A stretch of 51,224 nt of DNA from Bacteroidetes bacterium HGW-Bacteroidetes-13 (GTDB lineage: Bacteria; Bacteroidota; Bacteroidia; Flavobacteriales; Flavobacteriaceae), in NCBI GenBank assembly GCA_002841025.1, contig PHDQ01000001.1, forward strand, positions 1 through 51,224, in the 5' to 3' direction. Positions 1 through 51,224 of this stretch are shown here, one piece after another (positions within the stretch are counted from its first letter, which is position 1; each line of letters begins with the position of its first letter). The position numbers and the translations under genes were made by a program. The notes beneath the pieces are model-generated. The model had not been told where the DNA came from and made no database searches. It saw only the letters and a program-made list of their open reading frames with translations.

Positions 1-329
1 TCAATCAGCGGGATATTTAAAGCCATCGAAAGCGATTTTGCAAACGACATTCCGACCAACAAAGAGCCTAAGAGTCCGGGACCTTTGGTGAAAGCAATCG
101 CATTTATGTTTTCCAACGAGATGCCGGCCTTGTTTAAAGCTTGGTGAACAACCGGAACTATGTTCTGTTGATGTGCCCTTGAAGCAAGTTCCGGAACCAC
201 GCCACCAAAGGCTTCGTGTACTTTTTGTCCGGCGATGACGTTAGAGAGTACGGCACTGTTTTTGAGCACTGCTGCGGCGGTGTCATCACAGGAAGATTCA
301 ATGGCGAGAATGTAAACGGGGTTTACCAT
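1..329 (-). CDS. tsaD: tRNA N6-adenosine threonylcarbamoyltransferase TsaD, N-terminal ~109 codons (gene continues past the left edge)
   Basis: Reverse-strand reading from the ATG at 327-329 gives [24 protein letters not shown]...[14 protein letters not shown], the canonical TsaD/Gcp N-terminus. It is missing from the ORF track only because its stop lies outside the window. Confidence 0.9.
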
Positions 330-349
330 CAAAAGGGATTAAAAATTGT

Positions 350-357
350 TACTTTTG
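350..357 (+). promoter_or_regulatory. Candidate Bacteroidota sigma-A -7 box (TAnnTTTG) upstream of the tamB-like gene
   Basis: TACTTTTG sits about 50 nt upstream of the TTG start at 407. No clear -33 TTG was seen. Confidence 0.3.
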
Positions 358-406
358 TGTATGCAAAAATAGAACATTAAGCGCTATCAAAAAATTTAAA
401 AAAATA

Positions 407-3400
407 TTGCTCCGCACGCTGATTGGCTTGTTGCTGTTGATGATCATCAGCAGCATTGTCCTTTCTATTCCCGCAGTTCAAACGTATATCGCCAAAAAGG
501 TAACAACATCGGTAAACGAAAAATACGGAACCAACATCAAGATAGAAAAAGTAGATCTTTCGTTTCTGGGCTCCATCGCGCTTAAGGAAGTTTATATTGA
601 AGACTACCAAAAGGACACGCTGATCTATGTGAAAAAGTTAAACACTTCGTTGCGCAGTGCGGCCAGATTGATGCGGGGCGAGTTTCTTTTTGGAAAAGTC
701 ACCCTTGAGGATTTTGTTTTTAACATGCGAATCTACAAAGACAATTCGCTTTCCAATCTGGACGTATTTGTAGAAAAATTAGATTCCGGACCCACCAATC
801 CTTCCGACAAACCTTTTTATATGAGCATGCGTTCAGTCAATTTGAAAAGGGGCATCTATCGATTTTATGATGACAATTTGGAAAGTCCTGAGATGGTCAA
901 TATAAAATCTTTAAATGCAAAATTGACAGATTTTGTCATCGAAGGACCGGAAGTCTTGACCAATATAGAAAAACTTTCTTTCGACGGTTTTTACGGATTG
1001 CAGGTAGAAAATATGAAAGGCGCATTTTCCTATCTCAGGGATCAAATTCGCATGGACGGAATGGAGTTGGTTACTGCAAATTCGAGTTTGACCGGCGATC
1101 TTTCGCTTCATTATCAAAATGGCTCACTGTCAGACTTTAACAATCGTGTTCGTTGGGATTTTAAAATAGCAGATTCCGATATTTCGATGAAGGATATCAA
1201 TTTGTATTATCCCGAGTTTGGCGATAATTTCAGGGCAAAACTATCGACTCATCTCAAGGGTGTTTTAAATGATTTCGTACTTTCTGACACCAAACTCAGG
1301 AGCAATTTTAATTCGACCATAGAGGGAGAAATTCGATTGAGACACATTTTTGACGAAAGTATTTTCCAAATGAACGGCGATTTTGAGGAGCTTTCAACCA
1401 ACTATTTCGAACTGAAAACCTTGCTTCCGAATTTGTTGGGGAACGATTTGCCGGAATCTACACAAAAATTGGGACAGGTATATTTATACGGGCCGGTGAA
1501 CTTGATTGGAAACGACATCGACTTCAACGTTGAACTCCAGTCAGCTTTGGGCGAATTATTGTTAGATGCCAAAATGATTGGCATAAATAACACACAGACA
1601 ACAACTTACAATGGAACCTTGTCTTCAGATAAGTTTGATGTCGGCAGATTAATTGACAATCAAAAACTTGGAAAGGCGACGATGAATTTGACTTTTGACG
1701 GGCAAGGATTTACAGTGAGTGAACTTTCGGTTGAGGTTTTTGGAAAGGTCAACTCGCTGAATTACAACAACTATGATTTTAAAAACATCAGTCTGAACGG
1801 TACTTTCAACAAAAGTGTTTTTAATGGGAAGATGAAAATCGAGGACATCAATTTAAGGGCTACCTTTGATGGACTGGCAGACCTTTCTAAAAAGAATAAA
1901 AATTATAATTTCAACGCCAATATTGAATTTGCCAATCTGTACGACACACATTTGTATGAAGGAGATAAAATTTCTGTTTTTACAGGAAATATTTCAGCCA
2001 ATTTTCAGGGGACGAACATAGATGATTTTGTAGGCGATGTTCACTTTAGAAACACAACCTACGGCAACGTCAAAGATCAATATTATTTCAAAGACTTTTC
2101 GATTAATTCCAGTTTTGACAAAGATGTTCATTTCTTGAGAATCAATTCAAAAGACATCGTGGAAGGAGAACTTGCCGGTAAATTCAGCCTCAGTCAATTG
2201 CCAAATTTGGTTGAAAACGCATTGGGCAGTTTTTACACCAATTATAAACCCATAAAAGTCAATGCCAACCAATATGTAGATTTCAATTTTACGGTCTATA
2301 ACAAATTAGTTGATGCTTTTTTCCCCGGCATATTTTTAGGAAGAGATACCTACATAAAAGGCAAATTAATTGGCAATCAAAATGATTTTAAATTCACTTT
2401 TAATTCATCACAGGTAAACATATATGATTTTCAGGTGGAAGGATTAAAACTACAATTTGACAACAAAAATCCGCTTTACAACGCCTATGTTCAGGCAAAA
2501 AAAATAAACAACAAAGATTACGCCATCAAAGATTTTAATTTGGTCAACATCAACGCCAGAGATACGCTGTTTTTTAAAACTGAATTTTCGGGTGGTAAAG
2601 AATACCACGACCGTTTTGATTTGAATTTATACCACACCATCAACAAAAACAATCGATCGGTAGTAGGTTTTAAAAACTCAAACATCACTTTCAAAGGAAA
2701 TACTTGGAACATCAACAAAGAAAACAACAATTTGAATTATGTGGTGTTCAATGAAAGCTATAATAATTTTCGAATTCAGCAAATTATCTTAAAGCACAAC
2801 AAAGAAGAAATATCCTTGAGCGGTTCAGCAAGGGATACGAGTTATAAAGACATCAAAGTTGGATTTAAAGACGTTCATTTAGGCAATATCACACCCGAAA
2901 TCGATAGTTTGAAACTGGATGGATTGGTCAACGGAAGTATTTTGTTGTTGCAAAGTGACAACGAATATTTCCCTACATCTTATTTAAAAATTGATGATTT
3001 TGAAGTGAATAAGAATATATTAGGCGCATTAAAAATCAATATTTTAGCCAATGATAATTTGTCTAATTTCGATGTGGATGCCTCGCTGAAAAATGAAAAA
3101 TTCGAATCGTTTGCCGCTTCAGGAAAAGTCTATTATGCGGATCAAAATCCGACGGTGAATATGGATGTCAGTCTCAACAAATTGGATATATCTGCCTTGT
3201 CGCCCTTTGGTGAAACGGTTTTTGACCGACTCAGAGGACAGGTGAGCGGAAACGCACAATTGACAGGACGACTGAAAAGCCCCGAAATAAACGGATTGCT
3301 AACGGTAGAAAAAGCGGGGATGAATTTTCCTTATTTGAAGGTGGATTTAGATTTCCCGAACCAAGGAAGAATAGTGTTAGACAAAAATCGATTTGTCATA

Positions 3401-4819
3401 GACAATTGGAAGGTAACAGACGCAAAATATAAAACCAATTCTACCTTGAATGGCAGTATTTCTCATCTAAATTATTCCGATTGGCGCATGGATTTGAAGC
3501 TCAACACCAATCGATTTTTGGTGCTCGACACCAAAGAAGAAATCGAATCGCTCTACTACGGAACCGGATTTATAAGTGGAATCGCAAGCCTTCGCGGGCC
3601 GTTTGACGATTTGGTAATCGATGTCAATGCAAAAACCGAAAAAGGAACCAACTTCTATATTCCCATCAGCGATGCAGCCTCCGTAGGAGACAATTCTTTC
3701 ATGCGGTTTATCACACCGGAAGAGAAGGAAAAACGAAAAAATGGGCTTACAAACACCTTCGAGGAATTGAAGGGGCTGTCTGTCAATTTTGATTTAGATG
3801 TGACTCCGGATGCAGAAATTGAAATCATGGTTGACAAAGAAAACCAAAGTACATTAAGGGGGAAAGGCGTAGGTAACTTGTTGATTGAATTGGACACCAA
3901 CGGAAAATTCAACATGTGGGGTGACTTTATTACCTACAGTGGTATTTACAATTTCAAATACAAAAGACTTATCAACAAAAAATTTGTGGTTCAACAAGGC
4001 GGAACCATTACTTGGGACGGTGATCCGCTTCAAGCGCAAATAAACATAAAAGCGGTTTACAAAACGGAAGCCAATCCTGCATTGTTACTCGAGTCGCAAG
4101 TTGCCTCAAGAAAGATAGCCACTGAAGTTTATATCAATCTCAACGGAGTTTTGACACAACCAGATCTCGATTTTAACATCGAATTTCCCAATGCCAATTC
4201 GCAGATAAAATCAGAGCTTCAATTCAAATTAGATGACAAAGAAGTGAGAAATAGGCAAGCCATTTCTGTGATTTCAACCGGAGCTTTTATGAATGTCAAC
4301 AATGCGATTGGGCAACAAATCATCAGCGGAAACTTAGTGTCCGAAAGTGTATCGAGCTTGGTGAACGATTTGTTTCAAGACGACAACAGCAAGTTTAATG
4401 TAGGCTTAGATTATGTGCAGGCAGACAGCAACCCCGAATTTCAGACGCAGGGTAGGGTTGGGGTCACTTTTCAAACCCAAATCAACGATCGAATACTGAT
4501 AAACGGAAAAGTGGGCGTGCCCACAGGTGGCGTTTCCCAATCGGTAGTTGTTGGTGATGTTCAGGTAGAACTGTTGTTAAACGAAGACGGAACGCTTCGT
4601 GCGCAAGTTTTTAACCGTCAGAACCAGATACAATATATCGGCGAACAAGAAGGCTATACGCAAGGTGTTGGAATATCATATCAAGTAGATTTTGATAATT
4701 TTAAGGAGTTATTGAAGAAAATTTTCAAAGAAAATAAAAAGAAAAAAGACGCGGCTCTAAAACCCAAAACAGATAAGGTATTGCCTGAGTTTATTGAATT
4801 TAAAAAATCAAATGATTAA
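407..4819 (+). CDS. tamB: Translocation and assembly module TamB-like protein (DUF490 family)
   Basis: 1470-aa ORF with a single N-terminal membrane anchor (LIGLLLLMIISSIVLSIP), a long N/D/K/S-rich beta-type body and a conserved C-terminal block. It is divergent from tsaD, as is usual in Bacteroidota. The start is a TTG and the frame stays open upstream (..KKFKKY), so the exact start is uncertain. Confidence 0.8.
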   Translation: MLRTLIGLLLLMIISSIVLSIPAVQTYIAKKVTTSVNEKYGTNIKIEKVDLSFLGSIALKEVYIEDYQKDTLIYVKKLNTSLRSAARLMRGEFLFGKVTLEDFVFNMRIYKDNSLSNLDVFVEKLDSGPTNPSDKPFYMSMRSVNLKRGIYRFYDDNLESPEMVNIKSLNAKLTDFVIEGPEVLTNIEKLSFDGFYGLQVENMKGAFSYLRDQIRMDGMELVTANSSLTGDLSLHYQNGSLSDFNNRVRWDFKIADSDISMKDINLYYPEFGDNFRAKLSTHLKGVLNDFVLSDTKLRSNFNSTIEGEIRLRHIFDESIFQMNGDFEELSTNYFELKTLLPNLLGNDLPESTQKLGQVYLYGPVNLIGNDIDFNVELQSALGELLLDAKMIGINNTQTTTYNGTLSSDKFDVGRLIDNQKLGKATMNLTFDGQGFTVSELSVEVFGKVNSLNYNNYDFKNISLNGTFNKSVFNGKMKIEDINLRATFDGLADLSKKNKNYNFNANIEFANLYDTHLYEGDKISVFTGNISANFQGTNIDDFVGDVHFRNTTYGNVKDQYYFKDFSINSSFDKDVHFLRINSKDIVEGELAGKFSLSQLPNLVENALGSFYTNYKPIKVNANQYVDFNFTVYNKLVDAFFPGIFLGRDTYIKGKLIGNQNDFKFTFNSSQVNIYDFQVEGLKLQFDNKNPLYNAYVQAKKINNKDYAIKDFNLVNINARDTLFFKTEFSGGKEYHDRFDLNLYHTINKNNRSVVGFKNSNITFKGNTWNINKENNNLNYVVFNESYNNFRIQQIILKHNKEEISLSGSARDTSYKDIKVGFKDVHLGNITPEIDSLKLDGLVNGSILLLQSDNEYFPTSYLKIDDFEVNKNILGALKINILANDNLSNFDVDASLKNEKFESFAASGKVYYADQNPTVNMDVSLNKLDISALSPFGETVFDRLRGQVSGNAQLTGRLKSPEINGLLTVEKAGMNFPYLKVDLDFPNQGRIVLDKNRFVIDNWKVTDAKYKTNSTLNGSISHLNYSDWRMDLKLNTNRFLVLDTKEEIESLYYGTGFISGIASLRGPFDDLVIDVNAKTEKGTNFYIPISDAASVGDNSFMRFITPEEKEKRKNGLTNTFEELKGLSVNFDLDVTPDAEIEIMVDKENQSTLRGKGVGNLLIELDTNGKFNMWGDFITYSGIYNFKYKRLINKKFVVQQGGTITWDGDPLQAQINIKAVYKTEANPALLLESQVASRKIATEVYINLNGVLTQPDLDFNIEFPNANSQIKSELQFKLDDKEVRNRQAISVISTGAFMNVNNAIGQQIISGNLVSESVSSLVNDLFQDDNSKFNVGLDYVQADSNPEFQTQGRVGVTFQTQINDRILINGKVGVPTGGVSQSVVVGDVQVELLLNEDGTLRAQVFNRQNQIQYIGEQEGYTQGVGISYQVDFDNFKELLKKIFKENKKKKDAALKPKTDKVLPEFIEFKKSND

Positions 4820-4902
4820 AAAGGATTTAAAAAATCATTTTTAGTTGTAACATTATTGTATTTATATTTACATATTATAACAAAAACAAAAAATTATTAA
4901 AC

Positions 4903-5670
4903 ATGAAAACATTCAAAACACTATTTATCGGTCTATTTCTTATTGTTTCAGCTTCAACATTCGCGCAAACTGCCGATGAAATTATTTCAAATTATTTTGA
5001 AAATACCGGAGGTTTAGAAAAATGGCAAAACCTGAAAGGAATCAAGATGAGCGCGAAAATAAATCAAGGCGGCATGGAAATTCCGTTAGAAATAATCCAA
5101 TTAACAGGAGGTAAACAAATGACCGTAATTACTTTTCAAGGAAAGGAAATAAAGCAAGGAGTTTTTGACGGGACAACCCTTTGGAGCACCAATTTTATGA
5201 CCCAAAAAGCCGAAAAAAGCGATCAAGAATCAACAGACAACCTAAAACTTGATGCCAATGATTTTCCCGATTCATTTTTAGGATATAAAGAAAAAGGCTA
5301 CACGGTAGAATTGGTGGGAAAAGAAACCATCGACGGTGCTGAAACGTTTAAAGTAAAATTGGTAAAAGAACCCATTACAATAGACGGAAAAAAAGAAGAC
5401 AACGTCACCTACTATTTTTTTGACACCGAAAATTATGTGCCGATTGCCATTCAGTCCGAAATAAAATCCGGTCCAATGAAAGGCCAAACATCCGAAATAA
5501 AATTAAGCGACTATCAAGAAGTAGATGGTTTTTATTTTCCCTTCACAATGATTCAAGGACTCAAAGGGCAGGCAGGACAACCGTTAACACTTGATAAAAT
5601 AGAGTTGAATCCGACAATTGATAACGCTTTGTTTTTATTCCCGGAAGAAACATCGTCTTCAAAAAACTAA
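4903..5670 (+). CDS. Secreted protein, LolA-like / outer-membrane lipoprotein-sorting fold (tentative)
   Basis: 255-aa ORF with a cleavable signal peptide (MKTFKTLFIGLFLIVSASTFAQ). Its composition and length resemble LolA-like beta-half-barrel proteins. The family assignment comes from memory only. Confidence 0.55.
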   Translation: MKTFKTLFIGLFLIVSASTFAQTADEIISNYFENTGGLEKWQNLKGIKMSAKINQGGMEIPLEIIQLTGGKQMTVITFQGKEIKQGVFDGTTLWSTNFMTQKAEKSDQESTDNLKLDANDFPDSFLGYKEKGYTVELVGKETIDGAETFKVKLVKEPITIDGKKEDNVTYYFFDTENYVPIAIQSEIKSGPMKGQTSEIKLSDYQEVDGFYFPFTMIQGLKGQAGQPLTLDKIELNPTIDNALFLFPEETSSSKN

Positions 5671-5678
5671 ATTTATCC

Positions 5679-5710
5679 AAATCCCCAAAAACTAATTGGG
5701 GATTTTTTTT
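5679..5710 (+). terminator. Rho-independent terminator after the 4903-5670 gene
   Basis: 9-bp stem AAATCCCCA / TGGGGATTT (5679-5687 and 5697-5705) followed by a T-run to 5710. Confidence 0.75.
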
Positions 5711-5744
5711 GTTGATAAAATCGTACTAACTTAACAATAATCAG

Positions 5745-8700
5745 ATGAAAAACTATTTTTTACTGTTGGCTTGTTTTTTTGTTTTAAACAATTTTTCTTC
5801 TTTTGCTCAAAATACAAACACCATTGATGCGAAAGATTTATTTGGCGATCTTCGCGCCAGGCACATCGGTCCTGCATTGATGAGTGGAAGAATAAACGAT
5901 CTTGAAACACACCCCAAAAATTCACGCATCATATATGCAGGTGCGGCCGGCGGTGGTGTTTGGAAGTCTAACGACGCGGGCACAACTTTCAATCCTATTT
6001 TTGACAAATACGCCCAGTCAATCGGTGCGATTGCAATTGACCCAAATGATCCGGATAACACGGTTTATGTAGGTACCGGTGAGACTTGGACAAGAAACAG
6101 CGTTTCTATCGGAGATGGATTGTACAGGACAAAAGACGGGGGTAATTCATGGGAAAAATTAGGTTTTGACAAATCAGAACGCATCGCAAATATCATCATC
6201 AATCCCAACAACTCAAGCGAAATTTATGTAGCTGTACTCGGCGCACTTTGGTCAGACAGCGATGAAAGAGGAGTTTATAAATCGACTGACGGCGGTGTTT
6301 CTTGGACTAAAACTTTGTATGTAAACTCGAAAACGGGTTGTTCAGACTTGGTCATCGATCCAAAAAATCCAAACGTGCTCTACGCGTCCATGTGGGAATT
6401 CAGACGAACAGCTTGGTCTTTTGAATCGGGAGGAGAGCAAAGTGCATTATACAAATCCATCGATTCAGGAAAAACATGGAATAAGATACACAACGGCTTT
6501 CCAAATGGAAAATTGGGTCGTTTAGGCGTTGCAATCGCACCTTCTAATTCTAATATCTTATACACCGTTATCGAAGCAGAAGAAGACCTCAGAAAAGGTC
6601 TTTATAGAAGTGACGATGCAGGAGAAAGTTGGAAACAATTGAACAATGATTTCGAAATAACGGTCCGACCATTTTATTTTTCTAGAATTGTTGTAGATCC
6701 CAAAAATCCGGAAGTTGTCGTCAAAGGTGGACTGAGTGGGTCTATTTCGAGAGACGGCGGGAAGACATTTAAAAACCTTGGAAACATGCACAGTGACATT
6801 CACGACGTTGTGTTTGACATTCATGATTCAGACAGGATGTATGTTGCCACAGACGGTGGCGTTTATCGCTCGTGGAATGGTGGGACTACCATGGAAATCG
6901 TCGAAAATTTACCGGTATCGCAGTTTTACCAAATAAGCTTGGACGATGCAGAACCTTATAACATTTACGGCGGTCTGCAAGACAATGGCTCTTGGTACGG
7001 ACCTTCCTCATCTGAAGGCGGCATCAATGCAAAAGATTGGAATGCCATCGGTGGTGGAGACGGATTCAGGGTTTTAAAACATCCAACAAAGAACATCATT
7101 TATTCTGAAATGCAAGGAGCTGAAAACGTTTGGCGATATGATGTTGACAATAAATTAGTAAAAACTATTCAGCCATTGCCGTTGGAGGGATACGCCAAAT
7201 TGCGGTTCAATTGGAATGCGCCGATGGCTGTCAGCAATTTCAAACCAGACAGAATTTATATCGGAAGTCAATTTCTCCACAAATCGGATGACAAGGGAGA
7301 TACATGGAAAATAATTTCTCCAGATTTGACTACCAATGACAAAACAAAGCAAGAACAAGAAAACTCCGGCGGATTATCTATGGACAATTCGGGAGCCGAA
7401 AATCACACAACTATTTTTACGATTGCCGAATCTCCGTTGGATGAAAACATAGTTTGGGTAGGTACCGATGACGGAAATGTTCAAGTGACAACCGATGGCG
7501 GTAAAACGTGGACGAATACAGTTGCTAATATAGTCGGATTGCCTAAAAACACCTGGACTTACCACATCGAAGCAAGCTCACACGACAAATCTACCGCCTA
7601 TGCCGTTTTTGAAGGACATGCACATGGTGATATGAATCCTTACGTTTTCAAAACTAAAGACTTGGGGAAATCATGGACTAATATCATCACAGCAGAAGTA
7701 ACCGGTTTTGCCAGAAACATTCAAGAAGATTTCGTCAATCCTGATTTGCTTTTTCTGGGAACAGAATTCGGGTTATACATAACCTTAGATGGTGGAAAAA
7801 GCTGGAGTAAATTCACCAACAATATGCCATCTGTTGCGGTTCATTTTATTGATTTACATCCCAAAACAAATGATTTGGTTTTGGCGACACACGGACGCGG
7901 GGTGATTATTATCGATGACATTTCTCCTTTACGCGAAATTTCACCTGAGACACTCAATGAAACCTTGCACTTTTTTACATCCAAACCCAAAGTAATGGTT
8001 GATCAGAGCGGATTTTCAGACAGTTTTGGCAGTGAAACAGAATTCGTTGGAAACAATCCATCTACTTCAGCACAAATTAAATATCTCTTGCCGAAGCGAC
8101 ACACTTTTGGCAAAATGACCATGGAAATACAAGATTTAGAAGGCAATAAATTAACAACCATTGATCCCGGAAAATCTAAAGGAATCAACATTGTCAACTG
8201 GAATTTCACCATCAAACAACCGAAAGTCGCCAAAGGGAAAACCTTTAGTTTTGGTGGATTTACTTCTCCGCGTGTCAAAGAAGGAAAATACAAAGCTGTT
8301 ATCGTAAAAGGAAAAGATACTTTCGAACATGTATTTGAGGTGATTTATGACAAGCGTGCCGGATTGACCGAAACCGACAGAGCATTCAAATACAAAATAA
8401 CCATGAAAATGTATGACATGACTCAACAGTTGGCTTATTTAGTTTATGAATTGGATGCTACTCAGGAAGCTGTAAAAACAAATAAAAAACTATATGCCTC
8501 ATTTGAAAATCTCAAAAAAACTTTGGTGGTGACAACCGGAGACAATTATGTCGGCTCGGCTGAACCCCAATTGAGAGAAAAAATGTCTGATTTGTACAGC
8601 AAAATCGCAAATAGTTATGACAAACCTTCCAATGCCGAATTAGATTATCTGAAGCTGATTGAAAACCGTTTTGAAAAAGCCAAGACTGACTTTGAAAAAC

Positions 8701-8762
8701 TTAAAGAAAAAGCCAAGGTCAAAATTCCGCTCAAAACTTTTGACGATTTCGTCAATGAATAA
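5745..8762 (+). CDS. BNR/Asp-box repeat, sortilin (VPS10)-like beta-propeller protein, secreted
   Basis: 1005-aa ORF with a signal peptide. It has about 10 Asp-box motifs of the SxDxGxTW type (SNDAGTTF, TKDGGNSW, STDGGVSW, SIDSGKTW, SDDAGESW, SRDGGKTF, SDDKGDTW, TTDGGKTW, TKDLGKSW, TLDGGKSW). Confidence 0.8.
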   Translation: MKNYFLLLACFFVLNNFSSFAQNTNTIDAKDLFGDLRARHIGPALMSGRINDLETHPKNSRIIYAGAAGGGVWKSNDAGTTFNPIFDKYAQSIGAIAIDPNDPDNTVYVGTGETWTRNSVSIGDGLYRTKDGGNSWEKLGFDKSERIANIIINPNNSSEIYVAVLGALWSDSDERGVYKSTDGGVSWTKTLYVNSKTGCSDLVIDPKNPNVLYASMWEFRRTAWSFESGGEQSALYKSIDSGKTWNKIHNGFPNGKLGRLGVAIAPSNSNILYTVIEAEEDLRKGLYRSDDAGESWKQLNNDFEITVRPFYFSRIVVDPKNPEVVVKGGLSGSISRDGGKTFKNLGNMHSDIHDVVFDIHDSDRMYVATDGGVYRSWNGGTTMEIVENLPVSQFYQISLDDAEPYNIYGGLQDNGSWYGPSSSEGGINAKDWNAIGGGDGFRVLKHPTKNIIYSEMQGAENVWRYDVDNKLVKTIQPLPLEGYAKLRFNWNAPMAVSNFKPDRIYIGSQFLHKSDDKGDTWKIISPDLTTNDKTKQEQENSGGLSMDNSGAENHTTIFTIAESPLDENIVWVGTDDGNVQVTTDGGKTWTNTVANIVGLPKNTWTYHIEASSHDKSTAYAVFEGHAHGDMNPYVFKTKDLGKSWTNIITAEVTGFARNIQEDFVNPDLLFLGTEFGLYITLDGGKSWSKFTNNMPSVAVHFIDLHPKTNDLVLATHGRGVIIIDDISPLREISPETLNETLHFFTSKPKVMVDQSGFSDSFGSETEFVGNNPSTSAQIKYLLPKRHTFGKMTMEIQDLEGNKLTTIDPGKSKGINIVNWNFTIKQPKVAKGKTFSFGGFTSPRVKEGKYKAVIVKGKDTFEHVFEVIYDKRAGLTETDRAFKYKITMKMYDMTQQLAYLVYELDATQEAVKTNKKLYASFENLKKTLVVTTGDNYVGSAEPQLREKMSDLYSKIANSYDKPSNAELDYLKLIENRFEKAKTDFEKLKEKAKVKIPLKTFDDFVNE

Positions 8763-8766
8763 TTAG

Positions 8767-8805
8767 AAAAAAGGTCGCGGTAAAAAGCGACCTTTTTTAT
8801 TTTTC
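8767..8805 (+). terminator. Rho-independent terminator after the BNR gene
   Basis: AAAAAAGGTCGC / GCGACCTTTTTT stem (8767-8778 and 8787-8798) with a trailing T-run. Confidence 0.8.
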
Positions 8806-8906
8806 AACATCAATAATCCAGCTTTTTTTACGTATATTTGCCAAAAGCATACATTTTTATTTTTCTCAGAAAATCCTACATTTTCCCAAGCTGTTAGTAC
8901 TTCATT

Positions 8907-8914
8907 TACTTTTG
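8907..8914 (+). promoter_or_regulatory. Candidate -7 box (TACTTTTG) for the cold-shock-domain gene
   Basis: It matches TAnnTTTG about 88 nt upstream of the ATG at 9002. A second match, TATATTTG at 8833-8840, lies about 160 nt upstream. Either one implies a long 5' UTR. Confidence 0.3.
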
Positions 8915-9001
8915 AGCGAATTCCAAATGTTTACTTCAATTATTAGGTGATAGGCTATTCAATTTGAGTAGTTTAGTTAAATTTAAAATCTTAAAATCCG
9001 C

Positions 9002-9460
9002 ATGGCTAAATCGCAGCAAAGTTTTGGTAAAAAAGAAAAAGAAAAACTACGCATAAAAAAGCGTCAGGATAAAGAATTGCGAAAAATTGACCGAAAGGCC
9101 AATGCCAAAGGTGGTGGTTTTGAAAACATGATAGCCTATGTTGATGAATACGGACAAATCACTGACACACCACCAGATCCTTCCAAAAAAATTATAGTGG
9201 ATGTTGAAAGCATCGAAATTGGTGTTCCAAAAAGAGCCAAAGAAGAAGAAGTTGACCCGGTCAAAAAAGGAAAAATTGACTATTTCAATGATTCTAAGGG
9301 CTTTGGTTTTATCAAGGAAAACGGTACCCAAGAAAAATACTTTGTACACGCAAGCGGTATGATTGACGACCTCAAAGAAGGAGAGGCCGTTTCTTTTGAG
9401 TTAGAGAGGGGTATGAAAGGTATGAATGCTGTTCGTGTGAAACGCATAACCACCGGTTAA
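9002..9460 (+). CDS. Cold-shock-domain protein with an ~85-aa lysine-rich N-terminal extension
   Basis: The C-terminal ~65 aa (GKIDYFNDSKGFGFIKENGTQEKYFVHASG...VSFELERGMKGMNAVRV) carries the RNP1-like KGFGFI and VFVH-like CSD motifs. The N-terminus is K/E-rich and low in complexity. Confidence 0.85.
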   Translation: MAKSQQSFGKKEKEKLRIKKRQDKELRKIDRKANAKGGGFENMIAYVDEYGQITDTPPDPSKKIIVDVESIEIGVPKRAKEEEVDPVKKGKIDYFNDSKGFGFIKENGTQEKYFVHASGMIDDLKEGEAVSFELERGMKGMNAVRVKRITTG

Positions 9461-9476
9461 TTTCACTTCCTAAAGT

Positions 9477-9857
9477 CTAACAAATCGTATTGTTTTTTCT
9501 CAAAAAGCTTTCTAATTGGTCGGCAGTTTGCAGACATTTACTGACTTTTTTCGTTTCGCTGCAAGACCTTCCATTTAATTCATGGTGTGACCTGCATTCA
9601 AAGGCAGAAATATCTAATTTTTCAAAGTTTTTATCAATTGCCCTGCATTGTTCATACAATTCGTTAATCGTTGATTTGCTATTGGGAACAACGGCATTAT
9701 GCAATAAAAATCCAATTAGAAAATTTTCAATGGCAAATTGGGCGTTTTTACAAACCATAAAAGAGACTACATCTTCTTCCGGTCTGCAAAGTTCTTCATT
9801 TGCTTCGATCAGTTTTTCAATGGCTTTGTCAAATAATTGATTGGCTTTGGCTTTCAT
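9477..9857 (-). CDS. Hypothetical helical protein, HEPN-like (tentative)
   Basis: 126-aa ORF with charged, helical composition (..NAQFAIENFLIGFLLHN..). The overlapping plus-strand ORF 9490-9840 is S/L-rich antisense noise. No clear Rx4-6H motif and no adjacent nucleotidyltransferase partner were seen. Confidence 0.4.
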   Translation of the reverse strand: MKAKANQLFDKAIEKLIEANEELCRPEEDVVSFMVCKNAQFAIENFLIGFLLHNAVVPNSKSTINELYEQCRAIDKNFEKLDISAFECRSHHELNGRSCSETKKVSKCLQTADQLESFLRKNNTIC

Positions 9858-9896
9858 TTGTTTTGTTTTTTAACGTGAAAAATATACTGTTTATTA

Positions 9897-9904
9897 CAAA
9901 TTTA
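9897..9904 (-). promoter_or_regulatory. Candidate -7 box for the HEPN-like ORF
   Basis: Plus-strand CAAATTTA equals minus-strand TAAATTTG (TAnnTTTG), about 40 nt upstream of the start at 9857. Confidence 0.25.
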
Positions 9905-9942
9905 TCTTGATAGTCAAGACATTGATGTTATCAATAGAACTT

Positions 9943-9984
9943 GGATAACACAGATCTTGACTGGTTGATTGATCTGTGTTATCC
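9943..9984 (-). terminator. Perfect 14-bp inverted repeat hairpin downstream of PFOR
   Basis: GGATAACACAGATC (9943-9956) and GATCTGTGTTATCC (9971-9984) are separated by a 14-nt loop. A second 7-bp hairpin CTTGAAC/GTTCAAG lies at 9988-10013. There is no clean U-tract. Confidence 0.35.
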
Positions 9985-10037
9985 GGGCTTGAACACTTTG
10001 AATAAAGTTCAAGAAAGTTCCATCTTTTTTATACAAA

Positions 10038-13000
10038 TTACATGCCTCTGTATAGCTCCAATCTTTCCCATTTGGTGTTCACTTCTTCTTGTGCTTGTTT
10101 TAGCAGTTCAGCGCCTAATTGGGCGTTTTCTTTCACCACCCTGGAAAAACGTGTTTCTTTATACATAAAGTCGCTCAACGGAGCTGCAGGTGCTTTGGAA
10201 TCCAATCTGAATTTTTCACCTTTGGGTTTTGACGGATCAAATCTGAACAACGGCCAATAGCCTGTTTCTACCGCCTTTTCTTGATGCATTGCGCCATCTT
10301 TAAGATCGTAACCGTGTTCTCCACAATGAGAATATGCGACAATCAATGAAGGTCCGGGGTAAGCCGCTGCTTCTTCTATGGCTTTCAGGGTTTGTAAATC
10401 TTTAGCTCCGATGGCCACTTGCGCGACATATACGTTGCCATAAGAAATAGCTTGAAGCGCGATGCTTTTTTTGCCGGTTCTTTTTCCGGATACGGAGAAT
10501 TTAGCACTCGCACCCAGCGGTGTTGCTTTGGATGTTTGCCCGCCGGTGTTCGAGTAAACCTCGGTATCCATCACCATGATGTTGATGTCTTCTCCGGAAG
10601 CCAATACGTGATCGACACCGCCATAACCAATATCGTATGCCCAACCGTCGCCACCCAAAATCCAAACTGCTTTTTTGCGCAGGTATTCGGTAAGTTGAAT
10701 CAACTTGTTGGCATTTTCATTGTTGTCGATGATAGACAAAACTTTTTTAAGTTCGTCAATGTCAGCAAATTTCTGATTTTTTTGCGTTTCGGTTTCCTCC
10801 GGATTTTCTAAAATAGATTCTACCAATTCGCTACCTATCAAAAGTTCTAATGATTTCAATAAACCGACGGCGATTTCCTGTTTTTTGGTCAGTGCCAATT
10901 TCATACCCAAACCAAACTCTGCATTGTCTTCAAACAAGGAGTTTGCCCAAGCAGGTCCTCTTCCGAATTCATTGGTTTTGTATGGAGTGGTCGGTAAATT
11001 TCCACCATAAATGGAAGAACAACCCGTTGCGTTTGCAATCAAAATTTTATCGCCAAAAAGTTGGGTGAGCATTTTGATGTATGGGGTTTCTCCACAACCC
11101 GAACAAGCACCAGAAAACTCAAACAGCGGCTCTAAAAATTGAGATCCTTTCACATTGGTTATTTGCAATTCTTCTCGGTTGTAATAAGGCAGTTTTACGA
11201 AATAATCCCAATTGGCATTTTCTTCCACGCCCACATCCAATTTTTTGCGCATGTTGATGGCCTTGAAATCGTCAATGTCTTTGCTGATAGCCGGACAGAC
11301 TGCCACACACAAATCGCAACCGGTACAATCTTCTGGAGAAACCTGAAGTACATACGATTCCAATTCGCTGTTAAAAGGTCTTCCTTTTGCGGGAACGGCT
11401 TTTAAAGAAGACGGAGAGCCTGCCAATTCGCTGTTTGAAACAACTTTGGCACGAATGGCAGCGTGCGGACAGATGGCGATGCATTTGTTGCATTGTGTAC
11501 ACAAATTGGCATCGTCCCAAACCGGAATAAAATCTGCAATGCCTCGTTTTTCATATTGGGTAGTTCCCATTGGAAAAGTTCCGTCTATCGGGAAGGCACT
11601 CACAGGAAGTTCATCGCCATATCCGGCTAAGATTTTTTCCAATACCTCTTTGACAAATCCGTCAGGAGCATTTCGCATGGCTGACAACAATTGTTTTTCG
11701 CTGGAAACCTTTTTCGGATAGTCAACTTTTTGCAATCCTGCCAAAGATTTATCAACCGCATCAAAGTTCATTTTTACGATTTTTTCACCTTTGTGCGAGT
11801 AGGTTTTGACAATGGCATCTTTTATTTTCTGAATGGCTTCTTCTTTGGGTAAGATTCCTGAAATGGCGAAGAAACAGGTTTGCAAAACTGTGTTGGTGCG
11901 TTTTCCCAAATTGGCTTCTTGTGCAACTTTATTGGCATCAACCACATACAATTGCGCTTCCTTTTTGATGATTTCTCTTTGAAGTTTTTCGGGGAACTGA
12001 TCCCAAATTTCATCTTTGGAAAATGGTGAATTCAACAAAAATGTTCCACCTTGTTTAAGGTCGGCCAACATATTGTATTTCTCAATGAAATTGAATTGAT
12101 GACTGGCTATAAAATCTGCTTTGTCAATCAAATAAGTCGAGTAAATCGGGTCGGGTCCGAAACGCAAATGCGATATGGTCTGCGCACCTGCTTTTTTGGA
12201 GTCATAGACAAAATAACCCTGTACGTAGTTATCGGTAGTCTCTCCGATAATTTTGATGGAGTTTTTATTGGCACCGACTGTTCCGTCAGAACCCAGACCG
12301 TAAAACATGCAATTGACGGTAGTCCGTTCGATTTCGAAATTATAATCCGGCTCCAGACTGGTGTGTGTTACATCGTCATAAATTCCTACGGTAAAGTGGT
12401 TTTTTGGTTTATCTTTCAACAACTCATCATATATACCTTTAACCATTTTGGGTGTAAACTCTTTCGATGACAATCCGTAGCGACCACCTACCACAACCGG
12501 CATTTTTCGGTTGCTTTCTGCAAAGGCTGAAATAACATCCATATACAAAGGTTCGCCGATGCTTCCCGGCTCTTTGGTGCGGTCTAAAACGGCAATTTTT
12601 TGAACAGTTTTGGGTAATTCACTCAAAAACCGATTGATGGAGAAAGGTCTGTATAAACGGATGAATAAGGCGCCTACTTTTTCGCCTTTTTTCAACATGG
12701 CGTCGATGGCTTCTTTGACGGCACCTTCCCCGGATCCCATGATGATAATTACGCGTTCTGCTTCCGGATGCCCGATATAATCAAACAAACTGTATTTTCG
12801 TCCGGTGTGAAGGTAAAATTCATCCATCACTTGCTGAACGACTTCCGGTACTTTGTCATAAAACGAATTTGCCGCTTCCCGAGCTTGAAAAAATACATCC
12901 GGATTTTGTGAAGTTCCCCTGACAACCGGATGATCGGGATCTAAAGAGCGTTTTTTGTGCTCCATGATTCTGTCTTCCGGCATCATCGCTTTGATGATGT

Positions 13001-13571
13001 CATCCGGTATGGAGTCTATTTTTGATATTTCATGGGAAGTCCTGAATCCGTCAAATATATTGAGAAATGGAATACGGGTTTGTAGCGTTGCAACTTGCGA
13101 AATCAGCGCAAAATCTTGTGCCTCTTGAACCGATCCGCCAAACAACATGGAGAATCCTGTCTGACGAGTCGCCATCACATCTGAGTGATCACCAAAAATG
13201 GATAGTGCATGCGTTGCGACCGTTCTGGCAGCAACATGGATGACAGTTGGCAATAGCTCTCCGGCAATTTTATACATGTTTGGAATCATCAACAGCAAAC
13301 CTTGAGAGGCCGTGAAAGTGGTAGTCAAAGCACCTGCTTGTAAAGATCCGTGAACCGCTCCGGCTGCTCCACCTTCACTTTGCATTTCGACGATTCTCGG
13401 TACATTTTCCCAGATATTTTTTTTGCCTTTCGAGCTGTAAACATCCACATGTTCGCCCATTGGCGAAGCAGGCGTGATTGGATAAATTGCGCAGACTTCA
13501 TTGGTTTTGTGGGCAACTCTGGCAACTGCCTCATTGGCATCACAGATTAATTTTGAAAACTTTTTTTTCAT
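10038..13571 (-). CDS. nifJ: Pyruvate:ferredoxin (flavodoxin) oxidoreductase, single-chain PFOR
   Basis: 1177-aa ORF with two ferredoxin-type cluster motifs (CTQCNKCIAICPHAAI, CTGCDLCVAVCPAI) and the TPP motif GGDGWAYDIGYGG. The length and domain order are typical of NifJ/PFOR. Confidence 0.95.
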   Translation of the reverse strand: MKKKFSKLICDANEAVARVAHKTNEVCAIYPITPASPMGEHVDVYSSKGKKNIWENVPRIVEMQSEGGAAGAVHGSLQAGALTTTFTASQGLLLMIPNMYKIAGELLPTVIHVAARTVATHALSIFGDHSDVMATRQTGFSMLFGGSVQEAQDFALISQVATLQTRIPFLNIFDGFRTSHEISKIDSIPDDIIKAMMPEDRIMEHKKRSLDPDHPVVRGTSQNPDVFFQAREAANSFYDKVPEVVQQVMDEFYLHTGRKYSLFDYIGHPEAERVIIIMGSGEGAVKEAIDAMLKKGEKVGALFIRLYRPFSINRFLSELPKTVQKIAVLDRTKEPGSIGEPLYMDVISAFAESNRKMPVVVGGRYGLSSKEFTPKMVKGIYDELLKDKPKNHFTVGIYDDVTHTSLEPDYNFEIERTTVNCMFYGLGSDGTVGANKNSIKIIGETTDNYVQGYFVYDSKKAGAQTISHLRFGPDPIYSTYLIDKADFIASHQFNFIEKYNMLADLKQGGTFLLNSPFSKDEIWDQFPEKLQREIIKKEAQLYVVDANKVAQEANLGKRTNTVLQTCFFAISGILPKEEAIQKIKDAIVKTYSHKGEKIVKMNFDAVDKSLAGLQKVDYPKKVSSEKQLLSAMRNAPDGFVKEVLEKILAGYGDELPVSAFPIDGTFPMGTTQYEKRGIADFIPVWDDANLCTQCNKCIAICPHAAIRAKVVSNSELAGSPSSLKAVPAKGRPFNSELESYVLQVSPEDCTGCDLCVAVCPAISKDIDDFKAINMRKKLDVGVEENANWDYFVKLPYYNREELQITNVKGSQFLEPLFEFSGACSGCGETPYIKMLTQLFGDKILIANATGCSSIYGGNLPTTPYKTNEFGRGPAWANSLFEDNAEFGLGMKLALTKKQEIAVGLLKSLELLIGSELVESILENPEETETQKNQKFADIDELKKVLSIIDNNENANKLIQLTEYLRKKAVWILGGDGWAYDIGYGGVDHVLASGEDINIMVMDTEVYSNTGGQTSKATPLGASAKFSVSGKRTGKKSIALQAISYGNVYVAQVAIGAKDLQTLKAIEEAAAYPGPSLIVAYSHCGEHGYDLKDGAMHQEKAVETGYWPLFRFDPSKPKGEKFRLDSKAPAAPLSDFMYKETRFSRVVKENAQLGAELLKQAQEEVNTKWERLELYRGM

Positions 13572-13767
13572 AATGAATGTGTATAATTATTTAAAAAAAA
13601 TCGGATTGTAACTGCGTCCAAAATTTCCCTGAAACAGCTTACAACCATCAACAAGAAATGAACGTATTAAAAACTTTATAAAATTATCAATCTTAAAAAT
13701 CACAGAATATGACATTTGTCAGGTATTATATACTATCTGAAAATAAGTTAGATAGAGATATAAATTC

Positions 13768-13806
13768 AAAAAAAAAATCACTCCTTATTAATTGGGAGTG
13801 ATTTTT
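13768..13806. terminator. Bidirectional Rho-independent terminator between the ferredoxin gene and PFOR
   Basis: A-run, then TCACTCC (13778-13784), a 10-nt loop, GGAGTGA (13795-13801) and a T-run. On the minus strand it follows the ferredoxin stop at 13870. Confidence 0.65.
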
Positions 13807-13869
13807 AAATATATTCAAAAATGGTTGTTAGGAAATCTCAGCATTGAGCTAATTTACAATGCAGAATCA

Positions 13870-14220
13870 TTATTCGCCGTGCAACCAGGCTTTCTTTTCC
13901 AAAAGAAATGCTTCGGTTTCAACATGATCTTTGTCCGGAACACAACAATCAACCGGGCAAACTTTGGCACATTGCGGTTCGTCATGAAATCCTTTGCATT
14001 CCGTACATTTGTCTGAAACGATAAAATAAAATTCGTCTGAATAAGGTTTGTTTTCCTTGTCTGCATCTATTTCTTTTCCTTGCAGGTTTGTAACGACTCC
14101 GCTCAGTGCGGTTTCATCGGAGTAAGACCAATTTTGATCGGGTTCGTAGATAGCATGATTCGGGCACTCAGATATACAAGCGTCGCAGTTTATGCATTCT
14201 TCTGTTATGATAATTGCCAT
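13870..14220 (-). CDS. 2x[4Fe-4S] dicluster ferredoxin (YfhL-like)
   Basis: 116 aa with CINCDACISECP near the N-terminus and a C-terminal CAKVCPVDCC motif. Confidence 0.85.
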   Translation of the reverse strand: MAIIITEECINCDACISECPNHAIYEPDQNWSYSDETALSGVVTNLQGKEIDADKENKPYSDEFYFIVSDKCTECKGFHDEPQCAKVCPVDCCVPDKDHVETEAFLLEKKAWLHGE

Positions 14221-14315
14221 GTTTTGTGGGTGTTATGATTAAATAATTGTAAAATTAAGTAAAACTTCATTACCTTTAACTGACAAAAATCATGTTTCAT
14301 TCTAAAAAATGAAAA

Positions 14316-14323
14316 TAATTTTG
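14316..14323 (+). promoter_or_regulatory. Candidate -7 box (TAATTTTG) for korA
   Basis: It matches TAnnTTTG 57 nt upstream of the korA ATG. It lies inside the 159-bp divergent region shared with the ferredoxin gene. Confidence 0.35.
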
Positions 14324-14379
14324 ACCTCATAGAAAAGCATTTTATTCATGCTTTAAAAAGGTCTAAAACTTTTCAACTT

Positions 14380-16233
14380 ATGATAACAGATAAAGAAATA
14401 TTGCAACCCGAAGTATTGGAAGCAGTGGTAATTCGGTTTGTCGGTGATTCCGGTGATGGAATGCAGTTAACCGGTTCACAATTCTCCGACACTTCAGCTA
14501 TGTTTGGCAACGATGTTGCAACATTCCCCAACTATCCATCCGAAATTAGAGCACCTCAAGGCAGTTTATATGGTGTTTCCGGATTTCAGGTTCACATTGG
14601 AAGTGTCGAAATCAGCACACCCGGCGATCAGGTAGATTTGTTGGTGGCAATGAATCCTGCGGGTTTGAAAACCAATTTATACGCAGTAAAACCCGGTCAT
14701 ACCATCATAGTCGATACCGATTCATTCAACAAAAAGAATCTGGAAAAAGCACAATACGACACCAATCCCTTGGAAGACGGCAGTCTTGAGAATTATCGAA
14801 TCATCGAAGTTGCCATGTCGTCCTTGACAAAAGAAGCCTTGAAAGAGGTGGAAGGATTAGATAATAAAATGATTACCCGAAGCAAGAATATGTTTGCCTT
14901 GGGCATGGTCTATTGGATGTACAACCGTTCTACTGCACACACCATCGAATTTTTCAACAAGAAATTTAAAAATACGCCCAATCTAATCGAATCAAATACC
15001 AAAGTGCTGAACGCCGGATTTTATTTTGCGGAAACTTTGGAATTGATTCCAAATGCTTACACCATTTCTCCAGCCAAGATGAGACCCGGAAAATACCGAA
15101 TCATCATGGGCAATACCGCCACGGCTTGGGGATTTTTGGCAGCAGCCGAAAAATCGGGCATGGAATTGTTTTTGGGTTCATATCCCATCACACCGGCAAC
15201 CGATATACTTCACGAATTGGTCAAACACAAACATTTTGGTGTCAAAGCTTTTCAGGCCGAGGATGAAATAGCGGGCATAACTTCTGCCATCGGTGCATCT
15301 TTTGCCGGCGATTTGGCCATTACGACCACGTCCGGACCCGGATTGGCACTAAAAGGTGAAGCCATCGGTTTGGCAGTGATGACAGAATTGCCATTGGTGA
15401 TTGTCAATGTACAGCGAGGCGGTCCTTCTACTGGCTTGCCAACCAAAACAGAACAATCGGATTTGCTTCAAGCCATGTATGGCAGAAACGGCGAAAGTCC
15501 GGTTATCGTGATTGCAGCCAGCACGCCTGCCAACTGTTTCAACTTTGCTTACGAAGCAGCCAGATTGGCTTTAGAACACATGACTCCCGTGATTTTGTTA
15601 ACCGACGGTTACATTGCCAACGGATCGGCTCCTTGGAAAATAAGAACTGTCGATGAAATGCCGGAAATCAGAAACAACAAAATCTTGGCACCAACCGAAA
15701 ATTGGTATCCTTATAACCGAGATGAGATTACTTTGGCGCGTAATTGGGCAGTACCCGGAACCAAGGATTTGGAACACCGTATTGGCGGACTCGAAAAAGA
15801 TAAAGTGACCGGAAACGTGTCTTATGTGCCCGAAAACCACGAATATATGACCCATATCCGGGCAGAAAAAATAAGAAGGGTGCAATACAATATCCCCGAA
15901 ATAAAAACAGAATTTGCCGATGAAGGAGATTTGTTGATAGTCGGGTGGGGTGGAACCTATGGAACTTTGCATACAGCTGCCAAACAGTTGGATGAAGAGG
16001 GATTTAAAAATGTAGGTTTTGCACATTTCAACTACATCAATCCGCTGCCAAAAAATACGGAAGACGTGCTCAAACGATTTAAAAAAATAGTGGTTTGTGA
16101 GTTAAACTCCGGACAGTTTTCCAAAATTTTAAAAATAAACTTCAACGGATTGGACATCACTCAATTTAACAAAGTACAAGGTCTTCCGTTTTCAAACGAT
16201 GAGCTTATTCAACAATTTAAAAAATGGATCTAA
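14380..16233 (+). CDS. korA: 2-oxoglutarate (2-oxoacid):ferredoxin oxidoreductase, alpha subunit
   Basis: 617 aa, the typical KorA length. The sequence shows the fused gamma/alpha domain architecture (VIRFVGDSGDGMQLTG..., GSYPITPATDILHEL). Confidence 0.9.
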   Translation: MITDKEILQPEVLEAVVIRFVGDSGDGMQLTGSQFSDTSAMFGNDVATFPNYPSEIRAPQGSLYGVSGFQVHIGSVEISTPGDQVDLLVAMNPAGLKTNLYAVKPGHTIIVDTDSFNKKNLEKAQYDTNPLEDGSLENYRIIEVAMSSLTKEALKEVEGLDNKMITRSKNMFALGMVYWMYNRSTAHTIEFFNKKFKNTPNLIESNTKVLNAGFYFAETLELIPNAYTISPAKMRPGKYRIIMGNTATAWGFLAAAEKSGMELFLGSYPITPATDILHELVKHKHFGVKAFQAEDEIAGITSAIGASFAGDLAITTTSGPGLALKGEAIGLAVMTELPLVIVNVQRGGPSTGLPTKTEQSDLLQAMYGRNGESPVIVIAASTPANCFNFAYEAARLALEHMTPVILLTDGYIANGSAPWKIRTVDEMPEIRNNKILAPTENWYPYNRDEITLARNWAVPGTKDLEHRIGGLEKDKVTGNVSYVPENHEYMTHIRAEKIRRVQYNIPEIKTEFADEGDLLIVGWGGTYGTLHTAAKQLDEEGFKNVGFAHFNYINPLPKNTEDVLKRFKKIVVCELNSGQFSKILKINFNGLDITQFNKVQGLPFSNDELIQQFKKWI

Positions 16234-17249
16234 TTATGGAAGCTACAACAGTTGAGAAATATACGTTCAAAGATTTTACCAGCGACCAAGAAGTGAGATG
16301 GTGTCCGGGTTGCGATGATTACGTCATCTTGCGATCCATGCAAAAAGCACTACCCGAAATGGGACTTAAAAGAGAAGATGTCGTGTTTATTTCAGGCATT
16401 GGATGTTCCTCCCGGTTTCCGTATTATATGGACACTTATGGCATGCACAGCATCCACGGTCGGGCAACAGCTGTCGCCTCCGGAGTGAAATTAGCCAATC
16501 CGAAATTGAGCGTTTGGGTCGTAACCGGTGACGGTGACTCGATGGCTATCGGCGGCAATCACTTCATTCATGTGTTGCGAAGAAACATCAATTTGAATAT
16601 TCTTCTTTTTAACAACGAAATCTACGGACTCACCAAAGGGCAATTTTCACCTACTTCCTTGGTCGGTCAAAAAACAAAATCATCACCCTACGGAAACACA
16701 CAACCTCCGTTTTCGCCGGGTGAATTAGCCATCGGTGCCCAAGCGCGGTTTTTTGCCAGAATCGGTGGAAACACGCCCAAAGAAATGACAGAGCTTTTTA
16801 TCCAAGCGGAAAAATTCAAAGGAACATCACTGATTGAAATACTGCAAAACTGTGTGATTTTTAACGACAATTGCTTTGTAAAATACACTGATAAAGATGT
16901 TCGCGAAGACAAACAACTCTTCGTTGAACATGGCAAACCGATGATTTTTGGTAAAAACAAAGACAAAGGTTTGGTGTTGAATCGCCTCAAATTGGAAGTT
17001 GTCACCCTTGGAGAAAATGGAATTACGGAAGTAGATATTTTGGTACACGATGCCAAAGAACAAGATCCAACTTTGCACCAGATGCTGGTCAGATTGGAAT
17101 ACCCGTTGGTTACCGGTATCATCCGAAGTTTTGATGATGTGACCCTTGAAGAAAGAGAGGATGCACTTACCGCTAAGGTAAAAGCAGGCTCTAATTTTAC
17201 CAAAACCGATGATTTGTTTTTTTCCGGAGAAACTTATGAGATTGTTTAA
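16224..17249 (+). CDS. korB: 2-oxoglutarate (2-oxoacid):ferredoxin oxidoreductase, beta subunit
   Basis: RWCPGCDDY Cys motif and TPP motif GDGDSMAIGGNH. The alternative ATG at 16236 (MEATTVEKY...) lies 2 nt after the korA stop and is equally plausible. Confidence 0.9.
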   Translation: MDLIMEATTVEKYTFKDFTSDQEVRWCPGCDDYVILRSMQKALPEMGLKREDVVFISGIGCSSRFPYYMDTYGMHSIHGRATAVASGVKLANPKLSVWVVTGDGDSMAIGGNHFIHVLRRNINLNILLFNNEIYGLTKGQFSPTSLVGQKTKSSPYGNTQPPFSPGELAIGAQARFFARIGGNTPKEMTELFIQAEKFKGTSLIEILQNCVIFNDNCFVKYTDKDVREDKQLFVEHGKPMIFGKNKDKGLVLNRLKLEVVTLGENGITEVDILVHDAKEQDPTLHQMLVRLEYPLVTGIIRSFDDVTLEEREDALTAKVKAGSNFTKTDDLFFSGETYEIV

Positions 17250-17342
17250 AAAAATCACTAATCCCAAAAAAAAAACAATTTTCAAATTATAAACAGAAAC
17301 CTGAAATCCGTTTCTTGAGTCCCGAATCATCGGAATTGAAGG

Positions 17343-17384
17343 AAAAAACTTGAAACTTTAAACATGAAATTTTAAACTAAAAAC
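17343..17384 (+). repeat. Degenerate heptamer array (NNNAAAC)x6 abutting the nuoA start
   Basis: AAAAAAC TTGAAAC TTTAAAC ATGAAAT TTTAAAC TAAAAAC ends 1 nt before the ATG at 17386. TGA/TAA codons fall in all three frames. Confidence 0.7.
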
Positions 17385-17385
17385 A

Positions 17386-17736
17386 ATGGGATCGGAAGCA
17401 ATTATTGTTTTTTTCTTAGCCGGAGTCGTCTTGGTTGCCGGAGCGAATTTTTTATCGAGTCTGATTTCTCACAAATCGGACAATCCGCAAAAACGAGAAC
17501 CTTACGAAAGCGGTATGAAAACCATCGGTCCTACTTGGGTTCAGTTTAAAGTGGGCTATTATTTATTTGCCATCCTATTCCTGATTTTCGATGTGGAAGT
17601 TGCTTTTCTGATTCCTTGGGCAGTCGTTTTCAAGGATGTCGGTTCGGTTGCTTTAATTGAAATCATCATATTTCTCGTCATTTTGGGATTGGGATTGTTA
17701 TACGCATGGAAAAAAGGAGCATTAAAATGGGAATAG
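17386..17736 (+). CDS. nuoA: NADH-quinone oxidoreductase-like complex, subunit A
   Basis: 116 aa with 3 TM segments and the conserved PYESGM and FLIFDVE motifs. Confidence 0.9.
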
Positions 17737-18323
17737 AAAAAACAAGATTTTTGAGCCAGGCCGAAGGAGAGGGAAGGGCTCAGCCGATACCGGACGATTT
17801 TCCAGGAAAAGTAATTCCGGCAGGAAATGGAGCCAACGTGATTGTCACTTCGTTGGACAAAGTCATCAATTGGGGTCGCTCTAATTCGCTTTGGTCGCTC
17901 TATTTCGGCACGAGTTGTTGCGCCATCGAAATGATGCAGACCGGAGCTGCGCGCCACGATTATTCCCGATTTGGGTTTGAAGTTGCCAGACCTTCGCCAA
18001 GACAAGCCGATTTAATCATCATCGCAGGAACGATTGTCAACAAAATGGCACCCGTACTTCGTCGATTGTACGATCAGATGGCCGAACCCAAATACGTCAT
18101 CGCCATGGGTGCGTGTGCCATTTCTGGCGGACCGTTTTTTTACAATTCCTATTCGGTTGTCAAAGGTGCCGACCACGTGATTCCGGTCGATGTTTACGTC
18201 CCGGGTTGTCCGCCACGACCAGAGGCTTTGTTGGAAGGAATGCTGATGCTACAAGATAAAATCCGCACGGAAAACATGAAGCACAAAGAGAATCCGATAG
18301 ATGGATTTGATGAAGGGAAGTGA
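17706..18323 (+). CDS. nuoB: Complex I subunit B (N2 cluster, PSST homologue)
   Basis: Motifs [22 protein letters not shown] and [11 protein letters not shown]. The alternative ATG at 17727 (MGIEK...) overlaps nuoA by 10 nt. Confidence 0.9.
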
Positions 18324-18337
18324 GAAGGAAAGCAATG

Positions 18338-18401
18338 CGCAACCTGCCTGCGACAGGCAGGTAGACAATTAGCAAAAATTAGAAGTCACCGGCAGGTTGC
18401 G
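18338..18401 (+). repeat. GC-rich palindrome plus a competing distal complement in the nuoB-nuoC spacer
   Basis: ACCTGCCTG-cga-CAGGCAGGT forms a hairpin at 18342-18362. CGCAACCTGCC (18338-18348) is also perfectly complementary to GGCAGGTTGCG (18391-18401). Confidence 0.8.
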
Positions 18402-18438
18402 AAAATAGAAACGCAAATAGTTCACAAAAAATAAAGAC

Positions 18439-18900
18439 ATGAACAACGAGGCATTACAAAATTTAATCAGCAGTTGGCATCCGGATTTAACTTTCACGGA
18501 AGAAGGTTCACAGTTTTTGAATATCAGCGTTCAGCCCGAACAACTTCACAACTTGATGAAGCAATTGAAAACCAATTCGGATACCCATTTTGATTATTTG
18601 TTTTGTTTGACCGGCGTAGATTGGGAATCGGCTCTGGGTGTGGTTTATCATTTAGAATCGACAACGCACAGACATGCAGTGGTCGTCAAAGTACAAACGG
18701 AAGACCGGGAAAATCCGACATTCGACACGGTTAGTGACATTTGGGCTACCGCTGAATTTCACGAACGGGAAGTCTTCGATTTTTTTGGTATTAAATTTAA
18801 TAACCACCCCAATTTAAAAAGACTTTTTCTGACCGAAGATTGGGATGGATACCCGCTCAGAAAAGATTATGTAGATGAAATAAATATGGTTGTCAAATAG
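18439..18900 (+). CDS. nuoC: Complex I subunit C (30-kDa homologue)
   Basis: 153 aa. The ATAEFHEREVFDFFGIKF..HP motif is typical of NuoC. Confidence 0.9.
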   Translation: MNNEALQNLISSWHPDLTFTEEGSQFLNISVQPEQLHNLMKQLKTNSDTHFDYLFCLTGVDWESALGVVYHLESTTHRHAVVVKVQTEDRENPTFDTVSDIWATAEFHEREVFDFFGIKFNNHPNLKRLFLTEDWDGYPLRKDYVDEINMVVK

Positions 18901-20028
18901 ATGCAAATGGAAACAATCACTGTCAACAAGAGCTTTAAATCGGAAGAATATTTTATCAATATGGGACCTCAACACCCTGCAACGCATGGCGTTTTGAGGT
19001 TGTTGTTGACGATAGACGGCGAAATCATCAAAAAAGTTGAGCCCGATTTGGGGTACATTCATCGCTCCATCGAAAAAATGTGCGAACGAGACAGTTATCA
19101 GCAAATTGTGCATTTGACAGACCGGATGGATTATTTATCCTCTCATATCAACAACGAAGCAGTTTGTTTGGCGGTTGAAAACGCCTTACAACTCGAAATT
19201 CCGGATCGCGTCAAAGTTATCCGAACCATTATCGGGGAATTGACCCGAATTGCTTCCCACACTTTGTGGTGGGGCGTGATGGGCATGGATGTGGGTGCGT
19301 TGACAACCTATTTCTACGGTTTCAGAGATCGCGAGTTAATCAACGATATTTTTGAGGAAACCTGCGGTGCTCGTCTGACGATGAACTACAACATTCCGGG
19401 CGGATTGATGTTCGATATTCATCCAAATTTTGTGAAAAGAACCAAGGAGTTCATCGCACATTTCAAAACCAAATTACCCGAGTATGACTCGCTGCTGACC
19501 GGAAATATTATCTTCCAAAAACGAATGAAAGGCGTGGGGATATTGTCTAAAGAAGATGCTATTTCATACGGAGCTTCAGGTCCAGTCGGGCGGGGTTCAG
19601 GTTATTCTTGTGATGTTAGAAAACACCATCCTTACAGCGCTTTAGATAAAGTTACTTTCAATGAAACTTTAAGACAGGAAGGCGATTCATTTGCCCGTTA
19701 TCAAGTTCGGATTCAAGAGATGTGGGAATCTATGTCTATCATAGAGCAACTCATCGACAACATACCGGAAGGCGAGCACCAAGTGGCGACCAATGCAGTT
19801 ATCAAATTGCCCAAAGGGGAGTTTTACCAAAAAGTAGAAACTGCACGTGGTGAATTGGGTGTTTACATCATCAGTACGGGAACAAAAAGTCCGTATCGTT
19901 TAAAATTTCGCTCACCCGGATTTTCAAATTTATCCCTGCTCAACCACATAGCCGTGGGAGGAAAAATAGGCGATTTAGTCGCCACCATGGCAACCCTCGA
20001 CCTCGTAATTCCCGATATTGACCGATAA
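18901..20028 (+). CDS. nuoD: Complex I subunit D (49-kDa homologue)
   Basis: 375 aa. MGPQHPATHGVLRL and a C-terminal ...LDLVIPDIDR are typical of NuoD. The ATG immediately follows the nuoC stop. Confidence 0.93.
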   Translation: MQMETITVNKSFKSEEYFINMGPQHPATHGVLRLLLTIDGEIIKKVEPDLGYIHRSIEKMCERDSYQQIVHLTDRMDYLSSHINNEAVCLAVENALQLEIPDRVKVIRTIIGELTRIASHTLWWGVMGMDVGALTTYFYGFRDRELINDIFEETCGARLTMNYNIPGGLMFDIHPNFVKRTKEFIAHFKTKLPEYDSLLTGNIIFQKRMKGVGILSKEDAISYGASGPVGRGSGYSCDVRKHHPYSALDKVTFNETLRQEGDSFARYQVRIQEMWESMSIIEQLIDNIPEGEHQVATNAVIKLPKGEFYQKVETARGELGVYIISTGTKSPYRLKFRSPGFSNLSLLNHIAVGGKIGDLVATMATLDLVIPDIDR

Positions 20029-20038
20029 TTTTACAGCC

Positions 20039-21097
20039 ATGATACGATTTTTCAGCATCACAAAAAATATACACGAATGGCTCTTCAACTTGATGCCCGA
20101 AAGCGTGGCAAGTGTTGTAGAAATGATATTAATAGCGGTCGTGTATTTGCTAATTTTTGCGGTAGCCGGACTTTATTTGGTGTTACTCGAAAGAAGAGTA
20201 GCAGCTTGGTTTCAGTTGCGTATTGGGCCTAACAGAGTGGGTTATCAGGGCTTGTTGCAAACCATGGCTGACGCGCTGAAATTGGTTTCAAAAGAACTTA
20301 CGGGAACTGAAAAAGCAGACAAATTTTTATACAATCTCGCACCGTATTTTGTCATCATATCTTCTTTGATGGCTCTGTCTGTTTTTCCTTTTACACAAGA
20401 TTTTCAGGCTTTTGACATCAATATCGGTCTGCTGTTTTTGATTGCGATTTCATCCATCGGTGTTATCGGAATTTTGTTGGGTGGCTGGAGCAGTAACAAC
20501 AAGTTTGCCTTGATTGGTGCCATGCGCAGCGGCGTGCAAACCATCAGTTATGAACTTTCAGTAGGGCTTTCGTTACTCACCATGGTTTTGTTGACCGGAA
20601 GTTTGCAATTGTCTGAAATCGTAGAAGTTCAAAAAGGTGGCTGGTTGATTGTTCAGGGACACATTCCCGCGGTCATCGCCTTTATGATTTATATGATAGC
20701 CGGAACTGCCGAAACCAATCGCGCACCTTTTGACTTGGTAGAAGCCGAATCGGAATTGGGTGCGGGCTTTCACACCGAATACTCGGGAATGAAATTCGCA
20801 TACTTCTTTTTGGCGGAGTTTATCAACATGTTTATCATCGCGGCGATTGCCACAACCGTATTTTTTGGGGCTTGGCTGTCACCTTTCGGAATCACCGAAT
20901 CTATCCCGATACTGGGTGTGGTTTGGTTTTTGGGAAAAACGCTGATTTTGGTTTTTTTGATGATGTGGTTCAGGTGGACTTTTCCAAGATTGAGAATCGA
21001 TCAACTGTTGACGCTGGAATGGAAATATTTATTGCCAATCAATCTAATTAATATAGTCGTTATGGCATTTGTGGTCTGGCTTAAAATAACCATTTAA
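20039..21097 (+). CDS. nuoH: Complex I subunit H (ND1 homologue)
   Basis: Polytopic membrane protein with ERRVAAWFQLRIGPNRVG and AETNRAPFDLVEAESEL motifs. The ORF-track start at 20018 is a TTG and the first ATG is at 20039. Either way it begins within 11 nt of the nuoD stop, leaving no room for nuoE/F/G. Confidence 0.92.
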   Translation: MIRFFSITKNIHEWLFNLMPESVASVVEMILIAVVYLLIFAVAGLYLVLLERRVAAWFQLRIGPNRVGYQGLLQTMADALKLVSKELTGTEKADKFLYNLAPYFVIISSLMALSVFPFTQDFQAFDINIGLLFLIAISSIGVIGILLGGWSSNNKFALIGAMRSGVQTISYELSVGLSLLTMVLLTGSLQLSEIVEVQKGGWLIVQGHIPAVIAFMIYMIAGTAETNRAPFDLVEAESELGAGFHTEYSGMKFAYFFLAEFINMFIIAAIATTVFFGAWLSPFGITESIPILGVVWFLGKTLILVFLMMWFRWTFPRLRIDQLLTLEWKYLLPINLINIVVMAFVVWLKITI

Positions 21098-21130
21098 AGA
21101 AAATTTCATATAAAGAATATCGATTAAAAA

Positions 21131-21297
21131 ATTATGAATTATGAATTATGAATTATGAATTATGAATTATGAATTATTATGAATTAAACAAATAACAAGC
21201 AACCAGTAACAACCAGCAACCAGCAACCAGCAACCAGTAACCAGTAACCAGTAACCAGTAACCAGTAACAAATAACGAATAACGATTAACAAATAAC
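21131..21297 (+). repeat. Compound heptamer tandem array filling the nuoH-nuoI spacer
   Basis: (ATTATGA)x6 plus partial units span 21131-21187. AAC-phased heptamers follow: AACAAAT AACAAGC AACCAGT (+AAC) (AACCAGC)x3 (AACCAGT)x5 AACAAAT AACGAAT AACGATT AACAAAT, running to 21297. Confidence 0.95.
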
Positions 21298-21328
21298 ATG
21301 GCTTTTTGGAATTTGAAATTATAAAAGT

Positions 21329-21805
21329 ATGAGCTATTTTTCAGACATATACAGCGGAATAAAAACATTGCTAACCGGCATGAGCGTTACCGGAAAATAT
21401 TTTTTGCATGCGAGAAAAGGTGCCATTACCCAACAATATCCGGACAATCGGGCGACTTTGAAAATGTTTGATCGTTTTCGGGGTGAAGTGGTTATGCCGC
21501 ATGACGAAAACAATGAGCACCAATGTACAGGTTGTCAAAAATGCGAACTGGCTTGTCCCAATGGAAGTATTGAGATCATCTGGGACAGGGGAATCGACGA
21601 AACCACCGGAAAAAAGAAGAAAAAAATAGATCAACACATCTACCATTTGGGCATGTGCACCATGTGCGGATTGTGTATAGAAGCCTGCCCGACCGATGCG
21701 ATAGTCTGGGCACAAAATTTTGAAAATTCGGTTTACGACCGAACCAAGCTCACGAAAGTTTTAAACCAACCCGGATCTAAGGTAAAAGCCGGCATAGAAG
21801 ACTAA
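21329..21805 (+). CDS. nuoI: Complex I subunit I (2x[4Fe-4S], TYKY homologue)
   Basis: CTGCQKCELACP and CTMCGLCIEACP motifs, 158 aa. Confidence 0.92.
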   Translation: MSYFSDIYSGIKTLLTGMSVTGKYFLHARKGAITQQYPDNRATLKMFDRFRGEVVMPHDENNEHQCTGCQKCELACPNGSIEIIWDRGIDETTGKKKKKIDQHIYHLGMCTMCGLCIEACPTDAIVWAQNFENSVYDRTKLTKVLNQPGSKVKAGIED

Positions 21806-21809
21806 AACC

Positions 21810-22313
21810 ATGGAAAGAATTATATTTTACACACTGGCGTTGATAATTGTCGTTTTTGCCATTGCCTCAGTCAGCAGCCGGAAAATGCTCCGGTCGGTTA
21901 TTTATTTGCTGTTTGTGCTTTGCGGAATTGCGGGATTTTATTTTTTGATTGATTATAACTTTCTGGCAGCCATTCAACTGACAGTTTACGCGGGCGGCAT
22001 CATCGTATTGTTGATTTTTTCGGTCATGCTGGTTCACCACATCGAAATGGAGTTGGAAGTAGTGAAAAAAGCGAGACAAATTTTGGTAGGGTTGCTATGT
22101 CTCATCGGACTTGGCGTGTTTTTGATTACGATTTATACGCATCCGTTCGTGGTCGTTGAAAACCAAATAACTACCACAACAGCCGATATTGGGTACAAAC
22201 TTTTGAGCTATGATGATGGCGGATTTATTTTGCCATTTGAGGTGATTAGTGTGCTTTTGTTGGCGGCGATGATTGGAGCGATAGTCATCGCAAAAAAAGT
22301 CGGGAGTGAGTAA
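21810..22313 (+). CDS. nuoJ: Complex I subunit J (ND6 homologue)
   Basis: 167-aa polytopic membrane protein in the conserved operon position, with a VYAGGIIVLLIF motif. Confidence 0.88.
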   Translation: MERIIFYTLALIIVVFAIASVSSRKMLRSVIYLLFVLCGIAGFYFLIDYNFLAAIQLTVYAGGIIVLLIFSVMLVHHIEMELEVVKKARQILVGLLCLIGLGVFLITIYTHPFVVVENQITTTTADIGYKLLSYDDGGFILPFEVISVLLLAAMIGAIVIAKKVGSE

Positions 22314-22334
22314 TGCGCAATTGGCAATATACAA

Positions 22335-22418
22335 GAAACTTGAAACTTGAAACTTGAAACTTGAAACTTGAAACTTGAAACTTGAAACCTCCTGCCTGCC
22401 GGCAGGGAAACTTGAAAC
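22335..22418 (+). repeat. (GAAACTT)x7 array interrupted by a 12-bp perfect palindrome, in the nuoJ-nuoK spacer
   Basis: GAAACTT occurs seven times over 22335-22383, followed by GAAACC. Then comes the perfect palindrome CCTGCCGGCAGG (22395-22406), and the repeat resumes as GAAACTTGAAAC (22407-22418). Confidence 0.95.
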
Positions 22419-22439
22419 AAAATAAACAAGATATACCTC

Positions 22440-22757
22440 ATGATTACAGGAATCAGCCTTTACGAAATACTCACCGTTACTTCCATTATTTTCTTTGTGG
22501 GCGTTTACGGCTTCATTACGCGAAAAAATTTGATATCCGTATTGATTTCCATCGAATTGATTCTCAATGCTTCCGCAGTTAATTTTGTGGCTATCAACAA
22601 GTATTTATACCCCGAAGCCTTGCAGGGAGTGGTTTTTTCCATTTTTATCATCGCTGTTGCGGCTGCCGAAACTGCGTTGGCGGTTTCAATCATCATCAAT
22701 CTTTACAGACAAATCAGCTCGGTGGAGGTAAAGGACACCGAAATTATGAAGTATTAA
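22440..22757 (+). CDS. nuoK: Complex I subunit K (ND4L homologue)
   Basis: 105 aa with 3 TM segments and a ...AVAAAETALAVSII motif. Confidence 0.9.
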   Translation: MITGISLYEILTVTSIIFFVGVYGFITRKNLISVLISIELILNASAVNFVAINKYLYPEALQGVVFSIFIIAVAAAETALAVSIIINLYRQISSVEVKDTEIMKY

Positions 22758-22769
22758 CATCTTGAAAAT

Positions 22770-24689
22770 ATGAACCTTAGCTACACCATACTCATCCTAC
22801 TTGTTCCACTGACCGTTTTTCTATTGCTCGGAATTTTCAATCAAAAAATCAAACCGGCAGTTTCCGGATACATCGGGGTTTTTGGTCTGTTTGTCTCGAC
22901 CGTTTTGTCTTATTTCACGGCTTATCAGTACTTTTTTGTGTTTGGTAAGTTGGAGGGGGTTTATCAAACTTTTGCCCAAAAAACAGTTTGGATGAATTTC
23001 ACCGATACGCTTCACATCGACATGGGTGTCTTGATTGACCCGATTTCTGTGATGATGCTGGTTGTGGTTTCGACGATATCGCTCATGGTACATATTTACA
23101 GTCGGGGCTATATGAAAGGGGATGAAGGCTATACCCGATTTTTTGCGTTTCTGTCTTTGTTTACTTTTTCCATGTACGGTTTGGTTTTGGCAACCAATCT
23201 TTTTCAAATCTATATTTTCTGGGAATTGGTTGGGGTCTCATCCTTTTTGCTGATTGGATATTACTACACCAAACCTTCGGCAGTTGCAGCCGCCAAAAAA
23301 GCGTTTATCGTCACCCGATTTGCCGATTTGGGTTTTTTAATTGGTATTTTAATCATCGGGTTTTATACCGGCACCTACGATTTTGAAACTTTAAACAACC
23401 CCGAAGGTGCCGCCATCCTCAATTGGGCTTCGGGTTCATTTATGGGTTTGTCCATACTCACTTGGGCATTGATATTGATTTTTATTGGAGGCGCGGGCAA
23501 ATCTGCCATGTTTCCTTTACACATTTGGTTACCTGATGCCATGGAAGGGCCGACGCCGGTTTCTGCGTTGATTCACGCTGCAACGATGGTGGTTGCGGGT
23601 GTTTTTCTGGTCGCTCGATTGTTTCCGATGTATTATTTTGTGGAAGATGGATTTGCGCTGAAAGTTGTGGCTTTTGTGGGTGCTTTTTCGTCCCTGTTTG
23701 CCGCTGTCATCGCGATTACGCAAACCGACATCAAACGGGTTTTGGCATTCTCTACCATGTCACAATTGGGTTATATGATGTTGGCACTTGGCGTTTCGGG
23801 ATACGACGGACATGAAGGTGTAGGTTATATGGCATCCATGTTTCATTTGTTTACGCACGCCATGTTTAAGGCACTTCTTTTCTTGGGCGCAGGCTCGGTT
23901 ATACACGCTGTTCACAGCAATTATTTGAAAGACATGGGCGGATTGCGCAAGTATATGCCTGTCACAAACATCACCTTTTTGATTGCTGCCTTGGCGATCG
24001 CCGGCGTACCGCCATTTGCGGGATTTTGGAGTAAAGATGAAATTTTAGCAGCCGCATTTGAACAAAACAAACTGATTTATTTTGTTGGCGTTTTTGTCGC
24101 CGGACTGACGGCATTTTATATGTTTCGTATCTACTTTGGTATTTTTTGGGGAAAAGAAACAAAGTACAAACATCCGCCGCATGAGTCGCCTGTTTCGATG
24201 ACTTTTCCGTTGATGGTATTGGCGTTTCTGAGTATTGTAGTCGGATTCATACCGTTTAGCGAATTCATCACTGCCGACAAAGCCGGATTTGAAGCGCATC
24301 TTAATTACCCGCTTGCAGCCGTAGCGGTAGGTGTGGGGTTGATTGGAATCGGATTGGCGTATGTTTTTTACAAGAAAGAAAATGACTTGGCGGAAAGATT
24401 CTCAATCGCTTTTGGTTTTTTTTATATTTGGACATTCCACAAGTTCTATTTTGATGAAATTTATCTGTTCGTTACCAAGAAAATCTTGTTTCAACGCATT
24501 TCTTGGCCAATCTCCAAATTCGATAAAAAATATGTGGACGGCACCATGGAAGGAATTGGAAACAAGACCGTTTTAATCTCTGAAAAAATAAAAGGATTGC
24601 AATCCGGTAAATTTCAAGATTATGCATTTGCCTTTGTATCTGGCGTTGTCGTGTTGGCATTGGTTTTTATTTACTTTTTGAATTATTAA
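22770..24689 (+). CDS. nuoL: Complex I subunit L (ND5 homologue, antiporter-like)
   Basis: 639-aa polytopic protein with WELVGVSSFLLIGYY, PLHIWLPDAMEGPTPVSALIHAATMV and a long C-terminal lateral-helix region. Confidence 0.93.
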   Translation: MNLSYTILILLVPLTVFLLLGIFNQKIKPAVSGYIGVFGLFVSTVLSYFTAYQYFFVFGKLEGVYQTFAQKTVWMNFTDTLHIDMGVLIDPISVMMLVVVSTISLMVHIYSRGYMKGDEGYTRFFAFLSLFTFSMYGLVLATNLFQIYIFWELVGVSSFLLIGYYYTKPSAVAAAKKAFIVTRFADLGFLIGILIIGFYTGTYDFETLNNPEGAAILNWASGSFMGLSILTWALILIFIGGAGKSAMFPLHIWLPDAMEGPTPVSALIHAATMVVAGVFLVARLFPMYYFVEDGFALKVVAFVGAFSSLFAAVIAITQTDIKRVLAFSTMSQLGYMMLALGVSGYDGHEGVGYMASMFHLFTHAMFKALLFLGAGSVIHAVHSNYLKDMGGLRKYMPVTNITFLIAALAIAGVPPFAGFWSKDEILAAAFEQNKLIYFVGVFVAGLTAFYMFRIYFGIFWGKETKYKHPPHESPVSMTFPLMVLAFLSIVVGFIPFSEFITADKAGFEAHLNYPLAAVAVGVGLIGIGLAYVFYKKENDLAERFSIAFGFFYIWTFHKFYFDEIYLFVTKKILFQRISWPISKFDKKYVDGTMEGIGNKTVLISEKIKGLQSGKFQDYAFAFVSGVVVLALVFIYFLNY

Positions 24690-24693
24690 AACT

Positions 24694-26184
24694 ATGGATA
24701 TTCTAACTCTTTTCATCATTGTCCCGGTCTTGACTGTTGCAGTCTTGTTGTTTTCAAAAGGCTTGAAACAAGTACGTGTCGTTTCCATGATTGGAAGTAT
24801 TATTCAATTGGGAATGGCCATTAATTTGGTATTCGCCTATTTTAAAGAGCGAGCGGTGAATACTGAAATCATGGTATTTATAAAGGATGTCGTGTGGTTT
24901 AAAAATTTTAATATTCATTATCAGGTAGGTGTTGACGGTATCTCGGTGGCTTTGTTATTGTTAACAGCTATCGTGGTTCTTGCGGGCGTATTTATTTCCT
25001 GGAAAACCAGCGAATTGCCAAAGGAATTTTTCATTTCGCTCATTGTGCTTTCCGTAGGGGTTTATGGCGTTTTTATATCCATTGATTTGTTTACCTTGTT
25101 TGTGTTCTTCGAAATTGCGGTAATACCCATGTATTTGCTGATAGGTATTTGGGGATCAGGACCTAAAGAATATTCAGCCATGAAGTTGACCTTAATGCTC
25201 ATGGGAGCTTCGGCGGTTTTATTGGTGGGTATCTTGGGAATTTACTTTAATTCAAATGCGGATGGGGGTCCTTTAACTTTCAATATTTTGGATATTGCTC
25301 AGGTACATATTCCGATCGCGGCACAAAAATTATTTTTTCCATTTGTATTCATCGGTTTTGCGGTGATCAGTGCTTTGTTTCCATTCCATACTTGGTCACC
25401 TGATGGTCACGCTTCTGCACCAACCGCCGTATCCATGTTGCACGCTGGTGTTTTGATGAAATTAGGCGGTTACGGGGTGTTTAGAATTGCCATGTTTCTG
25501 CTGCCTGCCGGTGCATTGCATTGGTCTTGGTTTTTTATCATTTTAGCAGCTACAGGAGTTGTTTATGGTGCGTTTTCAGCCATCAGACAAACCGATTTGA
25601 AATACATCAATGCGTATGCTTCTGTAAGCCATTTGGGATTGGTGTTGTTTGCCTTGTTAACCCTCAATAAAATCGCTTGGAACGGAGCCATCATCCAATC
25701 CTTATCGCATGGTTTGCTGACAGCCCTGTTTTTTGCGCTTATCGGGATGATTTATGGCAGGACACACACAAGAGACATCAGTAAATTAGGAGGCTTGATG
25801 AAAATTTTACCTTTTATTGGAGCTATTTATGTCATCACCGGATTGGCGTATTTAGGCTTGCCGGGCTTTAGTGGTTTTGTCGCAGAAATGAACATTTTTG
25901 TGGGTGCTTTCCAACAAAATTCGGACATGTTTCACAGAATCCTTACCGTTTTGGTCGTGTCCTCAATCGTGGTGACCTCTGTTTACATTCTCAGATTGGT
26001 CGGAAAAATAATGATGGGACCATTGGAAACCAATCACGTAAATGACTTGCCAAAAGCAACTTGGTATGAAAAAACAGGAATTTTATTGTTGATGATTCCT
26101 GTGATTGGAATCGGTGTAGCTCCATTTTGGTTAAGTGATATGATCATGAAAAGTTTAGAGCCATTTATCAAAGGAGTACTTTGA
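24694..26184 (+). CDS. nuoM: Complex I subunit M (ND4 homologue, antiporter-like)
   Basis: 496 aa. FFEIAVIPMYLLIGIWG and HTWSPDGHASAPTAVSMLHAGVLMKLGGYG are typical of NuoM. Confidence 0.93.
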   Translation: MDILTLFIIVPVLTVAVLLFSKGLKQVRVVSMIGSIIQLGMAINLVFAYFKERAVNTEIMVFIKDVVWFKNFNIHYQVGVDGISVALLLLTAIVVLAGVFISWKTSELPKEFFISLIVLSVGVYGVFISIDLFTLFVFFEIAVIPMYLLIGIWGSGPKEYSAMKLTLMLMGASAVLLVGILGIYFNSNADGGPLTFNILDIAQVHIPIAAQKLFFPFVFIGFAVISALFPFHTWSPDGHASAPTAVSMLHAGVLMKLGGYGVFRIAMFLLPAGALHWSWFFIILAATGVVYGAFSAIRQTDLKYINAYASVSHLGLVLFALLTLNKIAWNGAIIQSLSHGLLTALFFALIGMIYGRTHTRDISKLGGLMKILPFIGAIYVITGLAYLGLPGFSGFVAEMNIFVGAFQQNSDMFHRILTVLVVSSIVVTSVYILRLVGKIMMGPLETNHVNDLPKATWYEKTGILLLMIPVIGIGVAPFWLSDMIMKSLEPFIKGVL

Positions 26185-26217
26185 TGATGGTTGTCAATCG
26201 TTAAAAAAAAATGAAGC

Positions 26218-26453
26218 AAGACTCAGCAAACAAGAATAAAGACCCAGGAATCTATACAGTTAGAAACTCGGAGGTTGTTACGATTTCCCGGAAGCGAAAC
26301 CGCCTTTAAGGAAGTCAGAAGCTTGTTGGCTGAGCGTCTGCCTGCCGGCGGGCAGGGAGTCGAAGCCACCATTTGGATAGGCAAACGTATAAATAAAAAT
26401 ACTCAGTACGAAGTTAATTTACGGAAAATCTTGATTCTTGTTTCCTGAGTCTT
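26218..26453. repeat. 236-bp non-coding insert bounded by 20-bp inverted repeats (MITE-like) in the nuoM-nuoN spacer
   Basis: AAGACTCAGCAAACAAGAAT (26218-26237) compared with the reverse complement of ATTCTTGTTTCCTGAGTCTT (26434-26453) gives 19/20 matches. The interior carries a GC palindrome and GAGTCGAAG/CTGAGCG modules. Confidence 0.6.
26329..26367 (+). repeat. Modular GC-rich element: GCTGAGCG + palindrome + GAGTCGAAGCC
   Basis: GCTGAGCG spans 26329-26336. TCTGCCTGCCGGCGGGCAGG (26337-26356) is a self-complementary stem with one G.T pair. GAGTCGAAGCC spans 26357-26367. Confidence 0.85.
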
Positions 26454-26499
26454 GATTTCTTTAAAAGATAACATTTTATTAAAACACAAACACAAAACC

Positions 26500-27939
26500 A
26501 TGACCCTCAATAGTTTTTCATTCATGCGACACGAAATTTTGCTTTTAGCAATCATCATGCTGTTGCTGATAGCTGAGATTTTCATTTCTAAAAACAAGAA
26601 AAACAGCATCGTTCATTTGGCGGTATTGTTGTTTGGAATGCATACAGTTGTTGGCATTTTCTCGATGGGCGAGGGGAGCCTGTTCGGTGGCATGTTTTAC
26701 ACGAACAACCTGATTCATTTCTTTAAAAATGTACTCAACATCGGTGTATTTATTCTATTGTTGCAATCAGCCGATTGGCTACAGGAAAAAATCGTCTCCC
26801 AAAACAGAGGAACTGAGTTTTTCTTATTGCTTTTTTCTTCCCTGTTAGGCATGTATTTTATGATATCATCCGGCGATTTTTTGATGTTCTACATCGGGTT
26901 GGAATTGTCAACTTTGCCGGTAGCAGCTTTGGCAGCTTATGAAACATCCAAACGAATATCGAGTGAAGCGGGCATCAAATTTATTCTTTCTGCCGGACTT
27001 GCTTCCGGGACTGCTTTGTTTGGTATCACCTTGTTCTATGCAACTTCCGGATCTATTTACTTCGACGACATCAGCCTACTAATTGCTTCCAACAACCTGA
27101 CCATTTTGGCATTTATTCTCTTTTTTACGGGTTTGGCATTCAAAATATCATTGGTTCCTTTTCATTTCTGGACTGCAGATGTTTATGAAGGTGCGCCCAT
27201 CAGCGTGGCTTCTTATCTGTCGGTCATTTCCAAAGGAGCGGCGGTATTTATTTTGATGATATTGCTCTTTACCGTACTCAAACCGCTGATGCATATTTGG
27301 GAAAACGTATTGTATTTGATTGCGCTTGCCACCATGTTTACGGGTAATTTATTTGCGCTGCGTCAACAAAACATGAAGCGATTTTTGGCTTTTTCATCCA
27401 TTGCACAAGCGGGTTTTATATTGTTGGGTTTGGTCACAGGAACGCAATTAGGGACAGCCACAGTAGTCTATTTCGTGATGATTTATATCTTTTCTAACTT
27501 GGCCGCTTTCGGTGTGGTGCAAGCGATTTCCTTAAAAACCGGTAAAGAAAACATGAATGATTATGAAGGTCTCTACCGAACCAACCCCAATTTGAGTTTG
27601 GTGATGATGTTGGCTTTGTTTTCATTGGCGGGTATTCCACCGGTAGCCGGATTTTTCGGTAAGTTTTTCCTGTTTACCGCTGCTGCGAGCAAGGGTTATT
27701 ATCTCTTGGTTTTTTTGGCAGTTGTCAACGTTACGATTTCACTTTATTACTATCTTTTGGTAATCAGAGCCATGTTTCTCCGAACCAATGACAATGCCAT
27801 TCCGTTTTTTAAAAATAAAATCTATATGCGATTGGGTTTGATTATCACAGTTTTGGGAATACTGACACTTGGATTATACAGCCCATTGTATGACTATATC
27901 TATGAATTGAGTAGTAGCTTGTGTGGTTGTACTTTATGA
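26500..27939 (+). CDS. nuoN: Complex I subunit N (ND2 homologue, antiporter-like)
   Basis: Polytopic protein with VPFHFWTADVYEGAPISVASYLSVISKGA. The ORF-track start at 26452 is a TTG inside the repeat element. The first ATG (MTLNSFSF...) is at 26500. Confidence 0.9.
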   Translation: MTLNSFSFMRHEILLLAIIMLLLIAEIFISKNKKNSIVHLAVLLFGMHTVVGIFSMGEGSLFGGMFYTNNLIHFFKNVLNIGVFILLLQSADWLQEKIVSQNRGTEFFLLLFSSLLGMYFMISSGDFLMFYIGLELSTLPVAALAAYETSKRISSEAGIKFILSAGLASGTALFGITLFYATSGSIYFDDISLLIASNNLTILAFILFFTGLAFKISLVPFHFWTADVYEGAPISVASYLSVISKGAAVFILMILLFTVLKPLMHIWENVLYLIALATMFTGNLFALRQQNMKRFLAFSSIAQAGFILLGLVTGTQLGTATVVYFVMIYIFSNLAAFGVVQAISLKTGKENMNDYEGLYRTNPNLSLVMMLALFSLAGIPPVAGFFGKFFLFTAAASKGYYLLVFLAVVNVTISLYYYLLVIRAMFLRTNDNAIPFFKNKIYMRLGLIITVLGILTLGLYSPLYDYIYELSSSLCGCTL

Positions 27940-27996
27940 GTTATGAATTATGAATTATGAGTTTTAAGTTATTTGTCATTTGAAATTTTAAAAATT
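27934..27996 (+). repeat. Nine-unit heptamer array spanning the gap from the nuoN stop to the next start
   Basis: The units are TTATGAG TTATGAA TTATGAA TTATGAG TTTTAAG TTATTTG TCATTTG AAATTTT AAAAATT. The nuoN TGA (27937-27939) lies in unit 1 and the next ATG (27997) follows unit 9. Confidence 0.9.
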
Positions 27997-28320
27997 ATGT
28001 CATTAGAAGGAAAACATTCATTTGGTAGCATCGGGGAAACTCGGGTGACCTTTGTAGAGAAAAACACAGATGAAACTCGGAAGAATTTCCTTGAAAAACT
28101 GCTGATACACAACGGATTTGAGGTAATCATCGATGAAATAGAAAAAAAATCGGAGGAAGACCCGCAACTTTACACGGTCGCCGTAACCGACATGGTTTTT
28201 AATCCCACAATTTGGGTTTATGAACGCAAACTCAAAACCTTTGACGGACACAAAGTAACCCCGGCTTATTGGGAACAAAAAACGGAAGACACCAACCCGA
28301 TGTATTGGAAGAATTCATAG
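27997..28320 (+). CDS. Hypothetical soluble protein at the tail of the nuo operon
   Basis: 107 aa counted from the first ATG (the ORF-track TTG at 27973 lies inside the heptamer array). It has acidic, soluble composition and I recognise no motif. Confidence 0.55.
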   Translation: MSLEGKHSFGSIGETRVTFVEKNTDETRKNFLEKLLIHNGFEVIIDEIEKKSEEDPQLYTVAVTDMVFNPTIWVYERKLKTFDGHKVTPAYWEQKTEDTNPMYWKNS

Positions 28321-28422
28321 AAAACGGGGTCGAAGGTTTCAATCTTATGTTAATTTTAAGGATATCTTCACTTTATTCAAATATTTGTTTGTGAATCTTT
28401 GTTTTTTTAAAACACACCTAAA

Positions 28423-28893
28423 ATGATTCCTGCAACACACCTACACGCGATATTAATTCATTTTCCAATTGCCCTAATTTTAGTGGGTTTTTTCTCGGAA
28501 ATTATTGCATTATTGAGCAAAAGAGATTTTTTTAAAAAATCAGCTTCCTACCTATTGCTATTGGGAGTTTTGGGTGTAATCGCCGCCTACATCAGTGGTG
28601 GTTATGCAGGTGAGGGCATAGAAGAAGGGCCGTTGAAAATCCCCATGGAGATGCACGAAGATGCTGCTTTGATCACGCTTTGGATTGCTATCTTAATTGC
28701 TTTTTTCCAATTGGTTGTCATCTATTTCAACTACAAAAAACTTTGGACACGATTGGTCGGCTTACTTTTGTTCCTAGCATTGGTCGGTGCTGTAGTTAGA
28801 ACCGGCTATTTGGGTGGTCAATTGGTTTATAGTCATGGTGCGGGCGTTGAGTTGGCTTTGCCCGATTTTAATAACCCTACAACTGAAGACTGA
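28423..28893 (+). CDS. DUF2231-family integral membrane protein
   Basis: 156 aa with 4 TM segments. It has the N-terminal HLHAILIHFPIAL signature and a C-terminal GGQLVYSHGAGV motif. Confidence 0.75.
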   Translation: MIPATHLHAILIHFPIALILVGFFSEIIALLSKRDFFKKSASYLLLLGVLGVIAAYISGGYAGEGIEEGPLKIPMEMHEDAALITLWIAILIAFFQLVVIYFNYKKLWTRLVGLLLFLALVGAVVRTGYLGGQLVYSHGAGVELALPDFNNPTTED

Positions 28894-28902
28894 TTCATAC
28901 CG

Positions 28903-28910
28903 TATCTTTG
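28903..28910 (+). promoter_or_regulatory. Candidate -7 box (TATCTTTG) for the response-regulator gene
   Basis: It matches TAnnTTTG 21 nt upstream of the ATG at 28931. Confidence 0.35.
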
Positions 28911-28930
28911 TGTAATTTTAAATGTAAACT

Positions 28931-29608
28931 ATGCGAATATTAATCGTTGAAGACGAAACATCGATTGCAAATTTCCTGCGTGATGGATTGGAAGAAGAAG
29001 GCTTTGCCGTGGACGTTTCCAACAACGGCAAGGAGGGTCTCCAACTGGCGCAAGACAACTTGGAAAACTTTGATGTCATCTTACTCGATTGGATGCTTCC
29101 GGGTATGAGTGGTATTGAAATTTGCCGTCGCATCAGACTAGAAAACAAGCGTATTCCCATCATTTTTCTCACCTCAAAAGACACCGTTGACGATGCTGTT
29201 TTCGGATTAGAAACCGGCGCAAACGATTACATCCGCAAGCCTTTTTCCTTTGAAGAACTATTGGCGCGTATTCGGGTGCTCATGCGCAAAAACGAAACTG
29301 AAATGACTGTTTTTACCACCGGAAATATCGAAATGAACATAGAAAAACACACCGTTACCAAAAAGGATAGACCTATAGAACTTACCCCTAAAGAATTTTC
29401 GTTGCTGGAATATTTTATCAGAAACAAAGGCAATGTATGCAGGCGTACCCGAATCATAGAAAAAGTTTGGGATATACATTTTGATTATGACAATTCCGTC
29501 ATTGATGTTTATATCAATGCCTTGCGGAAAAAATTAGATGAGCCTGACGCACCTTCTTTTATCACAACTGTAAGGGGAATTGGATACAAAATTGAAGCAG
29601 AAGACTAA
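28931..29608 (+). CDS. OmpR-family response regulator, heavy-metal (CusR-like) subtype
   Basis: MRILIVEDE...ILLDWMLPGMSG...KPFSFEELLARIRVLMRK receiver domain plus a winged-helix output (TPKEFSLLEYF...VRGIGYK). Confidence 0.9.
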   Translation: MRILIVEDETSIANFLRDGLEEEGFAVDVSNNGKEGLQLAQDNLENFDVILLDWMLPGMSGIEICRRIRLENKRIPIIFLTSKDTVDDAVFGLETGANDYIRKPFSFEELLARIRVLMRKNETEMTVFTTGNIEMNIEKHTVTKKDRPIELTPKEFSLLEYFIRNKGNVCRRTRIIEKVWDIHFDYDNSVIDVYINALRKKLDEPDAPSFITTVRGIGYKIEAED

Positions 29609-29610
29609 AC

Positions 29611-30981
29611 ATGAAGTTCAAAAGTCGCATCGCGTTTTTTAACATGATAGCCGTAGCGGTTACATCTTCTTTGGTCTTTGTTGCCATTTATTTTGTATTG
29701 AGAGAAACCGCCTATTCACATTTGGACAACGACATCGTTTTAGAAAAAAATGAAATTTTAGGCAATATTGATTGGCACAAAGATTCTCTTATTATCAGAA
29801 AATTGCCGGAATGGAATGAATATGAACACAATAAAGTTGAAGTCAATCCTACCTTTCTTCAGATAGTTGACGCAACGGGCAAGATCGTTTTTCATTCGGA
29901 TAATTTGTTAGAAGATCAATTTCTTTTTAATCCGGCTAATACCCAAGAAACCTATTACAACAGTGAAATCAGTGGGCAAAAAATCAGACTTGGACAGTTT
30001 GCGATAAAAAATGAAGCCCATAAAATCATCGGACAACTGACCATTGCCATCTCTCGTCAAGAATCTGCCGCAATTTTCAACAGTTTGATAATCGTTTTGC
30101 TCATTTCTTTTCCGCTGATGCTAATCGGGCAATACGCCGCTTCCACATTCGCTGCAACCAAGGCAATCAAGCCGGTACACCAACTTATCAAAACCACATC
30201 CGGTATCGGCAATTCAAACCTAAGTACGCGTTTGGTCTTGCCGGAAAGAAAAGATGAGTTGTACTTGCTCACCAACACCATCAATGAATTGCTTGCTCGT
30301 ATCGAGAAAAGCATGCTACAACAAAAACAATTTACCGGTGACGCGTCACACGAAATCAGGACACCGCTGGCCGCAATCCGAGGTACTTTGGAAGTTTTGA
30401 TACGAAAACAGCGCGAGCCAATCGTCTATGAAGAAAAAATCAGTACAATCATCAATCAGGTAGATCGATTGGATGTCTTACTCGATCAGTTGTTGCAACT
30501 TACCCGAATCGAATCCGGCGCATCATTTGCTAAAAAAGAAGTTGTAAATCTCGAGTCTTTTATCAATTCATTATGTGAAAAATGGTGTGCAATCATTTCT
30601 GATAAAGGCATCAAACAACATATTCAAATTACCAAAGATGCAGAAGTGATTGTCGATCGTTTTTTTCTGGAATTAATGCTCGATAATTTGGTCGTCAATG
30701 CCGTTAAATACGGTAAAAACAATGGGAATATCTTTGTGATTTGGAATCCAGATTCTCATACGCTCGACATCAAAGACGATGGCATCGGTATTGCGTCCGA
30801 GCACTTACCGAATATTTTTAACAGTTTTTATCGTACAGACGAATCCAGAAGTTCCACCATCAAAGGGAATGGACTCGGACTTTCCATTGTGAAAAAATTG
30901 TCTGAAATTCAAAACATTACACTTACCGTAAAAAGTGAAGTAGGCGTAGGCAGTACTTTCACACTTCAATTTCCCACTTAG
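29611..30981 (+). CDS. Sensor histidine kinase (CusS-like, 2 TM + periplasmic loop + HAMP + HisKA/HATPase)
   Basis: H-box DASHEIRTPLAAIRG, N-box LVVNAVKYG, and G-boxes DDGIGI and GNGLGLSIVK. It begins 2 nt after the regulator gene. Confidence 0.9.
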   Translation: MKFKSRIAFFNMIAVAVTSSLVFVAIYFVLRETAYSHLDNDIVLEKNEILGNIDWHKDSLIIRKLPEWNEYEHNKVEVNPTFLQIVDATGKIVFHSDNLLEDQFLFNPANTQETYYNSEISGQKIRLGQFAIKNEAHKIIGQLTIAISRQESAAIFNSLIIVLLISFPLMLIGQYAASTFAATKAIKPVHQLIKTTSGIGNSNLSTRLVLPERKDELYLLTNTINELLARIEKSMLQQKQFTGDASHEIRTPLAAIRGTLEVLIRKQREPIVYEEKISTIINQVDRLDVLLDQLLQLTRIESGASFAKKEVVNLESFINSLCEKWCAIISDKGIKQHIQITKDAEVIVDRFFLELMLDNLVVNAVKYGKNNGNIFVIWNPDSHTLDIKDDGIGIASEHLPNIFNSFYRTDESRSSTIKGNGLGLSIVKKLSEIQNITLTVKSEVGVGSTFTLQFPT

Positions 30982-31037
30982 TCTTTAATTAAGCGGATTT
31001 TAAGGTTTGACAAAGGAAATTTAAACACAGGTCAAGA

Positions 31038-31045
31038 TACTTTTG
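31038..31045 (+). promoter_or_regulatory. Candidate -7 box (TACTTTTG) for the rubrerythrin-like gene
   Basis: It matches TAnnTTTG 40 nt upstream of the ATG at 31085. Confidence 0.35.
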
Positions 31046-31084
31046 ACTCGTAAAATAGTCCTTTAAACATCTTAAAATCAAAAA

Positions 31085-31780
31085 ATGAAAAAGTCAACAA
31101 TTATCCTGCTTATGGCAGTAACAATCTCCGGAACCACACTACTGTCGTGTAAAGACAATGCAAACAAGGAATCCGGCTTGCAAAAACCAATCGCACAAAC
31201 AAAAGAGTTAGCTGTCGATGAAGCGATTGAATTAACGGTCAAAAACCTTCAAGCCGCCTATAATGGCGAAACAACTGCGAGCGCAAAGTATGAAGCATAC
31301 AGTCAAAAAGCTAAAGAAGAAGGTTATCTTGAAATTGCCATGTTATTTCATGCCGCATCCATGGCAGAAAATATTCATGCAAACAATCACAAAGTGGTTT
31401 TAGAAGAATCCGGTCAAACAATCGCTGAAATTATTCCAGAGTTTACCGTGAAATCAACAAAAGAAAATTTGGAAGACGCTATTGAGGGCGAAGGTTATGA
31501 ATCTACTGTTATGTATCCGGATTTTATGATTACAGCAAAAGCAGCTAAAAATGAATTGGCAGGTATCAGTCTAAATTATGCCTATCGAACTGAACTAAAA
31601 CACCTAAAAATGTACAAAGCGGCGCTCGAAGCCTTGCAAAACAAAACAGACAAATCTTTGCCTACTGTTTATTTTATCTGTCCGACTTGTGGAAATACCT
31701 ACCAAGGCACAACGCCTAAACGCTGTGGTATATCGATGACCAATTCGGAAAGATTCATCAAAGTAACTTCTCTAAATTAA
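31085..31780 (+). CDS. Rubrerythrin-family diiron protein with a lipoprotein signal peptide
   Basis: Lipobox TLLSC|KDN. Two E...ExxH half-sites are present (GETTASAKYEAY...ENIHANNH and EGEGYEST...ELKHLKMY). The C-terminal rubredoxin-like ribbon is CPTCG...RCG, with only 3 Cys. Confidence 0.75.
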   Translation: MKKSTIILLMAVTISGTTLLSCKDNANKESGLQKPIAQTKELAVDEAIELTVKNLQAAYNGETTASAKYEAYSQKAKEEGYLEIAMLFHAASMAENIHANNHKVVLEESGQTIAEIIPEFTVKSTKENLEDAIEGEGYESTVMYPDFMITAKAAKNELAGISLNYAYRTELKHLKMYKAALEALQNKTDKSLPTVYFICPTCGNTYQGTTPKRCGISMTNSERFIKVTSLN

Positions 31781-31806
31781 AAACATCAACATTAAATACA
31801 TAAACT

Positions 31807-32325
31807 ATGGATGCTACTCACTTACATTTAGCTTTGACACATTTTCCAATAATTGGAACAATCGTGGGTGTTTTAATCCTGGCATACGGTCTCTTTTCGA
31901 AAAATGATTCTGTCATCAAAGCGGCTTTGGGCACTTTTGTTCTCATGGCAATCTTGACAATCCCTGTTTTTCTTACCGGCGAGCCAGCAGCAGAAACAGT
32001 TGAGAATCTTCCCGGTGTTTCTGAAAACATTATTGAAGAACACGAAGAATTAGCAGAAAAAGCTATTTGGCTGATGGGATTGTTGGGTATTCTTTCAATC
32101 TTTGGCTTGTATGCAATCTATAGAAGATTATCGTTTTCAAAAATCATAACAACAGCCGTGTTGATAATTTCTTTGGCTACTTCCGGCTTATTTGCATACG
32201 TGGGAAATTTAGGCGGTCAAATACGCCACACAGAAATCAGAACGAACGCCACCAACGCGCAAAGTGATAACAATACGGAAAATAAAAATTCACCCAATGG
32301 TGAAGAAGATAAAGACGATGATTAA
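31807..32325 (+). CDS. DUF2231-family integral membrane protein (second copy)
   Basis: HLHLALTHFPIIGTIVG signature, 4 TM segments, a GGQIRHTEI motif and an acidic, low-complexity tail. Confidence 0.75.
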   Translation: MDATHLHLALTHFPIIGTIVGVLILAYGLFSKNDSVIKAALGTFVLMAILTIPVFLTGEPAAETVENLPGVSENIIEEHEELAEKAIWLMGLLGILSIFGLYAIYRRLSFSKIITTAVLIISLATSGLFAYVGNLGGQIRHTEIRTNATNAQSDNNTENKNSPNGEEDKDDD

Positions 32326-32356
32326 CAAGGTAGTATAAATAACTTTAAAAAAAAGT

Positions 32357-32396
32357 GTGTGATAGTTTACTTAAGGTTGACTATCACACTTTTTTT
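32357..32396 (+). terminator. Rho-independent terminator closing the DUF2231/TCS/rubrerythrin cluster
   Basis: GTGTGATAG (32357-32365) pairs with CTATCACAC (32381-32389) and is followed by TTTTTTT. Confidence 0.75.
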
Positions 32397-32550
32397 ATGC
32401 AATTTAAAGAATGTTTTCAAAAACAAAAGTAGGCGGGTTGTTATCGTTTTTTGGTTTTCTATATACCAATTTACAGGAAGATTAACTTTTGAAAACGCTT
32501 TGAAAAATGTTTTTTTCTAAGGCAAAAACGAACTACATCTTTTTTAGTCA

Positions 32551-32558
32551 TACATTTG
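32551..32558 (+). promoter_or_regulatory. Candidate -7 box (TACATTTG) for the DUF1003 gene
   Basis: It matches TAnnTTTG 22 nt upstream of the ATG at 32580. Confidence 0.35.
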
Positions 32559-32579
32559 AACGTATCCAATTCTACAAAA

Positions 32580-33296
32580 ATGAAAACCTTCACCAGCAGT
32601 CTTTCCCAAACAGAATTCCCGGAAAGCGAAAAAATCCATGCCAATACAATTCGGAAATCAATCTTCGACTTGATTGTAAAAGATTGTAAAACTTTCTCTC
32701 GAAAAAGCTACCTGTCAATTTCTGAGCTAAACAGATATCGCCAAAAATACATAGCCGAGTATTTGTTAAATGACGTGGGTGAATTAACTGCATTGGAAGA
32801 AGATGTGTTAAAAACGATTGAAAACCACGAAACCATATCTGCCAAATTGAATATCGACAGCAATTCGGCAAAGTTTACCATGGGCCAACGACTTGCCGAC
32901 AAAATCGCTTCGTTTGGAGGAAGTTGGCGGTTTATCATATTTTTTGGTGTTTTCATCATTTTATGGATCTTCGGAAATATTTATTTTCTATTGAACAAAG
33001 GTTTTGACCCCTATCCATTTATATTGCTGAATCTAATTCTGTCCTGTCTGGCAGCTCTTCAAGCACCGGTGATTATGATGAGTCAAAACAGACAGGAAGA
33101 AAAAGACAGAGAGCGCTCAAAACTTGACTATATGGTCAATCTTAAGTCAGAATTGGAAATCCGCATGTTGCACGAAAAAATAGATCATTTAATCATTCAT
33201 CAACAACAGGAATTATTGAACATTCAGCAAGTTCAAGTCGAAATGATGGATGATATCATGAAACAATTGAATTTTAAACAGTCTGATAAAACATAA
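32580..33296 (+). CDS. DUF1003-family membrane protein
   Basis: The core FGGSWRFIIFFGVFIILW...FDPYPFILLNLILSCLAALQAPVIMMSQNRQEEKDR is typical of DUF1003. The first ATG is at 32580, since the ORF-track start at 32556 is a TTG. Confidence 0.8.
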   Translation: MKTFTSSLSQTEFPESEKIHANTIRKSIFDLIVKDCKTFSRKSYLSISELNRYRQKYIAEYLLNDVGELTALEEDVLKTIENHETISAKLNIDSNSAKFTMGQRLADKIASFGGSWRFIIFFGVFIILWIFGNIYFLLNKGFDPYPFILLNLILSCLAALQAPVIMMSQNRQEEKDRERSKLDYMVNLKSELEIRMLHEKIDHLIIHQQQELLNIQQVQVEMMDDIMKQLNFKQSDKT

Positions 33297-33301
33297 AAAT
33301 T

Positions 33302-36300
33302 TTAAAACTGAATCGCACCCACACCAGCTTCCCACAATTGTTTGTTGAAATAGGGAATACGCGTGTTGATTAAATCATCCGCTTGCGCTTTCAAGGTTTT
33401 CCATTGGGTATCTAATTCCGCTTTTCTATCGATGGAAGGCTGATTCACCCGCGGGATGGCACTTTCGGTTTGGTTTATCAAATAGATGTATTCTGCGGTA
33501 AACTTATTCGGAAAATTTTCCACATCGTCATAAGCTTTTGATTTGCGTTGAATCATCGCTTCGTCCCAAGTCACCAGTTCTTTCAACAAATCATTCCCCG
33601 ATTGAATCAACGCTTCATTTCCCCCGTTTTTTTGGAGACTTTGAATGGCTTTTGAAATTTGATTTTGAACATTTTTCAAGCGGTTTACCTTTTGATGCAT
33701 TTCGGTCAGCGATTGTTCCATCGAAGTCATGATTTCGTCATAGGCAGCAAATTCGCTCGCTGTTGTTTGATAGAGCGGATTCTCAACGATAACAGACTGG
33801 GTAGAAACCGTTTCATCGCCTACTTTCAATTCGATGGTGTAAGTTCCGGGCGATACAACATGACCTCGGTAGTTGGCTTCGAGATAAGCTCCTGTAACCC
33901 CGGGCATAATCGGATGGCGCATGTTCCAAACAAACCGATTCAATCCTTCATTTTTAGAAAGCGTTGGAGCAGGGGGTGGGCCTCCTTCATATTTTTGAAA
34001 CATTGTGTCTTTGACAGAAGTAAACATATTGACAATTTCACCTTTGTCATTTTTGATGGTCAGCTCAACGGCTGTTTTATCGGTCGATTTTGGCAAGTTG
34101 TAATAAACAACCAGGCCATTTGCCGGATTAACACCTTCCAGCGGATGGGTGCCGTCAAAGTCTGTGCTGTCGCCGTTCAACGGACTTCCCCAAAAGCCAT
34201 ATACTGCGTTTTCAGGTTGAAATAATTTTACTTTACTTTCTGGTTTGTATTGCACCAAAACCGCCAAATCATCGAGTATCCAGAACGATCTGCCGGAAGT
34301 AGCCACAATCAAATCACCTTTGTGAATCATCAAATCTGTGATGGGTGTCACGGGAAGATTCAATTGAAAAGGTTCCCAAGAAGTCCCGCCATTCCAAGAA
34401 ATGTAAACTCCGGTTTCAGTTCCTGCATACAGCAAATCTTTTCTGTTGGGGTCTTCTCTCACCACGCGGGTGAAAGCACCATACGGAATTCCTGCGTTGA
34501 TACTCGTCCAGGTTTTACCGTAATCGGTGGTTTTGTACAATCCCGGTGTGTGGTCGTTAAATTTATAGCGCGTAGTCGCAATATAGGCTGTTGACGGATT
34601 GTTCGGCGATACTTCTATCGAATTAATCAAGCATTCTTTTAACCCTTTCGGAGTCACATTCGTCCAAGTTTTGCCACCATCTTTGGTGAGTTGTACCAAA
34701 CCGTCATCGCTGCCAGTCCAGATAATCCCTTTTTCGGTAGGTGATTCTATGAGATAACTCAAAGTCCCGTAGTTTTCGGCTCCCACGGCTTCATTGGTAT
34801 AAGGCCCGCCTCCGTTGCCTTGTTTTTCATCAATGTTACGGGTCAAATCGGGAGAAATTTCTTGCCAAGTGAGTCCCATGTCTGTGGTTTTCAACACCAA
34901 TTGCGCACCGTGATAATAGGTGTTTGGCTCGTGTTTAGACCGGATGATGGGCGCATTCCAATTGAACAGATATTTCATGTTTCGCGCTTCACGACCCAAA
35001 TATTGTATCGGTGCTTCCATGATGTTGGTCGCTGCTTTTGCCTGCATGTCCAGCACTTCAATGGTTCCCAAATAACTACCGCCCATCACATAACGCGGAT
35101 TGTCCGGATCGAATGCCAAAAAAGCACTTTCACCACCAGCCGAGTCCATCCAATCTTTTTCGGATATACTCGAACGACCCAATGAAAGACTGGCAATTCT
35201 CAGTGAAGCGTTGTCTTGCTGACCGCCGTAGATGTTGAATGGAAACAAATTGTCCGCGTTGATGCGGTAGATTTGTGCCGTCGGCATGTTGGCTTGGGTG
35301 GACCAGGTTTTACCGTAATCATAGGAAACCGACGACCCACCGTCGTCTGACATGAGCAGGTTTTTTGAATTTGCAGGATTGATCCACAAGTCGTGGTAAT
35401 CACCGTGCGCACCTTCAATTTCTTCCCAAGTCTTGCCACCGTCTATGGAGCGTAAAGCTTGCGCACTCATCACATAGACCGTGTTTTCGTTGTTCGGGTC
35501 GGCAAAAACTTCAATATAATACCAAGCGCGTTGTGTCAACCGATTGTCGTCGCTCACGCGAGACCAATTTTTCCCACCGTCATCAGAAGCAAACAATCCG
35601 CCCAAATCTTTGTCGCTGTCACTTTCGATGAGCGCATACACTTTGTCGGAATTGGCGCGGCTGACGGCAATGGCCATTTTACCCATTTCTTTGGGAAGCC
35701 CTTCGTGAATTTTCACCCAAGTTTCGCCGCTGTCTGTTGATTTGTACAACCCACTGCCTTCGCCACCACTGATTACTTTCCAGGGTTTGCGTTGGTGTTC
35801 CCACATGGCTGCATATAAGATATTCGGAAAATTCATATCCATCGATAATTCCACAGCACCGGTTAAATCGTTGACAAACAAAACATTTTTCCATGTTTTA
35901 CCACCATCGACCGATTTGTAAACGCCACGTTCCTTGTTGGGACCAAACAAAGCACCTTGTGCGGCTACAAAAACAATATCCGGATTGGTCGGATGAATAG
36001 TGATTCTCGATATGTGTTGGGAGTTTTCAAGTCCTATTTTAGTCCAGGTTTTTCCGGCATCGACCGATTTGTAAACACCGTCTCCATAGGATGTCATCAC
36101 TCCGCGCACGGCGTGTTCTCCCATGCCGCAATACAGGATATTTGGGTTGGATTCCGAAACAGCAACCGCTCCGACCGAACCCGTTTTAAAAAAACCATCG
36201 GATATGTTTTTCCAGCGTTGACCACCGTCGTTGGTCTTCCAAAGTCCGCCGCCGGTAGTCCCCATGTAGTAGGTGAGGGGATCGCCGACTACGCCGGTTC

Positions 36301-36433
36301 CCGTAACAGAACGACCTCCGCGAAACGGACCGATGTTTCTGTACTTGAGTGGTTTGAAATAGGTGTTGGCATCCTGAGCCATCAGACCGCCCGTAAACAG
36401 AAGCAGTAAAAAAGTAAGGTGTAATTTTTTCAT
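33302..36433 (-). CDS. BNR/Asp-box sortilin (VPS10)-like beta-propeller protein, paralogue of 5745-8762
   Basis: 1043 aa with a signal peptide and many Asp-boxes ([72 protein letters not shown]). It is collinear with the first copy. Confidence 0.8.
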
Positions 36434-36450
36434 GTTAAGTTTGTTTGTAT

Positions 36451-36458
36451 CAAAGATA
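36451..36458 (-). promoter_or_regulatory. Candidate -7 box for the second BNR gene
   Basis: Plus-strand CAAAGATA equals minus-strand TATCTTTG, 18 nt upstream of the start at 36433. Confidence 0.35.
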
Positions 36459-36532
36459 ATGGATTTTAGGACTTATCAAATGTATTTTAGTGCCCTTTAA
36501 AACACAAAAAAATCTTACATTTAAACTTTCCA

Positions 36533-37744
36533 ATGAAAGACATCAATCTATCTATTCACGTCAAAATTGCCCTGCTTTATCTGCTGATTGTCGCTGTTTT
36601 GGGGACAAGCCTCAGGTTGTTCGTCGTGGTTGATATTCCGGCAACCTATCGATTTTTGGTACACACCCATTCGCATATTGCCCTTTTGGGTTGGGTGTAT
36701 TTGGCACTGACAACCTTGCTGTACAAATTGTATTTGGAAAAAGAAAATGTAGCCAAAACCTATCGGCGAATCTATGGGTTTACCCAATTTTCTTTACTCG
36801 GTATGTTGTTGAGTTTTCCATTTCAGGGTTATGCCTTGTTTTCAATAGTTTTTTCAACTTTATTTTTGATTGCCAGCTACTTTTTTGCCTGGTTGTTTTG
36901 GACAAAAACAGCAGGGGAGACCCGAGAACTTCTATCCTACAAAATGATAAAATCGGCACTGGTTTTTATGGTGGTTTCGAGTGTGGGACCTTGGTCTTTG
37001 GGCATCATCATGAATACTTTGGGCAGTTTGTCTATTTGGTATAAACTGTCAATTTATTTCTACCTGCATTTTCAGTACAACGGCTGGTTTATTGTGAGTT
37101 TATTAGGGCTGATGTTTTGTTTTTTGGAACAAAAAAACATTAAAATTTCAATTAACCACAGGTCGTTTCTGTGGTTACTCAACAGCAGCGTGGTGTTGAC
37201 TTTTGCCTTGTCTGTTCTTTGGACAAAACCTATAATATTACTTTATATAATAGCGTTTATAGGTTCTGTTTTACAGTTAGTTGTATATTTTATAATTATT
37301 CTTAAATTGAGGACTGGTTGGCAATTTTTCTCACAAACCCTCAAGCCGGGCGTTACGCGTATGTTGCGGATCGCTTGCTTTTTTTGGTTCGTAAAAATGT
37401 GCCTGCAACTGCTGACGGCTTTTCCGTATTTTGCCGATTTGGCCTTTCAAAATTTAGACTTTGTGATTGGCTATTTGCACTTGGTTTTTTTGGGCGTTGT
37501 GACGATTTCGCTTTGGGCTTTTTTAAAACAAACAGGGTTACTCACAATCCCGAAGTTTACTTTTGCGCTTTTTCTGTCCGCGTTTGTTGTAACGGAATGT
37601 TTACTTTTCTACAAAGGCTCGGCAGCTTGGCTGGGATGGCCGATTTTTGATGTGTATTTTACCGTCTTGGCAGTAGCGAGTGCTTTGTTTGTGGTATGCG
37701 TGTTGTGGGTGTTGGTTGGTGGGAAAAAGAATGCGGTTTGGTGA
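36533..37744 (+). CDS. Polytopic membrane protein of unknown function with repeated His-containing TM motifs
   Basis: 403 aa with about 10-12 predicted TM helices. Motifs are HTHSHIALLGW, LHFQYNGWF and YLHLVFLG. Any resemblance to NnrS-type heme/copper membrane proteins is only tentative. Confidence 0.6.
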   Translation: MKDINLSIHVKIALLYLLIVAVLGTSLRLFVVVDIPATYRFLVHTHSHIALLGWVYLALTTLLYKLYLEKENVAKTYRRIYGFTQFSLLGMLLSFPFQGYALFSIVFSTLFLIASYFFAWLFWTKTAGETRELLSYKMIKSALVFMVVSSVGPWSLGIIMNTLGSLSIWYKLSIYFYLHFQYNGWFIVSLLGLMFCFLEQKNIKISINHRSFLWLLNSSVVLTFALSVLWTKPIILLYIIAFIGSVLQLVVYFIIILKLRTGWQFFSQTLKPGVTRMLRIACFFWFVKMCLQLLTAFPYFADLAFQNLDFVIGYLHLVFLGVVTISLWAFLKQTGLLTIPKFTFALFLSAFVVTECLLFYKGSAAWLGWPIFDVYFTVLAVASALFVVCVLWVLVGGKKNAVW

Positions 37745-37988
37745 TTGATGGATTTTAGAAAGAAGTCACCTCGTACATAAAAGTTTATTTGTACTATAAT
37801 GTTCTGTGTTATGTAACTTGAGCTTTGGTTAAAAGTGAAAGTTGTTACTACAGTTTCTTAAAAAAAAAATTATTCTCAAAGGATTCTTCTATAGTGCTAA
37901 TGAACACTTATTTTGCTGACTGACGAAAGGAGGGAAGTGTAATGTGTGAGGAATGGGAAACTATATAAATATATCTCTTCATTAGCTG

Positions 37989-38184
37989 TTATAGTGGAAA
38001 AAATTCCCTATAATTTAATTTATAATAGAAAATACTAGTACTCAGTCGCTCTTATAATGATTATAATGGAAAATATTCATTTTCAAATATTATTGTTATA
38101 ATGGAATTTATTCTCTAAATAATACTTTATAATGGAAAATTATATGTATTTTTGAATACTAAAGCAGTTTAAATGGAAAATATT
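37989..38184 (+). repeat. Array of ~7 direct repeats TTATAATGGAAAAT(A/T)TT upstream of, and overlapping, the fic start codon
   Basis: Copies start at 37989 (TTATAGTGGAAAAAATT), 38020 (TTATAATAGAAAATACT), 38052 (TTATAATGA), 38061, 38096, 38127 and 38168. The last, TTTAAATGGAAAATATT, contains the ATG at 38173. Spacing is mostly 31-35 bp. Confidence 0.85.
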
Positions 38185-39654
38185 CTACAGATTCATCTTC
38201 AAGAAGTTATTTTTTCTTCAAGTGACAAAAATTTAAGTAAACAAATATCTAAATTAGAAAAAGCTGGAGAAATCAGAAAAATTGCTCCAAGAATATACAC
38301 ATCAAACTTAATTGATGAGCCAGAAGTAATAATAACTAAAAATATTTTTACAATACTTGGTAAATTATATCCGAATTCTGTATTAAGCCATAGATCAGCT
38401 TTAGAATTCAAACCAACAAGTGCAGGTCATATTTTCGTTACATATACATATACAAAAAAAATTAAACTACCTGGAATTACAATCCGTTTTATGGAAGGAA
38501 ATGGTCCAATTGAAGGTGATAATCTTTTCTCTGGAGAACTATTTGTTTCACAACAAGAAAGAGCATTTCTTGAAAACTTACAAGTTTCTAGACAACCAGG
38601 ACCTGAATCCAAAACACTAACATTACCTGAAATTGAAGCTAAATTAGAGCAAATAGTACGCATAAATGGTGAGGATGAAATAAATAAAGTTAGAGATAAT
38701 GCAAGAGTAATTGCCGAAAAACTGGGAATGCAAAGCGAATTCGCTAAATTAAATAGACTAATTAGCGCTTTATTAACTACAAAACCCTCAAAAATATTAA
38801 GTTCACCAATAGCTATGGCAAGGGCTTTTGGAAATCCTTATGATCCAGCTAGAATATCATTATTTGAAACATTGTTCCAGCATCTTAAACGAAATGAATT
38901 TGGTAATTTTCCGGAAATAAATACAGACAAAACAGCATTTAAAAATTTTGCGTTTTTTGAAACCTATTTTTCAAATTATATTGAAGGAACAATTTTCGAA
39001 TTAGAAGAAGCGAAAAGTATTATTAAAACAGAAACTCCAATTGCTAATAGAGATGAAGATTCCCATGATGTTTTAGGGACATACAGAATCGTTAGTAATT
39101 TAAAAGAGATGAATAAAACTCCTGCAACACAAGATGAACTTTTAAACATACTCCAATATAGACATCACATTCTTTTAGAAGCTAGAAAATCAAAAAAACC
39201 AGGTCAATTTAAAGATAAAAATAATAGAGCAGGCGATACGCATTTTGTTGATTTTAATTTGGTAAGAGGCACTCTTATTAAGGGATTTGATTATTATAGG
39301 GCATTAAATAACCCATTTGCGAAAGCTGCATATATAATGTTTATGATTAGTGAGATTCATCCATTTCTAGATGGGAATGGAAGAATAGCTAGAGTAATGA
39401 TGAATGCGGAACTTGTAAAAGAAAAGCAAACTAAAATAATTATCCCAACTGTATATCGTGATGATTATTTAGGTGCATTAAGGCGTTTAACAAGGCAGAA
39501 AGACCCAGTTGCCTATGTAAATATGTTACAAAGAGCTCAAGAATTCAGTTCTACTATAAAAGCAAACGATATGAAGGAAGCAGAAATGCATTTAGAGGCT
39601 TGTAACGCTTTTAAAGAACATGATAAAGCTGTGCTTAAAATAATTAAAACATAA
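38173..39654 (+). CDS. Fic-family (AMPylase-type) protein: AbiEi-like wHTH N-terminal region + autoinhibited class II Fic core
   Basis: The Fic motif HPFLDGNGRIAR is at aa 396-407 (nt 39358-39393). The inhibitory-helix motif SNYIEG = (S/T)xxxE(G/N) is at aa 267-272 (nt 38971-38988). The N-terminal ..LSKQISKLEKAGEIRKIAPRIYTS...VLSHRSALEF resembles AbiEi antitoxin domains. The gene is markedly more AT-rich than its neighbours. Confidence 0.9.
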   Translation: MENILQIHLQEVIFSSSDKNLSKQISKLEKAGEIRKIAPRIYTSNLIDEPEVIITKNIFTILGKLYPNSVLSHRSALEFKPTSAGHIFVTYTYTKKIKLPGITIRFMEGNGPIEGDNLFSGELFVSQQERAFLENLQVSRQPGPESKTLTLPEIEAKLEQIVRINGEDEINKVRDNARVIAEKLGMQSEFAKLNRLISALLTTKPSKILSSPIAMARAFGNPYDPARISLFETLFQHLKRNEFGNFPEINTDKTAFKNFAFFETYFSNYIEGTIFELEEAKSIIKTETPIANRDEDSHDVLGTYRIVSNLKEMNKTPATQDELLNILQYRHHILLEARKSKKPGQFKDKNNRAGDTHFVDFNLVRGTLIKGFDYYRALNNPFAKAAYIMFMISEIHPFLDGNGRIARVMMNAELVKEKQTKIIIPTVYRDDYLGALRRLTRQKDPVAYVNMLQRAQEFSSTIKANDMKEAEMHLEACNAFKEHDKAVLKIIKT

Positions 39655-39756
39655 AGGAAAGAAGAATTATTCTGTTAGAAATATAGTTAGGATGTGTATT
39701 AAATGGTTTTCCAAAATTTATTACAAATTAAATGAACTGTAAACGTAAAGTTGCTG

Positions 39757-39814
39757 TAACATAACATCTGACGATATAAAACACAAAAGTGTTATTATAT
39801 CTGATGTTATGTTA
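39757..39814 (+). other. Long imperfect hairpin downstream of fic
   Basis: TAACATAACATC (39757-39768) pairs with GATGTTATGTTA (39803-39814). An inner GATATAA/TTATATC stem and an apical AACAC-aaaa-GTGTT stem are also present. There is no U-tract. Confidence 0.5.
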
Positions 39815-39888
39815 AATACTACGGAATTCGCTATTTTATGTATGCAATCAATTTGTTCTATAATTTATATTATGTAAAATAGAATGTT

Positions 39889-39927
39889 TAATAAAAACAA
39901 CGGCGAAGTAAATATTCAATTCGCCGC
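39889..39927 (-). terminator. Rho-independent terminator of the DUF885 gene
   Basis: CGGCGAA (39901-39907) pairs with TTCGCCG (39920-39926). On the minus strand the hairpin is followed by TTGTTTTTATT. Confidence 0.65.
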
Positions 39928-39963
39928 TATCACTATCTCATTAAGCATATCTTCAAATCATTT

Positions 39964-40012
39964 CAAGTCCTGATTCCTGATTCTTAAGTCTTAAGTCTTG
40001 CCCCTGGATTCC
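39964..40012. repeat. Heptamer-periodic array abutting the DUF885 stop codon
   Basis: CAAGTCC TGATTCC TGATTCT TAAGTCT TAAGTCT TGCCCCT GGATTCC. The gene's stop (TTA on the plus strand, 40016-40018) follows 3 nt later. Confidence 0.8.
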
Positions 40013-40015
40013 GGC

Positions 40016-41785
40016 TTATTTTCCACCGTCTGCAATCCATTTGTCAATTTTGGTTTCCAACAAGCTCAACGGCAAACTTCCGGACATCAGAACTTGGTTG
40101 TGAAACTTGCGGATATCAAACCGATCTCCCAATTCTTTTTCAGCTTTGGCTCTGAGTTCACGAATTTTTAGCTGCCCAATTTTGTAGGACAACGCTTGTC
40201 CGGGAATTACCATATAACGCTCAATCTCCGCGATGATGCTTTCTTTGCTTCTCGCTTCATTTGCCAACGAATAGTCGATGGCTTGTTCGCGTGTCCAACC
40301 TTTGGCATGCAGCCCCGTGTCAACCACCAAGCGAATGGCTCTGTGCATTTCGGCACTCAACATTCCGAAATATTGGTATGGGTCTTCGTACAAGCCCAGT
40401 TCTTTCCCCAAGGATTCGGCATACAAAGCCCAACCCTCGCCATACGCGCTGTACCAAAGTGTTCTTCTGAATTGCGGCAAATCCTGATTCTCTTGTTGAA
40501 TCGACACTTGATAATGATGCCCGGGAATGGCCTCATGCAAAAACAAATCTTCATCCGAATAGTAATTGTAGGTTTTTATATTCGGAATCGGTACGTAAAA
40601 AATACCCGGTCGTGTACCGTCTAACGATCCTTGATTGTACTCCGCACTCGCAGAGGCTTCCCTGAAAGCTTCGGTGCGGCGAACTTCAAATTGGGTTTTG
40701 GGTTTTAAGTCAAACAGCTTTTCCAGATTGGGCTTCATCCGTTCGTGGATGGCGTTGAAATTGGCAATCACTTGCTCGGGCTTGGTAAACGGTATGAGCT
40801 CTTTTTTGTTTCTCACAACATCAAAAAACGAAATTAGATCACCTTTGTAGCCGACTTCTGTCATCACTTTTTGCATTTCTGCGGAAATTCTGGTTACTTC
40901 GCTCAATCCCAATTGGTGAATTTCTTCGGCAGTCAAATCGGTGGTGGTGTAATATTTTATCCAATATGTATACAATTCCTTGCCGTTCGGAATGCCTTCT
41001 ATTCCCGATGTTTCTCTGCCGGCGGCCAAATAATCGGTCTTGACGTATTCTGTGAGTGCGTGCAAACTCGGAATGAATTTATCGGTCAAAAAAGCGCGAT
41101 ATTCTTCTGTCAGTTCAGATTTTTGACCTTCGGTGAATGTTTTCGGGAAATTTTTCACCGGCGAATAAAACAAATTGTCTTCAACAGGCGTTTTGCTGAA
41201 CTCAACCAACTGCGGAATCATTTTCACAATCAAGGTTTTGGGTAAAACGATTCCCTCCTTCACACCTTTCCGCATATTGGCTTGCGCCGTGTCTATCCAA
41301 ACAGTGAATTTTTCCAATCTTTTGAGCCAATTTCGGTAATCTGTAAATGTTTTAAAGGGTTGTGCCCCACTCCCACTGCCCAATTGTCCCATCGTGAGCT
41401 GCAAAGATGAAAACTGATTGATTGGCATCAACTCGTTTTTAAAATCAAAACTGTGAATGTTTTCATCCAACTCCCACAACAAGATGGCTTTGCTCGTTTT
41501 TTCTTCCGCCGACAGTTTGTCATCCGGATACTGATTGAGCGAATCCTTAAAATTATTGAAAACGGCCAGAGCTTCGGTCTTATAAGCTTGTGTTAAGTTG
41601 TTGGGCAACAAATCGTTGTATCGATTGTCTCCGGCAAATGTAGCGTTCAGCGGATTGAGCTTCAGCGATGCTTCGTAATACGAATCAAACAGTTTGTTGA
41701 TGGGAGGCAATTCAGCTTTTTGTTCCTTTTTACAAGAAACAGAGAAAAGCAGGCAAGCGGTTAGTCCGAAGATTCGTTTTTTCAT
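40016..41785 (-). CDS. DUF885-family lipoprotein (metallopeptidase-like)
   Basis: 589 aa with lipobox LLFSVSC|KKE. LHEAIPGHHYQ is the hallmark DUF885 motif. Confidence 0.85.
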   Translation of the reverse strand: MKKRIFGLTACLLFSVSCKKEQKAELPPINKLFDSYYEASLKLNPLNATFAGDNRYNDLLPNNLTQAYKTEALAVFNNFKDSLNQYPDDKLSAEEKTSKAILLWELDENIHSFDFKNELMPINQFSSLQLTMGQLGSGSGAQPFKTFTDYRNWLKRLEKFTVWIDTAQANMRKGVKEGIVLPKTLIVKMIPQLVEFSKTPVEDNLFYSPVKNFPKTFTEGQKSELTEEYRAFLTDKFIPSLHALTEYVKTDYLAAGRETSGIEGIPNGKELYTYWIKYYTTTDLTAEEIHQLGLSEVTRISAEMQKVMTEVGYKGDLISFFDVVRNKKELIPFTKPEQVIANFNAIHERMKPNLEKLFDLKPKTQFEVRRTEAFREASASAEYNQGSLDGTRPGIFYVPIPNIKTYNYYSDEDLFLHEAIPGHHYQVSIQQENQDLPQFRRTLWYSAYGEGWALYAESLGKELGLYEDPYQYFGMLSAEMHRAIRLVVDTGLHAKGWTREQAIDYSLANEARSKESIIAEIERYMVIPGQALSYKIGQLKIRELRAKAEKELGDRFDIRKFHNQVLMSGSLPLSLLETKIDKWIADGGK

Positions 41786-41819
41786 GGTTTGTTGGTTTTG
41801 ATTAGGATATGTTCAGTTT

Positions 41820-41827
41820 CAAATTTA
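41820..41827 (-). promoter_or_regulatory. Candidate -7 box for the DUF885 gene
   Basis: Plus-strand CAAATTTA equals minus-strand TAAATTTG, 35 nt upstream of the start at 41785. Confidence 0.3.
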
Positions 41828-42045
41828 CAGATAATATTCACGGATTCATCAGAAGTTTTATCAGTATTTACTTTCGCCGTATTTTTACCACAAAGGCAAA
41901 AATCTCACAGAGTTATAAAACTTCACTACAACGAAATTAAGAAAAATAATTATTGTTATCCGTTACATTTTACAACATCTTAGTTATTTTCAAGACAAAA
42001 AAATTATAAACGGATTTTTAATCACTTCTTATTGCGATTATTATT

Positions 42046-42164
42046 TGGCCAAAGCCTTTTGGGGTTGTTGCAGCAGTCATCCCGCTGAAGCGGGATGCAA
42101 TTAATGAATTGGGGTTGGCTTTAGCCAACCTAAATATGTTTGTGAATGTCTTGGCTTTAGCCAA
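42046..42164. repeat. Cluster of small GC-rich hairpin words
   Basis: CATCCCGC-tgaa-GCGGGATG lies at 42078-42097. GGTTGGC-ttta-GCCAACC lies at 42113-42130. TTGGC-ttta-GCCAA lies at 42151-42164. The related TTGGCCAAAGCC starts near 42045. Confidence 0.8.
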
Positions 42165-42320
42165 AATAGATTGCTTTACCGTCAATATTTCATCCTTGAG
42201 GAAAAAGAAGCCCGTTTTATTATAAATACATCATTATCACTTGATATTGAATGGATTAAAATATTAGGCTTAATTTTTATCGGGCACAAATGAAAATAAA
42301 AGAGGTAAACAACCCGTTCC

Positions 42321-42383
42321 CTGAGCGGAGTCGAAGGGAACTTAAAACCTGATGCTTCGACCCCCGATGCTTCGGGGCTCAGC
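42321..42383. repeat. Two inverted copies of the CTGAGCG/GAGTCGAAG modular element
   Basis: CTGAGCGGAGTCGAAGGG (42321-42338) is uninterrupted. The reverse complement of 42355-42383 reads GCTGAG + CCCCGAAGCATCGGGG (hairpin) + GTCGAAGC. Confidence 0.8.
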
Positions 42384-42412
42384 CGCCTATTTTGAAATTT
42401 GGAATTTAAAAA

Positions 42413-42868
42413 TCACCTGTATTCCTTCTTGATTCGATCCAATTTCCGATCGACTTCGCGGGTTTTGAGTGTTTCGCGTTTGTCGTAGAGTTTTTTACCG
42501 CGACCCAAGGCGATTTCAAGCTTGGCCAATCCCCTGTCGTTGATAAACAAGCGCAAAGGAATGATGGTGAGTCCTTTGTTTTCTACATTTTTTTGCAATC
42601 CTTTGAGCTCTTTTTTGGTCAGTAATAACCGGCGTTCGCCACGCGGAACGTGGTTGTAGTGCGTGCCAAACGAATATTCCTGTATGTACATATTCACCAC
42701 AAACAACTCATTTTCATGAAATTCGCAAAAACTTTCGGTAACAGAAGCCTTGCCCAACCGAATGGACTTGATTTCCGTTCCGGTGAGTTGGATGCCCGCG
42801 ACAAATTTGTCCATGATTTCGTAATCGAAACGGGCACGTTTATTAAGTATGTTAATCGGTTTTTGCAT
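42413..42868 (-). CDS. smpB: SsrA-binding protein SmpB
   Basis: 151 aa: NKRARFDYEI...GIQLTGTEIKSIR...LLLTKKELKGL...IPLRLFINDRGLAKLEIALGRGKKLYDKRE. Confidence 0.95.
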   Translation of the reverse strand: MQKPINILNKRARFDYEIMDKFVAGIQLTGTEIKSIRLGKASVTESFCEFHENELFVVNMYIQEYSFGTHYNHVPRGERRLLLTKKELKGLQKNVENKGLTIIPLRLFINDRGLAKLEIALGRGKKLYDKRETLKTREVDRKLDRIKKEYR

Positions 42869-42948
42869 AACTCTGCAAAAGTACTACTTAATCGACGATG
42901 TGCAAAACGGCTAAGTTTTATTACATTTGTGGGATGTCGATAGCCAAC

Positions 42949-42965
42949 CTGCTTGCCGCAGGCAG
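42949..42965. repeat. GC-rich palindrome of the CTGCCTGCC-GGCAGGCAG family
   Basis: CTGCTTGCCGCAGGCAG is self-complementary apart from one G.T pair. Confidence 0.75.
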
Positions 42966-42985
42966 TTAGACAATTGGCAATGGAC

Positions 42986-43020
42986 AAACCTGAAACCTGA
43001 AACCTGAAACCAGAAATATG
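42986..43020 (+). repeat. (AAACCTG)x3 heptamer array running into the start codon of the 43018 gene
   Basis: AAACCTG AAACCTG AAACCTG AAACCAG AAATATG. The final ATG (43018-43020) is the start codon. Confidence 0.9.
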
Positions 43021-43911
43021 AAAACATGGATTTTTTTAGCAGTTTTGACAAGTACAATTCTTGTTGGCTGCCAAGACAAAAACAAAAAAGCGCAAAAAAT
43101 CGAACCGACAGAAACGGCATCGACGGTTGTGCCGGATTCTTGGATAAAAAACAGGGTTGAAAAAACGAAAACGCGTTTGCAGCAAACCGATGCCGGAAAG
43201 GTGGTTTGGGATGCCATGGAAGCCCACGGCGGACTCGAAAAATATTACAGCAACGGCTATTTGTCTTTCCACTTCAACTACCAACCGCTGGGAGAAGGAA
43301 CTCCGCGAAACACCTATCAAATCGTGGACACCTGGAGCAACAAAGCCCGACAAAAAGAGGCAAAAGACACCACTTTACAATACGGCTGGAATGGCGAAAC
43401 CGCTTGGAAATTGGTTAAAGACAGCACTTCCATTCCGTATGACACCCGCTTTTGGGCTCTGACACCTTATTATTTTTCTGCCATCCCTTTTGTTTTGGAC
43501 GGAAGCGGCGTGAATTTGGCGTTGTTGCCGCAAACTACCTACAAAGAGCGATTGAATGACGTCGTGAAAGTGACTTTTGCAGCAGGCACCGGCGACGCAC
43601 CGGACGATTATTACATACTTTATTTTGATGCGGCATCCCACAAACTAACCGTCATACGCTACATTGTTTCGTACCCGGCCTATTTCCCGAAAGGCAAGCA
43701 CATGCCCGAGAAATTTATGGATGTCATCGGCGAACAGGTGGTTGACGGAATCACCTTCCCCAAAAGCTACAAAACCTATTGGCTGACTGCCGATAATTTG
43801 CCCAGCGAATACATCACCGCCATCGAATTGAGCGAAGTTTCCTTCAAAAAAGATGTGAAGAAAACGTATTTTGATCCACCGAAAGGTGCGGTTATTGTGG
43901 ATGGATTGTAG
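43018..43911 (+). CDS. Hypothetical lipoprotein
   Basis: 297 aa with lipobox ILVGC|QDK. It is a distant paralogue of the 44510 protein, sharing the ..HGG..Y...F.F.. and ..V(K/E)VTF..G..D.. blocks. Confidence 0.7.
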   Translation: MKTWIFLAVLTSTILVGCQDKNKKAQKIEPTETASTVVPDSWIKNRVEKTKTRLQQTDAGKVVWDAMEAHGGLEKYYSNGYLSFHFNYQPLGEGTPRNTYQIVDTWSNKARQKEAKDTTLQYGWNGETAWKLVKDSTSIPYDTRFWALTPYYFSAIPFVLDGSGVNLALLPQTTYKERLNDVVKVTFAAGTGDAPDDYYILYFDAASHKLTVIRYIVSYPAYFPKGKHMPEKFMDVIGEQVVDGITFPKSYKTYWLTADNLPSEYITAIELSEVSFKKDVKKTYFDPPKGAVIVDGL

Positions 43912-44058
43912 AATTATTGATTGGTATTGGTTTAATTGTTGGCAACAATGGTAAGTTCTATCACTACGAAATACCACAGAGAGACTTGAAAACGAATCTA
44001 TCACGAGCCTAAATGATTGACAGTAAATATTGTTTAAATTTGGAGCAAACTAAAAAAT

Positions 44059-44388
44059 ATGGAAAGGCGTTTTTCTGACATTATTCAACTAATAAAACAA
44101 TCTCGGACTAATGCACTAAAAACCGTTAATGCTGAACTGATTAATCTTTATTGGAATACGGGAGAGTTTATTAGCAAGAAACTTGAGCTTGCCGAATGGG
44201 GTGATTCCGTGGTTACAGAATTAGCAAAATACATCCAAAAAAACGAGCCAGACATAAAAGGTTTTTCTGACAAAAACCTATGGAGAATGAAGCAATTTTA
44301 TGAGTCATACAAAGACTTTCCAAAACTCTCAACATTGTTGAGAGAAATTAGCTGGTCTCACAATTTGGCTATTTTTTCAAGATGTTAG
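44059..44388 (+). pseudogene. N-terminal stub of a DUF1016 (YhcG-type PDDEXK nuclease) gene
   Basis: The 109 aa ..NAELINLYWNTGEFISKK...GFSDKNLWRMKQFYESY...ISWSHNLAIF match the N-terminal helical domain of ~340-aa DUF1016 proteins. The nuclease domain is absent, and only 121 nt remain before the next gene. Confidence 0.7.
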
Positions 44389-44509
44389 CAGTTAGCTTTT
44401 GACCTTTTTAAAGAATAATTTCACATCCAATTCATAAATAGACTAACGGCTAAAAGCCAACAGTCAAAAGCCATTAAAACAACAGTAAACCCAATTATTA
44501 GAATCAAAA

Positions 44510-45259
44510 ATGAAAAAAATCTTGCTATCCTTATTGATACTGACAAGCTTTGTTGCTTGCAAAGAGAAACCCCAACCATTGACCGTTCAGCAAATTGTCG
44601 ATCAAGCCATTGAAAAAGCGGGTGGCAACTTGTATGAAAAGGCTCACATCGAATTTGATTTCAGGAAAATTCATTACCTCTCCACGCGTCAGGGAAGTAA
44701 ATATTCCTACGAACGGGTGCAAACAGATTCAACCGGAAGAAAAATTCACGATGTATTGACCAACAAGGGTTTTGAACGATTTATAAACGATTCGTTGGTG
44801 CAAGTAGTCGATTCGATGGCTAACAAGTATGCCAATTCGGTCAATTCAGTTCATTATTTTGCCTATCTCCCGTACGGACTCAATGACAAAGCAGTTCACA
44901 AAAAATTGTTGGGTGAAAAAACCATCAAAGGGAAAACGTACTATCAAATTGAAGTGACTTTCTCCGAAGAAAACGGCGGAGACGACCACAGCGATGTATT
45001 TCTGTATTGGATAAACAAGGAAACTTTTTTGGTGGATTATTTAGCCTATCTCTACCACACGGATGAAGGCGGAATCCGTTTCAGGGAAGCCTTTAATCCA
45101 AGAGCTGTAAACGGCATTAGATTAGTCGATTATAAAAATTATAAACCCTTTTCGGAAGACATTGATTTCTATCAAATCGGTGAACTTTTCGATGCGGGAA
45201 AATTGGAATTGTTATCTGAAATCGTGAATGAAAATGTGACGGTTAAGATCGTTGAGTAG
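44510..45259 (+). CDS. Hypothetical lipoprotein
   Basis: 249 aa with lipobox SFVAC|KEK. Confidence 0.7.
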   Translation: MKKILLSLLILTSFVACKEKPQPLTVQQIVDQAIEKAGGNLYEKAHIEFDFRKIHYLSTRQGSKYSYERVQTDSTGRKIHDVLTNKGFERFINDSLVQVVDSMANKYANSVNSVHYFAYLPYGLNDKAVHKKLLGEKTIKGKTYYQIEVTFSEENGGDDHSDVFLYWINKETFLVDYLAYLYHTDEGGIRFREAFNPRAVNGIRLVDYKNYKPFSEDIDFYQIGELFDAGKLELLSEIVNENVTVKIVE

Positions 45260-45284
45260 TTATAGATTATTTTAAGAAAGCAAC

Positions 45285-45737
45285 ATGTCCCCATTAAAAC
45301 CACAACGCAGTCCTGTATTGGAAATTTACACTGCCAACACGCAGACTGAACTCGAATTGCCGCTGCTTCCGTTTGCAATAAGTGCAGGTTTTCCCTCACC
45401 GGCATTGGATTTTATCGACTTAGGAATTGATTTAAACAAGCATCTCATTGAGCACCCGTCGGCTACTTTTTACGGACGCGTACAAGGTGAATCTATGCGC
45501 GATGCCGGTATAAATGATGGGGACCTTTTGATAATTGACAAAAGTATTGAACCTGCGGACGGTAAAATTGCCGTTTGCTATCTTGACGGAGAGTTTACGC
45601 TAAAACGCATAAGGCTAAGCAAACAAGGATTGTGGCTTATGCCTGAAAACGAAGGGTATCAGCCCATAAAAATAGAAGCGCACAATGATCTAAAAATTTG
45701 GGGAGTTGTTACCTTTATCGTCAAGAAACCACGGTGA
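45285..45737 (+). CDS. umuD: UmuD-like S24 autopeptidase (Pol V accessory subunit)
   Basis: 150 aa with the Ala-Gly cleavage context [11 protein letters not shown], catalytic Ser in GESM and Lys in FTLKRI. There is no DNA-binding domain. Confidence 0.88.
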
Positions 45738-46996
45738 TGTTTGCCTTAATTGACTGCAATAATTTTTATGCTTCCTGCGAGCGGGTTTTTCGTCCGGATC
45801 TTGTTGGAAAACCCGTTGTGGTGCTTTCCAACAACGACGGCTGTGTAATAGCGCGAAGTAGCGAAGCGAAAGCCATTGGCATTCCGATGGGTGCGGCAGC
45901 GTTTGAATATGAGAAAATGTTTAAACAAAACAACGTGCATGTTTTTTCCGCAAACTTCGCTTTGTATGGCGATATGAGCCAACGGGTAATGGATATTTTG
46001 AGCGGTTACAGCCCCGAAATAGAAATTTACAGCATTGATGAAGCGTTTTTGAAACTAAAAGGTTTTGAAAAATTTGACCTGCAAAAATACGGTGCCGAAA
46101 TGCGCTATAAGGTACAAAAATGGACGGGGATTCCCATCAGCGTTGGCATTGCGCCCACCAAAGCATTGGCAAAAGTTGCCAATAAAATTGCAAAAAAATA
46201 CCCGAAAGAGTTGCAAAATGTGTACATCATTGACACAGAAGAAAAGAGAGCAAAAGCCCTGAAATGGTTGAAAATAGAAGATGTTTGGGGCATTGGCAGA
46301 CAACACAGCAAACGCCTGAAAGCGATAAATGTAAACACGGCTTACGATTTCACACAACTGGACGATGCGTGGGTAAAAACACATTTGGCAATCGTTGGTT
46401 TGCGGTTAAAACACGATTTGTCAGGTATCCCGACACTGGATTTGGAAGAGGTGCAACCGAAGAAAAATATTTCAACCGCACGCTCATTTGAAAACAATTA
46501 TACCGAATTGGAGCAATTGCGGGAACGGATTGTAACTTTTGCCGTTTCCTGTGCCGAAAAATTGCGCAAACAAAATTCTTGCTGCAATTCTTTAAGGGTA
46601 TTTATCCATACCAACGAACACCGAAAAGATTTACCGCAATACAGCCGAAACATGGTAATAAAATTGCCATTCCCAACCAATTCAAGTATGGAGTTGGCAA
46701 CATTTGCAAATTTGGCATTACAAAAGATATTCAGAGAAGGCTATCACTACAAAAAAGCCGGTGTAATCGTGCAAGATTTTACGCCCGAAAACACGCAACA
46801 ACTGAAACTATTTGAAAGCAGAAATGAAAAACACATTCCGCTCATGCAGGTGGTGGATAAGCTAAACAAAAGTTACGGTCAGCAAAAAATACGACTGGCC
46901 GGACAAGACATAAAACGAATTTGGAAAATGAAACAAGAAAAATTATCGCCTCGCTACACAACCAAATTATCCGACATCATAACCATTCACTGTTAA
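45737..46996 (+). CDS. umuC: Y-family DNA polymerase V catalytic subunit UmuC
   Basis: [41 protein letters not shown] is the canonical UmuC N-terminus. Its ATG overlaps the umuD TGA (TGATG). The ORF-track start at 45698 adds 13 unlikely residues. Confidence 0.92.
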
Positions 46997-46997
46997 T

Positions 46998-47060
46998 ATG
47001 TGTTTTCATTCAAAACAATCTAAATCGGCACAAGCATTGAAGCATCGTTTCAAAGTCTAA
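46998..47060 (+). pseudogene. 20-codon stub of an SOS-response-associated peptidase (SRAP/YedK-like) gene
   Basis: ATG TGT TTT CAT... encodes MCFHSKQSKSAQALKHRFKV*. It starts 1 nt after the umuC stop. The Met-Cys start and the ..A..L..RF pattern match SRAP N-termini. The reading frame ends inside a 9-bp hairpin. Confidence 0.5.
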
Positions 47061-47076
47061 TCCCTGCGGGATTAGA
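47056..47076. other. 9-bp perfect hairpin between the SRAP stub and the aminotransferase gene
   Basis: TCTAATCCC-tgc-GGGATTAGA. It may act as a bidirectional terminator for the convergent umuC and aminotransferase transcripts. Confidence 0.5.
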
Positions 47077-47149
47077 ATTGACCTAAATGACTGGGGCGCG
47101 CTTAATTCGCATATAATAATCTTGAAACAAATAGGCGTTTAAAATCTGC

Positions 47150-48334
47150 TTAGGAAACTGCTTCCTTGATTCTTTTTAAGGCTTCTGTCAATTCTTCGGT
47201 AGAAGCTGCGTAAGAAATTCGGATACAATCCTTGCTACCAAAAGCATCGCCGGTTACGGTTGCCACATTGGCTTCTTCCAACAAATACATGGAAAAATCG
47301 TCAGAATTGTTAATTTTTTTTCCTCTGAGGGTTTTGCCAAAGAATGAAGACACATCCGGAAACACGTAAAATGCACCTTCCGGTACGTTGGTTTTGATAC
47401 CGGGAATTTCGTTGAGCAAACCCAAAACCAAATCTCTTCGGACTTTAAATGCATCCACCATATATTTGACACTGCTCACAGGGGCGAGAAGTGCCGCGAT
47501 GGTTGCGCGCTGCGCGATGCTATTGGCTCCTGAAGTGATTTGACCTTGTATTTTATTACAGGCATCGGCAATCCATTGTGGCGCACCGATGTATCCGATT
47601 CTCCAACCGGTCATGGCAAATGCTTTTGACACGCCGTTGACGGTAATGGTGCGTTCGTACATGCCCGGAATGGTGGCTATACTTGCATGACCTCCCACAA
47701 AGTTGATGTGTTCGTAAATCTCATCAGAAACCACAAAAAGATTGGGGTGTTTCAAAATGACTGCTGCCAGTCCTTCAAGTTCCGCCCGGCTGTAAACAGA
47801 GCCTGTCGGATTGCATGGCGAACTGAAAATAATCAGTTTGGTTTTGTCGGTAATCGCTGCTTCCAATTGCTGTGGTGTGATTTTGAAATCGGAATCTATA
47901 CTGGTAGGAACTTCAACCGGTTCTCCATCGGCTATTTTAACCAAGTCGCTGTAACTCACCCAATACGGTGCAGGTAAAATTACTTCGTCACCGGGATTCA
48001 ACATGACCAAAGTGATGTTTGCCAAAGATTGTTTGGCTCCTGTTGAAACCACAATTTGATTGGGTTTGTAATCTAAAGTATTGTCTCTTTTAAATTTTAA
48101 AGAAATGGCTTCGCGCAAATCTTGGTAACCGTTGACTGGCGAGTAAGAGCTGTAGTTTTGGTGAATTCCTTCGATGGCGGCTTCTTTGATAAAATCCGGT
48201 ACATTGAAGTCGGGTTCGCCCAAACTCAATCCGATGATGTCTTTTCCGGCAGCTTTAAGTTCACGCGTTTTTGCGGCCATTGCCAAAGTTGCAGACGTAG
48301 CCAATTTGTTGATGCGATCTGATAACAAATTCAT
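47150..48334 (-). CDS. Class I PLP-dependent aminotransferase (aspartate aminotransferase-like)
   Basis: 394 aa with the PLP-lysine context VNGVSKAFAMTGWRIGY and the SSPCNPTG motif. Confidence 0.9.
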   Translation of the reverse strand: MNLLSDRINKLATSATLAMAAKTRELKAAGKDIIGLSLGEPDFNVPDFIKEAAIEGIHQNYSSYSPVNGYQDLREAISLKFKRDNTLDYKPNQIVVSTGAKQSLANITLVMLNPGDEVILPAPYWVSYSDLVKIADGEPVEVPTSIDSDFKITPQQLEAAITDKTKLIIFSSPCNPTGSVYSRAELEGLAAVILKHPNLFVVSDEIYEHINFVGGHASIATIPGMYERTITVNGVSKAFAMTGWRIGYIGAPQWIADACNKIQGQITSGANSIAQRATIAALLAPVSSVKYMVDAFKVRRDLVLGLLNEIPGIKTNVPEGAFYVFPDVSSFFGKTLRGKKINNSDDFSMYLLEEANVATVTGDAFGSKDCIRISYAASTEELTEALKRIKEAVS

Positions 48335-48379
48335 AACAGTATAGGTAGTTTGGATAGTGAAATGTTTAAAACAAAAAGA

Positions 48380-49483
48380 TTAAGCAGGATTAAATTCGGG
48401 TTTTTTACCCAATTCTTTGAGTTGTTGAAAGTGAGAAATCAACGCGGCTCGGGTGGTTTTAAATTCCTTGTAAGGTAGGTTAAATTCTGTGGCTGTTTTC
48501 TTTACGATAGCCGAAATTTTGGTGTAATGAACATGGCTGATGTTTGGGAAAATATGATGCTCAACTTGGTGGTTGAGTCCACCGGTAAACCAATTGACAA
48601 ATCTGTTTTTAGTACCGAAATTGGTCGTTGTAAAAAGCTGGTGAATTGCCCATACATTTTTAATCTGACCATCATTCGGTGGCAATTGGGTTTCCACATC
48701 ATCCGAAACGTGAGCCAACTGAAAAACCACACTCAATATGAGACCGGCGGTGTAGTGCATAGCAAAAAATCCGATGAGAACCTTCCACCAAGCAATATCT
48801 GAAACCAATAGCGGGATGATTATCCAAACCGAGACGTAGATAATTTTGGTGATGACCAAAACACTCCATTCTCTGGTGGGATTCAGTTTGTTGTCAGCAG
48901 ACAATCCCCGCTTGATGTATCTTTTCATCTGTGAAAAATCTGACGTAATGGCCCAATTGATGGTCAACAAACCATATAGAAAGATGGAATAGTAGTGTTG
49001 AAAACGATGAAAACGATGCCATTTTGCATGTTTGGAAAACCGAAGAATTCTTCCTGCATCCAAGTCTTCATCGTGTCCGTGTATATTGGTGTAGGTATGG
49101 TGTAACACATTGTGCTGTACTTTCCAATTATAGACATTTCCTGAAAGAATATAGATGCTTCCACCCATAAAGTTGTTGATCCATTTTTTGGAAGAATACG
49201 TACCGTGGTTGCCGTCGTGCATCACATTCATTCCGACACCAGCCATTCCGACGCCGATAATTATAGAGAAAAGCAAGAACCACCAACCCGGAATATTTAG
49301 CGTAAGAATCAAAAAATAGGGAGTTAAAAAAATAGAAAACATGATGATCGTTTTCAAATGCAATTTCCAGTTACCGGTTTTCTTAAGGTTATTGTTTTTA
49401 AAATAATCGTTGACTCTGTTGTTGAGCGTTTTGAAAAAATCAGTTTCGTCTTTGCGTTGAAATCTTAAAAGGGTGTTAGACAT
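48380..49483 (-). CDS. Membrane fatty-acid desaturase family protein
   Basis: Three His boxes (HDGNHG, HNVLHH, HQVEHH) and 4 TM segments, 367 aa. Confidence 0.88.
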   Translation of the reverse strand: MSNTLLRFQRKDETDFFKTLNNRVNDYFKNNNLKKTGNWKLHLKTIIMFSIFLTPYFLILTLNIPGWWFLLFSIIIGVGMAGVGMNVMHDGNHGTYSSKKWINNFMGGSIYILSGNVYNWKVQHNVLHHTYTNIHGHDEDLDAGRILRFSKHAKWHRFHRFQHYYSIFLYGLLTINWAITSDFSQMKRYIKRGLSADNKLNPTREWSVLVITKIIYVSVWIIIPLLVSDIAWWKVLIGFFAMHYTAGLILSVVFQLAHVSDDVETQLPPNDGQIKNVWAIHQLFTTTNFGTKNRFVNWFTGGLNHQVEHHIFPNISHVHYTKISAIVKKTATEFNLPYKEFKTTRAALISHFQQLKELGKKPEFNPA

Positions 49484-49546
49484 AATTATTTTTTTATGTG
49501 GAATAATATATTTTGAACCTATAACAGGTCAGTTTTTAGATTTTCA

Positions 49547-49554
49547 CAAAAGTA
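49547..49554 (-). promoter_or_regulatory. Candidate -7 box for the desaturase/aminotransferase unit
   Basis: Plus-strand CAAAAGTA equals minus-strand TACTTTTG, about 64 nt upstream of the start at 49483. Confidence 0.3.
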
Positions 49555-49610
49555 AATATTTATAAGCAGAGTCAAAGACCAAGATTGATAAATTTAACTT
49601 ATTTAAAACG

Positions 49611-49618
49611 TATTTTTG
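49611..49618 (+). promoter_or_regulatory. Candidate -7 box (TATTTTTG) for rsmG
   Basis: It lies 17 nt upstream of the ATG at 49635. A TTG at 49585-49587 could serve as a -33 element. Confidence 0.4.
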
Positions 49619-49634
49619 TGATAAAATTGTTCAG

Positions 49635-50264
49635 ATGCAACTTATACACAAATATTTTAAAAACTTAACAGACGAACAGATTCGTCAATTCTCCGAACTT
49701 GAAAAATGCTATTTGGATTGGAATCAAAAAATCAATGTCATCTCTCGAAAAGACGTTGAACACTTGTATGAAAGGCATGTTTTACACGCTTTAAGCATCG
49801 CCAAAGTGATTGAATTTCTTCCGCAATCCAAAATTTTGGATGTCGGAACGGGCGGCGGATTTCCCGGAATTCCTTTGGCTATTTTGTTCCCCGATGTTCA
49901 GTTTCACCTGATTGATGCCATCGGTAAAAAAATTGTTGTTGTGCAAGCAATTTCGGATGCATTAAAACTGAAAAACGTCAAAGCCGAACACATTCGTGCC
50001 GACCAGGTGAAAAGTCAATACGATTTTATCGTCAGCCGAGCGGTGACCAACATGCCTGATTTTGTAAAATGGGTGAAGGGAAAAGTCCTCAAAACCAACC
50101 GACACGCTTTGGAAAACGGGATTTTATATTTGAAAGGTGGCGACCTGACTGAGGAATTAAAAATTTATCAAAAAGTAACTTGCTTCGAAATCAGCGACTT
50201 TTTTGAAGAAACCTTTTTCGAATCCAAAAAAGTGGTGTATTTGCCGGTGAAATATAAAGCTTAG
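49635..50264 (+). CDS. rsmG: 16S rRNA (guanine527-N7)-methyltransferase RsmG
   Basis: 209 aa with WNQKINVISRKD...ERHVLHAL and the SAM motif LDVGTGGGFPGIPLAI. Confidence 0.93.
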   Translation: MQLIHKYFKNLTDEQIRQFSELEKCYLDWNQKINVISRKDVEHLYERHVLHALSIAKVIEFLPQSKILDVGTGGGFPGIPLAILFPDVQFHLIDAIGKKIVVVQAISDALKLKNVKAEHIRADQVKSQYDFIVSRAVTNMPDFVKWVKGKVLKTNRHALENGILYLKGGDLTEELKIYQKVTCFEISDFFEETFFESKKVVYLPVKYKA

Positions 50265-50296
50265 AGCATAGAGTATTAAGTATTTAGTATTAAGAT
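50262..50296 (+). repeat. Heptamer-periodic stop-rich array starting at the rsmG stop codon
   Basis: TAGAGCA TAGAGTA TTAAGTA TTTAGTA TTAAGAT. The first TAG is the rsmG stop. Confidence 0.8.
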
Positions 50297-50443
50297 GGTT
50301 ATATTGTTTATTTTTTAAAGAATAAACAAAAAAAACAATAACCATCGAAATGCTCTTTTGTTGTCAATTCTGCGCTGAAAAATGAGTAGAAGTTTGATTT
50401 AGTTACCCTAAAAGCGAAGTTTTAGTCTTCAATTTATGCAGAA

Positions 50444-50473
50444 TGTTATTCCCCTCTCAAGAGGGGAATAACA
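50444..50473. terminator. 13-bp perfect hairpin between convergent rsmG and lysS
   Basis: TGTTATTCCCCTC-tcaa-GAGGGGAATAACA. There is no flanking U-tract on either strand. Confidence 0.45.
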
Positions 50474-50567
50474 CTCTACGTAAATTAGAGACTTTACCTT
50501 ACATTGTAAAACATCAATTGCAACCTTAAATCTAAATAAGCAGTTGTGGCTATTCCAAAATAAAAAA

Positions 50568-51224
50568 TCAAGATACCGTAAACCACGCCTCTACCTCGGC
50601 TAATTGCAGTGCGGGAATTTCAAGCTTGTTTTTTTTGCGGTAACCATTCAGGTTTTGATGTACTTGCGTCGCTTTGTTCGTTCGCAGTTTATCGACGGTT
50701 TCGTAAACTTTCAAAACGTATTCTGCCCAAATCTCATGGACGCCAATTTTGATAAAGTCTTCAGGTTTGGCGACTTTGGCAGTTTTTTCAGGACGCATTT
50801 GCGGGAAAAACAGCACTTCTTGAATGGAGCTGTTGTTGGTCATCAGCATCACCAATCGATCGATGCCAATGCCGATACCTGAAGTGGGCGGCATGCCGTA
50901 TTCCAACGCGCGAATAAAATCTTGGTCGATATACATGGCTTCATCATCGCCTTTTTCGGACAAGCGTAGTTGCTCTTCAAACCGTAGTTTTTGTTCGATT
51001 GGGTCATTCAATTCAGAATAACAGTTCGCCAATTCTTTGCCGTTGACCATCAATTCAAATCGCTCGGTGAGTTCGGGATTGTCGCGATGCGCTTTGGTGA
51101 GCGGGCTCATTTCTTTCGGATAATCGATGATGAAAGTCGGTTGTACATAATGATGCTCACATTTTTCACCGAAAATTTCGTCGATGAGTTTTCCTTTGCC
51201 CATGGTGTCATCAACTTCCAAATG
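50568..51224 (-). CDS. lysS: Lysine--tRNA ligase (class II), C-terminal part; gene continues past the right edge
   Basis: ..[20 protein letters not shown].. and ..[37 protein letters not shown] match class II motifs 2/3. About 70 aa of extra C-terminal sequence follow. Confidence 0.93.

Follow-up and report, generated by a model that had tools for sequence, protein, structure and literature searches.

A conserved gene cluster in Flavobacteriaceae links 2-oxoacid oxidoreductases and a ferredoxin to an 11-subunit complex I lacking NuoEFG

Gene content of the locus

The window analysed is a 51,224-nucleotide stretch of Bacteroidetes bacterium HGW-Bacteroidetes-13 (contig PHDQ01000001.1). Searching it with Pfam and NCBIfam profiles identified a locus in which korA, korB and nuoABCDHIJKLMN follow one another on the plus strand, while a ferredoxin gene (fdx) and a gene for pyruvate:ferredoxin oxidoreductase (PFOR) lie on the minus strand. 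NCBIfam scores are given in bits against the model cut-off.

9477-9857, minus: 126-aa Cys-rich ORF downstream of PFOR, a conserved neighbour
10038-13571, minus: PFOR, 1177 aa, single-chain NifJ-type pyruvate:ferredoxin (flavodoxin) oxidoreductase; TIGR02176 1717 against 911
13870-14220, minus: fdx, 116-aa Alvin/YfhL-type 2[4Fe-4S] ferredoxin; NF033683 93 against 86
14380-16233, plus: korA, alpha subunit of a two-subunit 2-oxoacid:acceptor oxidoreductase; TIGR03710 647.7 against 482.75
16224-17249, plus: korB, TPP-binding beta subunit with TPP_enzyme_C; TIGR02177 248, just under the cut-off of 262
17386-17736, plus: nuoA; PF00507, E 1e-36
17706-18323, plus: nuoB, carrying the four Cys of cluster N2; PF01058; TIGR01957 241 against 143
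18439-18900, plus: nuoC, 153-aa short form, unfused to nuoD; PF00329; TIGR01961 126 against 122
18901-20028, plus: nuoD, 375-aa short form; PF00346
20039-21097, plus: nuoH; PF00146, E 3e-116
21329-21805, plus: nuoI, Fer4 families, two CxxCxxCxxxCP motifs with all eight Cys intact
21810-22313, plus: nuoJ; PF00499
22440-22757, plus: nuoK; PF00420
22770-24689, plus: nuoL; NF005141 644 against 556
24694-26184, plus: nuoM; TIGR01972 417 against 264
26452-27939, plus: nuoN; TIGR01770 372 against 333
27997-28320, plus: orf107, 107 aa, soluble, conserved and previously unannotated, with its real start at 27997

All 11 core subunits of complex I are present in canonical order. The ATG at 17727 is possibly the true start of nuoB. 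Alignment to the solved 49-kDa subunit shows that NuoD retains the quinone-site histidine (QHPATHG) and tyrosine (DRMDYLS). NuoI, the expected electron entry point of the headless complex, is a divergent member of its family, scoring 92.7 against the TIGR01971 cut-off of 113.

The first-pass annotation had placed korA and korB immediately upstream of nuo on the same strand, as is indeed the case (14380-17249), and had called their products a 2-oxoglutarate:ferredoxin oxidoreductase. KorA passes the 2-oxoacid:acceptor subfamily model, and its closest PDB relative is the Magnetococcus 2-oxoglutarate:ferredoxin oxidoreductase (OGOR) 6N2N (E 9e-70). The substrate is probably 2-oxoglutarate with ferredoxin as acceptor; this part of the assignment is a family-level guess, KorB falling below its own cut-off. 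PFOR contains the Pfam domains POR_N, PFOR_II, POR, EKR, Fer4 and TPP_enzyme_C. The Cys-rich ORF beyond it has no match in Pfam or NCBIfam, and its Rufibacter homologue gives a weak HEPN match.

The ferredoxin carries the motifs CxxCxxCxxxCP and CxxCx8CxxxCP, has a pI of 4.4 and contains an insert of about 34 aa at residues 27-60. Its closest PDB relatives (3EXY, 1BLU, 2ZVS, 2FGO and 1RGV; E ~1e-15) match in two stretches that flank this insert. Planktonic Flavobacteriaceae, in which korAB and nuo are not nearby, encode a 78%-identical ferredoxin whose neighbours are a TrxR-like flavoprotein and a second ferredoxin of the 2Fe-2S type. The protein is thus a housekeeping ferredoxin that is not dedicated to the korAB-nuo module.

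Absence of the NADH-binding module

The nuoD stop codon (TAA) occupies 20026-20028 and the nuoH ATG lies at 20039, 10 nt on, with an alternative TTG start at 20018. This junction, which agrees with the earlier reading, leaves no room for any encoded product. Profile searches of the large ORFs across the 51-kb window detected no NuoE, NuoF or NuoG domain, bearing out the proposed order nuoA-B-C-D-H-I-J-K-L-M-N. The same arrangement, with nuoD running directly into nuoH, is found in 77 of 80 related loci. The inserts present at nuoC/D or nuoD/H in other loci are not NuoEFG; one kind encodes a di-haem protein, the other a 23S-rRNA-IVP protein.

A complete genome is available for the related organism Lutibacter profundi, and the table given by its authors, which is their own selection and short of an exhaustive search, contains these 11 nuo genes and no others, adjoining korB. 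They ascribe NADH oxidation to Nqr and an NDH-2-like enzyme. The sole quinone of L. profundi is MK-6.

Control regions

The ferredoxin and PFOR genes had both been described as diverging from the 159-bp spacer at 14221-14379. This is correct for fdx, which abuts the spacer and diverges from korA. PFOR does not abut it: on the same strand as fdx but farther from the spacer, it is separated from fdx by 298 bp that hold a terminator, and it has a promoter-like site of its own.

13679-13721, minus: putative PFOR promoter, with palindrome TGACAAATGTCA at 13710-13721, 23 nt, then box TAATTTTA at 13679-13686
13766-13803, minus: intrinsic-terminator-like hairpin and T10, downstream of fdx and before PFOR
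14250-14323: divergent control element common to fdx and korA, with palindrome TGACAAAAATCA at 14281-14292 between two boxes
14250-14257, minus: fdx-facing box TAATTTTA
14316-14323: korA-facing box TAATTTTG

The terminator hairpin, placed at 13776-13803, has 9-bp arms and 12 pairs in its predicted fold (dG -13.7 kcal/mol, z -3.7), and none of 200 shuffles folds as well. The promoter-like sites are copies of a composite motif in which a TGA-N6-TCA palindrome is followed after 23 nt by a TAnnTTT(G/A) box. Three copies occur in the 51 kb against 0.14 expected, facing korA, fdx and PFOR only.

The element between fdx and korA is conserved in alignment, and 59 of 60 spacers contain the palindrome. 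The spacing is rigid across loci: on the korA side the palindrome centre and the box end are exactly 36.5 nt apart in 57/60 spacers, and on the fdx side 35.5-36.5 nt apart in 40/60. Upstream of PFOR, a TGA-N6-TCA site is present in 33 of 45 loci, 32 of which have the stricter form TGAY-N4-RTCA. In some loci a further copy of the composite motif precedes nuoA. The motif was not found in the Rufibacter locus, nor at the fdx promoter of the planktonic relatives that lack korAB-nuo. From motif geometry, the three units (PFOR; fdx; and korAB-nuoA-N-orf107) putatively have one composite promoter type in common.

Conservation of the cluster

Checking synteny, as the first-pass annotation had suggested, gave a strongly positive result: the layout is near-invariant across 80 Flavobacteriaceae loci, which represent one clade and are not independent because they were selected at NuoD identity of at least 89%, and is identical in Rufibacter, a member of a different order (Cytophagales). 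In 60/60 loci fdx diverges from korA, and in 68/70 korB immediately precedes nuoA; the korB-nuoA spacer measures 7-28 bp in 34 of 72. PFOR is adjacent to fdx in 41/54 loci, 33 of these 41 having the 126-aa Cys-rich ORF beside it. About a quarter of the loci lack PFOR, so the earlier description of a 'self-contained' chain does not hold. An ADP-forming acetyl-CoA synthetase gene adjoins the Rufibacter locus. In a distant lineage nuoA-N, an orf107 homologue and PFOR all lie on one strand, an independent architecture that retains the PFOR link.

The gene orf107 follows nuoN in 57/57 loci and keeps this position even in relatives at only 29-37% identity. Its end at 28320 coincides with the end of the range described in the first-pass annotation, which left the gene unmentioned. 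The protein has 1286 homologues, every one annotated as 'hypothetical' and none with a Pfam match; 124 clusters were obtained at 50% identity. The protein itself, whose AF2 model has a pLDDT of 83, matched nothing in Pfam, among PDB sequences or by fold. Its candidate roles are those of a twelfth subunit, a factor for docking ferredoxin or one for assembly.

Proposed function and alternatives

We consider it probable that the cluster is a conserved, co-regulated respiratory module, carried by Flavobacteriaceae that are benthic or microaerobic and by some Cytophagales, that lets 2-oxoacid oxidation bypass NADH by feeding complex I with ferredoxin. KorAB would oxidise 2-oxoglutarate and PFOR, where present, pyruvate, both reducing the acidic Alvin-type 2[4Fe-4S] ferredoxin. 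Reduced ferredoxin would then pass single electrons into the iron-sulfur chain that NuoI and NuoB expose in the NuoEFG-less complex. This complex would use the conserved NuoD/NuoB site to reduce menaquinone and would pump protons via NuoL, NuoM and NuoN. With potentials of -450 mV or lower for ferredoxin and -74 mV for menaquinone, this transfer yields more energy than transfer from NADH to menaquinone. The 107-aa protein would be a lineage-specific accessory that may dock ferredoxin or help assembly. A CRP/FNR-family activator, likely responding to low oxygen or a redox change, may switch the three units together by binding the TGA-N6-TCA palindrome, whose centre would lie ~42 nt upstream of the inferred transcription start in each case.

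It is also conceivable, if rather unlikely, that the genes form a low-oxygen regulon with no direct coupling, in which Rnf, a ferredoxin:NAD(P)+ reductase or a hydrogenase re-oxidises ferredoxin and the complex has another, unlinked donor. The occurrence of the housekeeping ferredoxin without nuo, and the TrxR-like flavoprotein beside it in planktonic relatives, would suit such an arrangement. In three loci the cluster has Rnf genes as neighbours, so that reduced ferredoxin has other sinks. Moparthi and Hagerhall are cited as having found no universal donor for 11-subunit enzymes, and the Melioribacter 11-subunit cluster is tied to a transhydrogenase. However, the gap between korB and nuoA is merely 7-28 bp in about half of loci, nothing else in the operon codes for a redox input protein, and the PFOR link survives in the independently rearranged lineage. 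At NuoI a headless complex moreover requires a one-electron donor of low potential; of the proteins encoded nearby, ferredoxin is the sole such carrier.

Less probable still is operation in reverse, with pmf driving menaquinol electrons uphill to ferredoxin and KorAB and PFOR acting as 2-oxoglutarate and pyruvate synthases in anaplerotic CO2 fixation. OGOR and PFOR are reversible, and Magnetococcus, the source of the closest solved KorA relative, is a reductive TCA cycle (rTCA) organism. The step from menaquinol to an Alvin-type ferredoxin would nevertheless be ~0.8-1.0 eV uphill per electron pair, which, estimated from textbook potentials, roughly equals or exceeds what 4 H+ at a typical pmf can pay. 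Green sulfur bacteria running the rTCA cycle universally have 11-subunit enzymes, but the carriers here are organoheterotrophs whose oxidative TCA cycle is complete, ATP-citrate lyase is absent from L. profundi, and the acetyl-CoA synthetase of the Rufibacter locus suits catabolic pyruvate oxidation. That the complex is an ordinary NADH dehydrogenase, with NuoE, NuoF and NuoG encoded elsewhere and assembling onto the 11-subunit core, is very improbable given the nuoD-nuoH junction of most loci, the L. profundi table without nuoEFG, the short NuoC and NuoD, the sub-cut-off NuoI and a Bacteroides fragilis Nuo without NADH activity. Split nuo loci are nonetheless known, Melioribacter having ndhGHI at a third locus and Syntrophobacter a single nuoEFG set for two complex I cores, and the nuoEFG search here covers a 51-kb window of the genome.

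Comparison with other headless complexes

Ferredoxin as donor to headless complex I is a published, unproven hypothesis and is not new here: reduced ferredoxin has been proposed for the NDH-1 of Ignavibacterium and Chlorobi, of Melioribacter, and of Prevotella and Phocaeicola. In B. fragilis, deletion of nuo leaves NADH:quinone activity undiminished and the Nuo donor is named 'unknown Xred', while a 2024 paper still treats the donor of the 11-subunit enzyme as an open question; we agree with the first-pass annotation that it is biochemically unsettled. The 11-subunit enzyme of Desulfitobacterium hafniense is required with pyruvate or lactate, and PFOR and a ferredoxin co-vary with it.

For the locus described here, the genomic evidence for ferredoxin as donor is strong but indirect. 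The earlier proposal of a ferredoxin:quinone oxidoreductase gains from the synteny, the putative common promoter and the L. profundi table, and is tempered by the housekeeping character of the ferredoxin, the Rnf sinks and the prior proposals. So far the cluster offers the clearest genomic indication that the long-puzzling headless complex I is fed by ferredoxin.

Complex I core without an NADH-binding head

The cluster consists of two minus-strand genes and a divergent plus-strand series, in which nuo encodes a headless complex I (Nuo11, an 11-subunit NDH-1 without the NADH-binding module NuoEFG).

Genes of the cluster, with profile scores and family cut-offs
10038-13571, minus strand: PFOR (pyruvate:ferredoxin oxidoreductase), single-chain NifJ type; TIGR02176 over residues 9-1172, 1717 bits against a cut-off of 911
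13870-14220, minus strand: fdx, 116-aa Alvin/YfhL-type 2[4Fe-4S] ferredoxin; NF033683, 93 against 86
14380-16233, plus strand: korA, alpha subunit, which passes TIGR03710; 647.7 against 482.75
16224-17249, plus strand: korB, TPP-binding beta subunit; TIGR02177, 248.2 against 261.9
17386-27939, plus strand: nuoA, B, C, D, H, I, J, K, L, M and N; Pfam and NCBIfam matches for every subunit
27997-28320, plus strand: orf107, 107-aa product

All 11 of the Nuo11 subunit families are present by Pfam and NCBIfam, in the canonical order A-B-C-D-H-I-J-K-L-M-N. The TAA stop codon of nuoD (20026-20028) and the ATG of nuoH (20039) are separated by 10 nt, and no NuoE, NuoF or NuoG domain was detected between these genes or in the large ORFs scanned across the 51-kb window. 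The profile matches, the short gap and the scan together confirm the nuoABCDHIJKLMN order without nuoEFG reported in the first-pass annotation. The gap and the lack of NuoG domains also set the operon apart from the Campylobacter-type arrangement, in which nuoG is kept and two substitute genes occupy the nuoE/nuoF site.

NuoB contains the four cysteines of cluster N2, in the motifs SCCAIE, GACA and PGCPP, and NuoI the two CxxCxxCxxxCP motifs that supply the N6a and N6b ligands. Alignment of NuoD to the solved 49-kDa subunit shows that the quinone-site histidine (QHPATHG) and tyrosine (DRMDYLS) are kept, and NuoL, NuoM and NuoN score above their cut-offs at the family level. With its Fe-S ligands and quinone-site residues intact, the core looks functional. 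NuoI scores 92.7 against a NuoI subfamily cut-off of 113 and is therefore the most divergent subunit of the soluble arm, at exactly the position where a headless complex must take in electrons.

Inserts in some related operons were considered as a hidden N-module and ruled out, as those read encode either a secreted CxxCH protein or a 23S-rRNA-IVP gene. In Maribacter loci (L044:8433-9923; also L036, L039 and L060), an insert of about 2 kb between nuoC and nuoD encodes a 496-aa protein with a signal peptide, two CxxCH haem motifs and no Pfam match. The nuo operon in these loci thus includes a gene for a secreted di-haem protein. Between nuoD and nuoH, the related locus L041 carries a 78-aa 23S-rRNA-IVP four-helix-bundle gene (L041:11174-11410). 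Two further loci (L057 and L061) have inserts of similar size at the same position (0.4-0.5 kb, content read in L041).

Several nuo-operon spacers (21130-21298, 22335-22388, 27934-27972 and 17346-17378) are filled with perfect 7-bp tandem repeats, namely AATTATG x6.9, AACCAGT x8.4, GAAACTT x7.7 and TTATGAG x5.6. Judged from gene start positions, these spacers are seemingly much shorter in many related loci. Such repeats are unusual inside an essential-looking operon, and may affect transcript processing or be prone to slippage. A GC-rich palindrome, CTGCCTGC..GCAGGCAGG, has 4 matches against 0.01 expected, three of them in nuo spacers (18344-18361, 22389-22410 and 26320-26345) and the fourth between unrelated genes (42948-42966). 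One copy lies in the 267-bp nuoM-nuoN gap, and the element appears to be REP- or MITE-like.

Conservation of the cluster among relatives

A NuoD scan taking one genome per species yielded 80 loci at 89-98% NuoD identity, labelled Flavobacteriaceae, other Flavobacteriales or unclassified Bacteroidota. Being picked by high NuoD identity, these loci sample one clade and are phylogenetically non-independent. Counts take in loci with sufficient flank only.

Gene adjacency in the related loci
nuoD followed directly by nuoH: 77/80 loci
korB directly upstream of nuoA: 68/70 loci
fdx divergent from korA: 60/60 loci
PFOR adjoining fdx: 41/54 loci

The layout, whose conservation across Flavobacteriia the first-pass annotation had proposed to check, is thus strongly conserved, and the same 18 genes are identically arranged in Rufibacter soli, a member of the order Cytophagales. 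Lutibacter and a few others lack PFOR at the fdx-adjacent position. In 34 of 72 loci, korB and nuoA are just 7-28 bp apart, which argues for co-transcription. Several carriers of the cluster are available as cultured, oxygen-tolerant strains, namely Lutibacter maritimus, L. flavus, Eudoraea adriatica, Flavobacterium fluvii and Salegentibacter chungangensis.

Among genome records, the best match is to a MAG of an uncultured member of the Flavobacteriaceae (L001, JAXMLV01), with proteins 94-100% identical throughout the region, flanks included. Downstream of orf107 (28423-31780) lie genes for a DUF2231 membrane protein, an OmpR-type response regulator, a HAMP histidine kinase and a rubrerythrin. 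Their membership of the module was rejected, since they are kept only in this near-identical MAG, and they probably lie outside it; the rubrerythrin is a hint of oxidative-stress handling. Elsewhere in the window, the GC content falls to 0.29 at 38001-40000, from about 0.40, around a gene for a 493-aa Fic/DOC-domain protein (38173-39654), a region that may be a horizontally acquired islet. An error-prone polymerase pair, umuD-like (Peptidase_S24) and umuC-like (IMS), is encoded in overlapping reading frames at 45285-46996.

Ferredoxin and the enzymes that may reduce it

The fdx product carries the motifs CxxCxxCxxxCP and CxxCx8CxxxCP and has a pI of 4.4. Its length of 116 aa, against 80-86 aa for the family, is owed to an insert of about 34 aa at residues 27-60. 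Its best solved relatives (3EXY, 1BLU, 2ZVS, 2FGO and 1RGV) are all Alvin-type. KorA and KorB probably make up a two-subunit 2-oxoacid:acceptor oxidoreductase, KorB scoring slightly under its subfamily cut-off. Among solved structures, KorA is closest to 6N2N, the 2-oxoglutarate:ferredoxin oxidoreductase of Magnetococcus (E 9e-70), and 2-oxoglutarate is the likely KorAB substrate by family-level assignment.

A role for this ferredoxin as a dedicated partner of Nuo was rejected, as the same protein is found without korAB or nuo in planktonic relatives. Planktonic (Tara) Flavobacteriaceae encode a 78%-identical ferredoxin with no korAB, PFOR or nuo within 10 kb. In one planktonic locus (L085:8318-10351), fdx adjoins lepA and diverges from genes for a TrxR-like flavoprotein, possibly a ferredoxin:NADP+ reductase, and a 2Fe-2S ferredoxin; lepA also adjoins fdx in the Lutibacter loci without PFOR. 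In addition, Rnf genes adjoin the cluster in three loci (L003:19834-21041 and two others), where RnfA/E-type PF02508 and RnfG FMN_bind genes lie directly downstream of orf107 and convergent to nuo. By their domains, they would encode a second ferredoxin-linked membrane complex. As the ferredoxin is not dedicated and Rnf adjoins the cluster, other sinks are possible for reduced ferredoxin. An island around a housekeeping ferredoxin gene is a better description of the cluster than a closed pathway.

Just downstream of PFOR, in 33 of 41 loci including Rufibacter, is a 126-aa ORF with seven cysteines (9477-9857 in the window), which may belong to the PFOR transcription unit; its Rufibacter homologue has a weak HEPN match. 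In R. soli, the cluster also adjoins a gene for an ADP-forming acetyl-CoA synthetase (L081:19251-21122; CoA_binding, Succ_CoA_lig and ATP-grasp_5), which fits a route from pyruvate via acetyl-CoA to acetate with ATP formation.

A conserved twelfth gene, orf107

The true start of orf107 is at 27997, and the gene follows nuoN in 57 of 57 loci. The range given in the first-pass annotation (10038-28320) ends on this conserved gene, which was left unmentioned there. The search for relatives returned 1286 homologues in 124 clusters at 50% identity, all labelled 'hypothetical' and without a Pfam domain. Even relatives with just 29-37% identity directly follow the nuoN gene of operons with 11 nuo genes. 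The most distant of these loci has PFOR after the orf107 homologue on the same strand, so that an independently arranged locus keeps the link between PFOR and Nuo11.

The product is predicted from its sequence to be soluble and mildly acidic, and has no cysteines. Its AlphaFold model is confident (pLDDT 83), with no fold match in the PDB by Foldseek (best E 0.3) and none by sequence profile (best E 0.87); Pfam and NCBIfam searches likewise returned no family. Orf107 is probably an accessory subunit or assembly factor, and not a redox carrier.

A common regulatory motif

Both fdx and PFOR had initially been read as diverging from the 159-bp spacer upstream of korA. This holds for fdx, which abuts the spacer, but PFOR lies 298 bp beyond fdx. 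The fdx-PFOR interval contains a terminator-like element, a strong hairpin followed by T10 (13766-13803, dG -13.7, z -3.7), beyond which PFOR has a promoter-like element of its own.

The fdx/korA spacers are poorly conserved save for a palindrome, aTGAyAAAArTCAt, and two flanking -7 boxes of the Bacteroidota type. TGA-N6-TCA is present in 59 of 60 spacers. Measured from the palindrome centre to the end of the TAnnTTT(G/A) box, the distance towards korA is exactly 36.5 nt in 57/60, and that towards fdx is 35.5-36.5 nt in 40/60. A related palindrome, TGACAnnTGTCA, precedes PFOR in 32 of 45 loci (33 of 45 for any TGA-N6-TCA); the loci lacking it are mostly those in which the interval between fdx and PFOR leaves no room for a separate promoter. 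Exactly three copies of the composite motif (palindrome, 22-24 nt, box) are found in the 51-kb window, whereas mononucleotide shuffles average 0.14 copies and reach 2 at most. An additional copy precedes nuoA in some related loci.

Composite motifs in the window
14281-14323, plus strand: facing korA
14250-14292, minus strand: facing fdx
13679-13721, minus strand: facing PFOR

With start sites predicted from the Bacteroidota TAnnTTTG consensus, transcription would begin about 6 nt past the box, which would place the palindrome centre near -42. This resembles the geometry of class II CRP/FNR activation, in which the site lies about 41.5 nt upstream. No gene for a CRP/FNR-type regulator was found within the 51-kb window. 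In planktonic relatives with fdx away from korAB-nuo, the -7 box is kept and the palindrome is absent.

Significance is limited to the composite motif and its positional conservation. Window-wide counts of its parts are not above chance (63 against 59 expected for TAnnTTTG; 7 against 4.4 for TGAY-N4-RTCA), and a generic scan for sigma-70 promoters and terminators, uninformative for Bacteroidota, gave counts not above those in shuffles.

Proposed mechanism and alternatives

We propose that KorAB, together with PFOR where present, reduces the ferredoxin, which would then supply the cluster chain of NuoI and NuoB. Nuo11 would reduce menaquinone and pump protons, Orf107 would help in docking or assembly, and one CRP/FNR-type activator would turn on all units jointly. 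This is the best explanation of the cluster, and we hold it to be probable, if far from certain. The ferredoxin:quinone oxidoreductase suggested in the first-pass annotation gains strength from the synteny and the apparent co-regulation; the self-contained chain drawn with it does not stand, given the non-dedicated ferredoxin and the adjoining Rnf genes. The same two observations leave room for a looser relationship, in which the units are merely co-regulated, ferredoxin is re-oxidised by Rnf or a ferredoxin:NADP+ reductase and Nuo11 is supplied by another donor. Set against the synteny, we regard that reading as unlikely. Slightly less likely again is a proton-pumping 2-oxoglutarate (or pyruvate):menaquinone oxidoreductase supercomplex, with KorAB and PFOR as exchangeable input heads on the NuoI/NuoC/NuoD face, attached directly or via ferredoxin and Orf107. 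Orf107 would there be a ferredoxin- or OFOR-docking subunit of a new kind, analogous to cyanobacterial NdhS in function and unrelated to it in sequence and fold. The complex might also run in reverse, with the proton motive force driving ferredoxin reduction for 2-oxoacid synthesis, a mode that we judge distinctly improbable.

That NuoEFG are encoded unlinked, elsewhere in the genome, is very improbable. The complete genome of Lutibacter profundi served as a stand-in for the source genome, being from a related genus whose sequenced members carry the same cluster. Its authors' gene table lists exactly 11 nuo genes (Lupro_09925-09975), adjoining korB_2 (Lupro_09980), and no nuoEFG. It also lists Nqr, an NDH-2-like gene, NAD-dependent 2-oxoglutarate and pyruvate dehydrogenases and several Crp/Fnr regulators. 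With these NADH-route enzymes encoded, the ferredoxin route proposed here would therefore run parallel to an NADH route, which fits conditional use. L. profundi has MK-6 as its sole quinone and grows under microaerobic or aerobic conditions.

Cyanobacteria and a few archaea apart, the question of what donates electrons to NuoEFG-less complex I has been unsettled since at least 2011, and a 2024 study still calls it open. In earlier genome comparisons, no donor gene showed a consistent link to NuoEFG-less operons. In this clade, candidate donor enzymes, a carrier, the complex and a twelfth gene are physically linked, and the linked units appear from their upstream motifs to be under a single regulator, which opens the donor question to direct test in bacteria that are cultured and oxygen-tolerant. 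If the proposed mechanism is confirmed, TCA-cycle and pyruvate oxidation could yield additional conserved energy to benthic Flavobacteriaceae when oxygen is low, 'complex I' annotations in thousands of Bacteroidota genomes would need revision, and the 1286 sequences of a large 'hypothetical protein' family would acquire a function.

Comparison with known systems

Bacteroidota and Chlorobi are well-known carriers of headless 11-subunit complex I, and reduced ferredoxin has repeatedly been proposed as its donor, a published hypothesis that is unproven. The Nuo complexes of Bacteroides, Prevotella and Phocaeicola, of Chlorobi and of Ignavibacteria have the same 11 genes, lack nuoEFG, serve menaquinone chains and belong to the same phylum-level group. 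In B. fragilis, a nuo deletion leaves NADH activity unchanged and the Nuo donor is drawn as unknown. Unlike in these relatives, the operon described here is fused to korAB, has a promoter region in common with fdx and has a conserved 107-aa ORF as its last gene, and its hosts are aerobic to microaerobic Flavobacteriaceae and Cytophagales. nuoC and nuoD are also separate, whereas a NuoCD subunit is reported in Prevotella. Four features are new here: the operon-level fusion with korAB, the promoter shared with fdx, a regulatory motif common to the units and extending to PFOR, and the conserved family of orf107. No description of any of the four was found in the searchable literature, which covers a minority of subscription journals.

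Desulfitobacterium hafniense also has a nuoABCDHIJKLMN operon, whose enzyme is required when cytoplasmic electrons come from pyruvate or lactate, with PFOR and ferredoxin as the top donor candidates by co-expression. It differs in being a strictly anaerobic Firmicute in which the candidate donors are genomically unlinked, with neither ferredoxin gene near PFOR, and for which no orf107 relative is reported. A precedent for the donor side comes from the facultative anaerobe Thauera aromatica, whose two-subunit KorAB is said to reduce an Alvin-type 2[4Fe-4S] ferredoxin. The Thauera ferredoxin (1RGV) is among the best PDB matches of the ferredoxin here; it feeds benzoyl-CoA reductase and not a respiratory complex, and the ferredoxin here differs in its 34-aa insert.

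The closest functional analogues of the predicted system are the complex I of Campylobacter jejuni and cyanobacterial NDH-1. C. jejuni complex I reportedly takes electrons from flavodoxin reduced by OOR and POR. As predicted for the system described here, a complex I without an NADH site there draws on a small low-potential carrier that 2-oxoglutarate and pyruvate oxidoreductases reduce. The C. jejuni complex has more than 11 subunits, since NuoG is retained and two substitute genes stand where nuoE and nuoF would be; its carrier is a flavodoxin as opposed to a 2[4Fe-4S] ferredoxin, and to our knowledge its oor and por genes lie outside the nuo operon. The NDH-1 of cyanobacteria and chloroplasts (photosynthetic complex I) also has an 11-subunit core without NuoEFG, and ferredoxin is said to have been shown experimentally to be its donor. 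Cyanobacterial NDH-1 requires extra small soluble subunits for ferredoxin docking; no counterpart of the oxygenic-specific NdhS, NdhV or NdhO was detected here, the sole extra gene being orf107. It uses a plant-type 2Fe-2S ferredoxin and plastoquinone, in contrast to the Alvin-type ferredoxin and menaquinone of the system proposed here, and NuoD is as similar to its NdhH as to Thermus Nqo4 (E about 1e-86).

Follow-up and report, generated by a model that had tools for sequence, protein, structure and literature searches.

The window, the whole 51,224-nt stretch of DNA analysed here, is a Flavobacteriaceae MAG contig carrying nuoA-N. A preliminary description had placed arrays with a 7-nt period at eight junctions within it. 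Direct reading of the sequence and a Tandem Repeats Finder (TRF) run on the window confirmed the periodicity, with TRF calls at seven of the eight junctions. The remaining one (26431-26458), taken for weaker copies of a repeat, was not called and instead forms the right-hand arm of an inverted repeat with 34-nt arms. All coordinates refer to the forward strand.

Heptamer arrays and a hairpin shell in the nuo region

Upstream of nuoA, a degenerate (AAACTTG)x4.7 array (17346-17378, 73% matches; TRF and sequence) stops 7 nt short of the nuoA ATG (17386). In its place, the orthologous spacer of a sister species (L001) contains (GAAGTCA)x21.7 and (AACCAGA)x9.4. The nuoH-nuoI spacer holds a perfect (AATTATG)x6.9 array (21130-21177, 100% matches; TRF), whose unit also forms an arm of a PF05635 (23S-rRNA-IVS-protein, Avd-like) cassette, L234, in the sister species G001. 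An AAC-phased compound array follows at 21187-21298 (TRF and sequence): (AACCAGC)3(AACCAGT)5 passes into AACAAAT, AACGAAT and AACGATT units, the last element being a non-genic ATG at 21298. Within it, TRF called AACCAGT x8.4 (21211-21269, 98%) and TAACAAA x4.7 (21266-21298).

The nuoJ-nuoK spacer contains a perfect (GAAACTT)x7.7 array (22335-22388, 100%; TRF), alongside which it may be noted that in G001 the units GAAACCT/GTTTCAG build both arms of cassette L233. The array is the same in a 99.96% identical contig (L213) and missing in L214-216 and L001, where nuoJ has 179 aa, not 167 aa. It is split (feature 22389-22418, read from the sequence) by the 18-nt GC-rich palindrome CTCCTGCCTGCCGGCAGG (22389-22406), after which GAAACTTGAAAC resumes with a 2-nt register shift, GAAAC standing on both flanks. 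Similar palindromes occur within heptamer arrays at C85:7346, C134:6405 and C292:3798, and in the G001 orthologue of the array at 42986. In its placement the 18-nt palindrome appears to resemble the small dispersed repeats (SDR), tiny palindromic elements that Elhai et al. in 2008 (cited in PMC3116915) reportedly found inserted within tandem heptamers of Nostoc punctiforme, an organism of another phylum whose elements are unrelated in sequence.

Between nuoM and nuoN, a repeat search revealed a gene-less hairpin shell. Its left arm (26209-26242) is of the AAGACTC AGCAAAC AAGAATA type, its right arm (26429-26462) consists of TCTTGAT, TCTTGTT, TCCTGAG and TCTTGAT, and the 34-nt arms are 85% complementary around a loop of 186 nt. 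The RNA fold of the shell has a value of -83.9 kcal/mol (z = -5.2). Its arms share an arm family with the PF05635 cassette G000:C245, and in L002 the same arms enclose a ~25-nt loop.

Nine heptamers (27934-27996), four of them TTATGAR and the others degenerate, span the interval between the nuoN stop and the ATG that opens a 107-aa ORF; TRF called TTATGAG x5.6 at 27934-27972. This array is unchanged in L213 and two units shorter in L001. The contact between arrays and codons that had been pointed out earlier is real: the nuoN TGA (27937-27939) lies inside the first unit, the ATG at 27997 comes directly after the ninth, and the array at 50262 begins on the TAG of ORF 49635-50264. The latter was called as (AGTATTA)x3.3 (50272-50294; TRF and sequence), and its AGTATTA/TAATACT unit recurs in both arms of two cassettes, G000:C274 and G001 L239. 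Two more arrays lie between these. A short (TCCTGAT)x2.3 plus (TCTTAAG)x2.6 array (39968-39999; TRF) is located between convergent genes, its orthologues in G001 and G004 having ~3 units of the same family. The other, (AAACCTG)x4.4 (42986-43016; TRF and sequence), stops 1 nt short of the ATG at 43018 and has degenerate NNGRCAA heptamers and a GC palindrome upstream; at this junction G001 carries (GAAACCA)x5 with an inserted palindrome and G004 a shorter variant.

Abundance and turnover of the arrays

Across the whole genome (2.54 Mb, 358 contigs, 82% completeness; gene calls are an ORF-based approximation), 26 perfect arrays with period 7 and three or more copies were observed, versus 0.2 in Markov-3 simulations, so chance is excluded. 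Counts for periods 5, 6 and 9-12 were at expectation in the same test. Period-7 arrays comprise at least 42 distinct unit sequences; period-8 arrays all belong to one family. Although intergenic DNA is 12% of the genome, 70 of 72 merged arrays are intergenic. The lag-7 autocorrelation of intergenic DNA vanishes after masking the called arrays, which indicates discrete arrays and no pervasive periodicity. The arrays do not prefer start over stop codons (14 versus 21), their sense strand is A-rich (A>T 36:21 here and 26:13 in other genomes), and as RNA they are weakly structured. Tandem TAACTGA was not found in this genome.

Copy number changes between close relatives. L214 and L215 (96.7-98.3% identical) contain one ATTAAGA and one AACCAGT, versus x7 and about x9 in the window, and they retain a degenerate AACNANT tract around the single AACCAGT. 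The sister species bears different arrays at the same nuo junctions, and at the 39964 and 42986 junctions period-7 tracts persist in G001 and G004, with units and copy numbers unlike those of the window. One reading in the preliminary description, that of slippage-prone, length-variable spacers, is supported by three results together: the strong enrichment over composition-matched sequence, the orientation bias of the stop-containing strand in this genome (see below) and the copy-number differences among strains (for example L214/L215, L001 and G001/G004). The median nuo spacers are tight across 57-80 Flavobacteriaceae loci; expansion is confined to the window, L001, L002 and, in part, L010, with ancestral junctions of 4, -4, 10, 20 and 6 nt becoming array-containing spacers of 57-315 nt.

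PF05635 cassettes and shared repeat units

This genome has 10 PF05635 genes, all bracketed by inverted 7/8-nt tandem arms of the unit types found in the window; for inverted flanks, nine of them rank within the top 2.7% of 1824 control genes. In G001, the eight cassettes inspected are built likewise, with inverted 7/8-nt arms, the arm units being GAAACCT, AATTAYG, CTGGTTG, AACGATT, AGTATTA and GAAGTCA. Ten further PF05635 ORFs occupy the nuo junctions C-D, D-H, J-K, K-L, L-M and M-N of other Flavobacteriaceae. The cassettes are co-oriented with their flanking genes wherever the latter are called, and lie between the stop of one gene and the start of the next: a small, selfish-looking gene wedged between operon genes.

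In the window itself there are seven orphan arrays, whose unit types recur in cassette arms, and a single hairpin shell without a gene, at nuoM-nuoN. Genome-wide, orphan-array unit classes match arm classes in 18/37 cases versus 19% for random intergenic heptamers, and in the window in 5/8. These shared units are a testable clue to the origin of the repeats. Three states of a single site were found: complete in G001 (cassette L233), decayed in G004 (two GTTTCAG units and a 67-nt gene fragment) and empty in G000, G002 and G003. It is probable that some orphan arrays, at the least, are left over or derived from PF05635 cassettes, one of which was caught decaying. For the seven window arrays that TRF called, no inverted partner lies within 900 nt (in the whole genome, 9/72 arrays have a partner versus 2.7% of controls), and a search of the window for PF05635 remnants detected none (best E = 0.2). 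Across genomes, the density of arrays does not follow the number of PF05635 genes: G021 has five genes and 70 arrays/Mb, G022 one gene and 25/Mb, and G009 five genes and 0 arrays in 200 kb. Two empty cassette sites in G000 have no array, so the loss or absence of a cassette does not always leave one.

Origin and possible roles of the arrays

The reading that we favour, and consider reasonably probable, is that these are heptanucleotide SSRs that arise and grow in place and that belong with the PF05635 cassette arms to one repeat system; most likely they have no sequence-specific function. A 7-nt word within an intergenic spacer is duplicated and then gains or loses whole units. The dominant unit and the copy number shift between 97-98% identical strains, a period-7 tract persisting at the junction across species. 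A 7-nt step destroys a reading frame, which restricts the arrays to non-coding DNA. They have made long spacers out of tight nuo junctions, evidently tolerated by these genomes. Shine-Dalgarno use is lacking in this group, and from this background the tolerance would stem. In this genus, the arrays would belong to the system that builds the inverted arms of the cassettes.

Polymerase slippage with a preferred 7-nt step could alone yield plain microsatellites, the cassettes merely sitting in or recruiting slippage-prone sequence. This agrees with the hypothesis of Mrazek 2007, as cited in PMC4692102, with orphan arrays far outnumbering cassettes at a density that does not scale with cassette number, with window arrays devoid of inverted partners or gene remnants, and with expansion beginning from local proto-repeats. 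However, slippage by itself leaves the preference for period 7 over 5, 6, 9 and 10 unexplained, and it fits poorly with inverted heptamer or octamer arms at 10/10 own and 8/8 inspected sister-species genes, with unit classes common to arrays and arms 2.5x more than chance, with arrays that come with a cassette at an otherwise empty site, and with the two-unit array left beside a start codon by a decaying one; we see it as possible but doubtful. That the arrays are artefacts of assembling or binning a fragmented MAG, as its contig number and completeness and the enrichment of arrays near contig ends (12/72, p = 7e-4) might suggest, is scarcely credible, given that the independent ENA assembly L213 has the same J-K and nuoN-ORF arrays, that Logan assemblies and four congeners have related ones, and that arrays also occur in the closed 3.07-Mb genome G022 and in isolate genomes (PMC4679880). 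The position of arrays at contig ends, like the break of contig L213 64 nt past the nuoH-nuoI array, also counts towards the favoured reading.

Two functional proposals remain to be weighed. The preliminary description had suggested that the arrays serve as frame-independent insulators of translation or as spacers for restart, all three frames being closed by a stop in each 7-nt unit in an organism without Shine-Dalgarno sites. Its observation that most units carry a sense-strand stop was borne out, AACCAGC being the sole window unit without one: in this genome 44/59 units have such a stop versus 29.0 expected from unit composition, the antisense strand being at expectation. Without repeat islands and the window the excess weakens but holds (19/33 versus 12.6, P = 0.0025), with a non-significant strand asymmetry of 10:5, and it is marginal in four congeners (20/28 versus 15.5). 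Some selection for stops may operate in this genome, and an A-rich, weakly structured sense strand would suit it. By contrast, other genera show no excess (20/43 versus 18.5); a few related unit families (AACNANT, YYTGA) drive it, so that units are not independent draws; and both large arrays upstream of nuoA in L001 lack sense stops. Moreover, the same operon works in most Flavobacteriaceae with 4-nt or overlapping junctions, and arrays are gained or lost between near-identical strains and do not favour proximity to starts. Since stops are only weakly enriched in the genus and not at all in other genera, a built-in insulator is not supported, and a selected one appears quite improbable. The A-rich sense strand and frequent stops look more like a tolerance filter in the transcribed leader, together with the common ancestry of a few unit families. 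The arrays might also be platforms for a single-strand nucleic-acid-binding protein (cold-shock, S1-like or PF05635) that covers 7 nt per monomer and regulates the flanking genes. A constant 7-nt step over many unit sequences, the bias of the transcribed strand (A>T), the binding of one heptamer per CspB protein (PMC4679880) and the relationship of PF05635 to the nucleic-acid-binding Avd of DGRs (PMC10053308) are compatible with this, but at least 42 unrelated units are hard to square with a sequence-specific binder, the arrays are unconserved between strains and tandem TAACTGA is missing; we judge it very improbable.

Heptanucleotide repeats are an already known kind in many bacteria, of which the window arrays are real, fast-changing members. 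In heterocystous cyanobacteria, Mazel in 1990 reportedly described STRR heptanucleotide sequences; these likewise form several tandem heptamer families, intergenic and also within operons, but in another phylum and with other units. Calothrix heptanucleotides are mentioned in PMC4692102. Among SSRs with long units, those of 7 nt are the most abundant, and polymerase slippage has been put forward for them (Mrazek 2007, cited in both PMC4692102 and PMC4679880). As described in these citing papers, the SSRs of Mrazek, Guo and Shah (PNAS 2007) are alike in their many 7-nt units, over-representation versus other lengths, intergenic position and variable length; compared with that account, the lineage (an uncultured Flavobacteriaceae genus), the expansion caught between 97-98% identical assemblies and the tie to PF05635 arms are new here. 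Also close are the Bacteroidetes assemblages of MacGregor 2015 (Gramella forsetii, Aequorivita sublithincola, Elizabethkingia; PMC4679880), from the same family, with adjoining heptamers and long intergenic arrays; those of Gramella and Aequorivita are missing in close relatives, which have shorter spacers, and contigs break in the repeats. The binding of a cold-shock or S1-like protein was proposed there for TAACTGA, a defining unit that is never tandem here, where a position upstream of starts is not preferred either.

In the Coxiella burnetii 23S IVS, two to three strain-variable copies of GACAGAT lie upstream of an S23p (PF05635) ORF, RNase III cutting at the first repeat (PMC4990558). A small PF05635 ORF flanked by terminal inverted repeats is common to both, whereas the cassettes here lie between protein-coding operon genes rather than in rRNA, with arms that are whole heptamer or octamer arrays, and the window has no more than a shell without a gene and orphan arrays. 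In Haemophilus influenzae, the (ATCTTTC)n repeat of the hmw1A 5'-UTR is transcribed and varies in copy number, its long hairpin is cleaved by RNase III, and changes in repeat number require both hairpin and RNase III (PMC12721329). That repeat belongs to a phase-variable adhesin of a host-adapted pathogen, whereas the arrays described here flank housekeeping genes, mostly without a complementary partner.

Heptanucleotide arrays in the window and its host genome

The window (contig C98) belongs to a genome of 2.54 Mb in 358 contigs, with 40% G+C and 82% completeness, of which 88% is coding by our own ORF-based gene calls. Pfam searches located a co-directional nuo operon, with nuoA at 17386 followed by nuoH, nuoI, nuoJ, nuoK, nuoL and nuoN, running through 27939; no Rfam family was matched within the window. 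The host is an uncultured member of the Flavobacteriaceae, since its NuoD is 98% identical to that of L001, the nuo locus of a MAG labelled 'Flavobacteriaceae bacterium', and the best 80 NuoD-matched loci all come from Flavobacteriales.

Eight sites with 7-nt periodicity had been described in the window. Period-7 arrays were called by TRF at seven of them, the site at 26431–26458 remaining uncalled. Period-7 rows in the window ranged from 2.3 to 8.4 copies, three of the called arrays being 98–100% perfect, and the whole genome yielded 118 such rows with at least three copies. The contacts of arrays with stop and start codons were borne out by direct reading; the genes beside them are nuo genes, a DUF885 gene and other housekeeping ORFs.

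Enrichment over composition-matched sequence, proposed as a check in the preliminary description, was clear: genome-wide, perfect arrays with three or more copies number 26, versus 0.2 in Markov-3 simulations. Perfect arrays of periods 5, 6 and 9–12 stayed at the Markov-3 expectation over the whole genome, and those of period 8 (13 versus 0 expected) belong to a single unit family, AATCATCA. At least 42 distinct period-7 unit sequences were counted. After merging, 70 of 72 period-7 arrays were intergenic, while period-6 and period-9 repeats were mostly coding. The array count is a lower bound, because 12 of the 72 lie less than 200 nt from a contig end (p = 7e-4). Annotators should be prepared for such arrays, which fragment short-read assemblies and lengthen the spacers of operons.

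The lag-7 autocorrelation of intergenic DNA was lost once the called arrays were masked, which rules out a pervasive period-7 structure; what was noticed earlier as a genome 'style' thus consists of separate arrays, with no periodicity of the intergenic DNA at large. No preference for start codons was found among these arrays, 14 lying nearer to a start and 21 nearer to a stop, with a median distance of 43 nt from the start. The idea of the arrays as unstructured leaders drew no clear support from RNA folding: energy per nucleotide was no different from that of shuffles of the same arrays and only marginally weaker than that of random intergenic sequence (p = 0.048). A mobile element common to the arrays was rejected, as most flanks are unique; flanks were shared only in the compound 'repeat island' contigs C116, C164, C300, C317, C318 and C350. 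The CAATTGGCAAT 'motif' beside two window arrays consists of degenerate NNGRCAA heptamers and is not a separate element.

Array densities in relatives were obtained from blind samples of their genomes. The host genome has 30.7 period-7 arrays per Mb and its four congeners 23.7, 30.0, 66.3 and 22.7; a genome of another family (G021) reaches 70, and G022, a closed genome from yet another family, has 25. No period-7 array was present in 200 kb of G009. With densities ranging from none in G009 to 70 per Mb in G021, the trait is patchy across the order.

Variation between strains and species

Across 57–80 Flavobacteriaceae loci, the median nuo spacers are short (H–I 4, J–K −4, B–C 10, M–N 20 and nuoN to the next gene 6 nt), and expanded spacers were found only in the window, in the relatives' loci L001 and L002 and, partly, in L010. 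The Nuo proteins of L001 are 98–100% identical to those of the window, yet its locus is without the H–I and J–K arrays. It carries (GAAGTCA)x21.7 and (AACCAGA)x9.4 upstream of nuoA, and two fewer TTATGAR units after nuoN than the window.

The clearest case of variation came from contigs encoding an identical NuoK. L213 is 99.96% identical to the window and has the same arrays, the contig stopping 64 nt past the H–I array. L214 and L215 (96.7–98.3% identical) have the H–I flanks in common with the window, and their spacer holds one ATTAAGA and one AACCAGT, versus about seven and nine copies in the window. The single AACCAGT sits within an already degenerate AACNANT tract. Here a proto-repeat has expanded in place. 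In the sister species (G001) and another congener (G004), the sites at 39964 and 42986 still hold tracts of period 7, but their unit variants and copy numbers differ, and one has an inserted GC palindrome.

These between-assembly comparisons (L214/L215, L001, G001 and G004) confirm that copy number varies among strains. They also uphold the earlier suggestion of slippage-prone, length-variable spacers. The arrays are heptanucleotide simple-sequence repeats, growing in place with fast turnover: a known kind of repeat in a new lineage. The window provides a clean case, within an essential operon, in which comparison of nearly identical strains shows such repeats growing from one copy.

Other differences were recorded along the same stretch. 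The nuoJ 3′ end and the J–K spacer (nuoJ 21810–22313; 22308–22406) are replaced relative to L001 and L214–216, the alignment stopping at 22307 and restarting at 22407, so that NuoJ has 167 aa in the window versus 179 aa in those loci. Directly 3′ of nuoN, a 107-aa ORF (27997–28320) without a Pfam match is conserved in position across the majority of the 80 related loci, after a median spacer of 6 nt. The segment at 41935–42203 (∼270 nt), missing at the orthologous G001 locus and matched at more than ten other G001/G004 loci with ∼80% identity, is probably a dispersed MITE-like element.

PF05635 cassettes, stop codons and known repeat systems

Ten genes of the family PF05635, the small '23S rRNA intervening-sequence protein' that is similar to Avd of diversity-generating retroelements (PMC10053308), are encoded in the host genome. 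Every one lies between tandem arms of 7- or 8-nt units in inverted orientation, and nine of the ten fall in the top 2.7% of 1,824 control genes by inverted-flank score. For the eight called as ORFs, every called neighbour is on the gene's own strand, and most lie directly between the stop of one gene and the start of the next. The same inverted-arm build was seen in all eight cassettes inspected in the sister species, where the arm units are of the types found in the window (GAAACCT/GTTTCAG, AATTAYG/CGTAATT, CTGGTTG, AACGATT/AACAAAT, AGTATTA and GAAGTCA). In other Flavobacteriaceae, ten PF05635 ORFs (six confirmed against Pfam) occupy the nuo junctions C–D, D–H, J–K, K–L, L–M and M–N at nine loci, all on the operon strand and most with short inverted heptamer arms. 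Related cassettes at nuoK–nuoL in genomes labelled Maribacter or Bacteroidetes (L044:13512–13967, L076:13795–14241 and L039:10850–11299) have near-identical right flanks (TAGGCAATCTAGRCA...), which suggests that they were inherited or that a single site was targeted more than once.

Where arrays stand apart from cassettes, their unit class is also an arm class in 18 of 37 cases (five of eight in the window), versus 19% for random intergenic heptamers. One site exists in three states. The sister species has the full 578-nt cassette; G004 has a 67-nt piece of the gene and two GTTTCAG units that touch the start codon of the neighbouring gene; and the host genome, G002 and G003 have an empty 11–14-nt spacer containing the seed CTTGAAAC. 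Within the genus, the arrays and the arms of these IVS-like cassettes are one repeat system, with cassettes lodging in operon junctions, and some of the orphan arrays probably derive from cassettes. The three states of that site, with the units forming cassette arms, yield a concrete hypothesis for tests in cultivable Flavobacteriaceae.

A wider reading, which we regard as tentative and on balance rather unlikely, is that a selfish cassette of this kind makes and spreads the heptamer arrays. An Avd-like PF05635 gene between inverted array arms would insert exactly between the stop codon of one co-transcribed gene and the start codon of the next; the nuo operon's orphan arrays would be its gene-less derivatives or footprints, and the 7-nt step would stem from the cassette mechanism, for example an RNase III-processed transcribed stem or binding of the Avd-like protein. 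If true, it would explain the over-representation of heptanucleotides in many prokaryotes. The link between heptamer arrays and cassettes has published support in one case: upstream of its S23p ORF, the Coxiella IVS carries GACAGAT in two or three copies, depending on the strain, and RNase III cleaves at the first of them (PMC4990558). In H. influenzae, a transcribed (ATCTTTC)n tract folds into a hairpin that RNase III cuts and that changes in repeat number require (PMC12721329). Unlike the 23S rRNA IVS, the window has neither a PF05635 ORF nor a location in a 23S rRNA helix, and the cassettes lie in spacers between protein-coding genes at all sites. For the window, the link between arrays and cassettes has limits. 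An inverted partner within 900 nt accompanies none of the seven TRF-called window arrays and 9 of 72 arrays genome-wide, versus 2.7% of controls. The window spacers gave no detectable PF05635 remnant (best match E = 0.2), two empty cassette sites of the host genome have no array, and no correlation between array density and PF05635 gene number is visible across eight sampled genomes. The sole recognisable gene-less shell in the window is the nuoM–nuoN insert, whose arms match the C245 cassette family and recur in L002 around a loop of ∼25 nt. Its arms are a 34-nt inverted repeat (26209–26242/26429–26462; fold z = −5.2), the right one of which is the uncalled site 26431–26458.

Returning to the arrays as simple-sequence repeats, the preliminary description had also taken them for possible translation insulators carrying one stop codon per unit. 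A sense-strand stop is present in 44 of 59 arrays with an unambiguous sense strand, versus 29.0 expected from their own unit composition and 42% of random intergenic heptamers. Antisense stops are at expectation, with sense-only versus antisense-only arrays at 24:6. Without the compound repeat islands and the window, the excess persists (19/33 versus 12.6 expected; P = 0.0025), but the strand asymmetry falls to 10:5 and is no longer significant. The four congeners show a marginal excess (20/28 versus 15.5; P = 0.03); other genera show none (20/43 versus 18.5). A sense-strand bias of A over T was seen in this genome (36:21) and the other-genus sample (26:13), and more weakly in congeners (13:9). 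The stop-per-unit pattern is thus real within the genus and was not replicated in the other genera sampled. It comes from a small number of related unit families (AACNANT, where the junction reads T|AA, and YYTGA), which makes it poor evidence for a designed insulator. The case is poorer still because the sister species has long stop-free arrays before nuoA. An insulator is neither needed nor supported.

According to Mrazek et al. (2007), as related in PMC4692102 and PMC4679880, heptanucleotides are the most abundant long-unit simple-sequence repeats in most prokaryotic genomes. The window arrays share with this LSSR 5–11 class the head-to-tail iteration of a 5–11-nt unit, the excess over composition, the confinement of non-triplet units to non-coding DNA and whole-unit length polymorphism between strains. 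Among Flavobacteriaceae, Gramella forsetii and Aequorivita sublithincola have long arrays of TAACTGA and other heptamers, whereas the spacers of close relatives are shorter and repeat-free; in Elizabethkingia, contigs terminate in heptamer repeats (PMC4679880). For Beggiatoaceae arrays just upstream of start codons, MacGregor suggested a translational role (PMC4679880). The TAACTGA direct repeats (MacGregor 2015) lie in forward orientation a few nt upstream of starts, unlike the arrays here, and TAACTGA occurs 213 times singly and never in tandem in this genome, so the window arrays are not of that family. Phase-variation contingency repeats of the hmw1A ATCTTTC type, which lie in the promoter, 5′-UTR or ORF of a surface or virulence gene and switch its expression, were also rejected, the arrays flanking housekeeping genes, as were G-quadruplex GGGNATC repeats (Rehm 2015), the units being A/T-rich and none containing GGG.

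Since 2007, heptanucleotides have stood out as the most abundant long-unit simple repeats of bacteria, and cyanobacterial examples go back further, with no accepted cause or function. The cyanobacterial STRR are hosted by heterocystous species and have the unit sequences STRR1–3. They too are intergenic heptanucleotide tandem repeats, but the host here is one of the Flavobacteriaceae, and no STRR unit is among those listed.

Other repeats in the host genome

The period-8 arrays form one family (AATCATCA/TGATGATT) of up to 22 copies, located, among others, at C327:5243–5422, C252:39–211, C177:4054–4197, C299:20083–20165 and C32:1298–1358. Some (C32 and C299) are PF05635 cassette arms, and the flank GATTAAACCGAACAA is common to several. 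The repeat islands (C318:1–2300, C300, C164:6900–7300, C116:33600–33810, C350:9170–9340 and C317:20400–20560) consist of ∼115-nt higher-order modules of heptamer sub-arrays (ATAACNA, CCTAATG/GCTAATG) and octamer arrays; they are frequently at contig ends and flank an epimerase-like gene in C318.

Another dispersed element, AGAACGCTACAATTTCAAGCTTCTCGATACCTGCCTGTGGCAGACAGGCAATTTTTAATAGTAAAGCTGTCGC, is highly conserved and at least ∼70 nt long; it occurs at ∼45 sites, often contig ends (for example C26:5005–5077, C29:2040–2110 and C137:18494–18566), with none in the window. Apart from it, ∼35 copies of a GC-rich palindrome family with the core CTGCC-N1-4-GGCAG were found, repeatedly inside or edging heptamer arrays. 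They include copies at 22389–22406, 26338–26358, 18338–18401 and 42950–42968 in the window and at C85:7346, C134:6405, C292:3798 and C334:624 elsewhere. The 18-nt palindrome insert at 22389 has GAAAC on both sides, which may represent a 5-bp target duplication.

Follow-up and report, generated by a model that had tools for sequence, protein, structure and literature searches.

The window considered here is the whole stretch of 51,224 nucleotides from Bacteroidetes bacterium HGW-Bacteroidetes-13 (contig PHDQ01000001.1, positions 1 to 51,224), and the locus under study occupies positions 37745-39888, between a membrane-protein gene and a DUF885 gene. The GC content of this segment is 0.287, as against a window mean of 0.398 (standard deviation 0.029 in 2.1-kb windows), which makes it the lowest-GC 2.1-kb stretch within the 51 kb; the AT-rich islet described in the original prediction is thus the GC minimum of the window. 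The single ORF of 493 amino acids claimed there was located at 38173..39654 on the plus strand, begins with ATG and is the sole sizeable ORF between the two neighbouring genes. Its GC3 value is 0.156, as compared with 0.46-0.53 in four neighbouring genes. The principal features of the locus are as follows.

36468..39853, no strand assigned: variable cargo slot from a BNR/sortilin-like gene to the DUF885 gene, holding the 403-aa membrane protein and the Fic cassette
36533-37744: membrane-protein gene (403 aa), the 5' neighbour of the Fic cassette
37790..39658, plus strand: horizontally shared unit of operator/promoter region and Fic gene (nucleotide homology to non-syntenic loci)
38173..39654, plus strand: 493-aa ORF in which an AbiEi-like module and a class II Fic domain are fused (ORF call, domain matches)
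39757..39814, no strand assigned: long imperfect hairpin with 26-nt arms (inverted-repeat search), in a 3' spacer unique to the window
40016-41785, minus strand: DUF885 gene, the 3' neighbour of the Fic cassette

No tRNA was found within the 51-kb window and no integrase, small partner ORF or known RNA family in or adjoining the islet, the 5' and 3' spacers of the cassette holding only ORFs of at most 32 amino acids and no Rfam families; the ORF, RNA and tRNA searches thus bear out the earlier statement on the absence of an adjacent partner gene, integrase or tRNA. The hairpin in the 3' spacer may be a terminator for the Fic cassette. It is not common to the other family loci, homology to which stops at about 39650, and its single Rfam match is sub-threshold and due to chance. 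A scan for sigma-70 promoters and terminators returned the same counts as in shuffled sequence and is hence uninformative.

Fic enzymes are nucleotidyl (AMP) transferases restrained by an inhibitory glutamate, and the elements of such an enzyme are found in the C-terminal half of the 493-aa protein.

38929..39582, plus strand: Fic/Fido fold, residues ~253-470 (Pfam, PADLOC, Foldseek)
38971..38988, plus strand: inhibitory-helix motif SNYIEG with Glu271, residues 267-272, of the form (S/T)xxxE(G/N), in the same chain and N-terminal to the Fic core
39358..39393, plus strand: Fic active-site motif HPFLDGNGRIAR with His396, residues 396-407, matching the canonical HxFx(D/E)GNGRxxR

The Pfam Fic model (PF02661) matches residues 327-413 with 54.3 bits against a cut-off of 24 (E 2.6e-14), and the PADLOC SoFic and PDC-S04 models match residues 262-470 at 1e-18. 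The top PDB sequence match is to FICD/Fic-1 (8e-9, residues 259-452), with the inhibitory helix and the active-site loop included, and Foldseek of the Fic half of model m582514ffcaf2 retrieved FICD, Fic-1, SoFic, CccR (7xux) and BT_2513 with probability 1.00. Both motifs proposed in the original prediction were recovered: the active-site motif at residues 396-407 reads HPFLDGNGRIAR, and the class II motif SNYIEG at 267-272 aligns with TVAIEGN of the FICD inhibitory helix. Among 67 diverse family representatives, SN[YF]IEG is retained in 61 and the canonical active-site motif in 56. Only about 45 residues remain C-terminal to the Fic fold. The C-terminal half is therefore, by its motifs, a class II Fic domain with an intact catalytic motif and the inhibitory glutamate in cis, for which AMP transfer is predicted.

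The N-terminal half was resolved into three parts.

38206..38367, plus strand: winged helix-turn-helix (wHTH), residues ~12-65 (AF2 model, PADLOC, Pfam AbiEi_4 in relatives, hhalign)
38380..38577, plus strand: beta-rich second domain including SHRSA, residues ~70-135 (model secondary structure, Foldseek, hhalign)
38578..38907, plus strand: helical domain or linker, residues ~136-245 (model helices 151-240; conserved in the family)

These contain KLEKAGEIRKIAPRIYTS at residues 27-44 and VLSHRSALEF at residues 70-79. With a shallow alignment (72-100% identity) the AF2 pLDDT was below 50 at residues 1-150, and a diverse N-terminal alignment was used instead; in the resulting model of the N-terminal 245 residues (md8f844f38f70; pLDDT 94.3, pTM 0.86), a winged helix is followed by a beta-rich and then a helical domain. 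The model thus does not depict a plain helical Fic_N extension without a wHTH. The best PDB match of this model by Foldseek is AbiEi 6Y8Q with probability 0.98 over 208 columns of the 195-aa chain, at an E-value of only 2.4e-3 and a TM-score of 0.32-0.38. An hhalign comparison with one genuine AbiEi gave 84.6% probability (E 6.9e-6, residues 16-108) and with a second only 23 aligned columns, while eight PADLOC AbiEi models match weakly (residues 15-95 at 8.6e-6) and Pfam AbiEi_4 matches five of 41 diverse family members, below or near threshold. None of the Pfam AbiEi models (AbiEi_1, AbiEi_3, AbiEi_4, DUF6088) matches the 493-aa protein itself, NCBIfam TAA_AbiEi reaches 13.6 bits where 150 are required, the N-terminal sequence profile found nothing significant among PDB sequences, and no viral structure in BFVD was matched by the N-terminal model in Foldseek. 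The helical domain at ~136-245 has no match among Pfam or PDB sequences. Residues 1-245 thus appear to be a remote homologue of the AbiEi antitoxin/repressor, with a modelled fold that is compatible and not decisive. The earlier assignment of residues 1-240 as AbiEi-like holds as regards the wHTH, the top match to 6Y8Q and the hhalign probability of 85%, but does not reach the curated thresholds.

Weak structural matches to JHP933, ANT(2'') and HalB raised the question of a degenerate AbiEii-type nucleotidyltransferase at residues 70-240; this reading is not supported, as hhalign against genuine AbiEii gave 0.35% and the hG[GS]...DxD motif is absent.

Upstream of the gene lie six copies of a ~20-bp quasi-palindromic unit, TTATAATGGAAAATATTTTC, at a spacing of 31-41 bp, in an array that spans a Bacteroidetes-type promoter and the start codon. 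A search with TTATAATGGAAAAT allowing up to two mismatches located six sites, all on the plus strand, at 37989, 38020, 38061, 38096, 38127 and 38168, and no other site in the window is as close to it. The repeats noted earlier at 37989-38184 are therefore real and correspond to the six TTATAATGGAAAAT copies.

37989..38002, plus strand: operator-like unit 6, offset about -184 from the ATG; two mismatches; PWM 23.3
38020..38033, plus strand: operator-like unit 5, offset about -153; one mismatch
38061..38074, plus strand: operator-like unit 4, offset about -112; exact
38096..38109, plus strand: operator-like unit 3, offset about -77 (equivalent of the family -73 site); two mismatches; PWM 22.6
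38127..38140, plus strand: operator-like unit 2 (-42 site), between the predicted -33 and -7 elements; exact; PWM 21.1
38147..38154, plus strand: -7 promoter box TATTTTTG (TAnnTTTG), Bacteroidetes-type (sequence; recurrence in related loci)
38168..38181, plus strand: operator-like unit 1 (-1 site), overlapping the start codon and encoding M-E-N-I; two mismatches; PWM 21.9

TAnnTTTG, which we take from established knowledge of Bacteroidetes promoters to be a promoter element, occurs in exact form at -27/-26 in 23 of 66 related loci, as against about 1.6% expected by chance. The same repeat layout is present in more than 60 non-syntenic loci. A 25-bit PWM gave 174 plus-strand matches in the 320 nt upstream of the 66 loci versus three in the remaining ~1.6 Mb, the matches clustering at fixed offsets of -73, -42 and -1; since the -73 and -42 copies served as the training set of the PWM, independent evidence comes only from the -1 and far-upstream copies and from the lack of matches elsewhere. 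By position, 40 family matches lie at -73/-74 and 48 at -41 to -43, and the -1 site has a match in 30 of the 66 loci. Conservation at third codon positions is 0.76 in codons 2-6 versus 0.52 in later codons, so that synonymous change in codons 2-6 is constrained. In the distant subfamilies (L091, L090 and L093) the 31/41-nt layout and a 107-nt super-period are kept, and the unit sequences differ. Kept spacing together with changed unit sequence is the signature expected of autoregulation, and binding of the protein to the units is predicted on this basis; the conserved phased array is the strongest functional clue for the Fic cassette. Readings of the repeats as plasmid-type iterons or as alternative start codons were rejected, as the distances to the ATG are fixed in chromosomal, plasmid and prophage copies, the repeats change together with the protein and the ATGs further upstream lie in varying frames.

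At the site of the cassette a close relative (L096; amino acid identity of SmpB 98%, DUF885 88% and BNR 91%) departs from the window, collinearity ending at 36467 and resuming at 39854. The slot between these points measures 2.07 kb in the relative and holds four unrelated small genes (MarR, GGACT, DUF2024 and a 76-aa ORF), the Fic cassette being absent. Nucleotide matches to the unit were found at non-syntenic loci, namely 93% in Polaribacter (L084; 37790-39648), 85% at L002 (37898-39648) and 91% at L001 (37990-39648), and end at the Fic stop codon, while the window's flanks were found at none of 80 species-level loci. The segment is thus a horizontally acquired, self-contained one-gene cassette.

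Survey of the phyletic distribution and neighbourhoods showed that the architecture is not limited to housekeeping contexts, but occurs in defence islands and on plasmids, ICEs and a prophage. Neighbours at other loci include R-M, GmrSD and IS21 with an integrase, caspase-WD40 with STAND, and HEPN-RES; further loci lie among ICE genes, in a phage tail module (a prophage moron site) and on plasmids, and at several the surroundings are recognisable as defence islands, in which R-M, MADS, Qat and AbiE systems occur. Relatives are carried by 21 plasmids, the copy on pNL1 adjoining VapBC and integrases. Defence and mobile genes are enriched around family members. PADLOC assigned 186 families among 141 neighbouring ORFs versus 34 among 91 ORFs around a housekeeping-gene control, with ~20 of the 141 ORFs having a match as against ~4-5 of the 91, the control being small and partly redundant. 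No family member turned up by tblastn in a set of some 50,000 genomes of isolated phages.

Far from being rare, the AbiEi-like/Fic fusion is one member of an unnamed family of very large size, with thousands of proteins. The count stands at over 5,700 proteins, in at least 598 species representatives, with horizontal spread, and the N-terminal module occurs in some 1,092 representative clusters; of the best-scoring 150 listed, 67 are full length, with a Fic domain in every one tested. The database label of the members is 'Fic family protein' only, and no Pfam or NCBIfam model spans the N-terminal half. Association of the N-terminal module with other effectors was also considered and rejected: the ten motif-less representatives that were scanned all proved to be degenerate or truncated (eight with a recognisable Fic domain, two without a Pfam match), and none carries a different effector domain.

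Taken together, these observations make it rather probable that the locus is a horizontally acquired one-gene AbiEi-like/Fic cassette that represses itself and becomes toxic through AMPylation upon a trigger; its probable role is that of a self-repressed toxin or of an anti-phage module. As regards its mode of action, we infer that the AbiEi-like winged helix would bind the ~20-bp quasi-palindromic upstream units of the cassette's own gene, with the core GGAAAATATTTTCC. The spacing of 31 and 41 bp corresponds to approximately 3 and 4 helical turns, which puts the units on one face of the DNA and would favour cooperative, oligomeric binding. Occupied units between the -33/-7 elements and over the start codon would silence the gene by tight negative autoregulation, while Glu271 would keep the Fic active site off in cis. 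The trigger that lifts this inhibition might be infection by a phage, the element's loss or an altered oligomeric or DNA-bound state, and the released enzyme would then AMPylate an essential host protein, leading to growth arrest.

A further elaboration, put forward tentatively, is that of a one-polypeptide, type-IV-like system, in which the operator array would be a scaffold for an inactive DNA-bound oligomer and the AbiEi-like second domain a gate in cis, release from the DNA or a phage-induced shift of oligomeric state leading to AMPylation and aborted infection. The family would, if so, be a widespread and as yet unrecognised anti-phage family of Bacteroidota and Proteobacteria, carried as a promoter-plus-gene unit by plasmids, ICEs and prophages.

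The alternative that fares best regards the protein as a physiological regulator, that is, a transcription factor that uses its Fic domain to add AMP to a host protein and to remove it again, and so tunes translation or stress responses, the gene being mobile and serving neither defence nor addiction. The top PDB sequence match counts here against a toxin, as FICD is a reversible AMPylase/deAMPylase with a physiological and not a killing role, and the glutamate that it uses for deAMPylation is retained; SoFic has likewise been described as deAMPylating constitutively and as a possible regulator of transcription and translation (bioRxiv 10.64898/2026.07.09.737422). The neighbours in the window and at many other family loci are housekeeping genes, which again speaks against defence or toxicity. 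The catalytic His is lost in about ten of 67 representatives, so that catalysis is not always needed, and such degenerate members retain the DNA-binding module. However, the operator motif is essentially confined to the region in front of the gene itself, with three matches in ~1.6 Mb elsewhere and no regulon visible in the flanks. The patchy horizontal distribution, the foreign codon usage, the carriage by plasmids, ICEs and a prophage tail-module moron site and the enrichment of defence genes nearby also argue against it, and this explanation is considered unlikely.

Persistence as a selfish addiction or stabilisation module, a fused toxin-antitoxin maintained by post-segregational killing or hitch-hiking with no anti-phage role, would accord with the autorepression layout typical of TA loci (as in AbiEi and CccR), with the plasmid and ICE copies, including the one beside VapBC and integrases on pNL1, and with a single gene that has no sensor partner. 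It is nevertheless judged quite improbable, as a single polypeptide does not offer the differential stability of toxin and antitoxin that classical post-segregational killing requires, several loci lie within defence islands (R-M, MADS, Qat, AbiE) and the related single-gene SoFic does protect from phage (PMC12249575). Very improbable is an incomplete two-component system whose Fic enzyme needs a separate small antitoxin or partner (AS1- or class I FicA-like) that is missing or unrecognised, since, even if E. coli Sofic has the small downstream antitoxin AS1 (PMC12249575) and two plasmid loci carry a small hypothetical ORF directly 3' of the Fic gene, the end of homology at the stop codon across non-syntenic loci implies that nothing downstream is co-conserved, the window spacers hold only the short ORFs and no Rfam family, and the inhibitory helix is already within the 493-aa protein.

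A self-repressed toxin or anti-phage cassette of this construction would be of interest on several counts. Its kept operator spacing with changing unit sequence offers a model for the evolution of wHTH specificity and cooperative binding, and the fusion could link AbiE-type and Fic-type nucleotidyl-transfer toxins mechanistically. Self-regulated toxin and phage-defence roles of Fic proteins fused to DNA-binding domains (SoFic, CccR) have recently been shown; what is new here is an N-terminal AbiEi-type module joined to Fic, as against the C-terminal winged helix of SoFic and CccR. For Bacteroidota, on which, to our knowledge, few studies of such modules exist, the cassette could be an additional one-gene module of defence or addiction.

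Comparison with known systems places the protein between several of them. AbiEi autorepresses its own operon through promoter repeats and its normal partner is the nucleotidyltransferase toxin AbiEii. AbiEi of S. agalactiae (6Y8Q) is the top PDB structural match of the N-terminal module, and the remote profile match reaches into the second domain; unlike AbiEi, the protein has an extra helical domain at 136-245, and its operators are direct arrays of quasi-palindromes instead of one long inverted repeat. No AbiEii (DUF1814 nucleotidyltransferase) partner is adjacent, hhalign of the N-terminal profile against genuine AbiEii was empty, and a covalently fused Fic domain stands in place of AbiEii. 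The original prediction held that Fic has here taken the toxin position of an AbiE system; the order, regulator first and nucleotidyl-transferring toxin second, fits this proposal, whereas the replacement itself is an evolutionary interpretation.

FICD/HYPE and C. elegans Fic-1 differ in having an N-terminus with TPR and a membrane anchor and no DNA-binding domain, and are ER-resident reversible regulators of BiP; BiP is the target of FICD, and EF-Tu that of SoFic. Unlike the class I FicT/FicA or the Doc/Phd systems, the inhibitory motif is in cis and no conserved small antitoxin ORF lies nearby, the Doc and VbhT models giving marginal partial matches only.

The closest parallels are CccR and SoFic, class II Fic and wHTH proteins that bind their own promoters (PMC9755527; bioRxiv 10.64898/2026.07.09.737422). 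CccR of Yersinia pseudotuberculosis (7xux), which Foldseek retrieved with the Fic half, likewise combines a class II Fic domain, with the inhibitory motif SARIEG, and an HTH, which is C-terminal in CccR, unlike that of the 493-aa protein. It represses its own promoter via repeats at the -35/-10 region, its expression is toxic to E. coli, and its Fic domain is toxic by AMPylation of FtsZ (PMC9755527). The CccR operator is one pair of 10-bp inverted repeats 26 bp apart, as against the unit array here, and CccR is a T6SS-secreted effector, whereas nothing suggests secretion of the 493-aa protein. SoFic binds the stretch of about 100 bp upstream of its own start codon (bioRxiv 10.64898/2026.07.09.737422), becomes toxic once the inhibitory glutamate is mutated (E73G; bioRxiv 10.64898/2026.07.09.737422; PMC12249575) and is reported to confer phage defence of the abortive-infection type (PMC12249575). 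It differs in that its wHTH is C-terminal, while the DNA-binding module here is N-terminal, ~245 aa long and AbiEi-like, and in that it has one operator site as against arrays of 2-6 phased units. The Fic core alone matches the PADLOC SoFic model (positions 60-274 of 361), a full-length match to NCBIfam ProtAdlyltaseSoFic failing at 22.4 bits against a cut-off of 550, and the AS1-like small gene of E. coli Sofic is absent here. Like SoFic, the cassette is a single-gene class II Fic with the inhibitory Glu about 125 residues ahead of the catalytic His, and in both the Fic domain is fused to a winged-helix DNA-binding domain.

The 493-aa protein is encoded by the sole ORF between a membrane-protein gene and a DUF885 gene, as originally predicted, and the features of the region are as follows.

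36533-37744, + strand, 403-aa membrane-protein gene, 5' neighbour of the Fic ORF
38147-38154, -7 box TAnnTTTG
38173-39654, + strand, 493-aa Fic ORF
40016-41785, - strand, DUF885 gene, 3' neighbour of the Fic ORF

All four peptide motifs quoted in the original prediction are present at the residues assigned to them, among them the Fic active-site motif HPFLDGNGRIAR (residues 396-407) and SNYIEG (residues 267-272). Pfam Fic matches the protein with 54 bits (cut-off 24). Among proteins of solved structure, FICD gives the best sequence match (8e-9, residues 259-452), with SNYIEG aligned onto the inhibitory TVAIEGN of FICD, and residues 262-470 are matched at 1e-18 by the PADLOC models SoFic and PDC-S04, the latter a PADLOC candidate label. 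Structural matches of the Fic half in a first AlphaFold model were FICD, Fic-1, SoFic, CccR (7xux) and BT_2513. The inhibitory Glu271 lies 125 residues N-terminal of the catalytic His396, which is the class II arrangement in the Engel et al. 2012 classification. By sequence and predicted structure, the C-terminal half of the protein belongs with the class II Fic enzymes.

The N-terminal half had been likened to the AbiEi antitoxin. Residues 1-250 match no Pfam family and NCBIfam TAA_AbiEi reaches 13.6 bits against a cut-off of 150, while eight PADLOC AbiEi models match residues ~8-103 (best 8.6e-6). AlphaFold with a shallow alignment did not model residues 1-150 usably. A search of 1.84 billion cluster representatives with residues 1-245 yielded 1,092 matches at E <=1e-3, and a second structure prediction, based on a 41-sequence alignment with identities down to 32%, gave an N-terminal model (pLDDT 94.3, pTM 0.86) in which residues 1-11 are disordered and three domains follow.

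Residues ~12-65, winged helix
Residues ~70-135, beta-rich domain
Residues ~136-245, helical domain

With a winged helix in the model, the N-terminal half is predicted to be other than an ordinary helical Fic_N extension. The top Foldseek match in the PDB was 6Y8Q, the AbiEi antitoxin of S. agalactiae (probability 0.98, E 2.4e-3; 208 alignment columns against the 195-residue chain, Foldseek TM 0.32-0.38), with no other convincing match in that database. A genuine AbiEi encoded near a family member (L004:3721-4329; PADLOC AbiEi 6e-72, Pfam DUF6088 4e-75) was aligned to the N-terminal profile by hhalign with 84.6% probability and E 6.9e-6, the template being a single sequence; the alignment spans residues 16-108 and therefore reaches past the winged helix into the second domain. 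With a second genuine AbiEi the alignment covered a 23-residue helix-wing core only, and Pfam AbiEi_4 matched 5 of 41 diverse family N-termini (best 2.3e-5). The AbiEi resemblance thus appears real but remote: by its sequence the protein is not an AbiEi member at any curated threshold and the defining AbiEii partner is absent. The PDB matches ranked after AbiEi for this model (md8f844f38f70; residues 1-244; nt 38173-38904) were AbiEii-type or other nucleotidyltransferases, namely JHP933 (4ok0, 4o8s; E 0.01-0.05), ANT(2'')-Ia and Hailong HalB; hhalign of the N-terminal module against a genuine AbiEii found nothing and the module carries no NTase motif. The full-length model gave no confident inter-domain arrangement.

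Upstream of the ATG, TTATAATGGAAAAT occurs in six + strand copies with <=2 mismatches, at 37989, 38020, 38061, 38096, 38127 and 38168, the start codon lying inside the last copy, and the window holds no equally close site (<=2 mismatches) elsewhere. Upstream regions of 80 fetched loci, each from a different species, were aligned on the ATG; the window's unit, an operator-like repeat of ~20 bp, recurs at the fixed offsets -73, -42 and -1; additional copies occur around -105 to -107, -148 and -180. A position weight matrix derived from the copies at -73 and -42 (~25 bits; consensus TTaTAaTGGAAAATATTTTCtA, quasi-palindromic core GGAAAATATTTTCC) matched 174 sites on the + strand and 6 on the - strand within 320 nt upstream in 66 loci and only 3 sites in the remaining ~1.6 Mb of the same loci; this evidence is partly circular, the -1 matches (30 loci), the far-upstream matches and the absence elsewhere being independent of the training. 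Spaced 31 and 41-42 bp apart, roughly 3 and 4 turns of the helix, the units therefore face the same side of the DNA. In 23 of the 66 loci, a sequence matching the Bacteroidetes -7 box TAnnTTTG exactly begins at -27/-26, where chance would give ~1.6%. By the known layout of Bacteroidetes promoters, this would place the -42 unit between the -33 and -7 elements and the -1 unit a short way 3' of the transcription start. The N-terminal peptide M-E-N-I-L-P is dictated by the -1 unit, and third-codon-position conservation is 0.76 in codons 2-6 vs 0.52 in later codons (0.57 where the amino acid is conserved).

Four unit types, TGGAAAATATTT, CAAATGTTTGCA, TCTTATCAGACT and AAGTTGAC, were seen across the subfamilies. 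In L091, a member with 38% identity, units CAAATGTTTGCAAA occur near -44, -74, -105, -182 and -212, and the array shares a 107-nt super-period with that of the window; L090, of high GC, carries two ...AAGTTGAC units at a distance of 31 nt; and in a Phocaeicola plasmid copy (52% identity), TCTTATCAGACTnnAAATGGT units lie 32 and ~42 nt apart, with TATTTTTG after them. The unit sequence varies with the protein at a constant layout, as is expected if the protein recognises its own promoter, and this pattern argues against a host regulator.

The protein search returned >5,700 relatives, of which the best 120 are nearly all 490-498 aa long (exceptions, 516 aa and a 425-aa partial) with identity >=72%, the named entries among them being mostly 'Fic family protein' or 'hypothetical protein'. 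A genome scan identified at least 598 species-level loci spanning the Flavobacteriales, Chitinophagales, Sphingobacteriales, Cytophagales, Bacteroidales and Saprospiraceae. The best 150 representatives for the N-terminal module include 67 full-length proteins; the canonical Fic motif is present in 56 of these and SN[YF]IEG in 61. Ten of the eleven representatives without the canonical motif were scanned, revealing a degenerate Fic domain in eight, no Pfam match in two and a different effector domain in none. In ~10 of the 67 (including P0125, P0126, P0137, P0159, P0237 and P0240), C, K, Q, N or R stands in place of the catalytic His, and several of these also carry D or S instead of the inhibitory Glu; all keep the N-terminal module. 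Their sequences suggest either a catalysis-independent function, as a repressor only or a decoy, or decay of the toxin.

The segment 37745-39888 (2,144 nt), described originally as AT-rich, has a GC content of 0.287, lower than in any other segment of equal length in the 51-kb window (mean 0.398, standard deviation 0.029 for 2.1-kb segments). The GC3 of the Fic ORF is 0.156 vs 0.46-0.53 in four neighbouring genes, a clear foreign-DNA signature. The window's flanking genes are common to none of the 80 loci, and nucleotide homology with non-syntenic loci starts in the repeat region and stops at the stop codon (93% identity over 37790-39648 in the Polaribacter locus L084); the mobile unit therefore consists of the operators plus the gene. 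In a close relative (L096; identity 98% for SmpB, 88% for DUF885, 91% for BNR), collinearity extends up to 36467 and resumes from 39854, and four unrelated small genes occupy the interval, with neither the membrane protein nor the Fic cassette. The site between the BNR and DUF885 genes is a replaceable cargo slot.

The alternative cargo set in that relative (L096 7902-9968, GC 0.34) comprises a MarR-family regulator, a gamma-glutamyl cyclotransferase-like GGACT protein, DUF2024 and a 76-aa ORF. The 403-aa polytopic membrane protein of the window belongs to no Pfam family; its gene has host-like codon usage (GC3 0.46) yet is absent from L096. In contig L081, which is near-identical, two ORFs (262 and 127 aa) are annotated in its place. 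It may be further cargo of the variable kind or a gene in decay. Some kb past SmpB (window ~44000-48000; annotation of L081/L082: DUF1016_N fragment, DUF6503, Peptidase_S24 + IMS) are a UmuD/UmuC-like pair and a 109-aa ORF with DUF1016_N only, the latter probably a YhcG-like nuclease in truncated form; both may be left over from another mobile or SOS-related insertion. The spacer 3' of the Fic gene contains a long imperfect hairpin (39757-39814; 26-nt arms, 6-nt loop), common to no other family locus, whose sole Rfam match, to a microRNA model, falls below threshold and is put down to chance.

Genomic contexts of family members elsewhere are as follows.

Flavobacterium gilvum: type I R-M, GmrSD, IS21, an integrase
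Locus L085: caspase-WD40, STAND NTPases
Locus L084: HEPN-RES
Locus L088, an ICE: TraG, RadC, SSB, HsdS, HEPN
Locus L090: GASH conflict-system gene
Locus L091, a prophage: moron position between tail tube/chaperone and tape-measure genes
21 plasmids: including Bacteroides/Phocaeicola, Hymenobacter and Novosphingobium pNL1

The prophage member (L091 4001-5470, also L092; 489 aa), in a classic moron position within the tail-gene block, is preceded by a six-unit repeat array of its own. No family match came from ~50,000 isolated phage genomes. The two nearest ORFs per side at 36 loci (141 ORFs) were scanned with PADLOC at <=1e-10, and ~20 of them matched 186 families, including SoFic-type Fic (4), MADS (3), PDC-S01, PbeA, a type IV restriction enzyme, methyltransferases, QatA, an AbiEi/AbiEii pair and PrimPol. 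Equal sampling around DUF885 loci gave 34 families, mostly kinase-type, from ~4-5 of 91 ORFs; since this control is small and partly redundant, the enrichment is read as only moderate. The SoFic-type neighbours (loci L002-L079; PADLOC SoFic up to 4e-121) indicate that two Fic architectures are sometimes adjacent; two of the 141 ORFs also match DUF4172.

The Fic cassette most likely encodes a toxin that represses its own expression. In this model, the phased units that cover promoter and start codon would be bound by the AbiEi-like winged helix, probably cooperatively and in oligomeric form, which would keep expression of the Fic gene very low; Glu271 would block productive ATP binding in cis until some trigger relieved this inhibition, and the de-inhibited enzyme would then AMPylate an essential protein. 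The structural elements of this model are all seen in the sequence or in the predicted structures. Many family loci, the window included, are isolated islets among housekeeping genes, a setting that would suit a reversible physiological AMPylase or regulator; this reading is unlikely, and the architecture is not confined to such contexts, occurring also on plasmids, in an ICE and a prophage and beside R-M and GmrSD genes. A pure addiction module, which the plasmid copies and the pNL1 gene adjoining VapBC and integrases might bring to mind, is a still less probable reading. A system with a missing partner is very improbable. As originally noted, no partner gene, integrase or tRNA is adjacent, the window having no tRNA, its Fic cassette no adjoining integrase and the spacers around the gene neither a small partner ORF nor a known RNA.

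For the self-repressed toxin cassette, we infer binding, toxicity, trigger, target and biological role because of the characterised relatives AbiEi, CccR and SoFic. AbiEi autorepresses via promoter repeats (PMC3985639); CccR, a class II Fic protein with an HTH, represses its own promoter and AMPylates FtsZ (PMC9755527); and SoFic binds its own promoter, AMPylates EF-Tu and has a reported role in abortive-infection defence (bioRxiv 10.64898/2026.07.09.737422; PMC12249575). No description of an AbiEi-like plus Fic architecture was found within the literature searched, and the family is large, unnamed and directly testable. By analogy, the cassette would be functionally similar to SoFic and CccR; it differs from them in that its regulator half is AbiEi-type, N-terminal and equipped with an extra helical domain, and in that its operator is a multi-unit phased array.
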